From Lenisia limosa (Eukaryota; Protista; Breviatea): DNA of 64,000 bases. The stretch spans positions 71,690-135,689 of the forward strand of contig LPNZ01009878.1 of assembly GCA_001655205.1 (NCBI GenBank), written 5' to 3'. This document shows positions 1-64,000 of this stretch, one piece after another. Made by a program: the position numbers and the translations under genes. Under the pieces are notes generated by a model. That model ran no database searches, had not been told where the DNA came from, and worked only from the letters and a program-made list of their open reading frames with translations. Within the stretch, counting starts at the first letter, position 1; each line of letters begins with the position of its first letter.

Positions 1-204
1 TCATTTGACCGACAATTATATGAGGTTCCATGTGCTTCCATCCCACATTGTGGCGGCGACGCTCATCAAAGTTGCGTTGTCGCATGGGGGCTTCATTAAA
101 GTGCTCCCGAGGCTCCCTGAACATTTTAGCTGTCTGAAAAGCTGCAAAAAAGATTCCAGTGACCCTCCCCCCCCCCACACAAAAAAAAGAGTAAAAAAAC
201 ATAC

Positions 205-980
205 CTTGACAGCAAATCTCGAGGCACATTAGGGATGAGTTCCCTGCAAAAGAATAATCTCGAGGCACATTAGGGATTAGGGATGAGTTCCCCGCAAAAG
301 ACTCAAACAAATCTCACAATGATTCTATCTTAGACACGTCCATTAAAACTACAGAGGGAGATTTATTGTATTGCAAGAACTATTATTTCTACCTTTCCCT
401 TTGCAGGAACTACTATTTAATACAAATCAAAGTATCTACCTTGGTAAATCTCTAGGTATAGGCATGTCTCTGGGCATATCCCTAAAGAGTTAAACCATCA
501 TCGTCATTGATTGTCTTTAAGCCACACTTGTACATGCAGAGGTTTCCAGGAAGGCTTGACTTGCATCAAGAATATTAATGGTATACAGAGAAAGTTTGGA
601 ATTTCAATACCAAATCTCCCCGGGAAATTGCTCAAAACATACCTTGGCATATCTCTGGGCATATCTCTAGGTATAGTATCTCTCGGCATATCCCTAAAGA
701 GCATGATTACTGGTCACAGTAGAGGCCTAATGGAACGAAAACAAAAACTGGTATCCCATTGAAAGTTAAATCACATTTTGCCTGAAATCAGATCCAGAGT
801 TTCACCAAAACAGTTCTACTGCTGAGGCCAATACTTAACGTATAAAGAATATCGATGATCTATTACACAGTTCTTTGCTGAGAGATACTCTATAAAACAT
901 ACCTTGGTAAATCTCTTGGTACGGGTATATCTCTGGGCATATCTCTAGGCATGTCTCTAGGCATATCTCTGGGCATATCC
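205..980 (-). CDS. Four symmetric exons (903-980, 643-693, 440-481, 205-243) encoding a PRDM/PRDL repeat tract of an uncharacterised gene that runs off the left edge
   Basis: On the minus strand each block has an upstream YAG acceptor and a downstream AAG|GT donor. Lengths are 78, 51, 42 and 39 nt, all multiples of 3 and phase 2-2. They translate as DMPRDMPRDMPRDMPRDIPVPRDLPR, DMPRDTIPRDMPRDMPR, DMPRDMPIPRDLPR and ELIPNVPRDLLSR. Confidence 0.65.
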
Positions 981-1179
981 CTGCTTGTAAGAAAACGATT
1001 ACAATCATAATATGCCATAATACATATGTATACTAGTAGTATGATATCCAAAACGATAATATAGCAGATGAAAATTAGAATTATAGGATCACATGTTGCA
1101 TTACTCCAATCTTTCTTGGACCAGGGCTAATATGAGGGCTAATATGAGGGATGACTTAAAGCCCAGCATACTGATTCCC

Positions 1180-3845
1180 TAAATCACGTGAGATGATTCG
1201 AGAGAGAGAATCTCGTTCATCAGGCCTAAAATCGTAAAGAGCACCGCACAAAATGATCCAAAAAAAGAGTCCACCCACCTAATTGGATGGATGCTTGGTT
1301 TGCCGCCCTCAGTCCTGGAAAGTCGCAAATGGAAACCATTCGCCCAGTCAGTGAAGGACCTGCCTCGTCAGACTTGCCCCAAGGCTTTTTCAAATGAAAT
1401 GAGGCAAATTATCTTGACAATGCTCCCACATCATACCGTAAGTGACTATTGACACTGTCAGTCCATGCCTCAATATCCGTCATCATCTCATTGCGATCGC
1501 TGGCCAGGGTTTTTACGACGTCCTCCTAAACTGTTACTTGAATAAATTACTCACCCATGACAAGGATATACACTCTTACGTGATCAAGTAACAACATAAG
1601 AGTATTAACTAGAGAGGCGACAAAACCCCTCACCTTGAGCTCTTCAAACTCCTCCTTGAACTTTGAAGACTTCTCAGCCAAGGCGTCCTCGATGACCGAA
1701 TTGGAAAGGGCTACTGGGTCCTAAATGAAAGTAACTCTCTTTCATTCCTTGAACAAATCATCATGTCAAATAGGTTGCACGAGGACGCTTACTTTGCTAT
1801 GAGACGCCCTTAGTTTCTTGAGGCTGTTTTGGATCTTGGGAAGTAGGTCCCTACATGAGTCATGTCATGTCCAAAGGCAGTGAGAAGCACAGTAATTGAC
1901 GCACCTGTGCTGTGCCACTTCAGTGTGAAGCATTGTGATGTCGGAGATGAGCCGTTGAAACTTCTTGGCTGTCTGCTTCTCATGAAGTTCCAACCTGGTC
2001 TATAGTGTAAAGACTGAGACAAGATAAGACACATCTTTCACTAGCCCGGCAAAATGAAAGCACCAACCTGAAGTTTCATGATGAAGCGCGCAGAGCGGGG
2101 GTCATTGTCCTGACTTCTCTGTTTGATTGCGTTCAGCCTCGCTTGTCTGTCTTTCGTGGTACCTGCTAATTTTTGAGAGCAAAAACATTAAATAAAATCT
2201 TGGGAAACAAATTAATACATTGGGATACGGGGGGGTATAGCCTGACCAAAGCTGGTGGCGTCCAACCTTTTTGCGCTTCAGAGGAGACCGATGGGGCTTG
2301 ATTTCTGAAATATGTATAAAAAAAAAACTTCTTTCAGGAAAAGAAACCAGGTAGTTGTAAAAAACTGGAGTGGGCAAAAATAATATATGGCAAACCACCT
2401 CACGTTTTTGAGGGGGTACTGACAGGTGTAGAGGGGGCGGGAGCGGACTAAACCGTCAGAGAAGACTCTCGGGATAATCATTAACAGTACCTTGGAGGGT
2501 GTGGAGGGGGCTTCGGAAGGCGGAATGTACACTTCTGACGGACTATCTGGCGGATCGTTTCCCTCTGCCAACTGTGAGGGGTTTTTCCAGACAAACAATT
2601 GCATATTAGGTTCACTTGGTATCATGCCGGCCTCGAACTCACCCGTTGGCCATGAAACCGGGTTCTTAAGAGGGTTTGGCGGGAGTGGAGGGATATCAGC
2701 CTGAGTGGTTCAATACACTTGGACTGATATGAGGAATTCTAACATAGCAAGTGCGCATCTTGTGGATATGGTCAAATGAATTTAAATCCCAAACAATATT
2801 AAATTCTTCTTGTTGAAATACTCTACAAAGTTGATCAAAGCCATCAAATCATATTGCAAAGAACATCTACTATGATGAAAGAGGGGCGATAGAAGGTTGA
2901 GTTCGTCCAAAAATAATATTGACCTTGGGGAATAAAGTAGCCATTTCGGCCAGGTCCATTTCATCCATTTCTTCCGGGTTCTCAAGGTCCATGGACTCTT
3001 CGGGGGGTGTTGGCGGCCGAACTATTGGAGGTTTCGATCTGGGGGGGTAAAAAAAGAAAACTATGCAAAGGGAAGGTCAAATTTGATTTCTATCGTACGA
3101 TGGACTAGGTGGAAGGGGAGGGTCGTTGGCGTGATACTCGACATCCATATGTTGAATGTCATTGATGGTCTTTGCTGCCTCCACAGGAGTCGTGTATGAT
3201 CCTGAGTGCGATGAATGCGGCATTTCAGTTCCTTTGTACAGAGAAACCGCACAAAGAAGAAAAGCAAAAAAAATAACCTACTTACCTTGTTGGGGCTGAG
3301 ACTGGGCAATCATGTGTGAGTACAATGAGCTCTGATACGTGCTCCCAATTGGCCTGATGGGATTATCAGAAACGGGCAAAGGGATGTCTTGTGCCCGGAA
3401 GTGGAGTGCACGCATTTAAACAGTAAACTACACACACAATATGTGATCGGTGACAAAGAAATCATTTGAGTTTTCCTAATCCCTGCACCAAACCGTTCAT
3501 CTCGATAAGAGTATGTACTTTGTCGGTAGCGATAGTCTTCAAAACTGAACAATGAGATGATCGCGGCTTTCCCCATCCTTGTTTACCCAATATGAAGAAT
3601 ATCCCCCCACCCTTACAAGCAAGGCACCTCACACCCTTACACATGTATGTAGAGACGAGAAATAAAAACAGATAATACTTGGACAAAGGATATAGTAAAA
3701 GAGTAATTCACACACTCCGAATTATTTGCTTTACAACACTGTGCACACAGCTTTCTGCGTCCCCAGCATACATTCATCAGCAAGATATCCCCCTCCCCCA
3801 CCCTTGCTGTACCGGCGGTTGGCCGTAGTTTGGTGGCCAAGACAT
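1180..3845 (-). CDS. Uncharacterised multi-exon protein with a Pro/Gln-rich disordered N-terminus and a coiled-coil region; may continue into the PRDM exons
   Basis: GT-AG bounded exons translate as MSWPPNYGQPPVQQG, TRLELHEKQTAKKFQRLISDITMLHTEVAQH, DPVALSNSVIEDALAEKSSKFKEEFEELK and EDVVKTLASDRNEMMTDIEAWTDSVNSHL. The 3' end is not resolved. Confidence 0.55.
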
Positions 3846-4398
3846 GAACCTGCAGCATAAGATGATGAACACAAGGACATAATGATGACTTGACACAAGC
3901 CAAAATTGACATAGTCATAAGAGAAATCTTATAAAGAGTAGGTTTATATTCAAAGCAAATTTATTGACTTTGAAATGCAGAATAGTTCAGAAGAAGAAAA
4001 TCCTACTGCTAACCCTCAGGAACGAAAACGCCAAAAGTTTCCCACACAAAAACCTCAAAACACGAAATTAACCAGAAATTAACCCGATATTATATTGAGA
4101 TATTCATGAATTTAAGAGCAGAAGAGGCGTAGAAAGTGCTCTAGTATGATGGAGGGGTATTGGACTCAGATTTTAGAAATGTTGTCTTCTACCAATCTAT
4201 CAATCTATCTATCAAGTGTGTCTGTATGTCCATGTGTCTATGTCTACCATAAAGAGGTTGAAAACTCCTCTGTTTGGTCAAAAGTGAACCATATAAACCC
4301 CCGGCGTATATTTAAAGCGGAATTGCAGAGTTGGTTTGCGGATTAAAGAGGTGTAGGTATATATAGATATATAGAGCTGATATAGAGTCAACAGCAAA

Positions 4399-7300
4399 AT
4401 GACTACGACAGAGGAAGAGGGTCCATTGACAAAAGTCGAGGGACAGGGTATCCCTCTCTCGGAACTAAAAAACTGGCAAGACAATTCAAACAGTTTCCCA
4501 GACTTTGATGACTCATTGGACGATGATCCACTTCAGACTGAGTTCCGCTTCCCTTTCAATGAAGAGATTAACCGAAAAATTAGCCTCTGGTGAGTTTTCT
4601 TTCCACCTCCTTCCTCTCTAAGCAGTTTAAATTTGTAAATAATCGTTTAGGGACGGCGATATCACAAAACTCAGCGTCGATGCCATTACCTGCAGTACAA
4701 ATGAATCCCTGACAGATAAACAGAACCTCTCTTCTGCTGTGGGTAATTATATTTGATTCTTTTTTAGAATTCAAATTACTTGTTCTGAAATATGAATGGG
4801 TTTTTTGGATAATATTTGACATGTGTTAACATATTTTTGTTGGTGTTTCATCTCTTCTGCTCTTCTAATAATCATAAACTGCACAAAGAACGAACTTGAC
4901 AGAAAACCATTACGATATAGATTTTCGAAGCGGCGGGTCCGGACCTTGCAGTGGAGTGCAAGAAGATTGGCGGCTGCAAAACAGGCGAGGCTGTGTCTTC
5001 ANNNNNNNNNNNNNNNNNNNNNNNNNNNNNNNNNNNNNNNNNNNNNNNNNNNNNNNNNNNNNNNNNNNNNNNNNNNNNNNNNNNNNNNNNNNNNNNNNNN
5101 NNNNNNNNNNNNNNNNNNNNNNNNNNNNNNAAGGCACTCAGTAGCAGGGAACCCTTGACTATGTAGAAAAGTAATCCACACGGTGGGGCCTCGTTTCAGC
5201 GTCAAATATCGACTCGCTGCCGAAAACGCTCTCAACTCCTGCTACAGAACATGCCTTCAGGTGGGGGCTTGTTATTTTTCGATGGAAACGTTTCGTCGTA
5301 TACAACACGGCATTATATATATGCTATGTATATAGTATATACTATACGTCATACTATATGATATGCTATGTATTATGATTAAACACTAGGTAAGAAACTC
5401 TATTTACTTATTCTTAGACGCTTCATGAGGACAAACTCCGAACCATCGCGTTCCTTCCCATCCATTCCGAACTCAGAAGCTATCCTGCTGAAGAAGGATG
5501 CCATATTGCCTTACGTAAGTCTTTTCGGAAGAATGACATTGTGATATGTGTTTGGTTCTCTTTTAGTGACTTCATTTGAGTCATTTTTCACCTTCCTTTG
5601 TTCTTCATTTGTTTTATTACTCTTCTTTGCAACACACACTTCTGTGTTTTAGCCGATTTATGAATGCAAACGGTCCTTTTACAACCAGGAACCATCCGAA
5701 GATACATGGATGCGCATGGGGAGGACATTGATATGGTTGTTATTGCGTTCAACGGCCCTGTTGAAGAGGAGCTCTATTCAAATGCTGCAAGGTGGGAGGC
5801 ACTGGAAAGCAGCATGTTTTTGACACTTCTTTGAGCTCACTAATGCATGACCAGGCTGTACTTCCCCCGAAACTGCGCCCAGGCCCGTATCGCTGAAAAG
5901 CATCTCCCGCAGGACACGGGTAGGAGACCTCCAATCTCTGCATCTTTTTTTATCGTCTTACACTACCATTGAGTTGACTTACCAAATAAGGCAACAGTGA
6001 GGGTCGTACTGTCGTAGAGGAACGAGCAGTTCGCATTGGCATGCCAGAGCAACTAAGAACCAACGAATCGAGTATCAGTGTATGGGGGATTCTTGATGTC
6101 GTCGTTCGGGGGGATATTCTTATTACCACGTGGTGGTGTTGACCGTTTCGATTTTACTGTTCATTGTGTATGTGGTTAAATGCTAGGTTTTTTTTTTTGA
6201 CTGTACTTTATTCTCAGCTAACAGATATACTATGTATATTATAGTATCATATCATATATTAATATGTAAGGCTTCCCTACGGTCCCAAATAGACCGAATT
6301 TCTCGATAAATCCTCGATAAATATCGATATTTAACCGGTCTTTTTCGGACCGTAGCGAAGTCCTAATCATATGATAACTATAGTATGTGTGTGTATGTAT
6401 AACGTCCTAAGATAACACGCAATTATGAGGGTAACAGCTTTCACGAGTTGACATTTTACCCCCCGCCCCCACCTCCATTTTATTTTGAGGATGTAGGATC
6501 CACTGATATTTGGAACAATGGCCACTTTAGAAGTGACTAATACCTATATTACATGCACACCAAGAAGTTTCCTTATATACTGCCCCCAGGTTGTCTCCAA
6601 AGTTGACATCAAGAGAGCTAGAGCCTTCACCTCTATGCAGCCTGAGAAAGTTCTTGCAGTTTGGAGGGCGGGGTGTATGTATTTGCCTGACATGATGTAA
6701 TGGTGTAGAATGAAGAGGAGAAGCAGAAAGAGAGAGCTGTTGAGCTTGAAGATGACCAATTGGAGGCCGCCATCAGAAGGTGAACTGCCTGCAAGCTTAC
6801 AACCCCATAGGATCTAAAATGATTGCTTTTCTCCTCAAGCTTTTGAATAAATTATTATTCAAAAAATAAAGTTTTCAAATGGATTGATAGTGCTGAAAAG
6901 TTTGACAATCCAGCCAAGCCAAGGAAACAGACCTCTCTGACATGGAGGCACTGAACGTTATTACTAAAGAGGGTCGTGGTGTTGACGGCAGACAAATTGT
7001 AGGTTCCAATACTCAGATGCTACTTCTGATTTCCCCTGAGTATATTCCCCTGTCTTTCATCCTTATTGTTTTTAGTATGCAGTTTGGATCGCCAGGCTGC
7101 CTGCTTCTAAGATCAATATGGCGAAGTTCCGTCTTTACTCCATTAACTACTTCATCGCTGCTGGTGTTGAAGAATACTGTGGGGGGAGAGACTGATTTGC
7201 ATTTAACTGTATTATTTTGACTAAGCTTACCGACTTAGCGGTTGTATATGTGCACTCAGCAATGCAAACGTCGAACGAGCCATCAACAGCCTGGCTCAAG

Positions 7301-7860
7301 GAAACCTACAAAATGATGCCTCGAAAGTCTGCACGGTGCTTAAAGTCTTACCCTCTAGACCAAGAAAGCAGCTCCATGAAGTCTTTGTTGTCCACTCTAC
7401 TTGGTGGTTCCGAACCGGTTCGTAGCCCTGATTTTTTTGGTGCTAAGTCTGACAATCTAGTGGCTTGGTTCGCGGCTGCGTTCACCTCCAAGAAGTTTTG
7501 GGCAAAAGTCAATTACGTTGGCAAGTTTGCGGAGGGGGAGCCTGTGCATGAGCTTGATAAATTGTTCGATAGTACCCTACCGAAGTCCTGACCATCTAGG
7601 CTCTACGATCTGTTCTCAAGGATTCCTGGCGATGCCATAGCCATTCCCAACTATGTGGTGGCTCATGATAAGTTTGGGGGTCTTGATTCTGATCGGCGCA
7701 TCCCGTTGGCCTCACATTGCAGGTCTCTCCACGGAACATACACTCACATTGCAGGTCTCTTCACGGAACATACACTGCCAAAAATGGCAGCATCGCCCAC
7801 CCTTCAATCCCCACAACCGCCGCCCCTGATACTAACGACCGTGTTTACAGCGGCCTTTAG
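4399..7860 (+). CDS. GDAP2: GDAP2-like protein (macro domain + CRAL-TRIO)
   Basis: Macro domain exons: KISLWDGDITKLSVDAITCSTNESLTDK, IFEAAGPDLAVECKKIGGCKTGEA, KVIHTVGPRFSVKYRLAAENALNSCYRTCLQ and LYFPR...DTGNSEGRTVVEERAVRI. CRAL-TRIO exons: DLSDMEALNVITKEGRGVDGRQIV, VVYVHSAMQTSNEPSTAWLKETYKMM and KKFWAKVNYV. These match recalled GDAP2 motifs in order. An N gap interrupts 5002-5130. Confidence 0.92.
6267..6365. mobile_element. MITE-like element with 25 bp terminal inverted repeats in a GDAP2 intron
   Basis: 6272-6296 (cttccctacggtcccaaatagaccg) matches the reverse complement of 6336-6360 at 22 of 25 positions. TA dinucleotides at 6267-6268 and 6364-6365 could be a target-site duplication. Only one copy is in this window. 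Confidence 0.45.
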
Positions 7861-8204
7861 ATCCCTGCTTGGGTAGGCCTGTTTTGAAATAAAAAATTTG
7901 ATCAACTTTGTGTCCAATAATTATTTTCAAAATCTCTCTTCGTCTCCTTTGATCATTTCAGGATGCCTTGGAGGTTCCCTTTGCTCTGCACCATTTTTGT
8001 ACTTTGTCGATTCTACTGATCTAATAAAATGTTTCCAGCTTTTCAAAGTTCTGCTACTTGTTTAACTGAAACCTGAGACATATCTTCATCTTTCAACCAA
8101 AAATAAGATAACTCTTCCTTGGAGTATCTGGGAGTTGGGGAAGCCTGATGGGTTATGAATAATCTTCAAAGTTACAGCATATAGGCCATAGTGTTTACTT
8201 TCCT

Positions 8205-11200
8205 TCAGTTCACGGGAGCAAAACTGGACTCTCGCACTTCCGACAGAATCGCTGAGGCGCGCTTCAATGTTTTCAGTGTTTCTTTACAGAGCTGAAGGAT
8301 AAGGAAAAGGAGGTGAGCATTGTACCTTTCTCCGAGCAACAACAGCGGGGTCCTCAGCCATGAGTGTGTCAAAGAGGTTGTCTGCAGAGTTAAAATGGAC
8401 AACATGTGGGAGCTGAGAGGAGCTTGAAATCATACCTTTATAGAGCTCCGAAAGGAGGGAGTGCTGCAAGTTCTCTTTGAGATGTGTCACAAGGAAGAGC
8501 ATGATACATTTAGGGATGGCATCCTAAAAGGTGATACTTTGATTGTTGACAAAGCATCATTTGTTGCGTTAATGAAGGTACATTATATCAATTATAACTA
8601 TGAGATATCAGCCTCCATCAAACCTGGACATTTTTCTTCACAATTGCAAAATACGAATCCAGAAGAGTTCCTAAGTTGTAAGGCAAAACTTCAATAAAAA
8701 GAACCAGAATCCATTGTAAAACCTAATAGTTTGAGAATAATATTTCATTGAGTACAAAAATACAAGACAAAAAGATTGGGCATAATGTTAGGAATATATA
8801 CCGGTACATGATTAAATTGACATACTGATAAGAGAGACTTCGACAGTTTCGTTTCCGGAAAGCGTTTCAGGAGCATGTAGAATCGTAGGAACCTGACATT
8901 AAGTTCAGATCAGAGCATTGATTGGCCAAGACAGTCCAAGGAAATCAATCCAAACCTTGTCCATGTTATCGGCTTGAGGTGTGGGAGGTTCTTCCTCCTT
9001 GTTCGGTGCCTTGAATCCAAAGAGGCTCTGGAATATACTGCTTCTACAACATCAAAACAGCGACGCACAAGAGACTATGGTAAAGATAGGAAACCAAACT
9101 CACTTGGCTGGAGAAGTTTGCTTAATCAATTTCGTCTTCTTTTCCTAAAAAGATCAGAGCAGTCAAAGGACCTACACCCTGTTGCTGCTGCTGCATTTCG
9201 GCCATAGCTTCCACTGCGAGCTTCTCCATTGCATCGGCAATAGCCCTGCTTCCTGCACTATTAGCTACCGTATGGGTTTTGTGCATGTTAGTTTAACAAC
9301 TATGATTCACAATCCTCCTTAAATATCTTGAAGACCATTCACACAGAAAGTGATTTCATTTTTTAAAAAATCTCACACTTGCCCGCTCTCATGCAATCAA
9401 ACAAACACTATGGATGAATCCTCAAACCGCCCGTGAAGTCTGGATGATTGGTATTGAAGTAGGTCATTTCCATCAAGATGATGTTACTGATCATTTCAGA
9501 TGTTGGTTTGAGCCTGCTATGCAACAATGCACCAGTGACTTCGTGTAACTTCTCACGGAGATTTGTGAACTGTCTCAATTCCTGAAACGTCAAACAGAAT
9601 ATGCCATGTGACTAATAGTGAACCCTCAAACAGAATATGCCATGTGACTAATAGTGAACCCTCAAACTGGGGTGTTTGTGTTCTGGCTCAATCTAAGCAA
9701 CTCCTCAAGGGCCAGCTCTGCACACTGAAGGGAAGGCTCTTTCAGAAGGGCTATGAGGTAAGGAAATAGGAGGCTTTTCTGTATGGAATTACATTACAAC
9801 GCAAAGAGAAGTTCCAAAAAGTGAATTTAAGACGCACCAATCTGTCTTTTGGCGAGAAGCTCAAAGGCAACTTCAGGAACGAAAATGCAGGGCTTCGGAC
9901 CGGTGGCGTTCTTGACCGCAGTTCGGATGTCACTGAGGTCAAATTTTGCAAATTGGGTGAGTGTGGTTCAGGCAATAAAGATTATTAGTTATTACAAAGA
10001 CTTCATATGAAATTTTATGCTACGATGCTTACACCGGAATCCCACTTTGTACAAAGACCCTCGAAAGCAGAGATCTTTGCCACTCTCTTGAAGAATAGTT
10101 CATTGAAAATGTAGTTCAGCCTGGCTCCTCCTTGCCTGAAACATCAGCAGAATCCAAAAGGCACGAAAGGTCCCGATACCCACAATTCCTTGGTACTCAG
10201 GTCAGGGTTTCGACCGTCAATGGCATCACGGAAGTCTGACGAGTACTTTGTCAGAATTTGAAGTAACAGTGCCCCCTATCAGGTGAAAACAAGACGAAAG
10301 AACTGGCTTCCCGCCTCTCAACAAACCTTGCCCGATTCTGATTCGAAAAAAGGAGACGCGTAGCTTGACAGCTCAGTCTGAGTTTCGAGAGTCATTCGGT
10401 TCACTTTGTCACGGACCTCGGGGAGGCAGGACCGAATGTGGTGCATCAGAAGCTGAGCAATGAGTTTTTGATGTGACAAGCCCCTCAAATATTATTGTCA
10501 TTAACTCGTGGAATACCTTGGACAAAGTTGACGCCAGGTAATGAGTGCCACATCTCGAGGCAATGTTGCGGTACGCACTGTGGGTACTGAAGAATTCCCT
10601 CTCCGATTTTTGGGCCTAAACGTTTATGATGGAGAAGGTTCAATAAAAAAGAAATCAATCATGTCAACTCTCATACCGCCCGTATGCTTTTGTTGTTGTT
10701 AATGTCACATTGCGACCTATTGACGACACCAATAAAACCAAGTTGCAACGGGACAACTTTTCCAAGAAGAACTTCCAGAGCTGGAGAGTAAAACACGCTA
10801 CAGGAAAATCTGTTCAGAATATTTCCTCATGATAAAAAGCTGTAACGAGGAGGAAAATAGGGAAGCATCAGAAAATATGATCAGCATAGTATAATAATCT
10901 TGATAGCATCTCATGGGATGTAATCATTTTAAGAAAAACCCTCACCAGTCTTTATCCATGAGATCAACACCCTCACCATCAGTTCCTTTATCCATGAGAT
11001 CAACCTTGGTGAGAACTCCAATCGTTCGCATGCCTAAATGAGTAAGTAGAAGAATCCTTGACAGTATTTTATGATTCACATCCACCATTTTACCAGTGTA
11101 AAACCCCCACCATCAGCATCAACCGTCTTGGCAAGCGACAACGCATCACTGTTCGCTATGTCGGTATTGGCAGAGGTAACGGCCAGAATGATGCATTTTG

Positions 11201-12206
11201 GGTTTGCAATAAACTTCAAGATCATGCGCGTGATTTGTTTCTCAATATCAGTTGGCTGATCACCCACTGGGACCTATTGATGTGAAAGGGCGTTAAGATT
11301 TTCAGAGTAGCGGTGCTATGATGTCCCATAAACCACAACTTATAACAAGATAAAAGACAAATGTTCAGTTCAATGTGAGTGTGAGTGTGTCAGGGTATTG
11401 AGACTAAATTACGAAGAGACCCTCACGGCAACTGTCTTTGGCCTACTTTCGTGATTCCTGGTAAATCAACGAGTGTGAGATTCAAGACGAATGGGGAGCG
11501 GATTTTCAGATAAATGGCCGTGTCGGAGATGCCCTTTGAGGATCCTGAAACGGTTAGTTCTATCGCCGCAACACACGATATGGATGAGATTATATATAAA
11601 AAATCAAACAAACATTGAACGTAACGACAATACCCTTCCCTCTTGTTTTTATTGCTATACCCTATCTTTCAAGGTAAACGAAAAGGAGTGCTATTATGAG
11701 AGAATTAACAAAAAAAAAACAGTTGAGTTTTATTCGCACCAGCAATCTCAGCTGTTCGATTGTCAATCTCTTTTCTGATTTCTGTAAAATCACGGAACTG
11801 CTTGTTTGGAAGATGCGAAAACTCCCCCCATTCTGTGTCCTCTAAATCCATGAGTTCAGTTCAGTCTGAAGGTGCAATATGGTAAACGGTATAAGCCGTT
11901 ATGCATAAATTAACCCCTTTAACCTCCAGGATGTCGTGATTTATCTGTCCATGGCAGGTTAATGAGCTGTAGGACAAGCGGGCAACGCGTAACGATACCG
12001 GTTCCTCTAGGAAGAAAGTCCCTTCCAACAAAAGCTTCCAATACAGATGATTTTCCACTACTTTGAGACCCAACAACGGCAATTTGAGGAAGATCAATAG
12101 GTTCACTATTTAATGTCGAGAAGACCTCCTGTTAAATGAATTATATAGACTTGAAAATCGTATTACCAACCTGAAGCTTGTTAACCACCGGGATTAGAGT
12201 CTCCAT
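8205..12206 (-). CDS. Dynamin-related GTPase, Drp1/Dnm1- or Vps1-like
   Basis: GTPase domain: [71 protein letters not shown] and [11 protein letters not shown]. Middle domain: [16 protein letters not shown] and [12 protein letters not shown] ends [24 protein letters not shown] saw no PH or PRD domain. Drp1 versus Vps1 is not resolved by eye. Confidence 0.95.
9590..9667. repeat. Tandem duplication, 36 bp x 2, in a dynamin intron
   Basis: tcaaacagaatatgccatgtgactaatagtgaaccc occurs twice, followed by tcaaac. Confidence 0.95.
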
Positions 12207-12564
12207 ACTCCACTCTTATTTTTGTGAAAAGATTTACTCCATTAAATACACTCTAACTCTGTGCTTCTTAATCAAGGAGATATAGTTAGCTATTATTATA
12301 TTCAATATTATTATTTAAAATTTTTGTGTTATGCGATATATAAGATCAAATGATCATATAACTGAATGGGAAAACAGGAAAAATGGAAAATCCAGGGAAA
12401 TTCTCGGGAAATTCTTAATAACTTTATATAATCTAATAATAATTAATAATAGTTTAGTTACACATATTAATTTAAAATTTGAAAAAATGTCCAGGAGTGA
12501 CCGGTGAAGAGTGCTTCCTGGCTTCCCGCCTTTTTTTCTGTAGACCTTTCTAGAGGTCTTCACA

Positions 12565-15500
12565 ATGTCTCAACTACGGGATGATAATTTTGATGTAAGT
12601 TTGGGAGAGACTACCCGATTTGCTCTTCTAGAGTTCTAGTTCCACGTTGTCATAACGAAGTATTCACCTCGAGCACTTTTCCTGGAGCTTTACTTTTTTA
12701 CTCTTTCAGGACCCTTCACTGATCGATAATGAGATCAGTGAACAGCAGTGGAAGAGGGGTGCTATCAAGCGTGTCCGTGTGCAGAATTTTATGACCTACG
12801 ATCAGGCTGAGATTGAGATGGGTCCTGGACTTAACTTTGTAAGAGGTTACTTGTATTCACTATTTTGAAAATTTGTCAAGCTAATATTTCAGATTTTGGG
12901 TCCCAACGGTACAGGTAAATCGTCCCTCGTCTTCACTATTATCATTGCCTGCCTTGGTAAACTCAAAGTTTGTGGCGCGCCTTTCTTCTCTGTTGTGGTT
13001 AAGGCTTCACTTCGGACCATAATATCGATATTTATCAAGAATTTATTGGTATTTATTCATGTTGAACCAAGCACTAGTTGTACGTTGCCCCCTCCTGCTA
13101 ATAAGCGAAGAGGCATATAAACAGTTATTATAAAGAGTCACAGTTTAGGACCATGAGAGAGCTGACAGTTTGGGAGGGTTTGTAAAAACGGGCTGTGACG
13201 AGGCTTACGTGGAGCTAACTCTTCATGACGATGAGGCTAAGGTGAGAGTTGTCTTTGATCGCGCTTTCTCCTTTTTCTTTTTTTTCTTTCCCTCTATATT
13301 TTCTTCCCTTTTCCGCTTGAGTATCCTCTTGTGACTTCTTCAAGCATAGTTGCACAGTAATGGGAAGATCCTTCAAAGCCACTGGCGGATCAAGTACATT
13401 CTTCATGAACAGCAAGCATGTCAAAAAAGAACTCTATGTAACACGCCTCGCTGATTATGGGATCAAGGTGAGAGACGGAACTTTCTCTCCCTTTTGGCAT
13501 CGCAGGATGATGACAGTGCATTTATGAATCTAGATTGACAACAAGTTCCAAGCCTTGCCCCAGGAAGAATTGGCTCGAGTGACGCAGTTCACGCCCCCTG
13601 AGTTACTCTCTCATCTCCAAGATCGTGAGGAGAGGACGGTGCTTGGATCGTGAGGAGAGGACTGTGGTTGGAGATCGTGAGGAGAGGACAGTGGTTGGAT
13701 CGTGAGGAGAGGACGGTGGTGGGATCGTTTTCTTTCCTAACACAGAAGTGATTGACCCTCAACTTGTTGAAGAACAAAGCACACTAGCTAACTTCCAAGA
13801 GTCAATGAATAGGAAAGCAAAGGTTGGTGACGGCAAAGGTGGTTTTACTCCTTAGGACTTGGCTTCTGAGGAGAAGAACCAGGTGATTCTGACTGACAAA
13901 TTCACAAAGGTACGTTATTGCTTCTCTTTTTCTTTCTTTTCATTCTTTGCCTTCCCCTTTTCATTGTCTCCAGGTTGAGGAAGAATACAATCAGTTCAAA
14001 GAATTAGAAGGCATGAGAGAAAAGGTAGTATTGAGTGAATGAAGTGACTTATTATTTCAGCACCAACAACTTGAAATGAAGAAGCCTTGGCTAGAGTATC
14101 ACGAAACCACCAAAACTGAAGCTTTGGTATGCGTTCTTCTTTTCTGTATCAATTTCTATACCTCCCTCCACTCCTTTTTTTAAAATCTTTTAGGCGAAGG
14201 AAAAAATGGAAGAAGCCTTGTCGGAATACCAGGAGAAGCAGAAGCCGCTGGAGCCTTTGAAGAAGAAAAAGCTGTTTGTGCTGTGCATGTCCTTGCGAAT
14301 TGACCGTGTAGTGAGGCGAAAAAGGCGTTCGATCGTACGCGGCCGAAGGAAGTCGACCGCAACCAGCCCAATAGTCTGGTTCGCCACTTTGCCAACAGCG
14401 TTCGCACCATCGACCCCAACATTTCGGTATGCATTTCAATGAAAATGCCTCTTCTTACACAAAAGGGTTTCAAAGAGCAAATCGAAGAAGCTGAACGATC
14501 TGAGAAAAAGTAGGCTCTAACTGCCAATTATCAAATGAAATGTGACTTGAATATAGCACACAGTAGAACTATTTTGTTACAATTTCAGGAGAGTAAAGGA
14601 GATCGAAAAAGAGGAGGCGCGACTAGAGACTATCAATATCAAAATCAGGGAGTACCAAATGCCTGATGAGAGTGTCAAGGTTTGGGGAGTGCCCTTCAAA
14701 TGATAATAGAGGCTCTTCGTGTCTTGACTTTTTATAGAGGCATTTGGACGAAGAAAAATACAACCTTAACAAGGAATCGGAGGAAATTGTCGCACATATG
14801 CGAAGGTTTGAGCCTGGCCTTGTGACTCCCTCCCTCCCTATCCTTTTCCTCAATGCTGCGTTTCATCGTGATTTCACATAATTCATTTAATGGATATTAT
14901 ATTCTTTGTGGCTCTGGTCGAATTTTCAATTTCTCATTTCCCTGCAGATGTGATGGTGACATTCGCATTATTCAGAATTCAAAGAGTACCCTCGAGAGAA
15001 AGTTGGCCATTTTTTGTGACCTTTTCCTTTCTAACGTTACAGTATCAAGGAACTCAATAAACACTCCAATTTCCGCGAAGACTCTTTTGTCAGTGCTAAG
15101 AGCATCAGAGGCGCACGTGAAATCGGGACCTGCATCAACGCTATCCGGTAAGCATGGCCTGTCAAGATCTTGGTGAATGAGAGCGATTTTGACTTCGCAG
15201 ACATGGAGTTAAGAACGGAGATCTTCAGTTGAGGGGACGCTTCTTTGAACCTTGTGTCCTCTCAGTGGGCCAACACAGATCAATATCTGATATGTATTCA
15301 CATAGTATTACTTTCTATGGTTTTTATGATATTTTTCATAATAAAAAGCATGTTGTCTGACAATAACAACTTATCGGTAGTTTTGTTTCACTTATCGGCC
15401 TCGTCTTTGAGGGAAAGAAGTTGTTTTGATTGTTCCAGATAAATTTGGTGTCAAATGCCCCGAAGCTTGCGGCGTCTTGGCTTGAGCACGCTATTAGTCA

Positions 15501-18500
15501 GGACATCCAGAAGGTTTGCTCACTCCCTTTTAGCCAATTTCACACTTCAGGCAATGTATTTTGAATTTGGTGAAGACTTGAAAACAGTGCAAAACTTTGT
15601 CAATAGGAGCGTCTCCAAGGTAGGGGTGTGACAGGTTTTAACTCATTTCTCTCAAAGATGAATTTCACATAAAAGCTCAACTGCCACCACTATTTTGTGC
15701 TGCATCTTTGACGTTTTTCAGTCGGTTGCATCTCAAATGGTGTATGTCAGTTATGAAACCGAGAGGGAATATCCCGATCCTGCTGATCGCGCGGAGGTAT
15801 GATATTAACTGTTTTCTGTTATCATACATGCCGAATGACTAATTGCATCAGGTTAAAGAATTCGGTGTTCATGGCTTCCTTTCAGACCTCTTTGAGATGG
15901 ACCCATTCCACAAAAAGTGTATTTTAGACAGAACACAGCTCCACAGAATTGTAAGCCTTTTGATTATCCCTTCTCTCAGTCCTAAAATCCAATAATCTTC
16001 TTATTCTACGTGATTCTCTTCCTCACCACCCTATTCCAGGCGTATGGTAATGACATCAAATACCAAGAAATAGGCAAGCTCACAAAAGGAAACATTACTT
16101 CAGCGTATTACGGCAATAATGATATTGTGACAATGAAAAAGTCCTACTACTCTGGCGAAATGGTGTATTCGACAAAGTTTGAGGGTCGCCATTCTTCATC
16201 TCTTTAGAACTTTGTTATACATTTGCTTACCATATCCAGGACTTTCTTCAAAAAACCGGAAGTCATTACCCCCGNNNNNNNNNNNNNNNNNNNNNNNNNN
16301 NNNNNNNNNNNNNNNNNNNNNNNNNNNNNNNNNNNNNNNNNNNNNNNNNNNNNNNNNNNNNGAATGAAGAGAAGATTCTGGCCTTGCAGCGCCGAATGGA
16401 TGATGCTGACACCAAAATCGCGCATTACAAGGAGTAGGCTCGTGACCTAAGTGCTGACATTGCAGGAAGCAACGCGAAATGAAGGGACGACTCGCAGAAA
16501 TCAATGACCACATCAACAGAAACAAGGAGGCTGGTGTAGGCTGGCCAGATTCTCTTTGTTGTGTGCTGTTCTGAGCCAGATTTTCTTCCTTGTATGCTGT
16601 TCTGATTGCTGTAGAGAAGTTATCAGCGCCAGATCCATGACCAAAAGAAGTTGTTGGGCCAAAAATGTAGGGGCAGGCTGCACGTGATTATTGTGTTGTG
16701 TAAAACTCTTCTCATATAAAATATTCTAAAATCGGTTTTTTTTGACATAATAGCAACTGCTGAGGAAGTATTGAATACAATTCGCAACCAACCTTCAGCG
16801 GAAGAAGAAATCCGGAAGGTGGGTCTCTTTATCTCTTTCTATCAAGCTTCCGTTTAAGTCATGTTTGATATCATCCAATGACATTCAAGAATGAGGAGAA
16901 CATTGCTAAAGTGTGGGCAAAATACAACGGCAAGCCAGCAGACCTCGTGGTATGTTTACGCGACTGAATGAGGCAATCGCTGACGTTCTAGAGTGCTTTG
17001 ATTCCTGGTCTTGAGAAGTACAGCAAGAGACGCACCGGTCTCATTCGGAGAGCTGTCTGCAAAATCGAATATGAGAAGGTCGACTCGCAACTCAAACACC
17101 TGGAGGTTGCTGGGGTGAAAACGGGCTTTTGTGTGTTGCTTTTTATTTTGGTTTTGTTTTTTCAAGGATCTGTTCAATCTTACCATTTGGTGTTGGCTGT
17201 TCATATGAAGATTGAGACTGACTTTGTAGAATATTATCGCAGAATTCCGTCGCCAGTTCAACATCTGTAAGCCTCCAACAGAACCAAGCCTTGTCCTTGT
17301 TGTTAACTGTTTAGCGAAAGACGCACATGAAGAGGCACATACACAGATGATTAATGCACGCACCGTAGCCAACAACGTAAGAAATGAGCCTGATTGAAGT
17401 CGGTTGAATATTTATGCCATCAGGTCTGGCCCTACGAAAAGAACGGCGAAAAGGAGATTTATGACTCTGTAAGTGATTTATGGTGTTCTCTGACGTTTTA
17501 GCTCCCTGACAACCTTGCTGAACTCACCACAACTCTGATTCGTATAGCAGCCCAAATTAACGTAAGTACTGTTTTTCATATTGTTAAACCCTTTACTTTG
17601 GTGACCATCCCAGGCCGTGCACACTGGTCATCGTGATATTAAAGCAGAGTTCGAATATGCGAAGGAGGCACTTGCTGCTTGTGTTCGAAAAATCAAGGAA
17701 ATCTCAATGACGATCACAAACACTGGGGTGAGCGTGATAGTCTTGCCTTTTGTTGAACTGATGATCTCTATTAAAGCAGTTTTTCACCCCTCCCCCTAGG
17801 ATGACATTGTCCGCCGTCGTAAGGCTTGGGTCAATGAAGTGGACTCCATCGTGGAGCGTGCCAATGAGAGCTTCAAGGAAGTCGTGAATTACATGGACTT
17901 CAGCGCCTACCTCGAATTCGGTTTGCTACTGCTTCCTTCCTTCCTTCCTTCTTCACTTGCTTGTCATTTTGCCTTGTTTATTCTCCAGACAAGCCCAAGG
18001 ACTCTGAAAAGAATGACTTGTTCAATGAGTTCGGCATCAAAATCATGGTTAAGTTCCCGCACCACACTGAGCATCGTGTTTTGAGCAGTAGGCTTCGTGT
18101 TGCAACCCTGTCTTTTTTTAATCAATCACGTCTATTATGGGATGACAAAGATGGGATCATAGCTTGACATTTCAGCGATGGCACAATCTGGAGGAGAAAA
18201 AGCGATCTCCGTTATGTCTTTCCTTCTCGCTCTCCAAACCGTGGCAAAGTGTCCATTTAGATTTATTGATGAAATCGAACAAGGTGGGGTTGTAAAAAAA
18301 ACTTATTATGAGTATTACTCCCCACCTTTCCCGTTCAGTTTTTATTTTTTACTTTTCAGGCATGGATAAAAAGAATCACACGATGGTGTGGGAGGCCATC
18401 CTCAAAACTACCAGGTCGCAGCATTCCCCCCAGGTTTGTTTTAACTTGTAACTCATGCAATAGTACTTCATTCTCACCCCCAAACTGCGTGATGGCTTTA

Positions 18501-18789
18501 AATACACACGTGACGTTCGTGTGCATCTACTTTTTAACGGTTGGCCCAACTATCTGGCTTGAGTTTTTTTTTTGTGTGTGTCTTTTTGTCTCATTATCCA
18601 GGTCACTTCAACCACATGTTCAAGCGCCGCCTGATTGAGATGGTTGAGAATGAAGCCTCTCAGCCTGTCACCTCGCAACCGCCACAAAACTCACAAAGAG
18701 CGGTTCGTGTCTCTTGACTGTCTTGACCTCATCTTATTATGTAGACCCCCAAGAGACAGAGGAAACGAAGAATTGATGATGAGGATTGA
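12565..18789 (+). CDS. SMC5: Structural maintenance of chromosomes protein 5 (divergent)
   Basis: N-terminal head: GAIKRVRVQNFMTYD and Walker A ILGPNGTGKSS. Long coiled-coil exons follow. C-terminal head: [36 protein letters not shown] and QYFILTPKL, which is SMC5-type. An N gap interrupts 16275-16361. Confidence 0.9.
13621..13728. repeat. Tandem repeat, 25-27 bp x 4, spanning a SMC5 donor site
   Basis: The unit gatcgtgaggagaggacggtg(c/g)ttg starts at 13621, 13646, 13673 and 13698. Confidence 0.95.
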
Positions 18790-18906
18790 GTATTATTTAA
18801 TAGAAGTTATTGATGGTACTTTGGCCCTTTTCTCTCAACGAAACATCAAATAGTACTTCATAACCCCAACCCCAACCCCAAGAATAACAAGAATAACGGC
18901 TTTGCT

Positions 18907-21900
18907 TTAGATCTGCAAGTAGGACGCGGGAACAACTCCTCTCCGCCCTCTCAGCGACACCTCAACCCAACCATCGCCGTCAGGCTGAATGGTCAGAAAT
19001 CACCTGGTCATATGGACTTTGTCTTTAAATAAAACTAGGCACCCGCCTCTCCAGCATCTAATAAAACTAGGCACCCACCTCTCCAAGCATCTCCACGTTG
19101 TCACCCGGCTTGATTGACAACTCGCCTGGACCAGAAGACGCGTATTCATAGAGAACTTCAGTAGATGCTGACACTATTGCGACTGAGCAGTTAGACCAAA
19201 AACTGCCTGTGTTGAAATGTGATATTTCAGCAAAGATGAAACATTTCAGTTTAAGATGATATTTCAACCCCTCACAATCGTCCATTGTTGAAGCTCCTAC
19301 GGTTGAAGCGCCCATAGTTGCGGTGGTAGTGTTATCATCAAACTCTTCGAACGAACTAAACCGTCAGAAGAGGTACAAACCCAGCTTACGGTGACGGTTG
19401 AGGCTTCTTCAACTTTGAGGTTGGATCGGTCTTCCTGAAGGCAACTGCAACCACTGCCCCAGCCACTGTGAAGGCACCAAGAGCTCCTCCCTACAATATA
19501 AGACCACTTATGTTGCTGCAAAGCGTTTATTCAAAAGACCTGCCTACAACGAGGGTCGTAGTTGAGATGCCATCATCGCCTGCGTTGTACTCTTCCGCAA
19601 TAACGGGTCCAGTGAACTCGACCATCTTCACTCCTAGGGTGTTGCATGAGAGACAGAAAACATGACAGAGTATTGTCACCCAAATCATGGCAGCTGACCT
19701 GAACCGAACTGGAGTTGGACAGAGTTGGACGACCAAAGGCCAGCTACTGGGGCAAAGAACAGATCAACGGTGCGGTTGGAGGATACCTGATTTGTCAAAG
19801 GGCTACTGTGCCGCTTTCACCATGAAAATACAGCATGACATAGGCAGGGTGACCATACCGAGGGAAGTGGACACTCCGCGTAACCATTGGAGGCGCTATA
19901 CGACCCAACTGTCGTACTGAAACCCTCGGATTCATGTCCATATCTAAATGATTAGCTCTTAACAATCCTGAAATGAATTCATATCCTGATGTCTGAGCGG
20001 AAAGAATCCTTCCCATACCTGCAAACACCAGTAGTTGAGTCTCCCATGGAGTCAAGGTAGCGACCAAAGATGCGAATGGGGAATCTGGGAGGTGGGGGAG
20101 TGAGATAAAGAAAGTGTCAACAGTTCAGACTAATAGATTGTAGTCCTCCGCTCACTCTGCACCAGTCAAGGGGACGATATTCGGTACTGCGGCGGACAAA
20201 ACGGGGGCAATCACAACCTTGACCTTGGTCGTGAGCTATTACATACATACGTAGCCTCTTATTTCAATTTAAAGAGAGCCTACCTTGACACCAGCACCTG
20301 GGGCAGCACCAGCCTGGCTGATGGCCATCGTCGCACTTCCTACGGTGAAGGTCAGAATTTGCAAAGAAGGAATTGGAAAAAGAACGGAAGATGCCAAAAG
20401 CCAAAAGCCAACCCAGGGTCTGAACAGCCACAGTTGGACACGTGACTTTGAGGTTGGCTGAGTCCTTGGTGCAGGCAGTCGACGAAATATCGGCGCTGTT
20501 CAAAGTGACCGTTACTGCTGATGATCTGCAAAATGGGTGAAAATTAGGCTTGGAAGGTCAAAAGAGAACAGGAAAGAGAAAAAGATCTGGAAGAAGAAAG
20601 AAAATTAGACAAGGAACAGTATTCCGTTGACATACGGGATAGCATCAACGGTGAGAGTGATGCTGGAGGCCTCGTTGGCAATGAGGAATTTCGGAGAGGC
20701 GGCTGTGACTGTTGTTGTTGATGCTGCAGTACCACACATATTATTGGTGCAACTGGGAGAGGTCATCATCACATGATGGTAGGTAAACATAATACAAGAA
20801 ATGGTTGAAGTCCATGAAGCTAACGTGAGAGATCCCGAGCAATCGCTGTTTTGGAGACAACTGGTACGACACTTGCTGCTGCATGCGTAGTTGTAGCAGG
20901 AAATGACCGGACTGTTTAGTCAGTTTTGATATCCAACCCCCAGGCAACTAGAATACTCCGCCAGCAACCTGTCAACGCACGATCCGGAATAGCACGCGCC
21001 CTTAGGAAGGAACTCGTCTGCTGTTGTTGAGCACATGGCCTTCCCACAACTCTGGCCGTCTCTACTTGATTGGCAGTATCCTGAACCGCATGATTGGCAT
21101 TCCTGTCAAAGTGAGTGTGATGTGGTTAAGAATAGTAAGCTTTCCCTTAGAATGCATAGTGCCAAAACAAGTCCCAGCCTACCCCTCCACACGCCTTGTT
21201 GCAGCACATGCCCGAGGCGCAGACGCCACTTTGACACTCACTCTCCAACTCGCAAGTCTTGCCATTCGCCTGAACATTGAGGATGGTTTTGAGTGGTTAC
21301 AGGAACAATATTATAGTACTATCGTCAAGAAGACAACTCAGACCTTGAGATTGGTGTCGCAAATGGGAACAGAACAGACATCGGCAAGGACCGGGGTGGC
21401 TAAGCCTGAGTCTTGACAGAGCGATTGGCTTCAGTGTGAAACAACAAAAAATTGAATAAATAAATAGAAGCAGAAGTCTAAAATTTTAAATAAGCAAATC
21501 AAAGCGGATAACATATGTACCTGAGCTCCGTGGCTAGACATGCCTGCATACCTGACTTCGTCGCCATCCTCATTGACGCATACTGCGGTGCGGGAGCGAT
21601 GGCCATCGCCTGAGGCGCTGCATGCTGGAGCGCAGGTTGAATACACCGACGTCAACCACATGTAGTGCACCTCTGGGGGGGGGGTTAGACTCCAGGCTTG
21701 AGATCACAAGATCACGCACCTGAGCAAGCTGTGCCGGTCCAGGACCCGTCACTGCCACAAGTCATTTCGGTCTCATCTCCATCTGGCCCTGAGGAGGCTG
21801 CACGGAATCCTGCGGGTGTGAAAAGAGTCAAGGGGCTAAAAGAAGAAAAAGTGTCACTAACCCCTTGTAATTCCAAGTAGGCATACCTCTGTTGCAAGTG

Positions 21901-24900
21901 AAGGTACATTTATCTCCCACTGCAACTGAGCCACAAGAGGACGCTGCATTGGGGAGAGATCCACACTTGATTACTGGGGGGGGGGGGGANNNNNNNNNNN
22001 NNNNNNNNNNNNNNNNNNNNNNNNNNNNNNNNNNNNNNNNNNNNNNNNNNNNNNNNNNNNNNNNNNNNNNNNNNNNNNNNNNNNNNNNATATTTGAAAAA
22101 CAAAATAAGTTCATAACTCAGACCCACATTTACAAGACGGCACACTCTCCATGAATTTGCCATTGCTGTTGCAAGTCATTGTTTTCGTTTTTCTAGAAGT
22201 ACGTCAGGGTCAAAATCCAAAATCCAATTTAGAAAAATATAAAAGTGACTTCCAAAAAGGCAGCTTACACTCCAGAGGAAATGTGATATCCCGAACTGCA
22301 GGTGATGGTGCAAGTGTTGGGAGCCTTTTGGGTTACAAGGGAAAAGAGGAGGCATTACGATAGCAGCATGAAAAGTCCACCAACATTGACGGAAGAACAC
22401 GCAGTTGCTGCATCGGAGTTCGCTACCGTGGGTTTGGCACATGAAATTGTGTCGGTGGCTGGATGGTTGGTGTTATGTCCATCTCGGCGTAAAAGTCTAC
22501 ATATTCCTCTGTTTTTACTAGCAATTGGAGGTTTCCAAGAGTTATTTTTTCTTCTCAAAATAAGAGGACACCATAATCCTTAGATCCCCAGCTTTACCCA
22601 CCTGGACACGTGGTTGATGACCACACTCCAGAGCTATTGCAAGTCACTGTACGCGTGGAGCCGGATTTACACTGAATCGAACATCTGAATAATTAGGTTT
22701 CGATGTCACTAAACTCAGAACTGCAGGGAACCAGGGTAGGCCAAGCTGAGAAGCAGAACCCACGTTGAACCAGAGGCGGCGCCGCTGCAGCCAGCACCAA
22801 GGGTTCCGAAGGGCACAGCCGACTTTTGTCCGCCTATCGAGTCAGCATCGTTGTTGATTCAAAGGTTAGAGAGGCCCGGGCCTACATCTGCAGACGCCGG
22901 TGTTGCAGTCGGCTGACACTGCCGGTTTTTCTTCCTTGCAGTACTGCGAACCTGAAGCATGACCTTTCACAAGAAAAACAGCCAGATATGTATATCCTCG
23001 AGAAATACTGGCCTTGTCAACAACAGAACATCATGGCCTGACACCCCCAACTTTGTGAGCACGTGACGGAGCGCGTTTTGGTGCCGCCGCCGCACTGTTT
23101 GTTGCAGCTTCCCCAGTCGCCAACCTAGGGCTGTCAGACGGTTCTCAGAACAGGGAGTAGCCATATACTATTCAGACATGGGGTTGCAACCAAGTCCCCA
23201 CAGACTGTCCAATAGCCACAAAGCTGTGCGTTACAGACTTGTGACGACTCTGGAGCCGGACCTATTTATTAGTGACCTCATTGTAGCGGTATATATATAC
23301 ATCAAAAGTCCTTGTATGGCATACCCAGGAGTTCTAGGCACTGGGCAATATCTCTGTTGCAGTTGACAGTTCGCGTGCGGGTTCCGCCGTTGCAGGTCTC
23401 AGAGCAGCTGCTCCACGAACCAGTCTAAGATGGTCAACTATCAACTATCCAAGTCCAGTCTAAAATGCTATCAACCCTCCCACGTTCCATGACGGACATG
23501 ATTCGGTGTTGCATGTTTGCGATGCGGCGGGTTTGGAGAGGGAAAGAGCCGTGCACTCACTATCTGCAACCTACATACAATGACTAATTGTATATCAATC
23601 TGTGAGAACTACTTGTGGTTCTAANNNNNNNNNNNNNNNNNNNNNNNNNNNNNNNNNNNNNNNNNNNNNNNNNNNNNNNNNNNNNNNTGGGTACAAGACA
23701 CAAGACTCTCTACCCTCCCACTCGTTTGCCAAGGTACAAACAGTTAACAACGCGGGTTTGCGTTCCACTTCCGCACTTCTTCGAACACTCACTCCAATCA
23801 CCAGTCTAAAACATTAGTCTAACCAAAAACATTGTTGAGATGCATTTCAGGAAGGTCATGCGGTCATCACTCATTTCCCTTATTCGGTCCTACGGAGTTC
23901 AAACCTCATATTTAGCGCAGTCCATAGTGTTACAGGCCTTGGTAGTCGCGGGCTTGGATTTGATGTCACAATAGAAGTCACTGACAACGGTTCCGTCATT
24001 CTTGACCTGGTACCGTGATTACTGTCTTTGAACTTTCACATCCAAGATGTTTGATTCTCAACTGGCATTCATTGTCGACCCCCTCCCACCTTGCAGGTAA
24101 CTGTCCGCATGTTTTCACCTCCTCCACAAGGCTTATCACAGTCAGACCAGGAACCTAGGGGTGTGATTAAAAGACCAAAGGGTAGATACAACGAGAAAGA
24201 TAATGATACCACATTAAAATTAATAAAATAATGATATCACTTCAGTCCCAAAACAAGATGTGAGTAAATCTTCAATATAAAAAAGAAGATAAATCCAAGG
24301 ACTTATCATGATATGACCAACCGGTGGTCCACTCGTAAGAAGCGTCACAAGGGGGGCTCTGGCAGCTCTGCGAAATTGCAGGGAATCCTGAGGGACAAGC
24401 ATCGGATGCCTTACCTAGGAAAATGAGGTGCGCCTTATAAAAATTCCTGCACCTTCGGGATCAATGCAGGCGGTTCGGGTCTGTGTACCGGACTGTCCGC
24501 AAGGCCCAGTGCACTTCGACCATGCGCCTGGTGAACTGAACTGTAAGGTCGTCTATTGTGCTATTCCGGTACCAGCCCCTTACTTGATGTAACTTGCTTT
24601 GTCCGCTTCAATAGCAGAAATGCAGGATTTGGAGACACAGACCTGGAAAGTTAGTAAAGACTGTTGGAACACAATAAGCATCAAACACGGGTCCTTAAAT
24701 GGTGACGGCAACAAGCAACTGGATCCTTGGTCTTGGACATTAAACACACCTTATCCGTGTCACAAGTGGTTCCTGTCGGGACAGTCCAGGAAGAAGAAGC
24801 TGAATACATGTCAACTCATGAAGGAAGCTATCCAATCACAAACAGCCACCTACAGAAGCAAGAGCCTGAAGAGCTTTTGCAGTAGCTTCTTGTGCAGTCT

Positions 24901-27900
24901 ACCGGCTTAAGTGGGTCGCAGCTGTATTTATTAGCACTAAACGAAAGAACTGGCGAATATGCAAAGAAATAAGATAGCAGTCCCCATACGCAGTGTAGGA
25001 GCTCGAGCACCCCTGCGTTTGAGAGACACATTTTCCCTATAGCAATAAGACAAAGGATGCAAAGGGAGATGCGAGGCATTTTGACCCAAAGGGCAAACCT
25101 GGAAGCAAGTTGAACGACTCTCGATTCCGTCGGAACACGCAGTGCCAGCCAATTTATGTGACACTAAGGGGTCAAGCCCGCCAAAAGAACAACACACTCA
25201 TCACCCACGTACTCGGGCATTTAGAGGACTTTCCGGTGCAATAGTCGGCCAAATCACAAGCTGAGTCAACGCCAGTATTTTTGGCATTGCAAAGGGTTCC
25301 TGAAGACCTGATATGGTGAGATGAGCAAAGACTCCAATTTTGCTGAGACAGGCATACTTGAACTGGCAGCTGGCGCAGCAGGGGTCATAGTCAGAACAAA
25401 CAGCGCCTGAGTTGAACTTGCAAGTTGTGGGGTTGCAACATGAGTCGCTGCAGCCTTCCATACCACAGTCACAATCCTCTCCTTTAGAAATCAGAAATTA
25501 CAAAAGACAATATCGTTGTTGACAAGTATGTACTAGATGAGCACTATCATACCAGTTTCGACGAGGCCATTTCCACACACGTTGGAAGTCTTGCCAACAT
25601 TGGCACCTAAAACGTAATTTCATGTTTGGAAAAAAACCGTGGTAAAGCCTCCCCCCCCCCAGACTATCCGTGGTACATGCGCCATTGCCGTTACTGACCC
25701 AGGTGTCCAGAGCAGTCACGCTAGAAGCGTCCCAATTGGAGGGGTTTGATCCAGAAGACGACATAATCTAAAGAGTCATAGCCCTCCTGTGGCAGGAAGA
25801 TATCCAAAAGAGACGAGGCACTCACCAGTCCTGAGGGAGTAACGTGTCTCAGACTCCAGTTGTGTCCAAGCTGAGTGGGTCAAAACAGTTCAGTAAAGCT
25901 GGAGCAAACCTCGTGAGTTGCTGTGGCTCCAGCATTGTCAGCTGCGCGGTTGATGGTAAACTGGTTGATACTGCAGGAGCTGCTACCACACATCGAACCC
26001 ACCGGAGCTGAAAATGTCAACTATTCAAAGAGAACTCCAAACTCCAAATCAACATAACATGTAATACTCAGAACCGCCTACCATAGCCAATAACATTGTC
26101 ACGGAAATCAGTTCCACTGAAAAGAAGCGTGTTGTCGTAAACTCGCAAATCGCGGCTCCAAGCCTACAACATGAGACCAGTACTTGGTGGCTCAAACCTT
26201 GAACTGAGACAGCAGGCTTTCATAGTCTACGCTATCACCAGTGTAGGTCGGGGAGTAGGGATCACCATCTGATTTTTGTTATTCGGAAATTGCAAAGTTT
26301 TTGATGAATAACATTGCCAGCAACATACGGGCGAAAGTGGACATTCGAGAAATTACTACATTGACACTGTATGAGGCGCCTGCCCTGTTTTGGTAGCGCG
26401 TGTGAATTGCGTTGGCTGCGTCAGCGCAAGATTGGTGCGTGTTGGAACCGAAGTCTGAGGGATTAAAGACGTCATCATCATGCCGGCATGACCCTTCATA
26501 CTGACCCAGCGTGCGTAGTCGTTGACAAATTCCACCTCAAGATACAGCTGTGTGGCTCGTCTGTGTCGTTCCTATAATACAGTTAATCATGCCCACTTCT
26601 TTGCAATCCCATGTCCATCTTGCAGACCACTTGTTCAGGAGTGCGGCGCTCAATTTGGTGTTTCAAGGCGTCTTGTTCGGCCAATTCGTCCTCAGTTGCT
26701 GGAGCACTCTGCAACAATGAATTAACGTCTTGAGTTGCCCCTTCCTCCCATCATGGCCTGAGCAACCCCAGACCAAGCAAATTCCGTCATCCTGGAGTTC
26801 GGCTCGCGACACCACAATATGGTCATTGAGGCTATCCGGGTCCCTCTGGGGTGTGAAAGAATGGTCATTGAGGCTATCCGGGTCCCTCTAGGGTGTGAAA
26901 GAATGGTCATTGAGGCTATCCGGGTCCCTCTGGGGTGTGAAAGAATAATACGATTGAGTAACAGAAAAACGTCTTATGAAACCGATGAATACATACTCTT
27001 CTCATTTCAGCAACTTCGGGGTTGGAAACTTCAGCAGGGTGCGAAAGGCGCCATGATACTTGCTCGGTATGGATAGTTCCAGATACTCCTGGGTGATGAG
27101 CCAAGTACTATTAACAGCAGCACATTGGTAAAACATGTCCTCCTCACCTTCACAGAGGGAGGCAGACGACTTTAGATTTGAGGATACCCCATCAATCTGA
27201 AACATCAATACTTAGCAGCATGCCACAGCAAACAAAGATGTCACAACAAACCCAATTTACACTGTATCCCCCCACCGAAGCGGTTCCAATATATTGGCAT
27301 CTCTTGATAGTGGGGGTTATTGCGACTGATTTCATATCGGTGGGGTCATTGTTGATATAGAGAAACTCCTGGAAATCCTCGCCGTACAACTGCATTGTCA
27401 AATAAGGCTCAAAAGTTGTGGAAGTGTCCAGGGGTTGTTTGATACTATTAGAGAAAAAAAAGGTTACAATCCCCACCTGATCAAAAGGTTACAATCCCCA
27501 CCTTATCAAAAGGTTACAATCCCTCCCTGATCAAAAGGTTACAATCCCCACCTGATCAAAAGGTTACAATCCCTCCCTGATCAAAAGGTTACAATCCCTC
27601 CCTGATCAAAAGGTTACAATCCCTCCCTGATCAAAAGGTTACAATCCCCACCTGATCATTTCTGTCAAAATCAACCGAAAAGTCCTAAAATAATAAAATA
27701 AAGACGACATTGTCTGAACAGTCGAGGGCCTAACACCCCCCCTACTCTGCCGAAAGCCTGGAAAGACAGGCCCTTTTCAGAGACTGGGAATTCTCCACCA
27801 TCACGAGCCTGCTTTCCTCTTGTTACTTTCACCACTTCATAGTCTCCAGCAATTCGCACTGAAGATCGGTCTAGCAGGGGGGGGGGTCAGCCACAGCAAT

Positions 27901-28012
27901 ATCAATAAAGTTATGTGTGGTGCACCCACGAGAAAAATACAAGGCAGTCCTTCTTACTATTGACAGCGCAAACTGCAGCGACAAGCACACACAGAAAAAA
28001 GATGAACCTCAT
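18907..28012 (-). CDS. ADAM/ADAMTS-like type I membrane metalloprotease with TSP1, CCP/sushi, IPT/TIG-like, TM and cytoplasmic SH3 domains
   Basis: Signal peptide MRFIFFLCVLVAAVCA. Furin-type site RHRR precedes ATQLYLEVEFVND. Zinc motif HELGHNWSLRH and Met-turn IMSS. Disintegrin CGNGLVETGEDCDCG...CDLADYCTGKSSKCP. Repeated TSP1 units, e.g. TGDWSECSKKCGSGTQTRVVNC and GSWSSCSETCNGGTRTRTVNC. CCP units, e.g. TVTCNSSGVWSSTTC and MTCGSDGSWTGTAC. TM GGALGAFTVAGAVVAVAF. SH3 VLYEYASSGPGELSIKPGDNVEMLGE...GWVEVSLRGRRGVVPASYLQI*. Two N gaps lie inside the gene. Confidence 0.88.
26819..26944. repeat. Tandem repeat, 42 bp x 3, spanning a splice acceptor of the ADAM-like gene
   Basis: atggtcattgaggctatccgggtccctctggggtgtgaaaga occurs three times, with one SNP in the middle copy. 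Confidence 0.97.
27458..27657. repeat. Tandem repeat, 25 bp x 8, spanning an exon-intron donor of the ADAM-like gene
   Basis: The unit aaaaggttacaatcccc/tc/acctgatc is repeated head to tail 8 times with no spacers. Confidence 0.97.
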
Positions 28013-28831
28013 TTGAACAATGCCTCAACAACGACTAAACTCGGTGTTTTCTTTCAGTATGGAATAATATCCGCTATTCTTCAATCTTGTAAGCAGAGAA
28101 AAGCGACCTCTAATTGAGAAGGCTTGCAAATATACAGTTCAGCCGACAACAATTAGGACCATTCAGGTCTTAAATATGTTTAAAAACAGCTTGATTGAGG
28201 TTGTCTTGTGGGTCTAAGTGTCAAAATGGACAAAATCTAACCGCGCGAAATCTCGGTGATCTGGGTGATCTCAGTCACAATTGTGTAAAGGACATGTAAT
28301 TAATGCTACAAATGTAATAGCTGCTACTGCCTTGTAATTTTGTTGTGTGTCATGTGTGTGCAAGTTTGTGCAAGTTTATAAGTTGGCAGAGAGCTGGAGA
28401 GCAACTGGAGAGGGGCAAGCTGGTGGTAAGATGCATGATAAGTTGGAGGAAGACTGGAAGACTTGAAGATAACTTAATAGGCAAACAATATTCAGGTTTC
28501 AATTGGGAATTTGAAAACACTGGTTGTTAAAGGAATGCAATACATGACTAATTGTACCTTATTATTGAAACCTATGCTAAATGAAATATCAACCAAAAGT
28601 AATTGAACCACTCCATTATCAAATCATACATTGGTTACTTAATTACACTCCATTGTCAAAATCCTTAATTACAATCCATTGTCGAAATCATACATTGGTT
28701 ACTTAACTACATTTCAACGAGACAATATAACTATTTACAAAAATAATATTTTTTTAAAAAAACAGCAGTATCAAACATGACATGGCAATAATATAGTTTA
28801 AATAGACACCTTAAATAAATTGGCCGAAAAG

Positions 28832-30484
28832 TTATTCCTTTATGAAACAGAAGCCCGTACAGCAACATGCGCAGCAACAAACTATCATAACCCCTATATC
28901 ATTAGTAAAAAATCATTCAATAGCATATGCTATGTGTGAACCTACCAAAAATTGAGAGCAGATAGAGATGGAAGAAAACAGTAGACGCGTCACAGCTTAT
29001 GCTTCCTCCAATTTTGGACTCCACGTAGTCACAGTCAAACTTTTCGTGCAAATCATGATGTCGATAACTTTCACTTTTCGTATCATCTTCGTAAGACATT
29101 GTACATTTTTCTGGATCTTCTTCTCCTCCTGAAACATGAGGACTCCCTCCAAAATAACAAACCTTCCTCGTAAAGATTTATATCATAGACTGATTTGTAG
29201 TAGTATTCAGTTTCCTGATGACACTTTTTATCATCACCAGAACCTAAGAAGTAAAAATCAATAAATAACGGGATTTTAAGAAAGACCTATTAACAGACCT
29301 GTACACTTTTCTTTTGTTCGAGACTCGTATGTAACCGTCACGTCATACGCAACACATTCTCCCTCTTTTTGGTCGACAAAAATCGGCTCTGTGTCTCCCT
29401 AAATGTAAAAAAACAAAGCAATGAAACAAGTAATGAACAGCGACTTTGGTAAAGCTTGACCGAGAGAAAAGACAATCACAGTCAGTATATATTATCATAT
29501 CATATGTAGAACAAATACATTGATGTTTGTTTGACATTACCTGTTTGTATAATGTACTTAACCTACGCTTGACTTTATCAAAAAGGCGATGAGCAAGATT
29601 GCAGTAATGAACCCAAGGGCAAAAAGGCAAACTCCAAAATGAAAACGTTCTGGACAATTAAAATGAGATACACAATATTTGGAAGAGAAAACAGTTGGGT
29701 ATTATAAATGAACAAAAAAGAGAGAGTTATATTACTCAGTTTGACAGATATTGCATGTTGGTTTGATTATTCTCTCTCATATATTATATAATTGAAATTT
29801 GTAGAAGATTTAACGCGAATCAAATCAGATAAAGAAGATGGTTAATCGATAATTATATAAAAAGGGTATTCTCACCGAAACTAAACTGACACGATGTTGA
29901 TCTTGATCTAGATCTTGAAGGGGCTTCATTTCGACGTCGCATTACCGGAGGTTCAACTTTTAAGGCGGGGCTTTCAACTGTCTGGTCAAACTACGGTCAA
30001 TGATACTGCTTCAATATTTCAAACAAATAGTATACTAGTAATATGATACTATGATATTATATATTATTGACTCCTCACTATTTCTGATTAGGGGGAGAGA
30101 ATAAAAAAGATCGTGTTATCGCCCCGAACAAGATTCAACTTGAATCAAATCCTTTTGCTGCGGTAGTAACGTTTTGGAATGACTTGTGTCTTTAATTTTC
30201 ACCTCTTGAAAAGGTTTTGAATCAACTGTCACCTCTTCATACGCTGGAAGTTCTTCATCTGCAAATGTCAACTCAAACTACAATATATGTAGTATGTACA
30301 CATTACCTCCTTGCCAACAACAACAAAAAACCTCACCTTTATCTAAAACAGGTATTTGCGCGATTTGGGATTGATATGGCGGAGGAGCTTCCACTGGTGG
30401 AGCTGAAGGACTTGGCTGTGAGTCCTCGTTCAGGGGCGAATTGAAAGAGGGTGGGGGAGCCGAGTAAGTTGGCTGGTCAACCAT
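28832..30484 (-). CDS. Uncharacterised two-TM membrane protein with N-terminal PSAP/PPPY/LPAY motifs and a Cys-rich tail
   Basis: Start context is gccaccATGG. Spliced translation: MVDQPTYSAPPPSF...PSAPPVEAPPPYQ...ELPAYEE. TM1 is FGVCLFALGFITAILLIAFLI, followed by a Cys-containing loop. TM2 and tail read VFFHLYLLSIFGVMIVCCCACCCTGFCFIKE*. Confidence 0.6.
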
Positions 30485-30888
30485 GGTGGCCTTTGTGACT
30501 TGAAACAGTGGATTGACAGTAGATCACTCGTGAAATAGGACTGACTGCTGGTGCCTGAGCTATTGAGTACGGAATGCACTGATGACACTCTGTGGGTGGG
30601 TGGTTGGTGTGATGGAATAAGTTGGGAAAGAAGAATGGAGGGAGGTGGAGGACTGGACGTCAGATTTTCAGGGCAGAGGGTTGGGAAGTTAGTAATTTTA
30701 ACTTGAAAATAATTACAGAGTACCACAAAAATGTTTGAGTTGTGAATGTAATCCAGTTGTGATCGATCTCTGTAAGTGGTGTTAGTGTGAGTGAGATAGA
30801 GTGAATAATTATATAACAACATACAGGCAGGAAAAAAGGGGGGGGGGTATCTCGGACCTCGGACACGGACAATTCAGAAGTCACCATG

Positions 30889-32010
30889 ACACAGATCTTC
30901 ATCTTCAGTCTTCTTTTATGTGTGTTCTGTTGTGGAGCAACAAAGTAAGATACTTCTTTTTCTATCTAGGCTTACCTTTGTGGTGTGTATATAGGTGGAA
31001 CGACCACAGCTTACCCTCCAATAACTGACGAAGATGTTGTTTCGACAGAGTATTTAGCAGAAAGAGTTTGTGAAATATGTTTTCTGTTTGCTTATTGATT
31101 AGATTAATGCAAATCATACAAAAATAAATGCAACAAGGAATGCAATTCAGGACGTGATCGATCATCATGAGAGACGTTTGTCATTTATTTTCTTTAATCT
31201 TCAGGGATGGACTGCTTTATTCGTGGGATTCCAGCCGATTACCCAGACCTAACTTCTACAATTTCAAATGTCAAGGTTTATACTGATAGAACAGAAGCAG
31301 ATCTTACCCTTATTGTAAGATGGGTTGAGGTTCAGTCGGAGAAAGTGTATCTTCTTTTCGTGTGGTTTTTTATTTTGAAAGAAATATTGAGTTTGTGAAG
31401 CATATCATATGTAGGATCTCAATATTGGCATTTTTGGCCTGAAGAATATTTGTGATTAGTATTTGAGCTGAGGTCGAGAGTCTTAATGAAACAATGCAAT
31501 GTGATGTCAGGTCGAGGCAATCCTGGAAAGCGTTTTTTTTACACCTGTCTACCATTCTTAATATATGATCACGGAGTGGAGGCTTCTGTGAAATACTATA
31601 TGATAATATATGATATATATATAATATATAGTGCATTGTACAACAGGTATGATATATAGTGCATTTTACAACAGGTATGATATATAGTGCATTATACAAC
31701 AGGTGTGCATTATACAACAGGTATGATATATAGTGCATATCATATAGTAGTATAAACATTTGAATCCTTTTTTCCTTTCATCCTGATAGATGTGGAGCTA
31801 TTACGAGGTCTCTTTTGGTATTCTATTATTCACTATTCTCAGGGCTCATGTCCTGTGGGTAAGACAAAAGCAACTTTTTCAAACCCGCAAATCTGCTACT
31901 TTAATTCAGGGTGGATCTTGACCCCTTGTGTTTGATCTAATATGTAATATGTTTGTCTATTTAATTGTATCTGCAGACTCTATATTCCTGGATAGGAGTT
32001 CTGATTGAGT
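30889..32010 (+). CDS. Possible small secreted protein gene; exon chain not resolved
   Basis: Signal-peptide-like MTQIFIFSLLLCVFCCGA is followed by a GTAAGA donor. Further exon-like pieces are DCFIRGIPADYPDLTSTISNVKVYTDRTEADLTLI and short GT-AG bounded microexons near 31790-31860. I could not build a stop-free chain. Confidence 0.25.
31625..31747. repeat. Tandem repeat, about 28 bp x 4 plus a short unit
   Basis: gtatgatatatagtgcattNtacaacag units at 31647-31674 and 31675-31702, a short unit at 31703-31720, and partial flanking copies. Confidence 0.9.
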
Positions 32011-32099
32011 AAAACATGGTTTTGAAAGATCCTGTATTCGCAGAATAGCTTAATTCCACAAATAAATAAATAAACGAAAACAATAACTTATTACACATT

Positions 32100-33969
32100 C
32101 CTTGTTCCGTAATCAGACTGATCAAATGATCCATAAGAAGACTCTGAGCTCAATGGTGACGCTGGCTCCTGTGTCATTTCTAGAAAGTAAACAGAGCCAA
32201 GAATCCTTCCCCATTTTTATAGTAATTGGGATAATACTTGACCTATTTTCCTTGGGAAATCACGTAGCAAATCGGTCAAGACTTATCCCAGTCACTGTAT
32301 ATCAGTATGATATGACAAAAATAGATGCACCACACTCAAGGCCTTCACATACCTTCAATCCACTCTCCCATCGCACTGACAACCGTACTTTCAGACTACA
32401 AATGTAATCTACGTCAGAAAAACTTTACATAGTAGGAGCAGAACGATAATAACGTAGTGTGTTCATTGACGTAAAAAAATCACAAATGAGGGAGTGAACC
32501 CAATACGTCAATAACGTGAACCACTGATAAAAGTGGTTTACATAATAAGAAGAACGTTAAAACTGTAATGGTTTAATTGTATACAGTGATGAATAATATT
32601 TCAGACATTTGTATTCATGAAGCAATACTCAGAAGCCCAATTTACATCTTTTTATTTGTTAATTAAGAGAAATTGAAAGAGAAATCCTGGATGGAAAAAA
32701 AGAAATATAAAAATGAATTAACTCACCATTGAATGGGTTGTTTGGGGTTCAACTTTTCTTGTACTTCTCACCAAATATGAGGATTTTGCAAGATCTCGCT
32801 TTGAGGCTCTAAATTATTATTCCACATCAAGGGATTATAGTAAGTAACAACAACAAACCTCATTTCTCTCACTGTACTTGCAGAAGTCCACGATGGTAAT
32901 AATTCAGGATTAGGAAACAAAACTTCGTTCGGAATTGTTTCATTTTCATCAGTTGATTGGTCATAATCTATAAAATCAAACAACCAAAAAGATATGACCT
33001 GATTCCAACCTTCAAACTCATTTGTTTCTTCTGAAAACACCACCTTCCCTAACTGGGTGACAATATTAAAATAAAAACAGAAATAAATACACTAAATTGC
33101 TGACAGCTCTCTCAATATATATATGACAAAGCCACCTACCTCCAGATTTCTTCACAGAAGTCTGGGTTTGCATGTCACAGTCTACCAAGGTCAACAGAAT
33201 ATTAAAATGGAAACACATCTTGACTAACTCACCTAAATCAGATATTGAAACGGGTTGGCTCTCCAGGGGCGCAGGCTTCTCACATATTCTGCCAACGATG
33301 TAGTTATCGCTGAGGGAATGTTCCAACCTAAAGTTAGCAAAACACAAATACTGAACTAAGCTGTTCCACTTAAAAGCTTCTTGTACCCCATGCGAGAGAG
33401 ACTCTCGAAGAAGGGGGTGGCTCCGATTGCAAAGAGAGACTTGAGACCACTTTGACCCTGAAACTAATTTGGTAAATAACCAGTACTCATATCGCGATAA
33501 TAAAGACGAGTCATACCATGACGTCGTTGCTTGACTGGTTTATTTGCTGCCTCCAGCCTGAGGGTATTCATCCGAACAGTGTGGGGTGAAGGTGCATCAA
33601 TAGTGTCAGAGGCTATGGCAGAAACTGAAAAGAGTTAGAATTAATAAGTGGTGTACTGTACTGAAGTCAAGGTAATGTCAGATTATTCCATTGAGAGGGA
33701 TCAAAAACAGAAAGATATGAAGTCCCGGCTAACTTGAGCTTGAAAATGATGCAGCAGCAAATGAAGCATAATTTGGTCCTTCACCAATCTCCAACTCAGC
33801 TTCTTCCTCTCTGTATCATAAGATTCATGAGACGGATCAGAAATAATTAGAATATGCCCTTTTTTGGGGAAAGACCATACATTTCCACATCCTCCTTTTC
33901 TGAAATGTTGTGCTTCCCTTCAGGAGGCAGTGACAACAAAGCGGACACTCGCATTTGCTCCCCGTCCAT
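32100..33969 (-). CDS. Uncharacterised multi-exon protein
   Basis: Phase-compatible GT-AG exons: MDGEQMRVSALLSLPPEGKHNISEKEDVE, TLRLEAANKPVKQRRH, LEHSLSDNYIVGRICEKPAPLESQP and GKVVFSEETNEFEGWNQ. No family recognised and the 3' end is uncertain. Confidence 0.5.
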
Positions 33970-34489
33970 TTTGTCAGCAGTTTGCGGTTATTTTCTGGAT
34001 TTCAAAATAGCTAGTGAGCTAGTGTGCCTCTCAGCACTCAGTTATCAGCTTGATGATGAGGGTGAGGTGGGGAGTGTATACTGCAAGCTGAGTTTGTGTT
34101 GGGGGGTTTGTGGGTGTATGCAAGGTGGGGTTACACCTATAGCACCTATTGTCAGTCAACCTTATAGCAGCCTTATAGTTGGTTTTAACTGGGTTTTGAC
34201 TGGGTTTGGGGGTTTCGGTTTTGAGTTTGGTTGGGGGGGGGGGGTTTATCCCGGGCCGCAATTGCGCCTGTCCCCTTTTTTACCGATTTTGTGTTTTGTC
34301 GCTACTTCGCCACTGTAACCGCAAGCTCCAAACCTTCTTGGCATTTATGTGCTTATGCACAAGATGTGTTGTTTGCAATACTCAATTTAGTTGTAACGCA
34401 AGGGAGAAATCTTATAAAATACAAATTAAAATGTATTAAATTAGTAATATAGTTCCAAAATTCCCAAAACATCACACCAAAACGTCACA

Positions 34490-36456
34490 TTAAAATTCCC
34501 AATTTTGAGGAGTGAACTCCACTCCTTCCAACCTAAAAATAGGTAAAAAAAAATATATAATAAAGACTACTTATCTATATAATGAAAAAACAAGGCCTAC
34601 TTGTGGTCAAGGACTTGCTTGTCAGGCATCAGAATATCCCCTTTGCTGTTGAAAACTGTAATGTCTAAACGATGTCATAATATTAAAAATCAATAGGCCT
34701 CAATTGGTAGTGGGATGTCATATTTCCATATTTCAAATTCTATTACTCTCAAACAGTCATTCCCAATACATCACCTATTATTATTTGACCAATGAAAAGT
34801 CAAACAGAATTCCACAAACAGGATGCCGTCACGCCGTCATGCTCAACGGACTTCAAGGCAACGAACTCACCACTTCGTCCCGGTATCAGTTTAAGTGACG
34901 AAAACCCTCTAACAGGAATAGCATCCTGTAACAGTTAGTCTCTGAAGACAGGGAATTATTACAAGACCTCCATTACCCAACATACCCCGACAGTAATATG
35001 CCGTACAAATGAAAAGTTTTCATTTGCCGTGAATAAGAGGTTTGTTCCACGAACTTCGTCAAGATCTAAAGATAAATAGACGTTTCGGGGACATTGTAAG
35101 GATCTTTATTTGTATTTCGCTTAGTTTTATAAAAAAGAAAAGAAGATATGCTCAACTTGCTTTTAGGGTGCATACCTTCATCATATGGCTCCCTAGATGC
35201 CCTTCTTGGGGCAAAATACCATTTCTAAAAGGTCAGTTAAATATGATTTCGTACAATTTACCTTTTGAGAAGCGTCCCACACTCCAGACTCGTGAAGCAA
35301 ATAACTAGGAGGTATCAGTAATGGAAAAAAGGAAAAGACGTAATTGAAGTTCTCAAACTCACCCGGGGAATTCATATCCAGCTTCCTTTCTCATAGAATT
35401 GTAGTTATCAACCCAGTTGATATTTTCTATTGTTCCAAGGGGTGAAATTGTCTTAATCCATTGAGGATGATCGTTAACATACTCCTAGAGTGTTACGGAA
35501 AGAAAGTAGCTTGGGGAAACGAAAGTGACCCCACAACAATTTACGTTATACAGGCGCTTACTCCTTTTGCAGTCGAGAACTCCTTGCCAAATCCACCAAC
35601 AACCAATTTGTTGCCCTTCACCGTACACCATTCCGCCTTAAATCCTGAGGGTTCAATTAACGCCATTTTTGTTTGAAGACAAACGGCAACAGAGATTAGT
35701 AAAAATAATAGGTAACACTATAGTATACAGATACATATATCAAACCTTTTTCAACGTTTCCATCTCCGTCTCGCAAAATATAGCGAGCTATTATTTTTTC
35801 TGGAGTAACTTCATAGACTAAACAATTAGTTTTTACTGACTCTAAACAAGTGTGAACAATGGAGCAGAAGGACCCAGAATACCTATTCCTGACCTATCGT
35901 CAAATGAATACATCTTGTTATTAAACCAGCATAAATCACTCAACTCCATTCCTCGACCTCCTTCTGACAGCTTAGAGACCAGTTCAAACTAAAAATGAGC
36001 TGTGAGAAACTACATACATGTACATACCACATCATGAACTTCAACATCATAAGCACCACTAGAGGGGTCTCTGAAAAGCTTCGCTCTAACAAAATTTGCC
36101 TTCCACTTTGTTGAATATTCATCCTAATACAGTCAGGAAAAATTAGATTCATTTAAAAATTGCACTTCTTACTTACTTTTCCTGGGACTTTGCTTGAATG
36201 ATCCAAATCAGTAACCATTAAAATATTCCAAGGTTGATTTTCTGCGGGAACTAAAGGTCCAAATGCAGATGGGGGTTGCCTACATATTCAGCAAAATGAA
36301 AGAGCTTCTCAAACGCAATAGTCAATATCAAAATGTCACAATTTTAACTTTAACCACATACAGCTGCATGAGAAATGTGAACAGCAAGATTATGAAGAAG
36401 ATACTCGCTCCTATCACAATTTTGTTCCGCTGCTGTGTCTGGACGGAGTTCATCAT
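34490..36456 (-). CDS. CANT1: Calcium-activated nucleotidase (CANT1/SCAN-1-type apyrase), type II membrane protein
   Basis: N-terminal anchor [18 protein letters not shown]. Motifs in CANT1 order: [74 protein letters not shown]...[36 protein letters not shown]...VALKSVE and KLEGVEF. Confidence 0.93.
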
Positions 36457-36774
36457 TTTCTACTATTACGTCAAATGGGACAAATTGTGAACAAAAATTA
36501 TTCATTAGCTAACCGGTTCAAACGAGCAGGCTAAGAACGAAAACGAAAGCACCTTTTCCTGGTCCACCCTAATCAACACCAGCTCAAGTCACCTTCAATA
36601 ATCTCTTCTTAAATGAATGATCGGGGAAGAAAGGGTGATCATATAGATCCTGTTACTTTTTTAATTTTTGTAATTTATTATATTTTTTCACAAAGAAAAA
36701 AGAACAAGGTGTTTCTGTGTTATATTTGTTGATTCGTCTTCAGTTCACCTTCACTCCAGAGGCCAGTTAATAAG

Positions 36775-39700
36775 ATGGAGATGGAAGCAATGAAAGATCC
36801 CATTGCCTCAGCGGCAGCCCAAGCAGCAACATCTTCTGCTGTTATGGCTGTGTTCGGACAGAGTGCTGGCGCTGGTGACGATGCTCTTGATATGATGCCT
36901 TCCTTCATGCATCCAATCTTTAATTCTGTTGAAGGAGCTCAGGATGATAAAGTAAGTTATTGTTCTAGTGTTTTGTTTCTTTTTTTTATTATTTATTAAA
37001 TTAGGTCCCAATGCTTCCTGGAATGAAGAAGACCTTTTACAATAATGACGAGTGGGAAGCTGCTGAAGAGATCTGGGAAACTAAGGACCCCGTTGCCGTT
37101 GCTTACTTTGCATCAATGAACGAAATGCTGAAGAAGGAAGCTGAGGAAGAGGCTGAAGCGATGGAGCTTGACCAAAAAGCTCTTCAAAGGGAAGCTGAAA
37201 GTGCAAGATTAAAAATGATTGAATCGTTAAGGAAAGAAGGGTACGACCAGGCAGTGGAAGAGATGAAGAAAGTTGACAAAGTGCTTGAGGAGAAGAAGGT
37301 CGTGAGAATGATCAAGGGAAAGAGAATGTTGAGAACCATTAAGGTTATTGAAGTTGCTCCAGTGGAAGATGTGGAGATAGATGATGAAGATTTCCTTACT
37401 CAGGTTGAATATCTCGACAAACTTGGGATTCCCTACGAAGAAGAGGAAGAGGTGGTGGAGGGAGAGGAAGAGGAAGAGAACGCGGGAATCCCCGATTCCT
37501 TTGTTTCTAAGAAACGAGCTATCGCTGTTGTACCTTTTGCTGAAGAGGTGAGTCAAAGAAGGGTCTTTGAACAGCAGTTTGTTTTCCAAAGTCGTACTCG
37601 TGTTGTTTTCCTTCATCTTCTCCTTTGTTTTCAACTTTAAATAACCATTTTAGCTTGCTTACCGTGCGATTACTGACAAAATGAACCACCCCTCCAGCCT
37701 CAGAACAGTCCTTAGATCTCTCCACCCTGAGCAGGTTTGCCTCATTTTATCTTTGTGTTCTTTGATTTCGTTTTTCTTTTTCTACCACTGTATCTATTTT
37801 TGTTGATGATTTCTCCATTAAAATAGCTTATTGCCTTGAACACTTTACTTTTTCATTTATTGAAAACAGCTTGCAGCCATTGCTTGCCGTAGTATCCTGA
37901 AGTCTGCCCCTGGAAGTGCACCTCTTTTGAATACGGTCCTTCCCTCGGATGATTCTGGCGAAAGTATCAAGTCCTTCAAAGACCTTTGTAAAACAGTAAG
38001 CGTGCTTTAGTTGGTAAACTAAGTATTCGTAGAGCGAACTGTTTTATCCCTCTTACCCTCATATTTATCTTTTAGGCAATTCGCGTATGTTGTGCAGCTG
38101 CCTCCGAAAAGACCACACACTTTACTATCAAAAATCCAACCGAAGAACAAATCTTGGCAAAAGTAAGGACGGGTCACCTGCTTTGTTGTGGCATGGACTT
38201 TTCAAATCAGTTCGAACATTCGTGGAAATATTGTAAAAATCGATAATGTATTTAGTATTGTCTGAAATAAAGTGCTGTTAATGTGCTAGTTATTTTGTGT
38301 TGTCGTTGGCAAAGTTGGATATTCGAAGCACTCTATTCTTTATTGCGCGTCATATTAAACGTGAATCACACCACTTTTGCCTCTTTTACTCCTTTCTCAA
38401 AATCGACTTAAGAGTCATTCTCCAAGGAAGGCCTCTTCCAGGCCCCTTCTTCGATAGTTAATCTGCTATTGGAGACAGCTTTTTGAAACCCTGCAGATAT
38501 TTGGATTTTGAATATTAATTTTCACATATGTGAACTATCTTTTCCATGGAGTGATTTTTTAACCCATATTAATCCACTATGAGATCAGATGTCCAACTGA
38601 TATGATGAGGGTTCATCCCGAGTGTATCAGAGTATTGAGACTTGTCAGAGTGAATATGAGCAATCTAGTAGATATCAGCATATTGTTTTGTTTTAAGAAA
38701 AATAACATAAATAAATTGATTACATATATTACAACTCAGGAAACTGAAACTCGTGTACCTAATGCCGATGATGTTGCTGAATGTGTTTTATCTGCTTGTA
38801 AACGAGTGACTGTTCTCATCCAAGTGGCCTTAGCAGGTTGGTATCTCACATTTTATTAGTATTACAAACTATGCCATTGTTTGACTTTCGCAGCTCATGA
38901 CTTTAATTCTGCGCTGTCCTTCTTGACCAGCTCTCTCCCTTGGGTGGACAGGCTATCTTTTGCTGCTTCTTCAATCAAATCTCATGGCACCCTCTTCCCA
39001 CCCAACGCTCCTAATATTAAAAAATCGTGGGTTTTTCAATTTTAATGTCAATCATGCTTCCACTAGTAACCCTGTAGACCTTTCCATGCCCCCTCATGCC
39101 CCCCTACCCTTCCCCATTTGCCAGTGTGCCTTATTGCGGTTTGGGTTGATCTGGAAGACAGCTTACAAACGTGCAGCTCTGAAGCGAAGAACCTTCCTTG
39201 GATGGTTTGTTTGTTGTTTGAGGACACTGAAAGCTTTTTAAAAAATAATCTTGTTGTAGACTGTTGCGTTAGCAGTAAGAGCGTTTGAAGACCGTCCGTT
39301 ATTTTCCAATTCTATGGGATTACTCAGAGGTCGAATTGAGGTTTGTTAACAACTATAAATCTTATTGATGACTGATGTGTTGTTATATTGTTCATATTGT
39401 CAGGTCAAACCGCCAATTTTGGATGAGACTAATCTTGATGATGAAGAACGGCTTACATCGATCAACAATCCAGAAGGTTTGGCTCAAAAATGGAGGATAC
39501 TTTTAGGCTATTTTTTTCAACTATTTTTGTTCCTGTTATTGTGAATTTTCATTTCTTTAGAGCCAGAAGGAAGGACAGTTCAAGGACCAGCCTGGTTGCC
39601 GCCATGGGTTCTTGCTCAAAAGGAGTTCAGACAAGAAACAGAAAACAGAGTCCATGCACAGGTTTGTTTCTTGATTGGGTGTGTTTTATTTTGTCAATGG

Positions 39701-39962
39701 AAATAACACTCATGTTTTGTTTGTAAAGCAAGTTATTTTTAATTAATAAATAGAAAGAGGTTTAACTTTCCAGTTCGGTGATGTCACTCAAGTGGAGTAT
39801 GCTAAGAAGGCGGACCTCTGGGATCTGCAACTGTCTCAGCTTACCAGGCCCAACGTTGATCCTTGGAGTATGGAATTACCGCCTGAAGAAATAGCAAGGC
39901 TCAAGCGAAAAGAAGAGCTTCTTCTTAAACGTAATGCTGAACAAATGGAAAAAAATTCTTAG
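36775..39962 (+). CDS. Uncharacterised protein with an acidic/coiled-coil N-terminal half
   Basis: A long open exon at 37011-37547 (EEEAEAMELDQKALQREAESARLKMIESLRKEG...) is followed by about 8 phase-compatible GT-AG exons ending ...ARLKRKEELLLKRNAEQMEKNS*. The true start may lie upstream. Confidence 0.75.
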
Positions 39963-40239
39963 ACAGATGGAGGATTAGAGGGAGGATTTGCAAGAATATT
40001 ATTTTCTGCCTCATGCGTAATTATTAACACTTAGTGGTGGTGTGTGGTGGTGGATGGACCTCAAGAAGCTCGGATTTTGAACCTCCGGGGGACCTTCATT
40101 TTTGTGGGTGGCTCTCTCAAACCGCTTCTGTGATGTGTTTTGTTTCTTGTAAGTAATATAACGTTTCAAATCATCATTCAGGAGGGAGGGTTTTACGTTT
40201 GTTTTGTGAAGCGGCAAGGAGAGTGAGTATTCAAAAAAC

Positions 40240-40760
40240 AATTATCACAAAAAAAATCACAAAAGAAATGATTAAAACATAAAACAAATAATGTTAGATA
40301 TAGATATTAATTGTATATATTTGATTAATAAAAAACTAATTTCAATAAACAAAATATTTCTATTAATTAATTATTTTATATTAAAGAACAATAATTGTAT
40401 TACAACTAATATATAGATTATGTAATATTTCAAAAACGTAAATGAAGTTTCAGAAAAGTTTCAAAATTGTCTAGCTGTAAAATGATGATTTAGTATACTT
40501 GTTTATATTTTGTCATCTATATATTAATTGTTTAAATATTTAGTATTTGAAAATATTGTTGTGGATATTTAATTTAATTTATAATAGTGGATTAATGTTT
40601 CAAATAGTGTTTCACAAAAGGCAAGCCTAAAATATTTAGGATTTGCCTTGATTATGTCATTTTTATATTAATTTTTTAATAATTTTAGTATTTGACACTA
40701 TTGTTGTTGATCTAAAAATAGTGTTGTTGATTAAATGGTGTTTAACAATATAATTAGGCT
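40240..40760. other. Very AT-rich intergenic tract containing a short hairpin
   Basis: The sequence is visibly almost all A/T with no ORF. An imperfect inverted repeat aaggcaagcctaaa-ata-tttaggatttgcctt lies at 40618-40649. Confidence 0.7.
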
Positions 40761-41174
40761 TTTCCTCGTGGTTGTATAGGAAGGGAGATTATTACGAGAG
40801 TGGATTGAATTAACTTTTTGGATAATTTTCTCTATATGATCTCATCATATCCGCCGATACACAAGGGAGAATTACCTTGTGTTCATAATTTCGACTTGAA
40901 ACTTGGTCATTAGATATTTTAAAAAAAACCCCTCCTAAACGTTTCTCTGTTTCAATTTCGACTCAAAAGTCGGAGAACAACTCATATTTAAACAAAATTC
41001 TATATATTTATTTCAAACTGTAATCAAAAGTTTGTGACTCGTTATCCATCGCTTGTAGCATTAAAAAAAACCTTAAACACTATCTCTATTTTCACTATCA
41101 TTCTTGTCTGTTTTGTATTATTATTATTAGAAGAAGCAAGTTTGATAAAGCAACACTGCATTTCCTTAAGATCC

Positions 41175-42823
41175 TTAAGATTGTTGGGGGGTACTACTAG
41201 GGATGATACACTCAGTCTCCGTGAGGACATATCCTTGTCTTTCGATAACAGGCTTGAAGAATGGATGATGCATGGCTTCAATAGCAGTTGGCCTCACTAA
41301 AAGTTACAACTGGTATGATTTTGAAACTCACAGGCAACGTCATATTGCAGCAGTTGTGATAGTAGATCAAGAGCGTCATCCTGAACAAGATCCATGTTTG
41401 TGGCATTTGTGCAGAGATCTCTCCAATCTCTTCTCGGGTAGCTGAAGCAATTAAGAGAAAAGAATAAACCAACGTTCCAAGGATTTTGTCGTATTTTGGA
41501 GATAACACAAGGTTGTATTTGCTGATGTATTTTTGAAGGTCATCAGTTCCCAAAACCTAAAAAATAGTGATAAAAAACGTAGTGGTTACCTTTGCGATCT
41601 TCACAAGCTGATCAAAGTTATCTTTGCCTCTGAACATTGGATCACGGTTGAACACCATAGCTCCGAGCATACATCCCAAACTCCACATATCGAGAGAGTA
41701 ACTGTAATCCTTAAACAATAAGCAAAACCTCCCATAAACTAACTTGGTGATCAGTCAAGAGTTCAGGGCCTTTATAGAATCGTGAAGCAACACGAACATT
41801 GTACTCCTTATCTAGAGAATAATCCTGTGTTCACTAGGAAAGGAAATGTTTTATTTTTTTTGCAATAAAGCATGTATTTTGAACTAGGTACACACAGGAA
41901 AAGAAAACAACACAAAAAAGAAGCCAAGAAAAGGAGCAAACTTCGGAATACATTAAAAGAAAAAGAGGAAGGGAAGGGAGAAGAAGGGAAGGGAAGGGAA
42001 AAAAGGAATAGGAAAAGGAAAGGAAAAGGAGAAGGAGAGAATTAAAGGTACAGAAAATCTCATAGTAAAAAATAATGATAATAAAGGCATACTGGGGTGA
42101 TAGAACTCAGCAAGGCCCCAATCAATAAGTCTCAGCTTCTTTTGCTTGTGGTCAATCATGACGTTGTGGGGCTTCACATCTCTATGCATAATTCCCTGGC
42201 TGTGACAGTAGTCAAGTGCCTGAAAGATAACAAAAAAACAACAAAGACAACATACCAAGAGGATTTGGAAAATATAATAGCGAATATCGTAGAGCTGAAA
42301 CTGAGGATAGAGAACCTTGAAATCATGGTTATCGACCCATTCAAAAATCTGAACATGTTAATCACATAACTTTCTAAAGTGCCATCCTACTAAAGAAGGA
42401 GTTCTGCTGACTGGATCACGGACAATGTCAAGCAAGTTAACAATATTTAAACCTCCTGAAACATTCTACAGAAAATCAAAATAATAAGAGTAACAAACTT
42501 GCAAGATTTTAATCTCTCTTTTGATCTTCTTCTTTTTTACTGGCTTTAAGATCTTAATAACGCATTTTTGGTTGTTTTCAACGTTGACTCCAAGGAAAAC
42601 CTGAAAATTAACCAATCAAATAGAAACCCACATCTGAATACTTTCCTCTTCCAATTTTCTTGACAACCTCATATTTTGATTGATCACTAACAATTAGCAA
42701 AAAAAAAAACCCCCAAGTCACAGAGAGTGATTCATAATCCCAATATTCACGGGGACGGCTAGGATTAACATTAGGATATTGGCGAGCAAGACGCCATGAG
42801 TTTTTGTCGGACTGTGACGCCAT
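41175..42823 (-). CDS. CSNK2A: Casein kinase II catalytic (alpha) subunit
   Basis: [100 protein letters not shown] and [14 protein letters not shown]. All introns are canonical GT-AG, including one of 24 nt (42687-42710). Confidence 0.97.
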
Positions 42824-43212
42824 CTACAAGCCTAAGAGTCTTGAAAACAAGCTTTTTCATGGTTTAATATATCACTGGCCTTGTGAAGACTCTTAAAGGG
42901 AGGAAAGAAAGATGGTAACATTTGTTCCCACTTACAGCGTTGTTTTAGTATCTCTAGTGCGCCTTCTTTCTTTCTTAGAAGTGCTTTGGCGACCTGCCTA
43001 TTGAAAATAGTCAAAAAGGGAAAAATGTGCAAAAACGCCCCCATTTTAACTGCCGCCGCCGCACTTTGCCTCATAGCTCCTCTTTGGCTTCTTGCTTCCA
43101 CCTCCACGCTCGTGCTTCATATTTTTTTGGTTCATTGTGCGAGCATTGTGTCGTGATTGTTTCTGAATATTTCTAAACGAAAAATAGCGTTCAGTACTGT
43201 GGCGCACAGCGT

Positions 43213-45429
43213 ATGAATCCATCCGATTCGCTTGCCCAGTTATCCAAGATTGCAACTTCCTCACTTGAAGAAGCTAATAACACAGATGATGATGCTTCAA
43301 GGAAGGTAGCATGTATATATTGTAGGAAACAGAAGCAGAAGTGCAGCGGTGGTCATCCATGCAACTTTTGCATCAAGAAACAAAAAGGTTAGCGCTTTCT
43401 TTTTACATTCGAATGTATCTATGTAAATCCAAAAAAACCTGGTCCAAAACATAGGGTTGCAAAAGTTGAGACCTCTAAACGTTGCCCTCCTGTTTCCAAG
43501 AAAATATCATCTTTTATCTCGAACAAGTATGCTGGCTTTAGTGATGTGACTTTTAGACCAAATAATGTTCCGCCACCTTTTACCTTCTGCCAAGAGTCTT
43601 TAGGTTTTTTGGTTTTCATCATCAGACCATATCAAAACAACTGTTTCTGCAATTATTGGTTTCACGATCCCTATTCAGCTGATTATATCGCCATGTAGAC
43701 CAGTTTGAGGATGTTATTCACTTATTCTTTTGCACATCAATAATAAATAACCATTATTCTTTTTTAGGGTGATTTTTTGCTTTCTTCTCTTTGCTCTGTT
43801 CCTTATCTCTTCTACCAATCCAAATGGAAGGAATGTTTACAGTGTGTTTTTTTTTTTTTTGAATAAAAAGATCGTTAAAAACCTCATTGGACTACTTTGG
43901 TGCAGCTATGTCTTCACCATCTGCTTCTGGCGTGACTGCGTGTTGTTTACTTTCGTTGTATTATGGACTGGCTGGATCAATTGCGATGATGCAACATGTT
44001 TGTTCCCTTGATTTCTCATATTGTAGTATTCCAGGATTGGTATTTCTCTCAAGAAGGCAATGAATCATATGGCACATTCCTCTCTGAATGCCGAAACAGC
44101 GAACATGGTCGAAGCCAGTGTTGAAATGATGAAGTCCTTGATTGGTATTGGCTGATCTTTTTGTTCTTATATTTTTCAGATGAGGATTACCAAGTGACAG
44201 AAGAAATGGCCAAAAAATCATATCTTGCCTTTATGAAGTGAGCACAATGTTTGTGTTTACTATTTAAGACTATGCTTGACATTTGTTGAAAACAGGAGGA
44301 AAGGAAACGATACCGGAGACCCACAGCTTATTGTCAGAGTTTGCTACTTTGACCATTGTGACTGTTTAGCTCACTGAGCACTGGAACAAGGAGACTAGCG
44401 AAGGAAGAAGTTTGAATATATCGGTTAAATCTTCGGGAAGAATTATTTCAGGTGGGAGTTTTTTGAATGACTAACTTTAATTAGGATTAATGAAAGGCTT
44501 GGCATCATGGGTCTCTGGGGATGTGTCAACAGGGGCTGAAAACGCATCTGAAGCACTTGGAATTACTTCAGTATTCGATTTCGACTAACCAGCTTGACAA
44601 CCATGCACCTCTGATTTTATTTGGTCCACTTCGTCCATGCTTTCCCCATTTGTCGTATCTCTTCATGGAAACTAAAACGGTTCTCCCCATTTATTAATCA
44701 GATTGCTGGCTTGTTTGCCTTACACCGTGTTCTTGATTTCTTACGAGGGATGGCTTGTTGGAGAAAGGAAATTGATCGTCTTCTGGGGGTGTTAGGGATG
44801 GCGTTCCACTCTTTCGGAATGAGAAAACCATCTCTCAGAGAACTCTCTGCGGCTCCTTCTCTTTCCACTGCAGATCCTTTGGAAGCGTATTTCATTTCAT
44901 TAGACAAATTCGAAGCACCCCAAACGAAGCCTCTCTTACCTCAAGTGGTTGGTTGAATTAGTATTTGTCGAAAACTCTTTATTATATACTATGATAAATT
45001 CTCATTTCTACGTCTTGACCGATTTTTCAAAAATCGACATCAGTCGACTTCCAAAATTAATAAATTGCTTGTCATATTCTCACAATATAGGCTGCCAAAC
45101 CTCCACCAGCAGCACCTGCAGCTCCTTCGTTTGCTTCAATACCCCCTCAGTTCTACCAACCAATTGTTCAACATATTCAAGATGCCAAACCTAGCGAGGA
45201 ACCTCAGAATCAAAACGCAGAGGAATCCTTGAATCCTACAACAACGTCTCAACCAATTAACATGAATCCTATTGATGAATCAGATGCTATCAACATCCCT
45301 CCTAATCTGGCAGCTTTTCTCAAACCTGTTCTTGGTGAGATTCCAACATCAGTGTCGAAATCATTTCTTGTTAAATATGGTGTTGACCTCTCCTTCATTG
45401 AGCAATTGACTCAAAATAATCAAAAGTGA
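43213..45429 (+). CDS. Zn(II)2Cys6 (Gal4-like) zinc-cluster transcription factor
   Basis: ACIYCRKQKQKCSGGHPCNFCIKKQK-ECIYVNPKKPGPK fits the C-x2-C-x6-C-x5-C-x2-C-x6-C pattern. It needs a non-canonical intron, described in findings. Helical middle exons and a Ser/Pro/Asn-rich C-terminus follow, ending at the ORF stop 45429. Confidence 0.85.
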
Positions 45430-45499
45430 TAAATATATCTTCACTTCACAATTTTAAACTTCAAAAGGTGACTTTTCATGTTCTCTTTGACCGTTTCAT

Positions 45500-46950
45500 T
45501 CACTGACATTATCTAATAAATCGCACATACCTTGTAAAACCATGGTGACTTCTTGGAACAATTGAGACCTTTCAACTTCAAAAAAATGAAGTGACTTGAA
45601 CAGCTCAATGGAAGCCTTGAAAATAACTTAGGTTTGGACTCACAGTATTATGTAACTTAATTTTGGCCATAAATGATTCAATCTTCCAGTCAGTATTCTC
45701 CAAGGCTAATTAGTTGAAGGCTCAAACCATATCCTCCTGCGAGAAGAATAGAGTTCTTTGCAAAACTACACCTTCTTGCTCTTTTCTCAGCAACCATAAC
45801 GTTAAATTCAACTCAAGTCAAATAAAAGGATAAAACTGCTTTGATTCTTCATCATAAAACATATTGACATCACCAACAATTCCTAGATATGAACAAATCA
45901 TGAAAACCCAACCGTCAATATTTTGAGTTTCAGCCGAATCTTTAATTAAAAAGGTGATTTCTACTATTAGTCAAGAAAACTTACTATCTGAATCCTCTTG
46001 CCATTTTTGGCACATTTCCATGTCTTCTTCAAGAGTTGGAAACTCATCCATTCCTGTGAAGGTGACATTATCAAGTATAATTATTCTAAAACCAAGAGAT
46101 GAAAAGGAAATCAATTTTTAAAATGTTAAAGACATGACAAAAAAGTGTTGGTGCACTTTCACCAATCACCAAACCTGTTAAATGGGCAATATCGCTATCT
46201 TGGAGCCAGGCATTATACTGCTCAACATGGCAAGGTAGATAAGGTATCAACGAAAGCCGTTTCTAAATTAAGGAACTATCATTTTTGAAATTAACTTTAT
46301 TTTATATGATACGTAATATATGTACTATGTCTACTATATCTCATATATTAGTATACCAACTAGTATCATAATTATAGATGCAACATTCCCCTAACTCTTC
46401 CATACCTCGCATGCCGTGAGGTCCATTTCACTGAAAGTCAATCCGTTCAGAACCTTTTCAACAAATTTTTTTTATTACAAATGCAATGATACGTTAATGT
46501 ATCAATGAACCAAAGGGCGGGGGTGGGGGGTGTAGATGTATCAGGATGTATCTGCCCTGTCTCTGTGATAGTGGGTGAGGGTGAGGAGTGAGTCTGGGGC
46601 TGGCTGGGGGGTGAGAGTGTGAGGGTGTGTNNNNNNNNNNNNNNNNNNNNNNNNNNNNNNTTGTTGTTAGTAGCAAGTTGGTGGTCCCAAAATGGGCATG
46701 GGGGGTTTATAATGCGCCTTATTATGAAATTTGAAGAGCCCGTAGCCGTGCCGTAGGTGGTAACTTGAAATAATTTTTTGGGGAAATTTTGAAATTGAAA
46801 TTTGAACAATAAGTTGACAATAAGTATTTAAAACAGTTAAAAAAGTAAGTATAAATGTATAAAAGCTGTATAAAAGAGTAAAAATACAAGTTATCAGGGA
46901 AGTCTCGAGAGAAGGGAGTTTCGCCCACAACTGGGAACTGGGCACCTTTC
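45500..46950 (-). CDS. Possible uncharacterised or degenerate spliced gene
   Basis: Exon-like pieces with GT/AG ends: VLNGLTFSEMDLTACE, EQYNAWLQDSDIAHLTGLVI and IIILDNVTFTGMDEFPTLEEDMEMCQKWQEDSD. The downstream part has many stops and there is an N gap at 46631-46660. Confidence 0.3.
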
Positions 46951-47052
46951 CCCCTCCTTCTTTTTAAATTGTACTAACGTAGTGGTAAAGTGGTAAAATA
47001 TACTGGTTGGTAAGAAAGAGACATCAGCAACAACAAAACTACTTTTACGATC

Positions 47053-50000
47053 ATGGTTTGGTGTCCTCCTTCATTTGTTGACTTTTAGAAACCAATATTC
47101 ACGGTTGATTCCTCTCAGTTTGGCCAAGGCCCTATCATGTAAGATGTTTTACCATTAATAATCTCAGAACATCATGGCACCCTGAGTCAGCATTTGTGGC
47201 CACAGCTGGAATTGAGCCCTCCGTTATTGTCAGTGATCGTCATGGACGCAAAGTGGCAGAAGTTAACCTTTCCTCGTAAGAGACTGTGTTTGTGTTACTA
47301 TTTTAGATCAGCAATATGTCTTGATTGGGACTGTCAAGGAGAAACCCTTGCCATTGCTGAGGTTTGTCATGACTAACTTTGGTTCAATAACCGTTTCAGA
47401 AAGCCTCCTCAGAAATCGTTCTCTTCGACCTTCCAACTGGTAGATCCGAAAAAGTATGAGTCTAAATTCCTGTTAATAATCCATAGGTTCAAACAGATAT
47501 GCGTCCCGTAACAGTTCTTGCCTGGAACAAAACAGGTCCCCAGGTATGTTCACGTTTTTAGTAACATTCAGCTTGTTATCGGAAGTGGCAAAGGGCATTT
47601 GTGTATTTACAACAAACAATCCAGAGACATTATTCCCATTGTTGGAAAGCATACGAAAAGTTCTTTTTCCTTTGCTAATCAGAAATCACATCTGCGGAGT
47701 GGAACAACGAATCCATTTTCGCCCTCGGTTCGGAGGATAGACAGGTGACTATCTCGTCTGCCGATGGTGAAACACTGACATCTACTCAATGCAAAACTTC
47801 CACTAGATATTTCCAGGTAGGTGTAAAGGTAAACGTTGATTGTTTTAGTTTGGTTCCACAAAAGCAGGAGATCCAGCAAACACTCTCGCAGCAATTGTTG
47901 GAAAAGCAACAATCTTCCTCTTCAACAGATTCAACATTAATGATCCTTTGGAATTGGTTGGCTTCAATGCCTCTTGATAACTTGATTAGGAGTTCCATCA
48001 ACATTATGGTGGTGTTGTTTCTTACAAATGGTTCGGAGTGAGGTAAGGCAGATTATCTTTTTCTCATTGTGTCCAGCCATCTTTTCGTCGGCTTCACCAG
48101 TGGGCAATGTGTGATTCTTAATACTTCTGATGAGGACACAATTGAAGAAATGTTTTCAGAGAAGGTTTTAACCTTATTTTTTTTTTTTCATATTTTAGCT
48201 ATTCCGAACATACCTTAATGATGTAACTGTTTGTGAACATGTTCAAAAAGCGGCTGTGATTGGCGATTCAAGCTTGAAAATTTTAAGTACTCGAAACAGA
48301 AAGGTAGTTCAAACTAACAAGGTTGATTCTCCAGGAGGTTATTGATACTGCGGTGCTTGATGATGAGATGGGGTACTTAGATAGAGTGCATTGGAGCCCT
48401 GACGGCTCTGTCTTAATTGTCACATCAAAACAAGGTTAATTGGAGATTATTGTGTTTCGTTCTGTTTTCGTTCCATTAATATTACCAGGCAATTTGTATG
48501 CGTATCTCACATCACTGCCTTCCCTTTCCGATGCTACTGGAGCGAGACTTGCCTATCTTTCGTCTCTCAGTCAAGTCACTGTGGTTTGGAGCCTTATCCA
48601 TGCTTTATTCTCTAGCTTGATACGGACCAGACGGAAATCACCCCGGTCGCTATTGACGTTGATGTGGAACCTGCTTTTATCGCGGTAAGACAGCACCAGT
48701 ATTGTCTAATGTCTAGGTGGGCGATCAATGCCTTTTGGTTGGAAAGAATAACAAAAGCTGGGCGTACAGTCTCAACCCGTCTTCTTTGGGCAAGCTCATT
48801 GCATCACGAGACTACCTAGCCACAGTGTCAAAAGCATTGACAAGAGGGTCTTGGGTTGTGTGTTTGGCAGGTGAACGAGCGCTCCTGCATCATGTCCAGC
48901 AAGACTCTGAAGGTCTGTCATGAGCCTCAGTTTAGTACTTCGCTCTCCTTCATTATCTTAATTAAATATATCATAACGTATGAATACTATATTATAAATA
49001 TGATATCATATACTTTCACAAAACTTCATTTTGAAAATAGAGCTCACACTAAAAAAGGGAAAGGTGAGAAGTTGGCTTTGGGGAATGATGATAAAAAAGG
49101 AAGATATCATCAGAGAGCCTCAAAATGTGCAGCAAGAGAGGCAGAGGACTGAGGGTTCAGGGATCAGATCAATGAAATAAGCTGCCTGAATGCATCGTTA
49201 AAGTTCTTCAAATGCTATAAATGATTATAACACAGGCAAATTTTTTTTTCTTTATAAGTATACTCAAATTGAACTGAACTTAGGTCACCGGTTTACTGAG
49301 TAGTACTTCTTGGTATATTTTATATTTCAATAATTTTTTGTTTTATTTAAACAGCCAAAAAACAGCATAAACTACAGTTTTTGAACAGTATGACTATAAT
49401 ATAAACAGCAAACGGAAAACCTTTGAAATTGTTGAAGATCATGTTCTGAAACCAATATAAAAATCACTGTAAAACTCCTATAGATTCATCAATGAAGACA
49501 ATCCCCGACCGAAGCCAGCCCGTCTCCATCATGGATATTGGACTTTCTGAAGAGTTCTTGATCTATGGAACTGAAGTTTGTGGTTGTTTTTATTTAACTC
49601 TATTCTAGGAAGGAGACTTGGTGTTTTTCTCACTCAACGATCAAGCCGGTTTGATTTTATAATACATATGAGATTCATGGTGTAGTGGTTTCGGATTATA
49701 GACATTCGACTGGAATCAGACATGTTTATCCCAACACCTCAGCCACCAGAGTGGTCTTCATTGATTCTGACGCAGCGGTGAGTCCTCACCTTATCTGATT
49801 TTGTACTCATCTGTCAGGGATGGCTCTACTCTCCAGTGGATGACTCAGTTCTACCAATCCCCTCATGGCCCGAAAGAGGAGCCACTATTTTATGGGATGC
49901 TGCTGATTGGAGTGTTTTCACTGCGGTTCATGGAGAAAGAGTATGAGGTTTTTTTAGCCAACATACAGGTTGATACATATGCCTACCGAGCCGTCAGCCT

Positions 50001-53000
50001 GAAGGGCCCCAATGTTGAGCATATCGGCTCAACTTTGTTTCCTTCCGGGGCAACTCCAAAGACTGTTGTTGATGGCTCTGTCAAGGTAACATTGTGTTAA
50101 TTTTTGCCGAAGAGTTTCATTTATCCTTCTTTAATCGAAAAACAGGTTCATACTACTGATGGCGAAGTCTCAGCAGCCACGTTGACCTCGCACTCCGCCT
50201 TGGCCCAAGCTTCCAGTGGTGACACTACAAACGCTGTATGTTCAAGCATATCGAATCCACATCTCAATACTCAATACTCATTCAGTGTTTTGGTGAAGAT
50301 TAAGAATAGATCCCTTCATCTTTCCAGGTTATGCAAGAAGCCTTTTCGCAAGCTGTCGTACTCAATCGCCTACAAAATGCTTGGGAAATTGCGGTAGATA
50401 ATCAACACTTTCTGTTCCGTTCTCACTCTTTAGGTGATGACCAATGATGGAGATCAGTTTGCTGATTTGGGAAGAGCAGCTCTTGAGTGTTTGAATGTTG
50501 AACTTGCCACTCGAGCTTTCAGGTGAGGATAATTGCGCTACTTACCTCTTTAGACGGCTCGGAGATGCAGGAATGGTTCTTGCGTTGGAGGAACTTGTGC
50601 TGGTGGAAAACCAAAACCTTCTATCAGGGCATTTGGCCCAGCTGATGGGCGAATTCAACCTTGCTCAGGTATAAGTTTTCAAGTATCCTATCAATCAAAA
50701 TAAGGACTTTTTTTATGACAATTACTGAGGAGGAATGTTGTGTTAATAAGATGATACTATAAATAAATATACCTTAGCAACGTGCTCGAGTTGACGGCTT
50801 TGGTTAGATACTTCCTTTATTATTTCTAGTTTCTACCGAATTATTATTTTCTCTGCTAACTGTTTAAGGAGCGATTCTTGCAGTCAGACCATCCGATTGA
50901 AGCGTTAAACATGAGAAGAAACCTGCACCAATGGGATACTGCTCTCTCCCTGGCAAACAGACTTGAGGTTTTTTTTGTTAATTGTAACGCAAGCCTGAAT
51001 CGGTTGCATCCATTGCCCACTCGTATGGTCAGCAGTTGGAGTTCAAAGGGGACTATTCGCAAGCCAAGGCTATGTATGAGAAGGCTGAGCAGACCAATGA
51101 CTCTGGTGTGCGACGTCAGTCTCAGGAAGGCATCGCTCGCTGCATGTACCAAATGGGCGACCAGGTAAATACATCGTCGCCCTTCTCACCTCATAGGCTC
51201 GTGGCTCAAACATCGTAAACAAGTTGAAATCCCTCCAGCTGTACAAGGAGTGTGCTGCTATCTTAGAGTCCTCTAACCTTCTTGGTGATGCTGCCTTACT
51301 CTATGAAAAAGGCGAAGCCTGGGATAAGGCTGTCGCCATTTACCTCAAAACCAAGTCCTATGGAAAGGTAGAAGAATTCTTCACTTTCTCATATGTTTCA
51401 GGCCGAGTCTCTCATGGAGTTTGTTTCTGCCCCGAGACTGCATGCTCAATTCGCCAAGGTTTGCTCACCCTAAATATTGTGTTTTTTTCTTCTTCAGTTA
51501 TGTACAACTTTTATAATGCTACAACAGTTTCTAGTGATGAGCAGCAATAGTCAGGATTTATGACTCTTCAGGCGATGGAATCACAAGGGAAATTCAAAGA
51601 AGCTGAATTCGCCTACACGAAAGCCAAAGAAACAGACTCAATCGTCCGTCTCAACCTTCAAAACTTGGACAACCCTGAAAAGGCGTTCGACTTGGTGCGG
51701 ACAACGAACTCGGCAGAAGGCGGTATGGTTCTGATGATTATCCTCGAAAACTGACGCAAATTCAGCTCGTCTTGTTGCAGAGTACTGTCTTGATGGACAC
51801 AACCCCCCAGCTGGTATTGAGTTCCTCCTCATGGCGGGCTTGCGTGAGGAAGCCTTCGACCTTGCTCAGTCCACCGGGCACTTGGAGGAGTATGCTAAGC
51901 AGCTTGGAGACCACGGCACTCAGAAGGACCACCAAGAACTCGCAAAGGCTTTCGAGGGCCAGGTAGGTGCTTGAATGAGATTCTTGACAATACAGGGTGA
52001 TCTGGTCAACGCGGCTGATTTCTATGTTGCTTATGGTCAGTACCAGAGAGGCTTACGGTAAGCCCTTCAGAAGTTTCCATTACTTTTTAGCTTGTATTTG
52101 CGCTCAGGCTCTGATATTAGTATCACTAAGGCAATTGAAGTCGTTGGGAAAGCAAACTCAGATGTGCTCACTAACCAAGTTATCGACTTCCTCATGGGAG
52201 AAGTTAGTTTTAGTTCACAGCTTCTTTACTGCTTAGCATGATAACCAGGCCAAGGACCCCAGGCACGTGTATAGCCTCTACGTTGCTCTTGGAAACTATT
52301 TACAAGCTGCACATACATCTGTCTTGATTGCTGGTCAAGAGCAATCCGCTGGAAAATACAAGGTTATTGTTTCTTTTTACGCAGGAAGCACATAAGATCC
52401 TCCTTGATTCATACCTGGATTTGCAGCAGCGTGGAGTCCGAGTGCCCACAGAGCTCAACCAAGCTCTCTGTCTTCTTCATTCGTACATTCGTGTCAAAGT
52501 TAGTGCCAAAACCTTCCACAGTTGACATTCCAGACCCTTGTCAAGGCTGGTGACCATGAATCAGGTGCAAGAATGTTGATTCGTGTAGCAAACAACATTT
52601 CCAAGGTAAAAAAACTGGTACATTTATTTCCTAGTTCCCTGCGCACATTGTTCCCATTTTGACCTCCACTGTAATTGAGTGTCAACGTTCTGGTTTGAAA
52701 AGAGTAGGGCCTTCATGTAGTCTTTAATTCTCTAGTCTGCGTTTGATTACGCTTCAATGCTTATGAGAACTGAGTATCGCTCTCAGATTGACGCCAAATA
52801 TCGAAGGAAAATTGAGGCCCTTGTTAGGTTAGTTATAATGAAATTAATTACCCTGCATGTATTCTTAAATGTCAAACATATTTGATATTTTTTTACTTCA
52901 TCTTACTCTGTAGACGACCTGATAAGGAAGAAGAGGAAGAACCGACGAACCCCTGTCCTTTCTGTGATTTCGAGCTTCCTATCACTGCAACAGATTGTCC

Positions 53001-53653
53001 AATTTGCAAAAACACTGTTCCTTACTGTATTGTCACGGTCTGTGATTTGGCCTTTTTAATACGCTATTTACATTTTACCTTTACTATTAATTAATTTGTT
53101 TAGGGACAACATATGGTAGCAAATGATTGGACTTCTTGTATTCATTGCCACTTCCCTGCCTCCTACAACGCCTTACTAAAAGTTTGATCGGAAGTGTTTA
53201 AAATGCATGTAGTATATACATATATAAATTACTATAGTATATGCATATGAATTATATATGATATCATCGGCACTTTCCAAGCTGACAGAAAAATTGACTT
53301 TAGAAAGAGGTGTTTCCTTAAAAAAAAAATCTTGAGAAAAGGGAAATGAACTGAACTTTTCAGACTATTTTCTAAGTCTAATTTTTGCTTTAGTAGCATT
53401 CAAATTGTGTGAAAGCTTTTCAGTGATTTTCCTTTGATTGAATACCTCAAAACGATTCTATATCCCGAGATTTACTTCTTTTAGGCCGCAGCAGCTGATC
53501 CCACTTGTCCAATGTGTGGCGATTCTCTGACCCCAGACCAGGTACTTTATCAATTTTAATCAGATTTCAAAAACTCATGATGTGAAAGTCATGCTAACTG
53601 AGAAAGCTGAAAAAGAGTCTGCTGAAATTGAGGAAAGCAACACATTGTCCTAG
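47053..53653 (+). CDS. WDR19: Intraflagellar transport protein 144 (WDR19, IFT-A complex)
   Basis: An ATG-only first exon is followed by [16 protein letters not shown]. Further matches: [84 protein letters not shown] and [30 protein letters not shown]. These are colinear with recalled WDR19/IFT144. Confidence 0.97.
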
Positions 53654-53869
53654 TTTTCTTTTGTTTTTTTTCTATGTTTCAATATATTCTGTTTTGTTTT
53701 ATTACCCTTACTGATATACTGAAACAAAACGTGCACTCTTGACTCTTGTCGAATGAAGGAGATGGAGTGGAAATGAAGACTATCTGATTGGAGAATGACA
53801 TAAGATGGGCATGATGTTGTGATAATAATCATTTGGAAGGAAATTATCGTCCACTTCATGTTTTACTGA

Positions 53870-55368
53870 CAGTAGTTCAGTAGTTTTGATGGAGTTGATG
53901 TAGAACTGATACAAAAGATTTCTTCATTTGCAGAACTCAGGCAAGTAAATCAACGCTAAGAGTGGGCGACTGCTTGCTGTGTGATGAAAATGACAGAAAT
54001 GCACAACTTGCCTTTTAGAGTAATCATAGGCTATAAGAAAAACTCCCACCAACCACCACAACTCCATTCGGTTATTCATTCTTACGTTTTGTTGTTCATT
54101 TATTTGATAATATATCCACGTAATCCCATGCGACGGGGACAAAGCTCCCACCATGAAGTTGACAGCCATGTCATCATTTCAATATCTGTTTGATTATTGG
54201 TATTATTTCTGTTTTACTTTCTAGCCTTTCCCAAAAATAAGATGTCCTTCTGCGCCTGCTGTACTAATAGAACAGTTTGAGGTTTGCTTTTGAAAAAACA
54301 AGATCCAAAAACCGTACTGGAGAGCCATTGCCAAGAATGAGACAACATTTCATCAAAACAGTTGTTCGAACCATTCTCTGAGAAGTCAACAAAAGCCAAC
54401 AACAATAAGGCAATTACAAAGTCGCCGCTTACCATTACTGTTTTTACTTACATCTAACAAGGTTGCTCGGTGTTCACCTGGCTTTAAGGCGGATAGTATT
54501 GCATCTCGTCGAAAACCATCTCGACGAAGGTCAAGTCTTCAACTCAATATCGCCCCGTTCAAAGAGAAAGGCATAATTGTACTTCCCTCTTCCCCATCAC
54601 TCCTAGGTTTGTTGATTCCATCCTCCTCAAATTACATTTCAATCTATACTCTGGGTAAATTTAAACAAGATTGGAATTAAGAAATTCCTCCCATCAATAT
54701 TGGAGTTTTTGTTTTGTCATTTGCCAAATCACATAGTTAGCTTATTTCTTGTGGTCCGGAATACGGTACGGTAACTATTTCAGTTCCACATCCTCAGAAA
54801 AAACGAAGTTTGCATATTGTTCGTTTGAACTCACCAGTTCATTTTGATACTTATCAGACAACATATCAATCCAGTCAGATTTGTCAATTAAATGCCGAAA
54901 TGTCAAGGTGAGTCAACATTGTAAGACTAATTTTCGTAGGTCTCAAAAGGTTTGTGATTTTGTGATTGTCAAATGTCAAAACTTTCTCATTTTTAGTCAA
55001 CAAAGAGGCAATTCACAGCACTGTCTGAACCATCCACGGTCTCTACCCCCCAAGGTTGAGTTGACTTGAAATAACTGAGACATTGATGACTTTCCCTCAT
55101 TTTCAACCTGCTCTCAGTTGTCACCAATTACACCCACCACACCAAACGCCGGTCTTGTGACAACTCCAGAAGAAACAGGTTCATTCTTTTTATCTCTCAA
55201 GAATAGAGAGAGTGATGATGATGAGTTAAAAGTACTTTTTGCTTATTTGAACTAGGACAACTTTCTATGCTCTCTCCTTGGAAGATTAAACGATTTGCAA
55301 GGTTTACAAAGTTTTCTTGTAACAATTTAGTATCCAAGCTGAAACACAAAAGACAAAGGCGAAATTAA
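53870..55368 (+). CDS. Uncharacterised spliced gene; start not resolved
   Basis: GT-AG bounded exons: PFPKIRCPSAPAVLIEQFE, VARCSPGFKADSIASRRKPSRRRSSLQLNIAPFKEKG, VPHPQKKRSLHIVRLNSP and LSPITPTTPNAGLVTTPEET. The putative stop is at 55366-55368. Confidence 0.45.
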
Positions 55369-55379
55369 TTACATACGTT

Positions 55380-58330
55380 TCATGATTGGGCTTGAATTGA
55401 AGCAAATAGCTGTCTGACTTCTTCACCAACCTTAAAAGGTAAAAATACTGTGGAGCATTGCTTACTTTTAGTCTGGCTTCCTCTTCGTAATGAAGCTTCA
55501 TGGTACTGAGTTGTGTTTGGTAGTTCTTGATATGTGTTAAACAAGTATTACTCACCTCTTCAAGCTGTAGGATAAGCTGTTCGTGTTGAAGTTTTTCTTG
55601 TTGATGCACTTCATTCAATTGTTGAACGGTTTCATTGATACCTTCTTCCTTAGCTGTCGCAATTCGAGATTCTAATTACATTTATTCCAAATACCTAATT
55701 CCGTCATATCAACAGTGGTGTCCCTTGAGTCACGTATTTCAGCCTCAATTTGTTGCTTCATTGTTGAATACTTGTGAAAAATGAAAGTTACCTTTGTGTT
55801 ATACTCAACCACTAATGCCTTTTCTGCCATCGCCATTTGAAGTTCAAGCTCTTCAATTTTGTCTTTCCAATTTTGTCTTTCTTTATTCAGAGTTGTCAAA
55901 TTAAAAAAAAACAAACCCAAAAACCTCCATTTCATTTTGACTGCTTGCAGTGATGTGCAACTGCTTTGTTGACCATTCTTCCTGCGCTCTTTCAAAGCCA
56001 ATTTTTTCTCCATCTCTTCTTGCTTGAAGGGCCTGAATAAGGAGGAAAAACGCACTAAGTTTTGGGCATCTTCAGCTGAGATACCACCAATACCCTGACC
56101 AGATTCAGCCTGCAAAGCTCTTTTCATCCATTCTTGAACTTGCGCCAACATTAAAAACACAATACAAACCTGAAGATTTTTGATCATTTCCTTGTTGGCA
56201 ATATCAATTCCATTATTGGTGGCGATCTAATTAGAGAAAACCCAGAACAGTAACAGTCGTTGCGCCAATTTCAGCTTTCAGCTTTTTGAGCTCAAAATTT
56301 TTGTTTTGAAGAGCTTCTTGACATGAAGTTAATTCAGCTTCACAGTCCTTCATTCTAGAAAGGGATGCCTGAAAAGATGAGTATCCCATACTATAAAACA
56401 ATAATCCAATAGACCTCTAAAGAGGCAACCTTAGTATCCCATACTCAATAAAACAATAATCCAACAGACCTCAAAAGAGGCAACCTTAGTATCCCATACT
56501 CAATAAAACAATAATCCAACAGACCTCTAAAGAGGCAACCTTAGTATTGAGATCAAATATTTCAGATACTTGTGAGCTAGTTTTGGATTCTATTGTAGCA
56601 AGTTCATTTTGAAGGTCTGAAATGCGACTTTCATATTCAGCAACCTGTAACGACATTTGATGGGTCGTTTCCTTATTTTTGACCAATTCATTCTAAGGAA
56701 TAAACAATTAAATCGCCTACACTAAAGAGAAGAGCGCTCGCCTTTTCCTTTTCAACCTGCTCAAGAGCCTCTTTAAACTGCTTTTTGATACTTTTCATAT
56801 CCTGATCGATATCTTCTGCAACATCAGTTGTTTTGGACTGAATGCTTTTCAATACTCGTTCCTTTGTTAATTACTATCACAACTTCAGCCTCTTCGAGAA
56901 CAGCCTCATCCACTGAATCAAAAATAATTGTTTCACGAAGTTCTTGTCTAACTTCATACTGCAGCTCTCGTCTCAGCTCTGCTTTGACAATATCAGTCTG
57001 CTCAAGTCGAACCTATTGTTAACATCAAATTGAGAAGAATAGACAGTCAGTTCCCATAACAAGCTAATCTGTATGGTACTTAAAAACTGTACATTATTTC
57101 ACAAGTCTAGAATAATTTTAAAAAACGGCTCGTAAGTTGGCTGCATATGATAGTGAGTAGAATGTGATGAAATTACCTATTCATATTGATCCTACCTCTT
57201 CAATTAGTTGAGGGTCAGGGGTCAAAATCAGGCTTGTTTTAACTTCTTCTCGCATCTACAGAATAAAATTTGGTTATAAATTGAATACAGTGCTAATACA
57301 ACATAAGATCATAAATCCCCTTTCATATAAATGATAGAATATGATAATAAATTATATAATACAAAGACGAGGTAATTCACAAGAAATACACCCTCCACCT
57401 CTTCTTCTAAAGCCTCTCTCATTTCTTCTCTCAGTTCATTCATCACTGAAAAGTGAAGCGACTCCCGAAGTTCAGCACGAATACAATGTTGTTCACTTTC
57501 AATCAGAGATGACTGAATATCTTCCAAATTGTCAAGAGCAACACTTGTTTGGACCTGAGTTAACCAATTAAATTAACCTCATTCTTAACCGTCAGCCACA
57601 AATCTTGGTGAAGTTCTTTTTTTACTTCTTCTTCTAACTCGGCTCTCAACTGGCTCTTGACTTGGTTCTTAAGTTCATTCCTAATAGTAATCAAAGTTGT
57701 CATGTTAAGACTTACCTGAACTCCTCCTCCATTTCCGCAACGACAGCGTTACTCGTTGCTGAGGGTGGAAATGAACTGTTTTTCTGTTTTCTTGCCTGTA
57801 ATAATGTTAAAAGAATACAATATTACATGTAACAAGATATTATCCTGAATATGTGCGTAAGTATTGATTATGGAAAAAAAAAAAAAAAAATCTGTCACTC
57901 TACTGGTACATTAGTNNNNNNNNNNNNNNNNNNNNNNNNNNNNNNNNNNNNNNNNNNNNNNNNNNNNNNNNNNNNNNNNNTTTTTAAAAAAGAGAGATTG
58001 CAATTATATTAATTAACATACTTCTCTCTCGGCAACAACTTTAGCTTCTGAAAGAAGAACGGGGTAGAGGTTTTTCCTTGCTTTTTCCTGGAAATAAGGG
58101 GAGACTAAATATGCTCTTACCTCAAGCTCTTTTGTAATTTCTTCTCTCAATAAACCAGCCATGTTTTCACGCACTTCATCTGTGAAAGATTGGGTTGCAT
58201 GTTGCTGCCCTCTTTCGAATTCTTGAATTACAAGTAAAATAAACAAACCAGTTGACCTTTTTGAAAAGTAGAAAACTATTCCAATTCCTGCAATAATGGA
58301 TGAAGTTATCAACAATGCCACATCAGACAT
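55380..58330 (-). CDS. Long coiled-coil protein with an N-terminal signal anchor
   Basis: MSDVALLITSSIIAGIGIVFYFSKR is followed by many Glu/Gln/Lys-rich heptad exons, e.g. MNELREEMREALEEEVE and SLQVAEYESRISDLQNELATIESK. It ends VGEEVRQLFASIQAQS*. An N gap lies at 57916-57980. Confidence 0.75.
56380..56547. repeat. Tandem repeat, 53-55 bp x 3, spanning a donor site of the coiled-coil gene
   Basis: The unit agtatcccatactcaataaaacaataatccaacagacctctaaagaggcaacctt starts at 56380, 56433 and 56488. Confidence 0.95.
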
Positions 58331-58678
58331 TGTTGAAGAAACGAAACTTGTTGAGAGGCCTCAATAACAAGTCGTAAAGGTAAAGAATGGTAAGAGTTTG
58401 TTGGTTGTTGGGATGCTGTTTCTGTCAATCCTGTTTCGATTCTGTCTACCTGTCTCTCCCTCCTTCGTAACACTTTTTGCGCTTCTTCCTTCTGTTTNNN
58501 NNNNNNNNNNNNNNNNNNNNNNNNNNNNNNNNNNNNNNNNNNNNNNNNNNNNNNNNNNNNNNNNNNNNNNNNNNNNNNNNNNNNNNNNNNNNNNNNNNTT
58601 TTTGATTTTTTGCCAGCCATGCCCATTATTATTAATTAAACCTAGAAGATAGGCCAATCGGATTATTATTATGTTAGG

Positions 58679-60016
58679 CACAATATATCTTATCGCATAT
58701 AATCTTTTCTGTGCTGCAGGATGGTAAGTTCTTTCATAGACGCTCCCTTTTCACTCTTCTTCAGGGGTTATGTCTGGTTTTACCTCATTGAGCATATCTA
58801 CATGCATAAGGAGCTTCCTTCTTTCGAAAATGGTGGGGTTATGCTAAACTAAAGATATGTTATTCTTCAATTTCTCTGTTTTCATGTGTTAGCGTTTTTT
58901 AATCCAACTAAGCTATTCCTCTTAAAACTGACCCTCTTAGCTGAATTCAACCATGTTTGGACAGCAGTCATGATCTCCCAAACTTGCGCCTTGATGGAGG
59001 TGCTTGGGCGGTTTTATTTTTATCACCAATTTGACATATTATTTTGAAACACTTATTGCACTCCAAAATGTCTTAACTGTAAATTAGTCATTCTCTTAAT
59101 TAACTGTAGATTATTCATTTTCTAAATTAACTGTAGATTATTCATTCTTTGGTGAAACTCGTCAGATCCCCTGTTCAAACGACCTTAATGCAGGTCTGTG
59201 AAGAGCTTTTGTCTGGTCCCTATTCACAACATTTTCTTTTTTTTGTTCTCTGTGACCATGATAGGTCTCCTCTCGCATCCTGATTGTTTGGGGCATCGTG
59301 TTCCTTGCTCCTGAGGTGGGTAGTTTTGAGCATTGAGAGGGAAAATATTTCAAATTTTTAACTAATGAAAGAATCTGAATTAAAGTCAGACTGTTAATTT
59401 TTTTAGATGAAGGGAGATTGGGGAGTCATTCTTGCTACTCTTTCTTGGTCTTCTGTTGAAGTAAGTTAGTTGAAGTGATTATTGTTCACTTTCCTTTAGG
59501 TTCCCAGATACATTTTCTACGCCTGGTCACTTGTCTCTGTTCCCCCCTACTTCATGCAATGGATCAGGTGAGAGCTGACTGAATGAAGAAGCTGGTCTCA
59601 TGACATCAGATATTCTCTTTTCTACGTTCTCTACCCAAGTGGCATTACTGGTGAACTTCGCTGCATTTGGGCTGCGCTTCCCTACCTCAGAACATCCAAT
59701 GCTCTCTGTTACCATATGCCCAATATGGTTTGAGGGTAAATATTAAAAAATCAATATGGTTTAATTAGGGTACTTGGCCGTAGTGTAAAACTCTTTCCCT
59801 ATTACCATTCAGCTTAATATGACCATCGACTACCCTACCCTTTTGGTGTGCGTTTTAATTGCTTACATTCCTGGCTCCCCCATGATGGTATGTGGCTTGT
59901 TGGGTTGAATTTCAAATGTCCATTTCTTGTTATGTGTTTTATTATTTGTTTAGATTGGGCACATGATCAAGCAACGTGCCAAGGTTCTCTCAAAGTTTAG
60001 CAAAAAGGAAGATTAA
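58679..60016 (+). CDS. HACD: Very-long-chain 3-hydroxyacyl-CoA dehydratase (PTPLA/HACD/PHS1); start codon upstream, possibly at 58387
   Basis: YLIAYNLFCAAGW, QTCALMEIIHSLVKLVRSPVQTTLMQVSSRILIVWGI, WSSVEVPRYIFY, the catalytic signature RYSLFYVLYPSGITGEL, IAYIPGSP and HMIKQRAKVL, plus a C-terminal KKED ER-retrieval motif. Confidence 0.93.
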
Positions 60017-60538
60017 TTTGTGTATCAAAGTAGAAGTATTTTACTGGAATTTATTAAAGGATGTCAACAATTCACCAACAATTACAACAAATGGTTCTTT
60101 GGGTCAGTTCCTAACAAGTTCTATAAATTGGTTTGATGCTGCCTTCGCAGGGTGTGGTCAGGGTCACCGGGTGCGCAGGTGCGCATCAATTTTTTTTTTG
60201 CCTCCTAACCTTGTCTACCCATATCGCCCCAGGCCCCCGTGCACTAGTGTGTCAGCAGTTGTCTGTCTAGTTGTCTACGTCCTAATAATCAGATAGTGCC
60301 CACGCTGCCCCTTCTATGTTTTGATCCACTACAAGAACGCACCCCCCCCCCAATTTCGCCTCCTCTCCCCCTTCCTCCTTGAGTAACATAGGGACACACA
60401 AGGTTTCTCTTATTCGAAGAAGGGTGGCAAAGAAGACTCTACTCCTTCCCCCCCGTTTTTATCCACCATCCTCACTTCACTCCTTAGCTTTCTCTTCTTG
60501 TGAAGGGAAAAGCGCAAAATTGTCTGTTCTTGTTCCTT

Positions 60539-61970
60539 ATGTCTTCCTTTGGAAGGTTGGTTATCCTAAAAAGATCAGGGCCAGGAAAGTCTTATCCTTT
60601 GAAAAAGAAGAAGATTGTTATTGGAAGGCATTCATCTTGTGATCTCCGAATCAACCTTCCTGAGGTTTCAAAAAAGCATGCTGAGGTGAGGGTACTTGAA
60701 GATAATGTTTTTGTTTTGTTTCTAACTTGTCTGTAAAAATCACCAATGAAAGTAAAGTTAATCCATTGACAATCAATGGGACTGTGAAATCGGACTACAT
60801 TCTTCAGCACCATGATATCATTGACATTGCTGAAATCAAGTTACAATGGCAAGGTATGGTGACAATAAATGATTTATTGTTATTTTTATCTGTGTTGTTT
60901 CTCTTTTTTCAAAAGTTATCGAATCATGTTCATTTTTGTTATTTCTCACCACTTTAATTGAACACCTGTCGGACAAGTTTCACTTTTTCAGCAAAGGTGG
61001 GATTAGTTGATCTTTGTATTACAATTTTGAATGCTATGTTTAACCACTTCTTTTTTTGGTTCATACTGTAGAATCCACCTGTTGTACCCTTCCCGTCTCC
61101 CCTCCTTGATCTGAGGAAAACGTCGGATCTTGAAGAATTGGTAAGTTGCTCAATAGTTTTAGATATTTTATTTATTTGGATCATCTAAAATAGGCGTTAT
61201 CTGAATCAAAGTGAAGTTCTAATTAGTTCATGTGATAGGAAATGTAATTATAAGGTGCTAAAATGATGTATATGTTGTCAATAGTGTACCGATGTCATAA
61301 ATCAATATTATTTTCATAGGGTTTAATTCGATATTAATCTAGTTGTATTACTATGATATGTGTTCCACCAGCTGTACAAATAACGATTTTAACAAATTAG
61401 TTTCAGACATTACCTACTTCACCTCAAGCCATGAAGTCCAAACAAAAGGTGGTAGAGGGCAAATGTGAAATTATGTTTTATGAAAGTATCCAAGATAAAA
61501 TTGGTACTTCTCACATATTTATACTACTATCTCTTTAATGTTTCTGACCAAGAAGGTTTCTTTTGCATCCAAGTTAGAAGCACCCAAAACGTCTTCACAG
61601 TCACCTGTCAAATCAGTCATGAAACCTTCAACGGTGATAAATGCTGACCAGTCGCTTAAAACGGTAAACGTTTTCATTTTGTATGGTTTAATATTTCAGA
61701 AAATTGGAGACTCAGCAACTCTTCGAATACTGGGGGTAGGGTAATGCTGTCATCTTCATTATGATTTGCTTAGACTGACGTGAGCCCAATCTCGAATATC
61801 AATATTATCCCAGGTAATATTGTACCTGCTTCAGATCCCACCAGGAAATCAGGTAAAACTAAAATAAAAGGTTATTGTTTTTCTTTTATTTTGGTGTAAT
61901 TCCAATCCGCAAGACAAAATCAAAGGTAATTAGACCATCCGCTCGTTTCCAATCAAAGAAGAAACGATAG
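60539..61970 (+). CDS. Small FHA-domain protein, Ki-67-like FHA plus an RVxF-type motif
   Basis: MSSFGRLVILKRSGPGKSYPLKKKKIVIGRHSSCDLRINLPEVSKKHAE...NPLTINGTVKSDYILQHHDIIDIA has the FHA GR, SxxH and NG motifs. Later exons read SPQAMKSKQ(K)KVSFASKLE. The 3' end is approximate. Confidence 0.8.
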
Positions 61971-62818
61971 GGGTGTTTGTAACAACAAAATTAAAACAGG
62001 TATTATTTTTTTTGGCTCGTGTGGACCTTTGGCTTTTTATATATTCTTGTAAAGTATGCAGGATGATCGTTCCATCAGCTGATAGAGTTGGGCATGAATG
62101 TAGTGTGTTCATATATGATATATCATATATTACTATAATTAAATCAGAGTATTATGTACCATGTGAGAGCTAGCAATTCGTTCATTGGTAGTTATTCGGT
62201 CTTTTTTTTTATCAAAAAAAGTGATGCCATAATATGTCACTTCATCTCAGCCTCAGCATAGAAAAGACCACATCAAAAAAATAAATATTTTTGGCTGTAT
62301 TAATGTCCAAAAAATACCATGAGTTACAGAGGAGGATTAGCCGATTCTGGTGTCAAATTTTGAACTTTTTGAAATATTGGAAGCAAGATTGCTGACGGGG
62401 GGAAAAAAGTCTACATAATGAGGAAAGTTCAAATGTAGAAAAGAACTCTCAAAAAAGAGATGGTCCCAGTGAAGAATGCTCTTTCCAACCAACCTCAAAA
62501 ACTGGAATAATTTTTTCAGTATTTTCTAATTTGATAGCAAGGTATGTTGCTATTGATAGTTTGTGTATTGCTTCATTGATGAGTACCTAAACAAAGTAAG
62601 AACAGTATATGATGATATGATATGCTATATACTATTACTATATGTATATATATGTATATAATGTAGAAAGGTAGTATCTGTTCGTAGCCGTCACATGCAT
62701 GATCTTGCAGCAGTCTGGTGAAAATAGTATCAGAGAGAATACATGATCAAATTTCAAATTGAAATTTTAATAAATAATAAATAGCTTCTTAATGTAATAC
62801 TCCTATGGTATTAGTAGT

Positions 62819-63865
62819 TTATGTTGTTAAACAAAGAATAAGATCGTCAATTACTATTACAGATGCAAAAAGATAAGACGGATCTGAAACAGTTTTTTCA
62901 AAAGAACCTACTTGATCTATAGAATTCCTGTCGAAAAATCTTGTATGTATATGTCCGCCGAAAGTGCGCTTTGTCAGTTGCAAGCCAAAGTGACTCATAA
63001 TATCTACTGATTCTGGAGCATGTGAGAAATATAGCAATAAAAACAAGGTTGTATCTGGCCAAACCGTCCACACCATCACACTTATAAGAGATATTGGACT
63101 ATAGTATGATATTAATTCACCCAATCATTTGCCTTTGCACACAGCTTTCTGCGTACCTCCCCAGCACACCCACAAGGATTAGACTCATGAATAAGGACAA
63201 AAGCCCCTGCACAATAACCCAGTTAGGCCCTCCTAAACCTTGTGTCACGGATTCAGGAGGTGCCAAGGAATTAGAATTGCAGATATCAAAGGCTTTATAT
63301 CAAATTATTATCGTAAATATGTCGCTGAGGACCCTCAGTTTTGTTCGATGCGGAGTCATATTCTTTATGATAACCAAAACAACCCATGGGTAATTGTGAG
63401 GCTGACTAACCTTCAACTGTAGAAAATGTTCTTGCTATAAGGGAACAGACAAACACTGCTGCAAAAACGAAGAAAACTGAGTAACTCATCTGAGGTGTAA
63501 AAAAATTGAGAAAACAAAACATACAGGTAACGATAGGGCAGAAGCTAGGAGGAGTGAAGAATGAAGCCTTGTCCAAAAAGGGTTTGTGGATGTCATTGTG
63601 TGACGAATGACTCCGCTCACAGGCGACCACGATCGTGCTTCAAAACCCTACAAAGGTAAGTCACTCCACAGACTCAAATCGCAACCATGATTCCCACTTT
63701 GCATTTTACCGGTTTTGGCAGACATACAGTCACCAAGTCTTTTTCAGCTTTACCTAAGAAGTAACACATCCAACTATTAAAATTAAAAATTACCAAAAAC
63801 AAACACCTCAAACTGTTTTCTGATGCCAACACTCGCTGCAATGCTGGCAGGTTTTCTGCTTGCAT
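62819..63865 (-). CDS. Possible uncharacterised spliced gene
   Basis: Exon-like pieces: MQAENLPALQRVLASENSLR, IHKPFLDKASFFTPPSFCPIV and AFVLIHESNPCGCAGE, plus an open frame at 62819-63124. The exon chain is not resolved. Confidence 0.3.
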
Positions 63866-64000
63866 TATCTATTTGGGGTGACTATTCCGTGACTATTCGG
63901 TTTGAAAAATTTTACAATTGTAACCTTTGTTTACAATGAGGAGAGGTGGGAAGGTTGTGGGAAGGCGTTCGTCCAGTGGTTTTAGGAAAGAGGGGGGGGG

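Follow-up and report, generated by a model that had tools for sequence, protein, structure and literature searches.

Short tandem duplications at exon-intron borders in a 64-kb window of the Lenisia limosa genome

In one published study, microhomology-mediated tandem duplications were reportedly readily reversible. Another report (PMC13167724) describes such duplications as widespread, for the most part neutral and under-represented in coding sequence; introns and splice sites go unmentioned in its main text and in that of bioRxiv 10.64898/2026.02.28.708716. The Rogers model of intron gain starts from duplication of an exonic AGGT, which gives birth to a new intron of one unit in length (PMC3265369, PMC4974935, PMC2891723). 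For intron sliding and tandem alternative sites, duplicated junctions are the proposed raw material for shifts (PMC2891723, PMC2668829, PMC5010894).

We analyzed a window of 64,000 nt from Lenisia limosa (GCA_001655205.1, contig LPNZ01009878.1, positions 71,690-135,689, forward strand) and found ten tandem duplications of 25-55 bases, each in contact with a splice junction (10/10); arrays are referred to below by their first position. Like microhomology duplications and slippage minisatellites (PMC13167724, bioRxiv 10.64898/2026.02.28.708716), they consist of local head-to-tail copies, taken according to Tandem Repeats Finder (TRF) from adjoining sequence without a spacer, and they are likewise depleted from coding sequence. 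One array (13620) differs in copy number between assemblies, which may reflect the instability of slippage minisatellites, and two-copy events have grown, as in such minisatellites, to as many as eight copies. Short repeats bound part of the units, a possible parallel to microhomology-mediated duplications: terminal repeats of 5-6 bases, namely GTTTGA at 9582, GATCGT at 13620, ATACT at 56380 and TTTGC at 214, are found in 4 of 13 clean arrays (chance about 0.001 each), which bears out an earlier sequence-only reading of the window (hereafter the first-pass annotation) that had noticed such microhomology in several units. The remaining 9 of 13 arrays, unlike microhomology-mediated duplications, have a terminal repeat of only 0-3 bases, and a microhomology origin is therefore not shown for most of them. 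The Lenisia arrays also differ from those reports in that the tolerated class is largely junction-straddling, in an intron-dense genome. No further copies of any array unit were detected outside its own array in the 64-kb window; insertion of a mobile element or introner was rejected, since unit copies are not dispersed in the window and the units copy adjacent sequence.

As in the Rogers model, a short intragenic duplication doubles the splice signals, and the redundant copy is spliced out with the protein unchanged. Every Lenisia case, however, sits on a pre-existing intron that was merely lengthened. Rogers-type intron gain was rejected because an intron of about 46-162 bases is still present in every case once the spare copies are taken out; furthermore, none of 335 introns scanned starts like the downstream exon and ends like the upstream one, save gene-finder artefacts inside arrays. 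Like the substrates of intron sliding, the duplicated junctions provide at least two candidate sites a short distance apart, but the four RNA-tested Lenisia cases keep the site that yields the ancestral mRNA, and only the array at 26819 has a predicted in-frame alternative.

Arrays in the window and in other assemblies

TRF recovered nine of the ten junction arrays where the first-pass annotation had placed them; the tenth, given there as about 215-298 and here as 214-298, was missed by the program and identified from the sequence, and all ten thus exist. No comparable arrays appeared in 20 shuffles of the sequence. Together with three arrays away from junctions, they make up the 13 clean arrays of the window. 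One of these three (16541..16605, plus strand, 31 bases x 2.1; TRF, gene model and sequence) lies in the interior of intron 16536-16614, where 5 bases separate it from the donor and 9 from the acceptor; it copies no splice site and is missing from the list of the first-pass annotation. The other two are intergenic: 28638..28689 (no strand assigned, 26 bases x 2; TRF) lies in AT-rich non-coding DNA upstream of an ADAM-like gene with no junction near, intergenic in the stricter gene model, and 31620..31714 (no strand assigned, 28 bases x 3.4 with an 18-base sub-duplication; TRF) is an AT-rich array outside every gene model. A search of the ADAM-like exon 27276-27389 against a representative protein library returned only two unrelated repetitive proteins. 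Rfam and tRNA scans of the window gave no matches, three ORFs of the left half had no database record, and one of them yielded no match in a homology search.

Eight arrays are reproduced by two other assemblies. Logan DNA contigs, from a second assembler, cover the arrays at 7711 (without differences), 10935 (also matching) and 13620, and ENA contig NODE_210, which spans window position 27595 to 87 bases beyond the window's right end, matches at 100% over the arrays at 28638, 31620, 56380 and 59073. The nearest assembly gap is at least 175 bases from every array, and three of the seven gaps in the window are bridged by real sequence in another assembly. The first-pass annotation had named assembly artefacts as a concern, and it is very improbable that the spare copies are artefacts such as haplotype variants set in tandem. 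Copy number at 13620 does differ, the Logan contig having one extra 25-base copy after 13672 that could be polymorphism or assembly collapse; the ENA contig terminates inside the 25 x 8 array at 27458, which leaves the copy number of that array uncertain; and the other assemblies and that of the window probably share one source sample, judging from matching sample and study codes. Nevertheless, eight arrays agree across three assemblers, and the copies bear substitutions and indels like those of diverged duplicates. DNA unitig depth at 9626-9667 is 70, versus 37-40 in the flanks, consistent with two genomic copies. The presence of arrays in the Logan and ENA contigs and this doubled depth led us to reject the artefact explanation.

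Splice-site use at the duplicated junctions

The ten junction arrays are young duplications that copy the exon-intron border into the adjacent intron. Their assignment to donors or acceptors in the first-pass annotation was correct in 10/10, as judged by RNA in four, by SH3 continuity at 19028, and by gene models and reading frames in the rest. In all four RNA-tested cases (7711, 9582, 10935 and 13620; RNA contigs), steady-state mRNA takes only the outermost of the closely spaced duplicate sites, so that its sequence is preserved and a lengthened intron takes in the spare copies; no shifted junction was seen among these four. In nearly all arrays, splicing at a spare site would shift the frame or run into a stop, the exception being 26819.

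Among the donors, the array 9582..9667 (minus strand, 36 bases x 2.4; RNA and unitig depth) coincides at its start with the donor G and occupies the entire intron, which measures 86 bases and about 50 before duplication, with an RNA joint at 9580>9667. The duplication 10935..11004 (minus strand), in a dynamin-like gene, has a unit of about 36 bases (28 exonic and 8 intronic), and its spare copy carries a 5-base deletion with the GT still intact. There, RNA contig pieces leave 56 bases between 10780 and 11110, a gap that fits exon 10977-11033 and intron 10781-10976 and thus use of the first donor. At 13620..13728 (plus strand, 25 bases x 4.2, with 4-5 exonic and 21 intronic bases per unit), RNA stops at 13624 and restarts at 13749, indicating use of the first of several identical GT donors; the intron (13625-13748) has 124 bases, about 47 before duplication. 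The duplication 19028..19092 (minus strand, 32-33 bases x 2, 14 exonic and 19 intronic) has a spare copy with GT>GC and a 1-base deletion, in intron 18985-19078. The exons on either side align to positions 2-25 and 28-49 of an SH3 profile and hence join without extra residues; this continuity of the domain supports use of the outer site here as well. The largest array by copy number, 27458..27658 (minus strand, 25 bases x 8, about 7 exonic and 18 intronic; TRF and sequence), reads GG instead of GT in 4 of its 7 spare copies and keeps GT in 3, and the gene model gives an intron of 262 bases (27390-27651), about 87 before duplication. In 56380..56547 (minus strand, 55 bases x 3.1, 23 exonic and 32 intronic; TRF and frame), all spare GTs are intact, the intron (56369-56524) has 156 bases against about 46 before, and the reading frame runs from ...KVASLE into a hand-found exon at 56255-56368.

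Among the acceptors, the duplication 7711..7776 (plus strand, 32 bases x 2.1, 12 intronic and 20 exonic) was resolved by an RNA contig that starts at 7755, the prior exon ending at 7671, so that the distal AG is the one used; intron 7672-7754 has 83 bases, about 51 before duplication. At 214..298 (minus strand, two copies of a unit of about 40 bases; sequence and gene model), where the gene model puts intron 244-439, the downstream copy holds the putative working TTTTGCAG acceptor of exon 205-243, and the upstream spare copy, which has a 7-base insertion, reads GCGG (AG>GG). The array 26819..26958 (minus strand, 42 bases x 3, 17 intronic and 25 exonic; TRF, sequence and frame) has a unit that is a multiple of three. 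Translation predicts that its first AG would run into a TAG stop, the second would insert 14 residues, and the third would restore the ancestral reading. In 59073..59148 (plus strand, 27 bases x 2.8, 9 intronic and 18 exonic; sequence and frame), copy 1 has AG>AA and copy 2 keeps AG followed by a TAA stop; copy 3 is the predicted working acceptor, with intron 59000-59136. The exon downstream reads IIHSLVKLVRSPVQTTLMQ, which we take to fit 3-hydroxyacyl-CoA dehydratases.

Short tandem duplications are thus seen directly lengthening introns by 25-175 bases with the protein untouched. The first-pass annotation had proposed, as one of two readings, that they lengthen tiny introns, put at 30-50 nt, and create new splice sites. 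Existing introns are indeed lengthened and some are small, but the 17 RNA-supported introns measure 31-175 bases (median about 63) and the affected ones already measured about 46-162; no new intron was found, and no shift in the RNA-tested cases. It had also described GT>GG, GT>GC and AG>GG changes as frequent in surplus copies: they are present, but together with AG>AA they are confined to 4 of 10 arrays. These amount to about 4 independent disruptions in roughly 42 dinucleotide positions, a rate close to the copy divergence of 3-11%, and excess decay of spare sites through selective silencing was accordingly rejected.

Junction contact compared with chance

Splice junctions in genes of the window are spaced ~85 bases apart, and by geometry alone 30-59% of non-exonic placements fall on one. 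The null model of random non-exonic placement was built on our own gene finder, which found only 11-13 of the 17 introns supported by RNA and failed to call at least two exons; its initial settings, which over-predicted (about 900 introns per strand), were replaced, and looser settings that called introns in shuffled sequence were left out of the null. Ten of the 13 clean arrays lie at junctions, versus 5.2-6.1 expected (P=0.007-0.027). Without the case named by the first-pass annotation alone, the count is 9 of 12 (P=0.014-0.044), and when the comparison is confined to genes it is 10 of 11 versus 6.8 expected (P about 0.035), the P value of the excess varying over about 0.007-0.04 with our own imperfect gene models. 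No clean array is wholly exonic (0/13), versus 16-27% expected per array (joint probability about 0.04), and the one wholly intronic and two intergenic arrays compare with about 4 expected for each class. In this window, then, the comparison with a random null suggested by the first-pass annotation does place junction overlap above expectation among clean arrays. The systematic junction focus it described survives only in part, since the excess is modest and three arrays of the same kind lie off junctions, and its description of the duplications as centred on splice sites does not hold: the junction lies 0-78% along the unit, in agreement with a uniform distribution (KS p=0.63).

Small duplications (8-18 bases, n=19) contact junctions in 0-1 cases versus 2.5-3.4 expected. 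Junction contact sets large duplications sharply apart from small ones (Fisher p about 4e-6), a difference that geometry explains only in part. When clean and degenerate arrays are pooled, 11 of 22 non-exonic arrays lie at junctions versus a null of about 0.42-0.47. The junction excess among clean large arrays is modest, and it is gone once degenerate older arrays are counted.

Origin of the arrays and their consequences

Ordinary local tandem duplication, the spacing of borders and selection against exonic duplications probably explain most of the pattern. We infer that replication slippage or microhomology-mediated duplication makes the local tandem copies, some of which may expand in the manner of minisatellites. 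Because junctions occur about every 85 bases in these densely interrupted genes, a duplication of 25-55 bases would often straddle one. A wholly exonic duplication would shift the frame or add residues and would be purged by selection, and exons of the window are in fact free of clean arrays. A junction-straddling duplication would be tolerated, since the outermost site (first donor or last acceptor) would yield the original mRNA, as it does in the four RNA-tested cases, and the spare copy would join a longer intron. Spare splice sites would then be decoys that persist or decay roughly like neutral sequence. Survivorship acting on slippage or microhomology duplications suffices, without a need for mutation targeted to junctions; of the two readings put forward by the first-pass annotation, survivorship is the one that agrees with the absence of exonic clean arrays and with the original mRNA being kept through the outer site.

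The other of these readings, in which a mutational process directed at junctions or introns preferentially produces 25-55-base duplications at exon-intron borders and lengthens short introns, appears unlikely. A candidate for such a process is error-prone repair of breaks tied to transcription or co-transcriptional splicing, and the modest excess among clean large arrays, as well as the shortage of wholly intronic and intergenic ones, would be in its favor. Breakpoints, however, are not aligned with the junction, no excess at junctions is seen among small young duplications, and the excess of the large ones is lost on adding degenerate arrays. The null itself is too low because the gene finder misses exons and so inflates intron interiors, and junction arrays should stay identifiable for a longer time because their working copy is under constraint. 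Slightly less likely again, in our estimation, is a duplication process tied to introns or junctions, such as repair of breaks associated with transcription or splicing, that preferentially copies 25-55 bases across the borders, continually adds length to short introns and gives rise to arrays of decoy splice sites; through it, introns could still be growing, sliding and gaining alternative sites. Retention of the arrays by selection for useful repeated sites, whether U1-binding decoys that strengthen the upstream donor or in-frame acceptor variants, is more doubtful than either. The arrays at 13620 and 56380 retain every spare GT, that at 27458 retains 3 of 7, and the second acceptor of 26819, with its unit a multiple of three, would add its residues without a stop. 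On the other hand, 4 of 10 arrays have disrupted spare sites, at a rate near that of the surrounding divergence, multiple-of-three unit lengths are about as frequent as chance, spare-site use would be disruptive in all arrays but 26819, and RNA contigs of the four tested arrays show the ancestral mRNA form only.

On present evidence, ordinary duplication followed by survivorship makes the window an instructive case of selection filtering a common mutation type, rather than a new mechanism. It offers a set of partly RNA-verified natural experiments on splice-site choice between identical donors or acceptors spaced 25-55 bases apart. Should the modest junction excess prove to hold across the genome, it would suggest that splicing and duplication are linked at the level of mutation, with relevance to intron growth and movement. 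Decoy sites inside arrays will mislead gene predictors for the Lenisia genome; at 27458, our own gene finder ran a chain of zero-length exons across the 25 x 8 array.

Tandem arrays and their gene context

In the window, Tandem Repeats Finder detected twelve clean arrays whose 25-55-base units are repeated 2-8 times at 84-97% identity, and it detected no comparable arrays in 20 shuffles of the window. The ten duplications listed in the first-pass annotation were all found to exist, nine by Tandem Repeats Finder and one, at 214-298, by eye, as a duplication of ~40 bases with a 7-base insertion. Within the window, no unit recurs outside its own array; the arrays are thus local duplications, and mobile elements were rejected as their source.

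Contigs from two runs of one study, one of DNA and one of polyA RNA, were aligned to 7705-13704; they covered four arrays, named here by start coordinate (7711, 9582, 10935 and 13620), and RNA contigs confirmed all four. DNA contigs from a second assembler (Logan) matched 7711 and 10935 with zero differences and broke at 9602-9667, where a unitig depth of 70 versus 37-40 in the flanks fits two copies. Relative to the window, Logan DNA sequence holds an additional 25-base copy, GATCGTGAGGAGAGGACAGTGGTTG, at 13672 (+), reflecting either copy-number polymorphism or assembly collapse. ENA metagenome contig ERZ3820729 NODE_210 (36,496 bases) is 100% identical to window positions 27595-64000 outside bridged gaps; arrays 28638, 31620, 56380 and 59073 lie within this match, and the contig end falls within the 25 x 8 array at 27458. 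Every array is more than 175 bases from any of the seven gaps in the window, three of which NODE_210 spans with real sequence: 46631-46660 (30 Ns, 20 real bases), 57916-57980 (65 Ns, 82 real bases) and 58498-58598 (101 Ns, 97 real bases). The other assemblies probably share the window's sample of origin. The duplications and their contact with splice junctions are real.

The scaffold is eukaryotic and intron-dense: only three open reading frames of at least 150 residues occur in the 64-kb window, and tRNA and Rfam scans of the whole window gave zero matches. Genes were modeled with our own dynamic program, which combines codon usage, splice-site matrices and intron length, was seeded with RNA-supported introns, and was run at settings that gave just 0 and 5 introns on shuffles. 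It yielded ~17 genes with 260-330 introns and recovered 11-13 of the 17 RNA-supported introns. From their translations, we take the models to include dynamin-like, SMC5-like, casein kinase 2 alpha and hydroxyacyl-CoA dehydratase-like genes, and an ADAM/thrombospondin-repeat receptor with a terminal SH3 domain; of these readings, the SH3 domain is the one checked by profile match. The program errs by skipping exons and spanning them with overlong introns; it missed the RNA-supported exon 13342-13465, a 114-base coiled-coil exon at 56255-56368 (-) and a 28-base GT...AG intron at 56227-56254 (-). RNA-supported introns (n = 17; 15 listed joints and two from loose ends) measure 31-175 bases with a median of ~63, and the 30-50-base introns assumed earlier are not borne out. 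Very short introns such as 56227-56254 coexist with these.

Splice-site use at junction arrays

A junction is straddled or abutted by 10 of the 13 arrays; for 214, 26819, 27458, 56380 and 59073, the class is read from frame and sequence. Donors are affected in 9582 (abutting), 10935, 13620, 19028, 27458 and 56380, and acceptors in 214, 7711, 26819 and 59073. Array 16541 lies entirely within a 79-base intron, arrays 28638 and 31620 occupy AT-rich intergenic DNA, and none is entirely exonic.

At 7711, the preceding exon ends at 7671 and an RNA contig starts at 7755, which places the intron at 7672-7754 and shows use of the distal of two identical acceptors. The RNA joint 9580>9667 excises the complete 36 x 2.4 array at 9582, whose first base is the donor G. 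RNA contig pieces leave a 56-base remainder between 10780 and 11110, which fits exon 10977-11033 and hence use of the first donor of array 10935. At 13620, RNA stops at 13624 and restarts at 13749; splicing thus takes the first GATC|GTGAGG donor in a series of identical ones, and every spare copy (surplus unit with an unused splice site) falls in the intron. The intron holding this array is closed by a CAGAAG tandem acceptor at 13743-13748 (+); since RNA resumes at 13749, its distal AG is used, and our program picked the proximal AG, 3 bases upstream. The exons flanking array 19028 align to positions 2-25 and 28-49 of the SH3 profile, and so they join and leave the spare copy no space.

Use of a spare site is predicted to cause a frameshift at 7711, 10935, 13620, 19028, 27458 and 56380, and a stop in three arrays: 9582, 26819 (at its first AG) and 59073 (at copy 2). 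Only the second AG of 26819 escapes both, as its use would add 14 residues in frame. Spare copies had been described as often carrying altered splice sites; dinucleotides are disrupted in four of ten arrays and intact in six, a split that is close to expectation from 3-11% neutral divergence.

Junction contact, chance and selection

For a null, the ancestral footprint of each array (26-58 bases) was slid across every window position; it met a junction in 22-44% of placements overall, and in 30-59% of the non-exonic ones. The 10 junction arrays among 13, from a single window with our own imperfect gene models, compare with 5.2-6.1 expected (P = 0.007-0.027). Excluding array 214, the case recognized by the first-pass annotation only, left 9/12 (P = 0.014-0.044), and a genes-only comparison gave 10/11 versus 6.8 expected (P ~0.035). 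A random-placement check of the kind proposed in that annotation, run here on the window, returned a modest excess, and the null is biased downward by the gene finder, because missed exons enlarge intron interiors and leave too few junctions.

This excess is what would favor a duplication process focused on junctions, which we nevertheless consider unlikely. Breakpoints lie neither at the junction nor symmetrically around it: the arrays had been called centred on splice sites, but junction position along the unit ranges from 0 to 78% and is consistent with uniformity (KS p = 0.63). Tandem Repeats Finder gave 20 rows for 8-18-base units versus 1.45 in shuffles, and duplications this small can be recognized only while very young; among the 19 analyzed (one row from the 31620 array was excluded), no junction excess was found, with 0, perhaps 1, meeting a predicted junction versus 2.5-3.4 expected. 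Degenerate arrays with 20-60-base units (13 rows, 10 distinct arrays, versus 4 in shuffles) are mainly intergenic, and when these are pooled with the clean ones, the junction share falls to about the null level, 11/22 non-exonic arrays. Selection may hold the working copy, which gives the original mRNA, so that the two copies diverge from each other more slowly than copies in free DNA, and the predominance of junction arrays among the clean ones may follow from this.

Survivorship of tolerated duplications, the other reading offered earlier, is sufficient: zero of 13 arrays are entirely exonic (probability ~0.04), and the outer site is used in all four RNA cases, as seen in assembled contigs, in which rare isoforms and those lost to nonsense-mediated decay are hidden. 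In the simplest account, local tandem duplication would arise by slippage or microhomology-mediated duplication, and the 5-6-base microhomology reported for several units was recovered as exact terminal repeats in four arrays. Higher-order growth is seen in arrays with many copies: the 13620 array has a 52-base period, and two variants of the unit are interleaved in the 27458 array. Selection would then purge exonic duplications and retain events where the outer splice site still gives the original mRNA, so that introns gain 25-175 bases and come to hold runs of decoy sites. In a published survey, such duplications are reportedly reversible (PMC8639346).

Tandem duplications of this kind are common, largely neutral and scarce in coding sequence (PMC13167724); introns are unmentioned in the main text of that paper and of bioRxiv 10.64898/2026.02.28.708716. 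The tandem-duplication model of intron gain (PMC3265369, PMC2891723, PMC4974935), to which the arrays had been likened, follows similar logic, but its defining feature is absent, as all junction arrays here sit on pre-existing introns, and no signature of such gain was found among the window introns. Nor do the four RNA-tested cases show a shift of the kind expected from the suggested link to intron sliding.

Other local repeats

The 19 small duplications are distributed over intergenic DNA (7-10), exons (7, mainly 12-base in-frame or imperfect) and introns (2-5), whereas the large clean arrays show the reverse, 11 of 13 being in or at introns. At 205-990 (-), a 12-base coding repeat (GGGCATATCTCT on the + strand; RDMP-type repeats in the peptide) is scattered across several tiny exons; two 12-base arrays, 646-668 and 923-983, are exonic repeats in frame. 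A 14-base unit is perfectly duplicated at 55854-55881 (-), with AAAG in each copy and a T-rich stretch immediately upstream; this duplication may straddle the acceptor of an unmodeled exon (...IEELELQMAMAEK...), but no AG yields the correct frame. At 28578-28749, the 26 x 2 array (28638) sits inside a bigger imperfect local repeat, and the recurrence of ATCATACATTGGTTACTTAA...TACA on either side of it suggests that this AT-rich spacer underwent successive duplications.

Follow-up and report, generated by a model that had tools for sequence, protein, structure and literature searches.

The question raised by this locus is whether a single chain from Lenisia limosa really joins an ADAM-type protease core, TSP1 and sushi modules and an intracellular SH3 domain, as a preliminary description of the sequence had proposed, and, if so, from which family such a protein derives. 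The window is the whole 64,000-nucleotide stretch of DNA analysed here, and the locus occupies positions 18907 to 28012 of its minus strand. Taken together, our data are probably best explained by one expressed gene that encodes a type-I membrane ADAM (M12B), a lineage-specific elaboration of a family of ADAMs with TSP1 repeats.

The hand-curated gene model has 55 exons and encodes 1554 amino acids (aa) without internal stops; all introns are GT..AG and the splice phase fits at all 54 junctions. Its limits match exactly those of the preliminary description, whose claim of one spliced reading frame is borne out. An in-frame TGA lies four codons 5' of the start ATG, the longest non-coding stretch in the gene is a tandem repeat of 290 nt, and other in-frame splice choices are possible at exons 2/3 and 5-7. 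There is also a choice of acceptor within a 42-nt repeat at 26819-26946. A search of public protein representatives with the disintegrin exon as query returned 10 matches, to which this genome contributed only a spurious ORF in which TGA is read as Trp (P0001), and this search found no public gene model for the locus. The features of the coding region, with the two assembly gaps that fall inside it, are the following:

18907-28012, minus strand: whole coding region, ATG at 28012-28010, TAA at 18909-18907
27962-28012, minus strand: signal peptide (aa 1-17), read from the sequence, with a hydrophobic peak
26557-27961, minus strand: ADAM prodomain (aa 18-201)
25605-26556, minus strand: M12B (reprolysin-type) catalytic domain (aa 202-395)
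25205-25577, minus strand: true disintegrin (aa 405-488), with CDLADYC
24586-25204, minus strand: ADAM-type Cys-rich region (aa 489-591)
22890-24534, minus strand: five TSP1 repeats (aa 593-860), each over two exons
23625-23687, no strand: assembly gap 2, written as 63 N, true length 8 nt, within a 96-nt intron inside TSP1 repeat 3
21724-22886, minus strand: three six-Cys sushi/CCP modules (aa 862-1035)
21990-22088, no strand: assembly gap 1, written as 99 N, true length 46 nt, within a 101-nt intron between sushi modules 2 and 3
21359-21661, minus strand: sixth TSP1 repeat (aa 1041-1100)
20731-21269, minus strand: unclassified Cys-rich region with 20 cysteines (aa 1106-1215)
19569-20712, minus strand: beta-rich, Ser/Thr/Ala/Val-rich stalk (aa 1222-1427)
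19437-19568, minus strand: single transmembrane (TM) helix (aa 1428-1452), then RK
18910-19436, minus strand: cytoplasmic tail (aa 1453-1554, 102 aa) with terminal SH3

The preliminary description had named a break at the N gaps as a possible sign of separate genes. Both gaps proved to be intronic, with phases preserved, and both are bridged by the N-free ENA contig L001 together with Logan DNA contigs. The intron that holds gap 1 has phase 1 on both sides and yields ...SCK-L-IKC..., and the exons on either side of gap 2, each in phase 0, code for one half of TSP1 repeat 3 apiece. The ENA contig terminates within the tandem repeat of intron 2.

The N-terminal part of the protein is organized as an ADAM. 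The relative P0032 aligns over aa 4-613 of the window protein (E 6e-58) and is colinear with it through the Cys-rich region, and P0009, which carries Pep_M12B_propep, Reprolysin and Disintegrin, aligns over aa 84-579 (E 1e-53). Pfam was run on single exons (15-61 aa) and on two short typed domains, and the Reprolysin and propeptide assignments come from alignment with related proteins rather than from a direct Pfam match: single exons, which at 15-61 aa are weakly informative, gave no match for the propeptide, Reprolysin or the sushi halves, and no single exon of the gene matched ADAM_CR (PF08516). The prodomain is colinear with P0032 from aa 4 and with P0009, where it is typed as Pep_M12B_propep, and contains a C-x-G-V-x-G motif, a Cys-switch-like cysteine (Cys195 at 26777-26779) that aligns with the cysteine of FKCGL in P0009, and a furin-type RHRR site (26557-26568). 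The catalytic domain was recognized by blastp to the Reprolysin-bearing P0009, P0119, P0131 and P0032 and by alignment. PF00200 matched the disintegrin on two exons, one half covering profile positions 2-47 (E 2e-8) and the other positions 48-74 (E 7e-5) of 75. The Cys-rich region is colinear with that of P0009, P0032 and fungal ADAMs and shares their cysteines; in all of these a hydrophobic C-terminal segment comes directly after it, and in P0032 and the fungal ones this segment is a TM. The PF00200 matches and the colinearity with P0032 and P0009 agree with the series of prodomain, reprolysin domain, disintegrin and Cys-rich region that had been read from the sequence.

Relative to these simpler ADAMs (P0032 and the fungal ones), about 830 residues are inserted between the Cys-rich region and the TM, in the order five TSP1 repeats, three six-Cys sushi modules, one TSP1 repeat, the 20-Cys region and the beta-rich stalk. 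The first-half exons of TSP1 repeats 1-5 match the Pfam TSP1_ADAMTS or TSP_1 models (PF19030/PF00090) with E values from 7e-4 to 2e-9, and most of the six repeats score highest with PF19030. All six align on W-S-x-C...C-G-x-G...R...C, and the array is 30-38% identical to the TSP1 array of P0131. The sixth repeat has a weak Pfam match (E 0.018) and fits the repeat alignment, and its second exon is joined to the next exon by RNA (loose end at 21271). An array followed by one more repeat had been foreseen correctly, but the repeats number six in total (5 + 1) and not about six to seven plus another. Sushi modules, announced at about three to four, are three; module 3 is matched by PF00084 (E 7.6e-8, 33.1 bits where the cut-off is 20.7), and modules 1 and 2 are matched only through alignment to module 3. 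Each of them has six cysteines rather than four, and the RNA junction 22269|22192 falls inside module 2.

The two segments that follow did not receive the identities first given to them. The region described as Cys-knot-like modules, which has 20 cysteines, had no Pfam match on its single exons (15-61 aa). The supposed IPT/TIG-like repeats correspond to the stalk, whose introns are all RNA-supported, and IPT/TIG identity (PF01833) found no support at the sequence level in three tests: the stalk had no Pfam match at E<=1, no PDB sequence match at E<=10 (phmmer) and no similarity between the two supposed modules in an internal-repeat test (z 0.44). An AF2 single-sequence model of the stalk is all-beta with 7 strands, but its pLDDT of 47.8 is too low for the model to serve as a query for similar folds.

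The claim of one TM helix and a terminal SH3 domain stands on a hydrophobicity scan, Pfam matches on both SH3 exon halves and RNA-supported splicing. Over the whole protein only two segments are strongly hydrophobic, the signal peptide and aa 1428-1452, which form the TM helix; an RNA-supported intron (19491-19547) splits the helix. A weaker hydrophobic segment at about aa 1302-1324 was considered as a TM and rejected, being charged and proline-bearing. The SH3 domain is complete (aa 1501-1554, 19079-19165 plus 18910-18984), one half matching positions 2-25 of SH3_1 (E 1.5e-4) and the other positions 28-49 of SH3_9 (E 2.7e-7), with SH3_2 also matched. Its hallmarks VLYEYA...GW...VPASYL comprise an ALYDY-like start, the conserved Trp and a Pro-x-x-Tyr end, and the intron between the halves is RNA-supported. 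A scan of the cytoplasmic tail sequence found no PxxP motif.

The gene is expressed. The RNA data are assembled contigs (not reads) from a 47-Mb library labelled metatranscriptomic; they confirm 13 introns, those of the tail (18985-19078, 19183-19275 and 19356-19389) included, and two further junctions were inferred from contig ends, which join exons 40-41 and exons 42-43. The last exons, up to about 20440, lie on one contig of 808 nt, and another of 324 nt continues to 20915. With the stretches 21182-21271 and 20416-20915 also covered, the contigs unite the 20-Cys region, the stalk, the TM and the SH3 in a single transcript. RNA depth declines from 3' to 5', the pattern expected of a small polyA library, and is zero across 21300-22099 and 23300-24699. 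The RNA evidence is confined to the part of the gene 3' of 24700, and no RNA molecule connects the ADAM core with the SH3 end.

Whether the protein is also a working protease, as the preliminary description assumed, is less clear. The reprolysin consensus is HExxHxxGxxHD. The zinc motif of the window protein, HELGHNWSLRHV (HELGHNWSLRH at 25844-25915, interrupted by an intron), has Ser in place of the consensus Gly and Val in place of the Asp, while the M12B homology holds and all three His that bind zinc are kept, as are the catalytic Glu345 and the Met-turn IMSS (25756-25767). Since the motif departs from the consensus at two positions, protease activity is uncertain, and from the sequence we would put the chances that the protein cleaves substrates at about even. 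A proteolytically dead ADAM encoded by the same gene, acting only as an adhesion or signalling receptor in the manner of the inactive animal ADAMs 11, 22 and 23, is an alternative to which we give somewhat less than an even chance; ligands would here be bound through the disintegrin, TSP1 and sushi modules, with the SH3 as the receptor's coupling to the cortex. It draws support from the contrast between HELGHNWSLRHV and the HE[MI]GHN.....HD that is kept in all eight relatives from which the motif was extracted (six of the eight also keep the Gly), and from the long branch of the catalytic core (2.02) in a quick maximum-likelihood (ML) tree; both would fit a relaxed constraint on catalysis. Against it, all the zinc-binding and catalytic residues and the Met-turn Met are present, the Ser that stands in for the Gly is small, and the prodomain retains a Cys-switch-like Cys and a furin-type site, as expected of a zymogen.

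A second alternative holds that the model fuses at least two neighbouring genes, for instance a short ADAM (exons 1-21) and a TSP1/sushi/SH3 receptor (exons 22-55). No RNA molecule covers the whole locus, and the intron after exon 21, if retained, leads to an immediate stop (AA|GTAAGG reads K-stop), which could give a soluble ADAM isoform. However, only 48 nt separate exon 21 from exon 22, no second signal peptide or strongly hydrophobic segment occurs before aa 1428, and P0119, P0131 and P0014 combine an ADAM core, TSP1 repeats and a TM on single ORFs, all of which makes a fusion very improbable. The locus is very probably one gene, because phases agree over 54 introns, no stretch between exons exceeds 290 nt, single domains are divided by the gap-bearing introns, and RNA contigs join the 20-Cys region, stalk, TM and SH3. 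A chimeric scaffold or the locus of a co-cultured organism, which the metatranscriptomic label of the RNA library, the N gaps and the end of the ENA contig in the intron-2 repeat might suggest, is hardly credible in view of two read-based assemblies that are identical over 27658-14808 except for one mismatch in a repeat, an even DNA depth of 35-40x across the locus and splice signals that are uniform along the gene.

The protein belongs to a sparsely sampled and unnamed family, known here from protist-like sequences and metatranscriptomes, whose members are membrane-anchored ADAMs that carry TSP1 repeats. P0131 (JGI, 1137 aa) aligns over aa 181-860 (E 5e-74) and P0119 over aa 207-786 (E 2e-64); the latter is a Logan transcript from run SRR28082854, with a complete ORF of 1001 aa on one 3415-nt transcript contig. 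Together with P0014 (JGI, 893 aa), they are 27-32% identical to the window protein over 565-778 aa and share with it an M12B propeptide, Reprolysin and TSP1_ADAMTS-type repeats, as well as one TM close to the C-terminus. A signal peptide is common to P0119 and P0131 and was not detected at the N-terminus of P0014, and Disintegrin was matched in P0119 and P0014 but not in P0131, which is without the second disintegrin half and the Cys-rich region. These three proteins have one to about eight TSP1 repeats followed by the TM and a short tail, without sushi modules, 20-Cys region, beta-rich stalk or SH3, and they keep the canonical HE[MI]GHN[FL]GxxHD that the window protein does not. No sushi or SH3 was present in any of the ADAM relatives among the matches listed, and no large cluster with the architecture of the window protein was seen in the ESM Atlas. 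The single-chain architecture, presented at first as unknown, is thus only partly new: ADAM core, TSP1 and TM recur in P0119, P0131 and P0014, which come from other sources, and judging by domain content it is only in its added sushi modules and SH3 tail that the window protein seems to stand apart from public relatives. We found no description in the literature of non-animal ADAM proteins with TSP1, nor of these three relatives, which are unnamed.

The notion of an ADAM-ADAMTS hybrid is not supported by these comparisons. As in ADAMTS, TSP1 repeats come after a reprolysin-type catalytic domain, and they fit the TSP1_ADAMTS model best. ADAMTS, however, are secreted, have a disintegrin-like module (not PF00200) and carry a Cys-rich region and a spacer after the first TSP1, whereas in the window protein the disintegrin is a true one, the Cys-rich region is ADAM-type and precedes the first TSP1, and a TM lies on the RNA contig that carries the stalk and SH3; exon-level Pfam gave no match to ADAM_spacer1 or ADAMTS_CR on any exon examined. 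In the quick ML tree, which was built without ADAMTS catalytic domains, the core falls outside the clade of animal ADAMs, in a weak grouping with ADAM-like proteins of protists. As the core lies there and the disintegrin and Cys-rich region are ADAM-type, the TSP1 array looks like domain shuffling onto an ADAM and not like a bridge between two animal families. The suggested relevance to the origin of animal sheddases is not supported, and the locus by itself does not bear on it.

The cytoplasmic end has its own parallels. Animal ADAMs, for instance ADAM9, 12, 19 and 33, share with the window protein the domain series from prodomain and M12B domain through true disintegrin and Cys-rich region to the TM and a cytoplasmic tail, but they have an EGF-like module in place of TSP1 and sushi arrays, and what their tails bear is proline-rich ligands for SH3 domains instead of an SH3. 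Through the tail, animal ADAMs interact with SH3 proteins, and this binding is correlated with catalytic activity (PMC4380453, PMC4103893). The protist ADAMs P0026, P0135 and P0137 also combine an ADAM core and TM with a built-in proline-motif-binding adaptor at the cytoplasmic C-terminus, although the adaptor is WW instead of SH3 and Pfam shows no TSP1 or sushi there. The yeast membrane proteins Fus1p and Sho1p, like the window protein, have their own cytoplasmic C-terminal SH3, by which Fus1p binds the formins Bni1p and Bnr1p (PMC3817587, PMC4411306), but they are unrelated outside the SH3 and lack a protease or repeat ectodomain, and Sho1p has four TM helices.

We propose that a furin-type convertase would remove the prodomain at RHRR, that the TSP1 and sushi array may serve as a spacer and as an exosite for ligands or substrates, by analogy with the ancillary domains of ADAMTS, and that the SH3 would recruit proline-rich cytoplasmic partners, cytoskeletal or endocytic. 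The SH3 would thereby build into the receptor the link between tail and SH3 that animal ADAMs form in trans. A wider reading, in which an expanded family of self-coupled ADAM receptors in this genome captures ligand or substrate through TSP1 and sushi modules and wires the protease to the actin or endocytic machinery through the built-in SH3, is tentative and, in our judgement, rather unlikely. If true, it would amount to an independent, non-animal way of coupling shedding or adhesion to the cortex, with WW in that role in relatives elsewhere, and TSP1-bearing reprolysins would not be an animal invention. Reviews describe TSP1-bearing reprolysins (ADAMTS) as conserved throughout metazoa (PMC3002383) and place ADAMs in the opisthokonts, with stalks that are simple (PMC2770060). 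The locus described here and P0119, P0131 and P0014 show that membrane-anchored ADAMs with TSP1 arrays occur outside the animal ADAM clade and that such ADAMs can gain sushi modules and a built-in SH3, which is useful for reconstructing how extracellular proteases gained ancillary domains, and the window protein offers a concrete case of the link between ADAM tail and SH3 in cis rather than in trans.

Assembly of the minus-strand coding exons gave one gene of unusual architecture, described here by a model of 55 exons and 4665 nt that encodes 1554 aa:

28012 (ATG) to 18907 (TAA), minus strand: coding region of the ADAM-type gene, curated model

The genome is that of a eukaryote very rich in introns, with exons of 22-184 nt and introns mainly of 34-170 nt, and the stop-free segments of the 3 minus-strand frames contained a signal peptide, ADAM prodomain motifs, a zinc motif, a disintegrin, TSP1 and sushi patterns and half of an SH3. 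Two automatic dynamic-programming drafts were used as the basis of the model, and every junction was then curated by hand and by eye. All 54 introns are GT..AG, there are no internal stops, and an in-frame TGA lies four codons upstream of the ATG. The longest non-coding stretch within the locus is 290 nt, the length of intron 2, and is mostly taken up by a 25-nt tandem repeat (8 units, 27458-27658) inside which the ENA contig of this region, L001, terminates. A second repeat, with a 42-nt unit present 3 times (26819-26946), spans the exon 6 acceptor: copies 1 and 3 end in ...CCCCAG acceptors and copy 2 in TAG, which blocks read-through from copy 1 and is also a workable in-frame acceptor adding one 14-aa unit, and prodomain length may thus differ by one such unit through acceptor choice. 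Retention of the intron after exon 21 ends the frame immediately (K-stop, 24584-24586), and its predicted product would be a soluble pro-M12B-disintegrin-Cys-rich isoform.

The preliminary description had read the locus as a single ORF, with a gene break at the N gaps as an example of what would refute it, and on this point it was borne out: both fills are intronic, and the splice phases match across them. Run X2 has Logan DNA contigs across both gaps, which give true lengths of 46 letters for 21990-22088 (99 N) and 8 letters for 23625-23687 (63 N). L001 (ERZ3820729 NODE_68), a contig without Ns from another assembly, has the same fills and otherwise equals the window over 27658-14808 except for one mismatch (27650) within the intron-2 repeat. 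Since both sources were probably built from the window's own reads, this agreement is a read-level closure and not one between independent samples. The true intron lengths are 101 and 96 nt, respectively; both introns begin with GT, end with AG and contain stops in every frame. The first separates sushi module 2 from module 3, is flanked by phase 1 at both ends and yields a short linker C-K-L-I-K-C, and the second separates the two exons, both in phase 0, of a single TSP1 repeat.

Direct RNA support came from run X1, a small polyA library of the same study, in which about one fifth of the words sampled from 18700-24699 occur and few from outside; contig placement covered these 6 kb, the ADAM part (24700-28012) lying beyond them. 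Ten spliced junctions between 18984 and 20412 come from an 808-nt contig, two more from an overlapping 324-nt contig that reaches 20915, and another one is listed for 22192|22269; each is CT..AC on the plus strand and hence GT..AG on the minus strand. Contig ends also agree with two more junctions, exon 40-41 by their eight loose letters at 21271 and exon 42-43 by an overlap of ACAG at 20915. The contigs placed on 18700-24699 have a depth of about 20 at the 3' end, which drops to 1-2 at 22100-23150; 21300-22099 and 23300-24699 have none. The RNA-spliced 3' part forms a single frame running from the Cys-rich region through stalk, TM, tail and SH3 to the stop, so that one transcript carries the ectodomain stalk, the TM and the SH3. 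All 13 RNA-supported introns have G at donor position +5; one of them (19356-19389) measures only 34 nt, as do two modelled introns. The exon 54 donor region, within the SH3, is tandemly duplicated (19028-19092; 32 nt, 2 copies), with GT in copy 1, the one used by the RNA, and GC at the same place in copy 2.

For the N-terminal half, the disintegrin matched PF00200 on both exon halves, and propeptide and Reprolysin gave no Pfam match when exons were searched singly. Once spliced, this half aligned end to end with ADAM proteins:

Alignments of ADAM relatives to the window protein
P0032: aa 4-613, E 6e-58
P0009: aa 84-579, E 1e-53
P0119 (Logan transcript, run SRR28082854): aa 207-786, E 2e-64
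P0131 (JGI): aa 181-860, E 5e-74

All 4 carry Pep_M12B_propep and Reprolysin, and all except P0131 carry Disintegrin. As the alignments do not break at exon boundaries, they support the model also in its parts without RNA. Upstream of the catalytic domain are a Cys-switch-like Cys195 and an RHRR site. The zinc motif, HELGHNWSLRHV, followed by a Met-turn (IMSS), keeps all three His as well as the Glu and the Met, but departs from the HExxHxxGxxHD consensus by Gly to Ser and Asp to Val; HE[MI]GHN.....HD is kept in 8 of the 8 relatives with an extracted motif, 6 of which also keep the Gly. In a quick ML tree the branch of the catalytic core is long, measuring 2.02 where the median is 0.67. The chances that the protein is catalytically competent appear about evenly balanced.

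Downstream modules were assigned by Pfam and by alignment. First-half exons of TSP1 repeats 1-5 match TSP1_ADAMTS or TSP_1, repeat 6 matches weakly, and all six fit the canonical pattern in mutual alignment. Sushi module 3 (58-aa query) matches PF00084 above the family cut-off; modules 1 and 2 were assigned by alignment to it, all three having six cysteines. The SH3 halves match SH3_1 (profile 2-25) and then SH3_9 / SH3_2 (profile 28-49). Only two hydrophobic peaks reach the stricter cut-off (1.9), one at the signal peptide and one at aa 1428-1452. The described architecture thus stands for the disintegrin, TSP1, sushi and SH3 by Pfam and for the ADAM core by alignment, with counts corrected to six TSP1 and three sushi modules and with two labels withdrawn. 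The second half of the supposed IPT/TIG-like segment (aa 1222-1427) has no Pfam match at E<=1 and no PDB sequence match at E<=10, its single-sequence AF2 model has seven strands at pLDDT 47.8, and the two halves show no similarity to each other (z 0.44); the supposed Cys-knot-like segment (aa 1106-1215, 20 Cys) has no Pfam match in exon searches. We therefore name them beta-rich stalk and unclassified Cys-rich region.

ADAM-like proteins that combine propeptide, Reprolysin and Disintegrin are frequent in public data beyond animals and fungi, and include named dinoflagellate ones (Polarella, Effrenium, Symbiodinium). P0119, a full ORF on a 3415-nt transcript contig, P0131 and P0014 (JGI), all unnamed, join an ADAM core to TSP1_ADAMTS repeats and a C-terminal TM; P0131 has neither the second disintegrin half nor the Cys-rich region. 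The preliminary interpretation is partly borne out: the architecture is unusual and very probably belongs to one gene, but its ADAM, TSP1 and TM theme was already present in public sequences. Sushi and SH3 are absent from the precomputed Pfam lists of the ~140 listed matches of a word-based, non-exhaustive search. Three ADAM-like TM proteins from metagenome and EukProt data (P0026, P0135, P0137) bear one or two WW domains at the cytoplasmic C-terminus, a parallel to the SH3 tail. In the tree of the catalytic-plus-disintegrin region, which contained no ADAMTS catalytic domain, the window protein grouped, at weak support (SH-aLRT 89), with protist-type ADAM-likes, TSP1 bearers included, and fell neither within the animal ADAM clade (95) nor among the fungal ADAMs. 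By itself the locus lends no support to the proposed relevance to the origin of animal sheddases.

The only public protein call at the locus, P0001 (L001:2244-2768, window about 25461-24937), extends across introns and has Trp for TGA; an unsuitable genetic code was evidently used for gene calling on the ENA assembly, and the protein set of that assembly for this organism is therefore unreliable. On the plus strand, ORF pieces at 17617-18369 carry an SMC/ABC-type signature and a D-loop-like stretch (SGGEKAISVMSFLLALQ...FRFIDEIEQG), and probably mark a convergent neighbour gene whose end lies some hundreds of bases from the 3' end of the ADAM-type gene.

With architecture and topology established, family knowledge suggests that the protein would be activated by a furin-type cleavage and that its TSP1 and sushi arrays would act as binding and spacer modules. 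Animal ADAM tails offer proline motifs to SH3 proteins (PMC4380453, PMC4103893), whereas the window protein has an SH3 of its own in the tail; no PxxP motif occurs in this cytoplasmic tail, and auto-inhibition in cis is therefore not suggested. The yeast membrane proteins Fus1p and Sho1p, which also have their own SH3, bind formins and MAPK components (PMC3817587, PMC4411306). The SH3 of the window protein would likewise be a cis-encoded adaptor for proline-rich partners.
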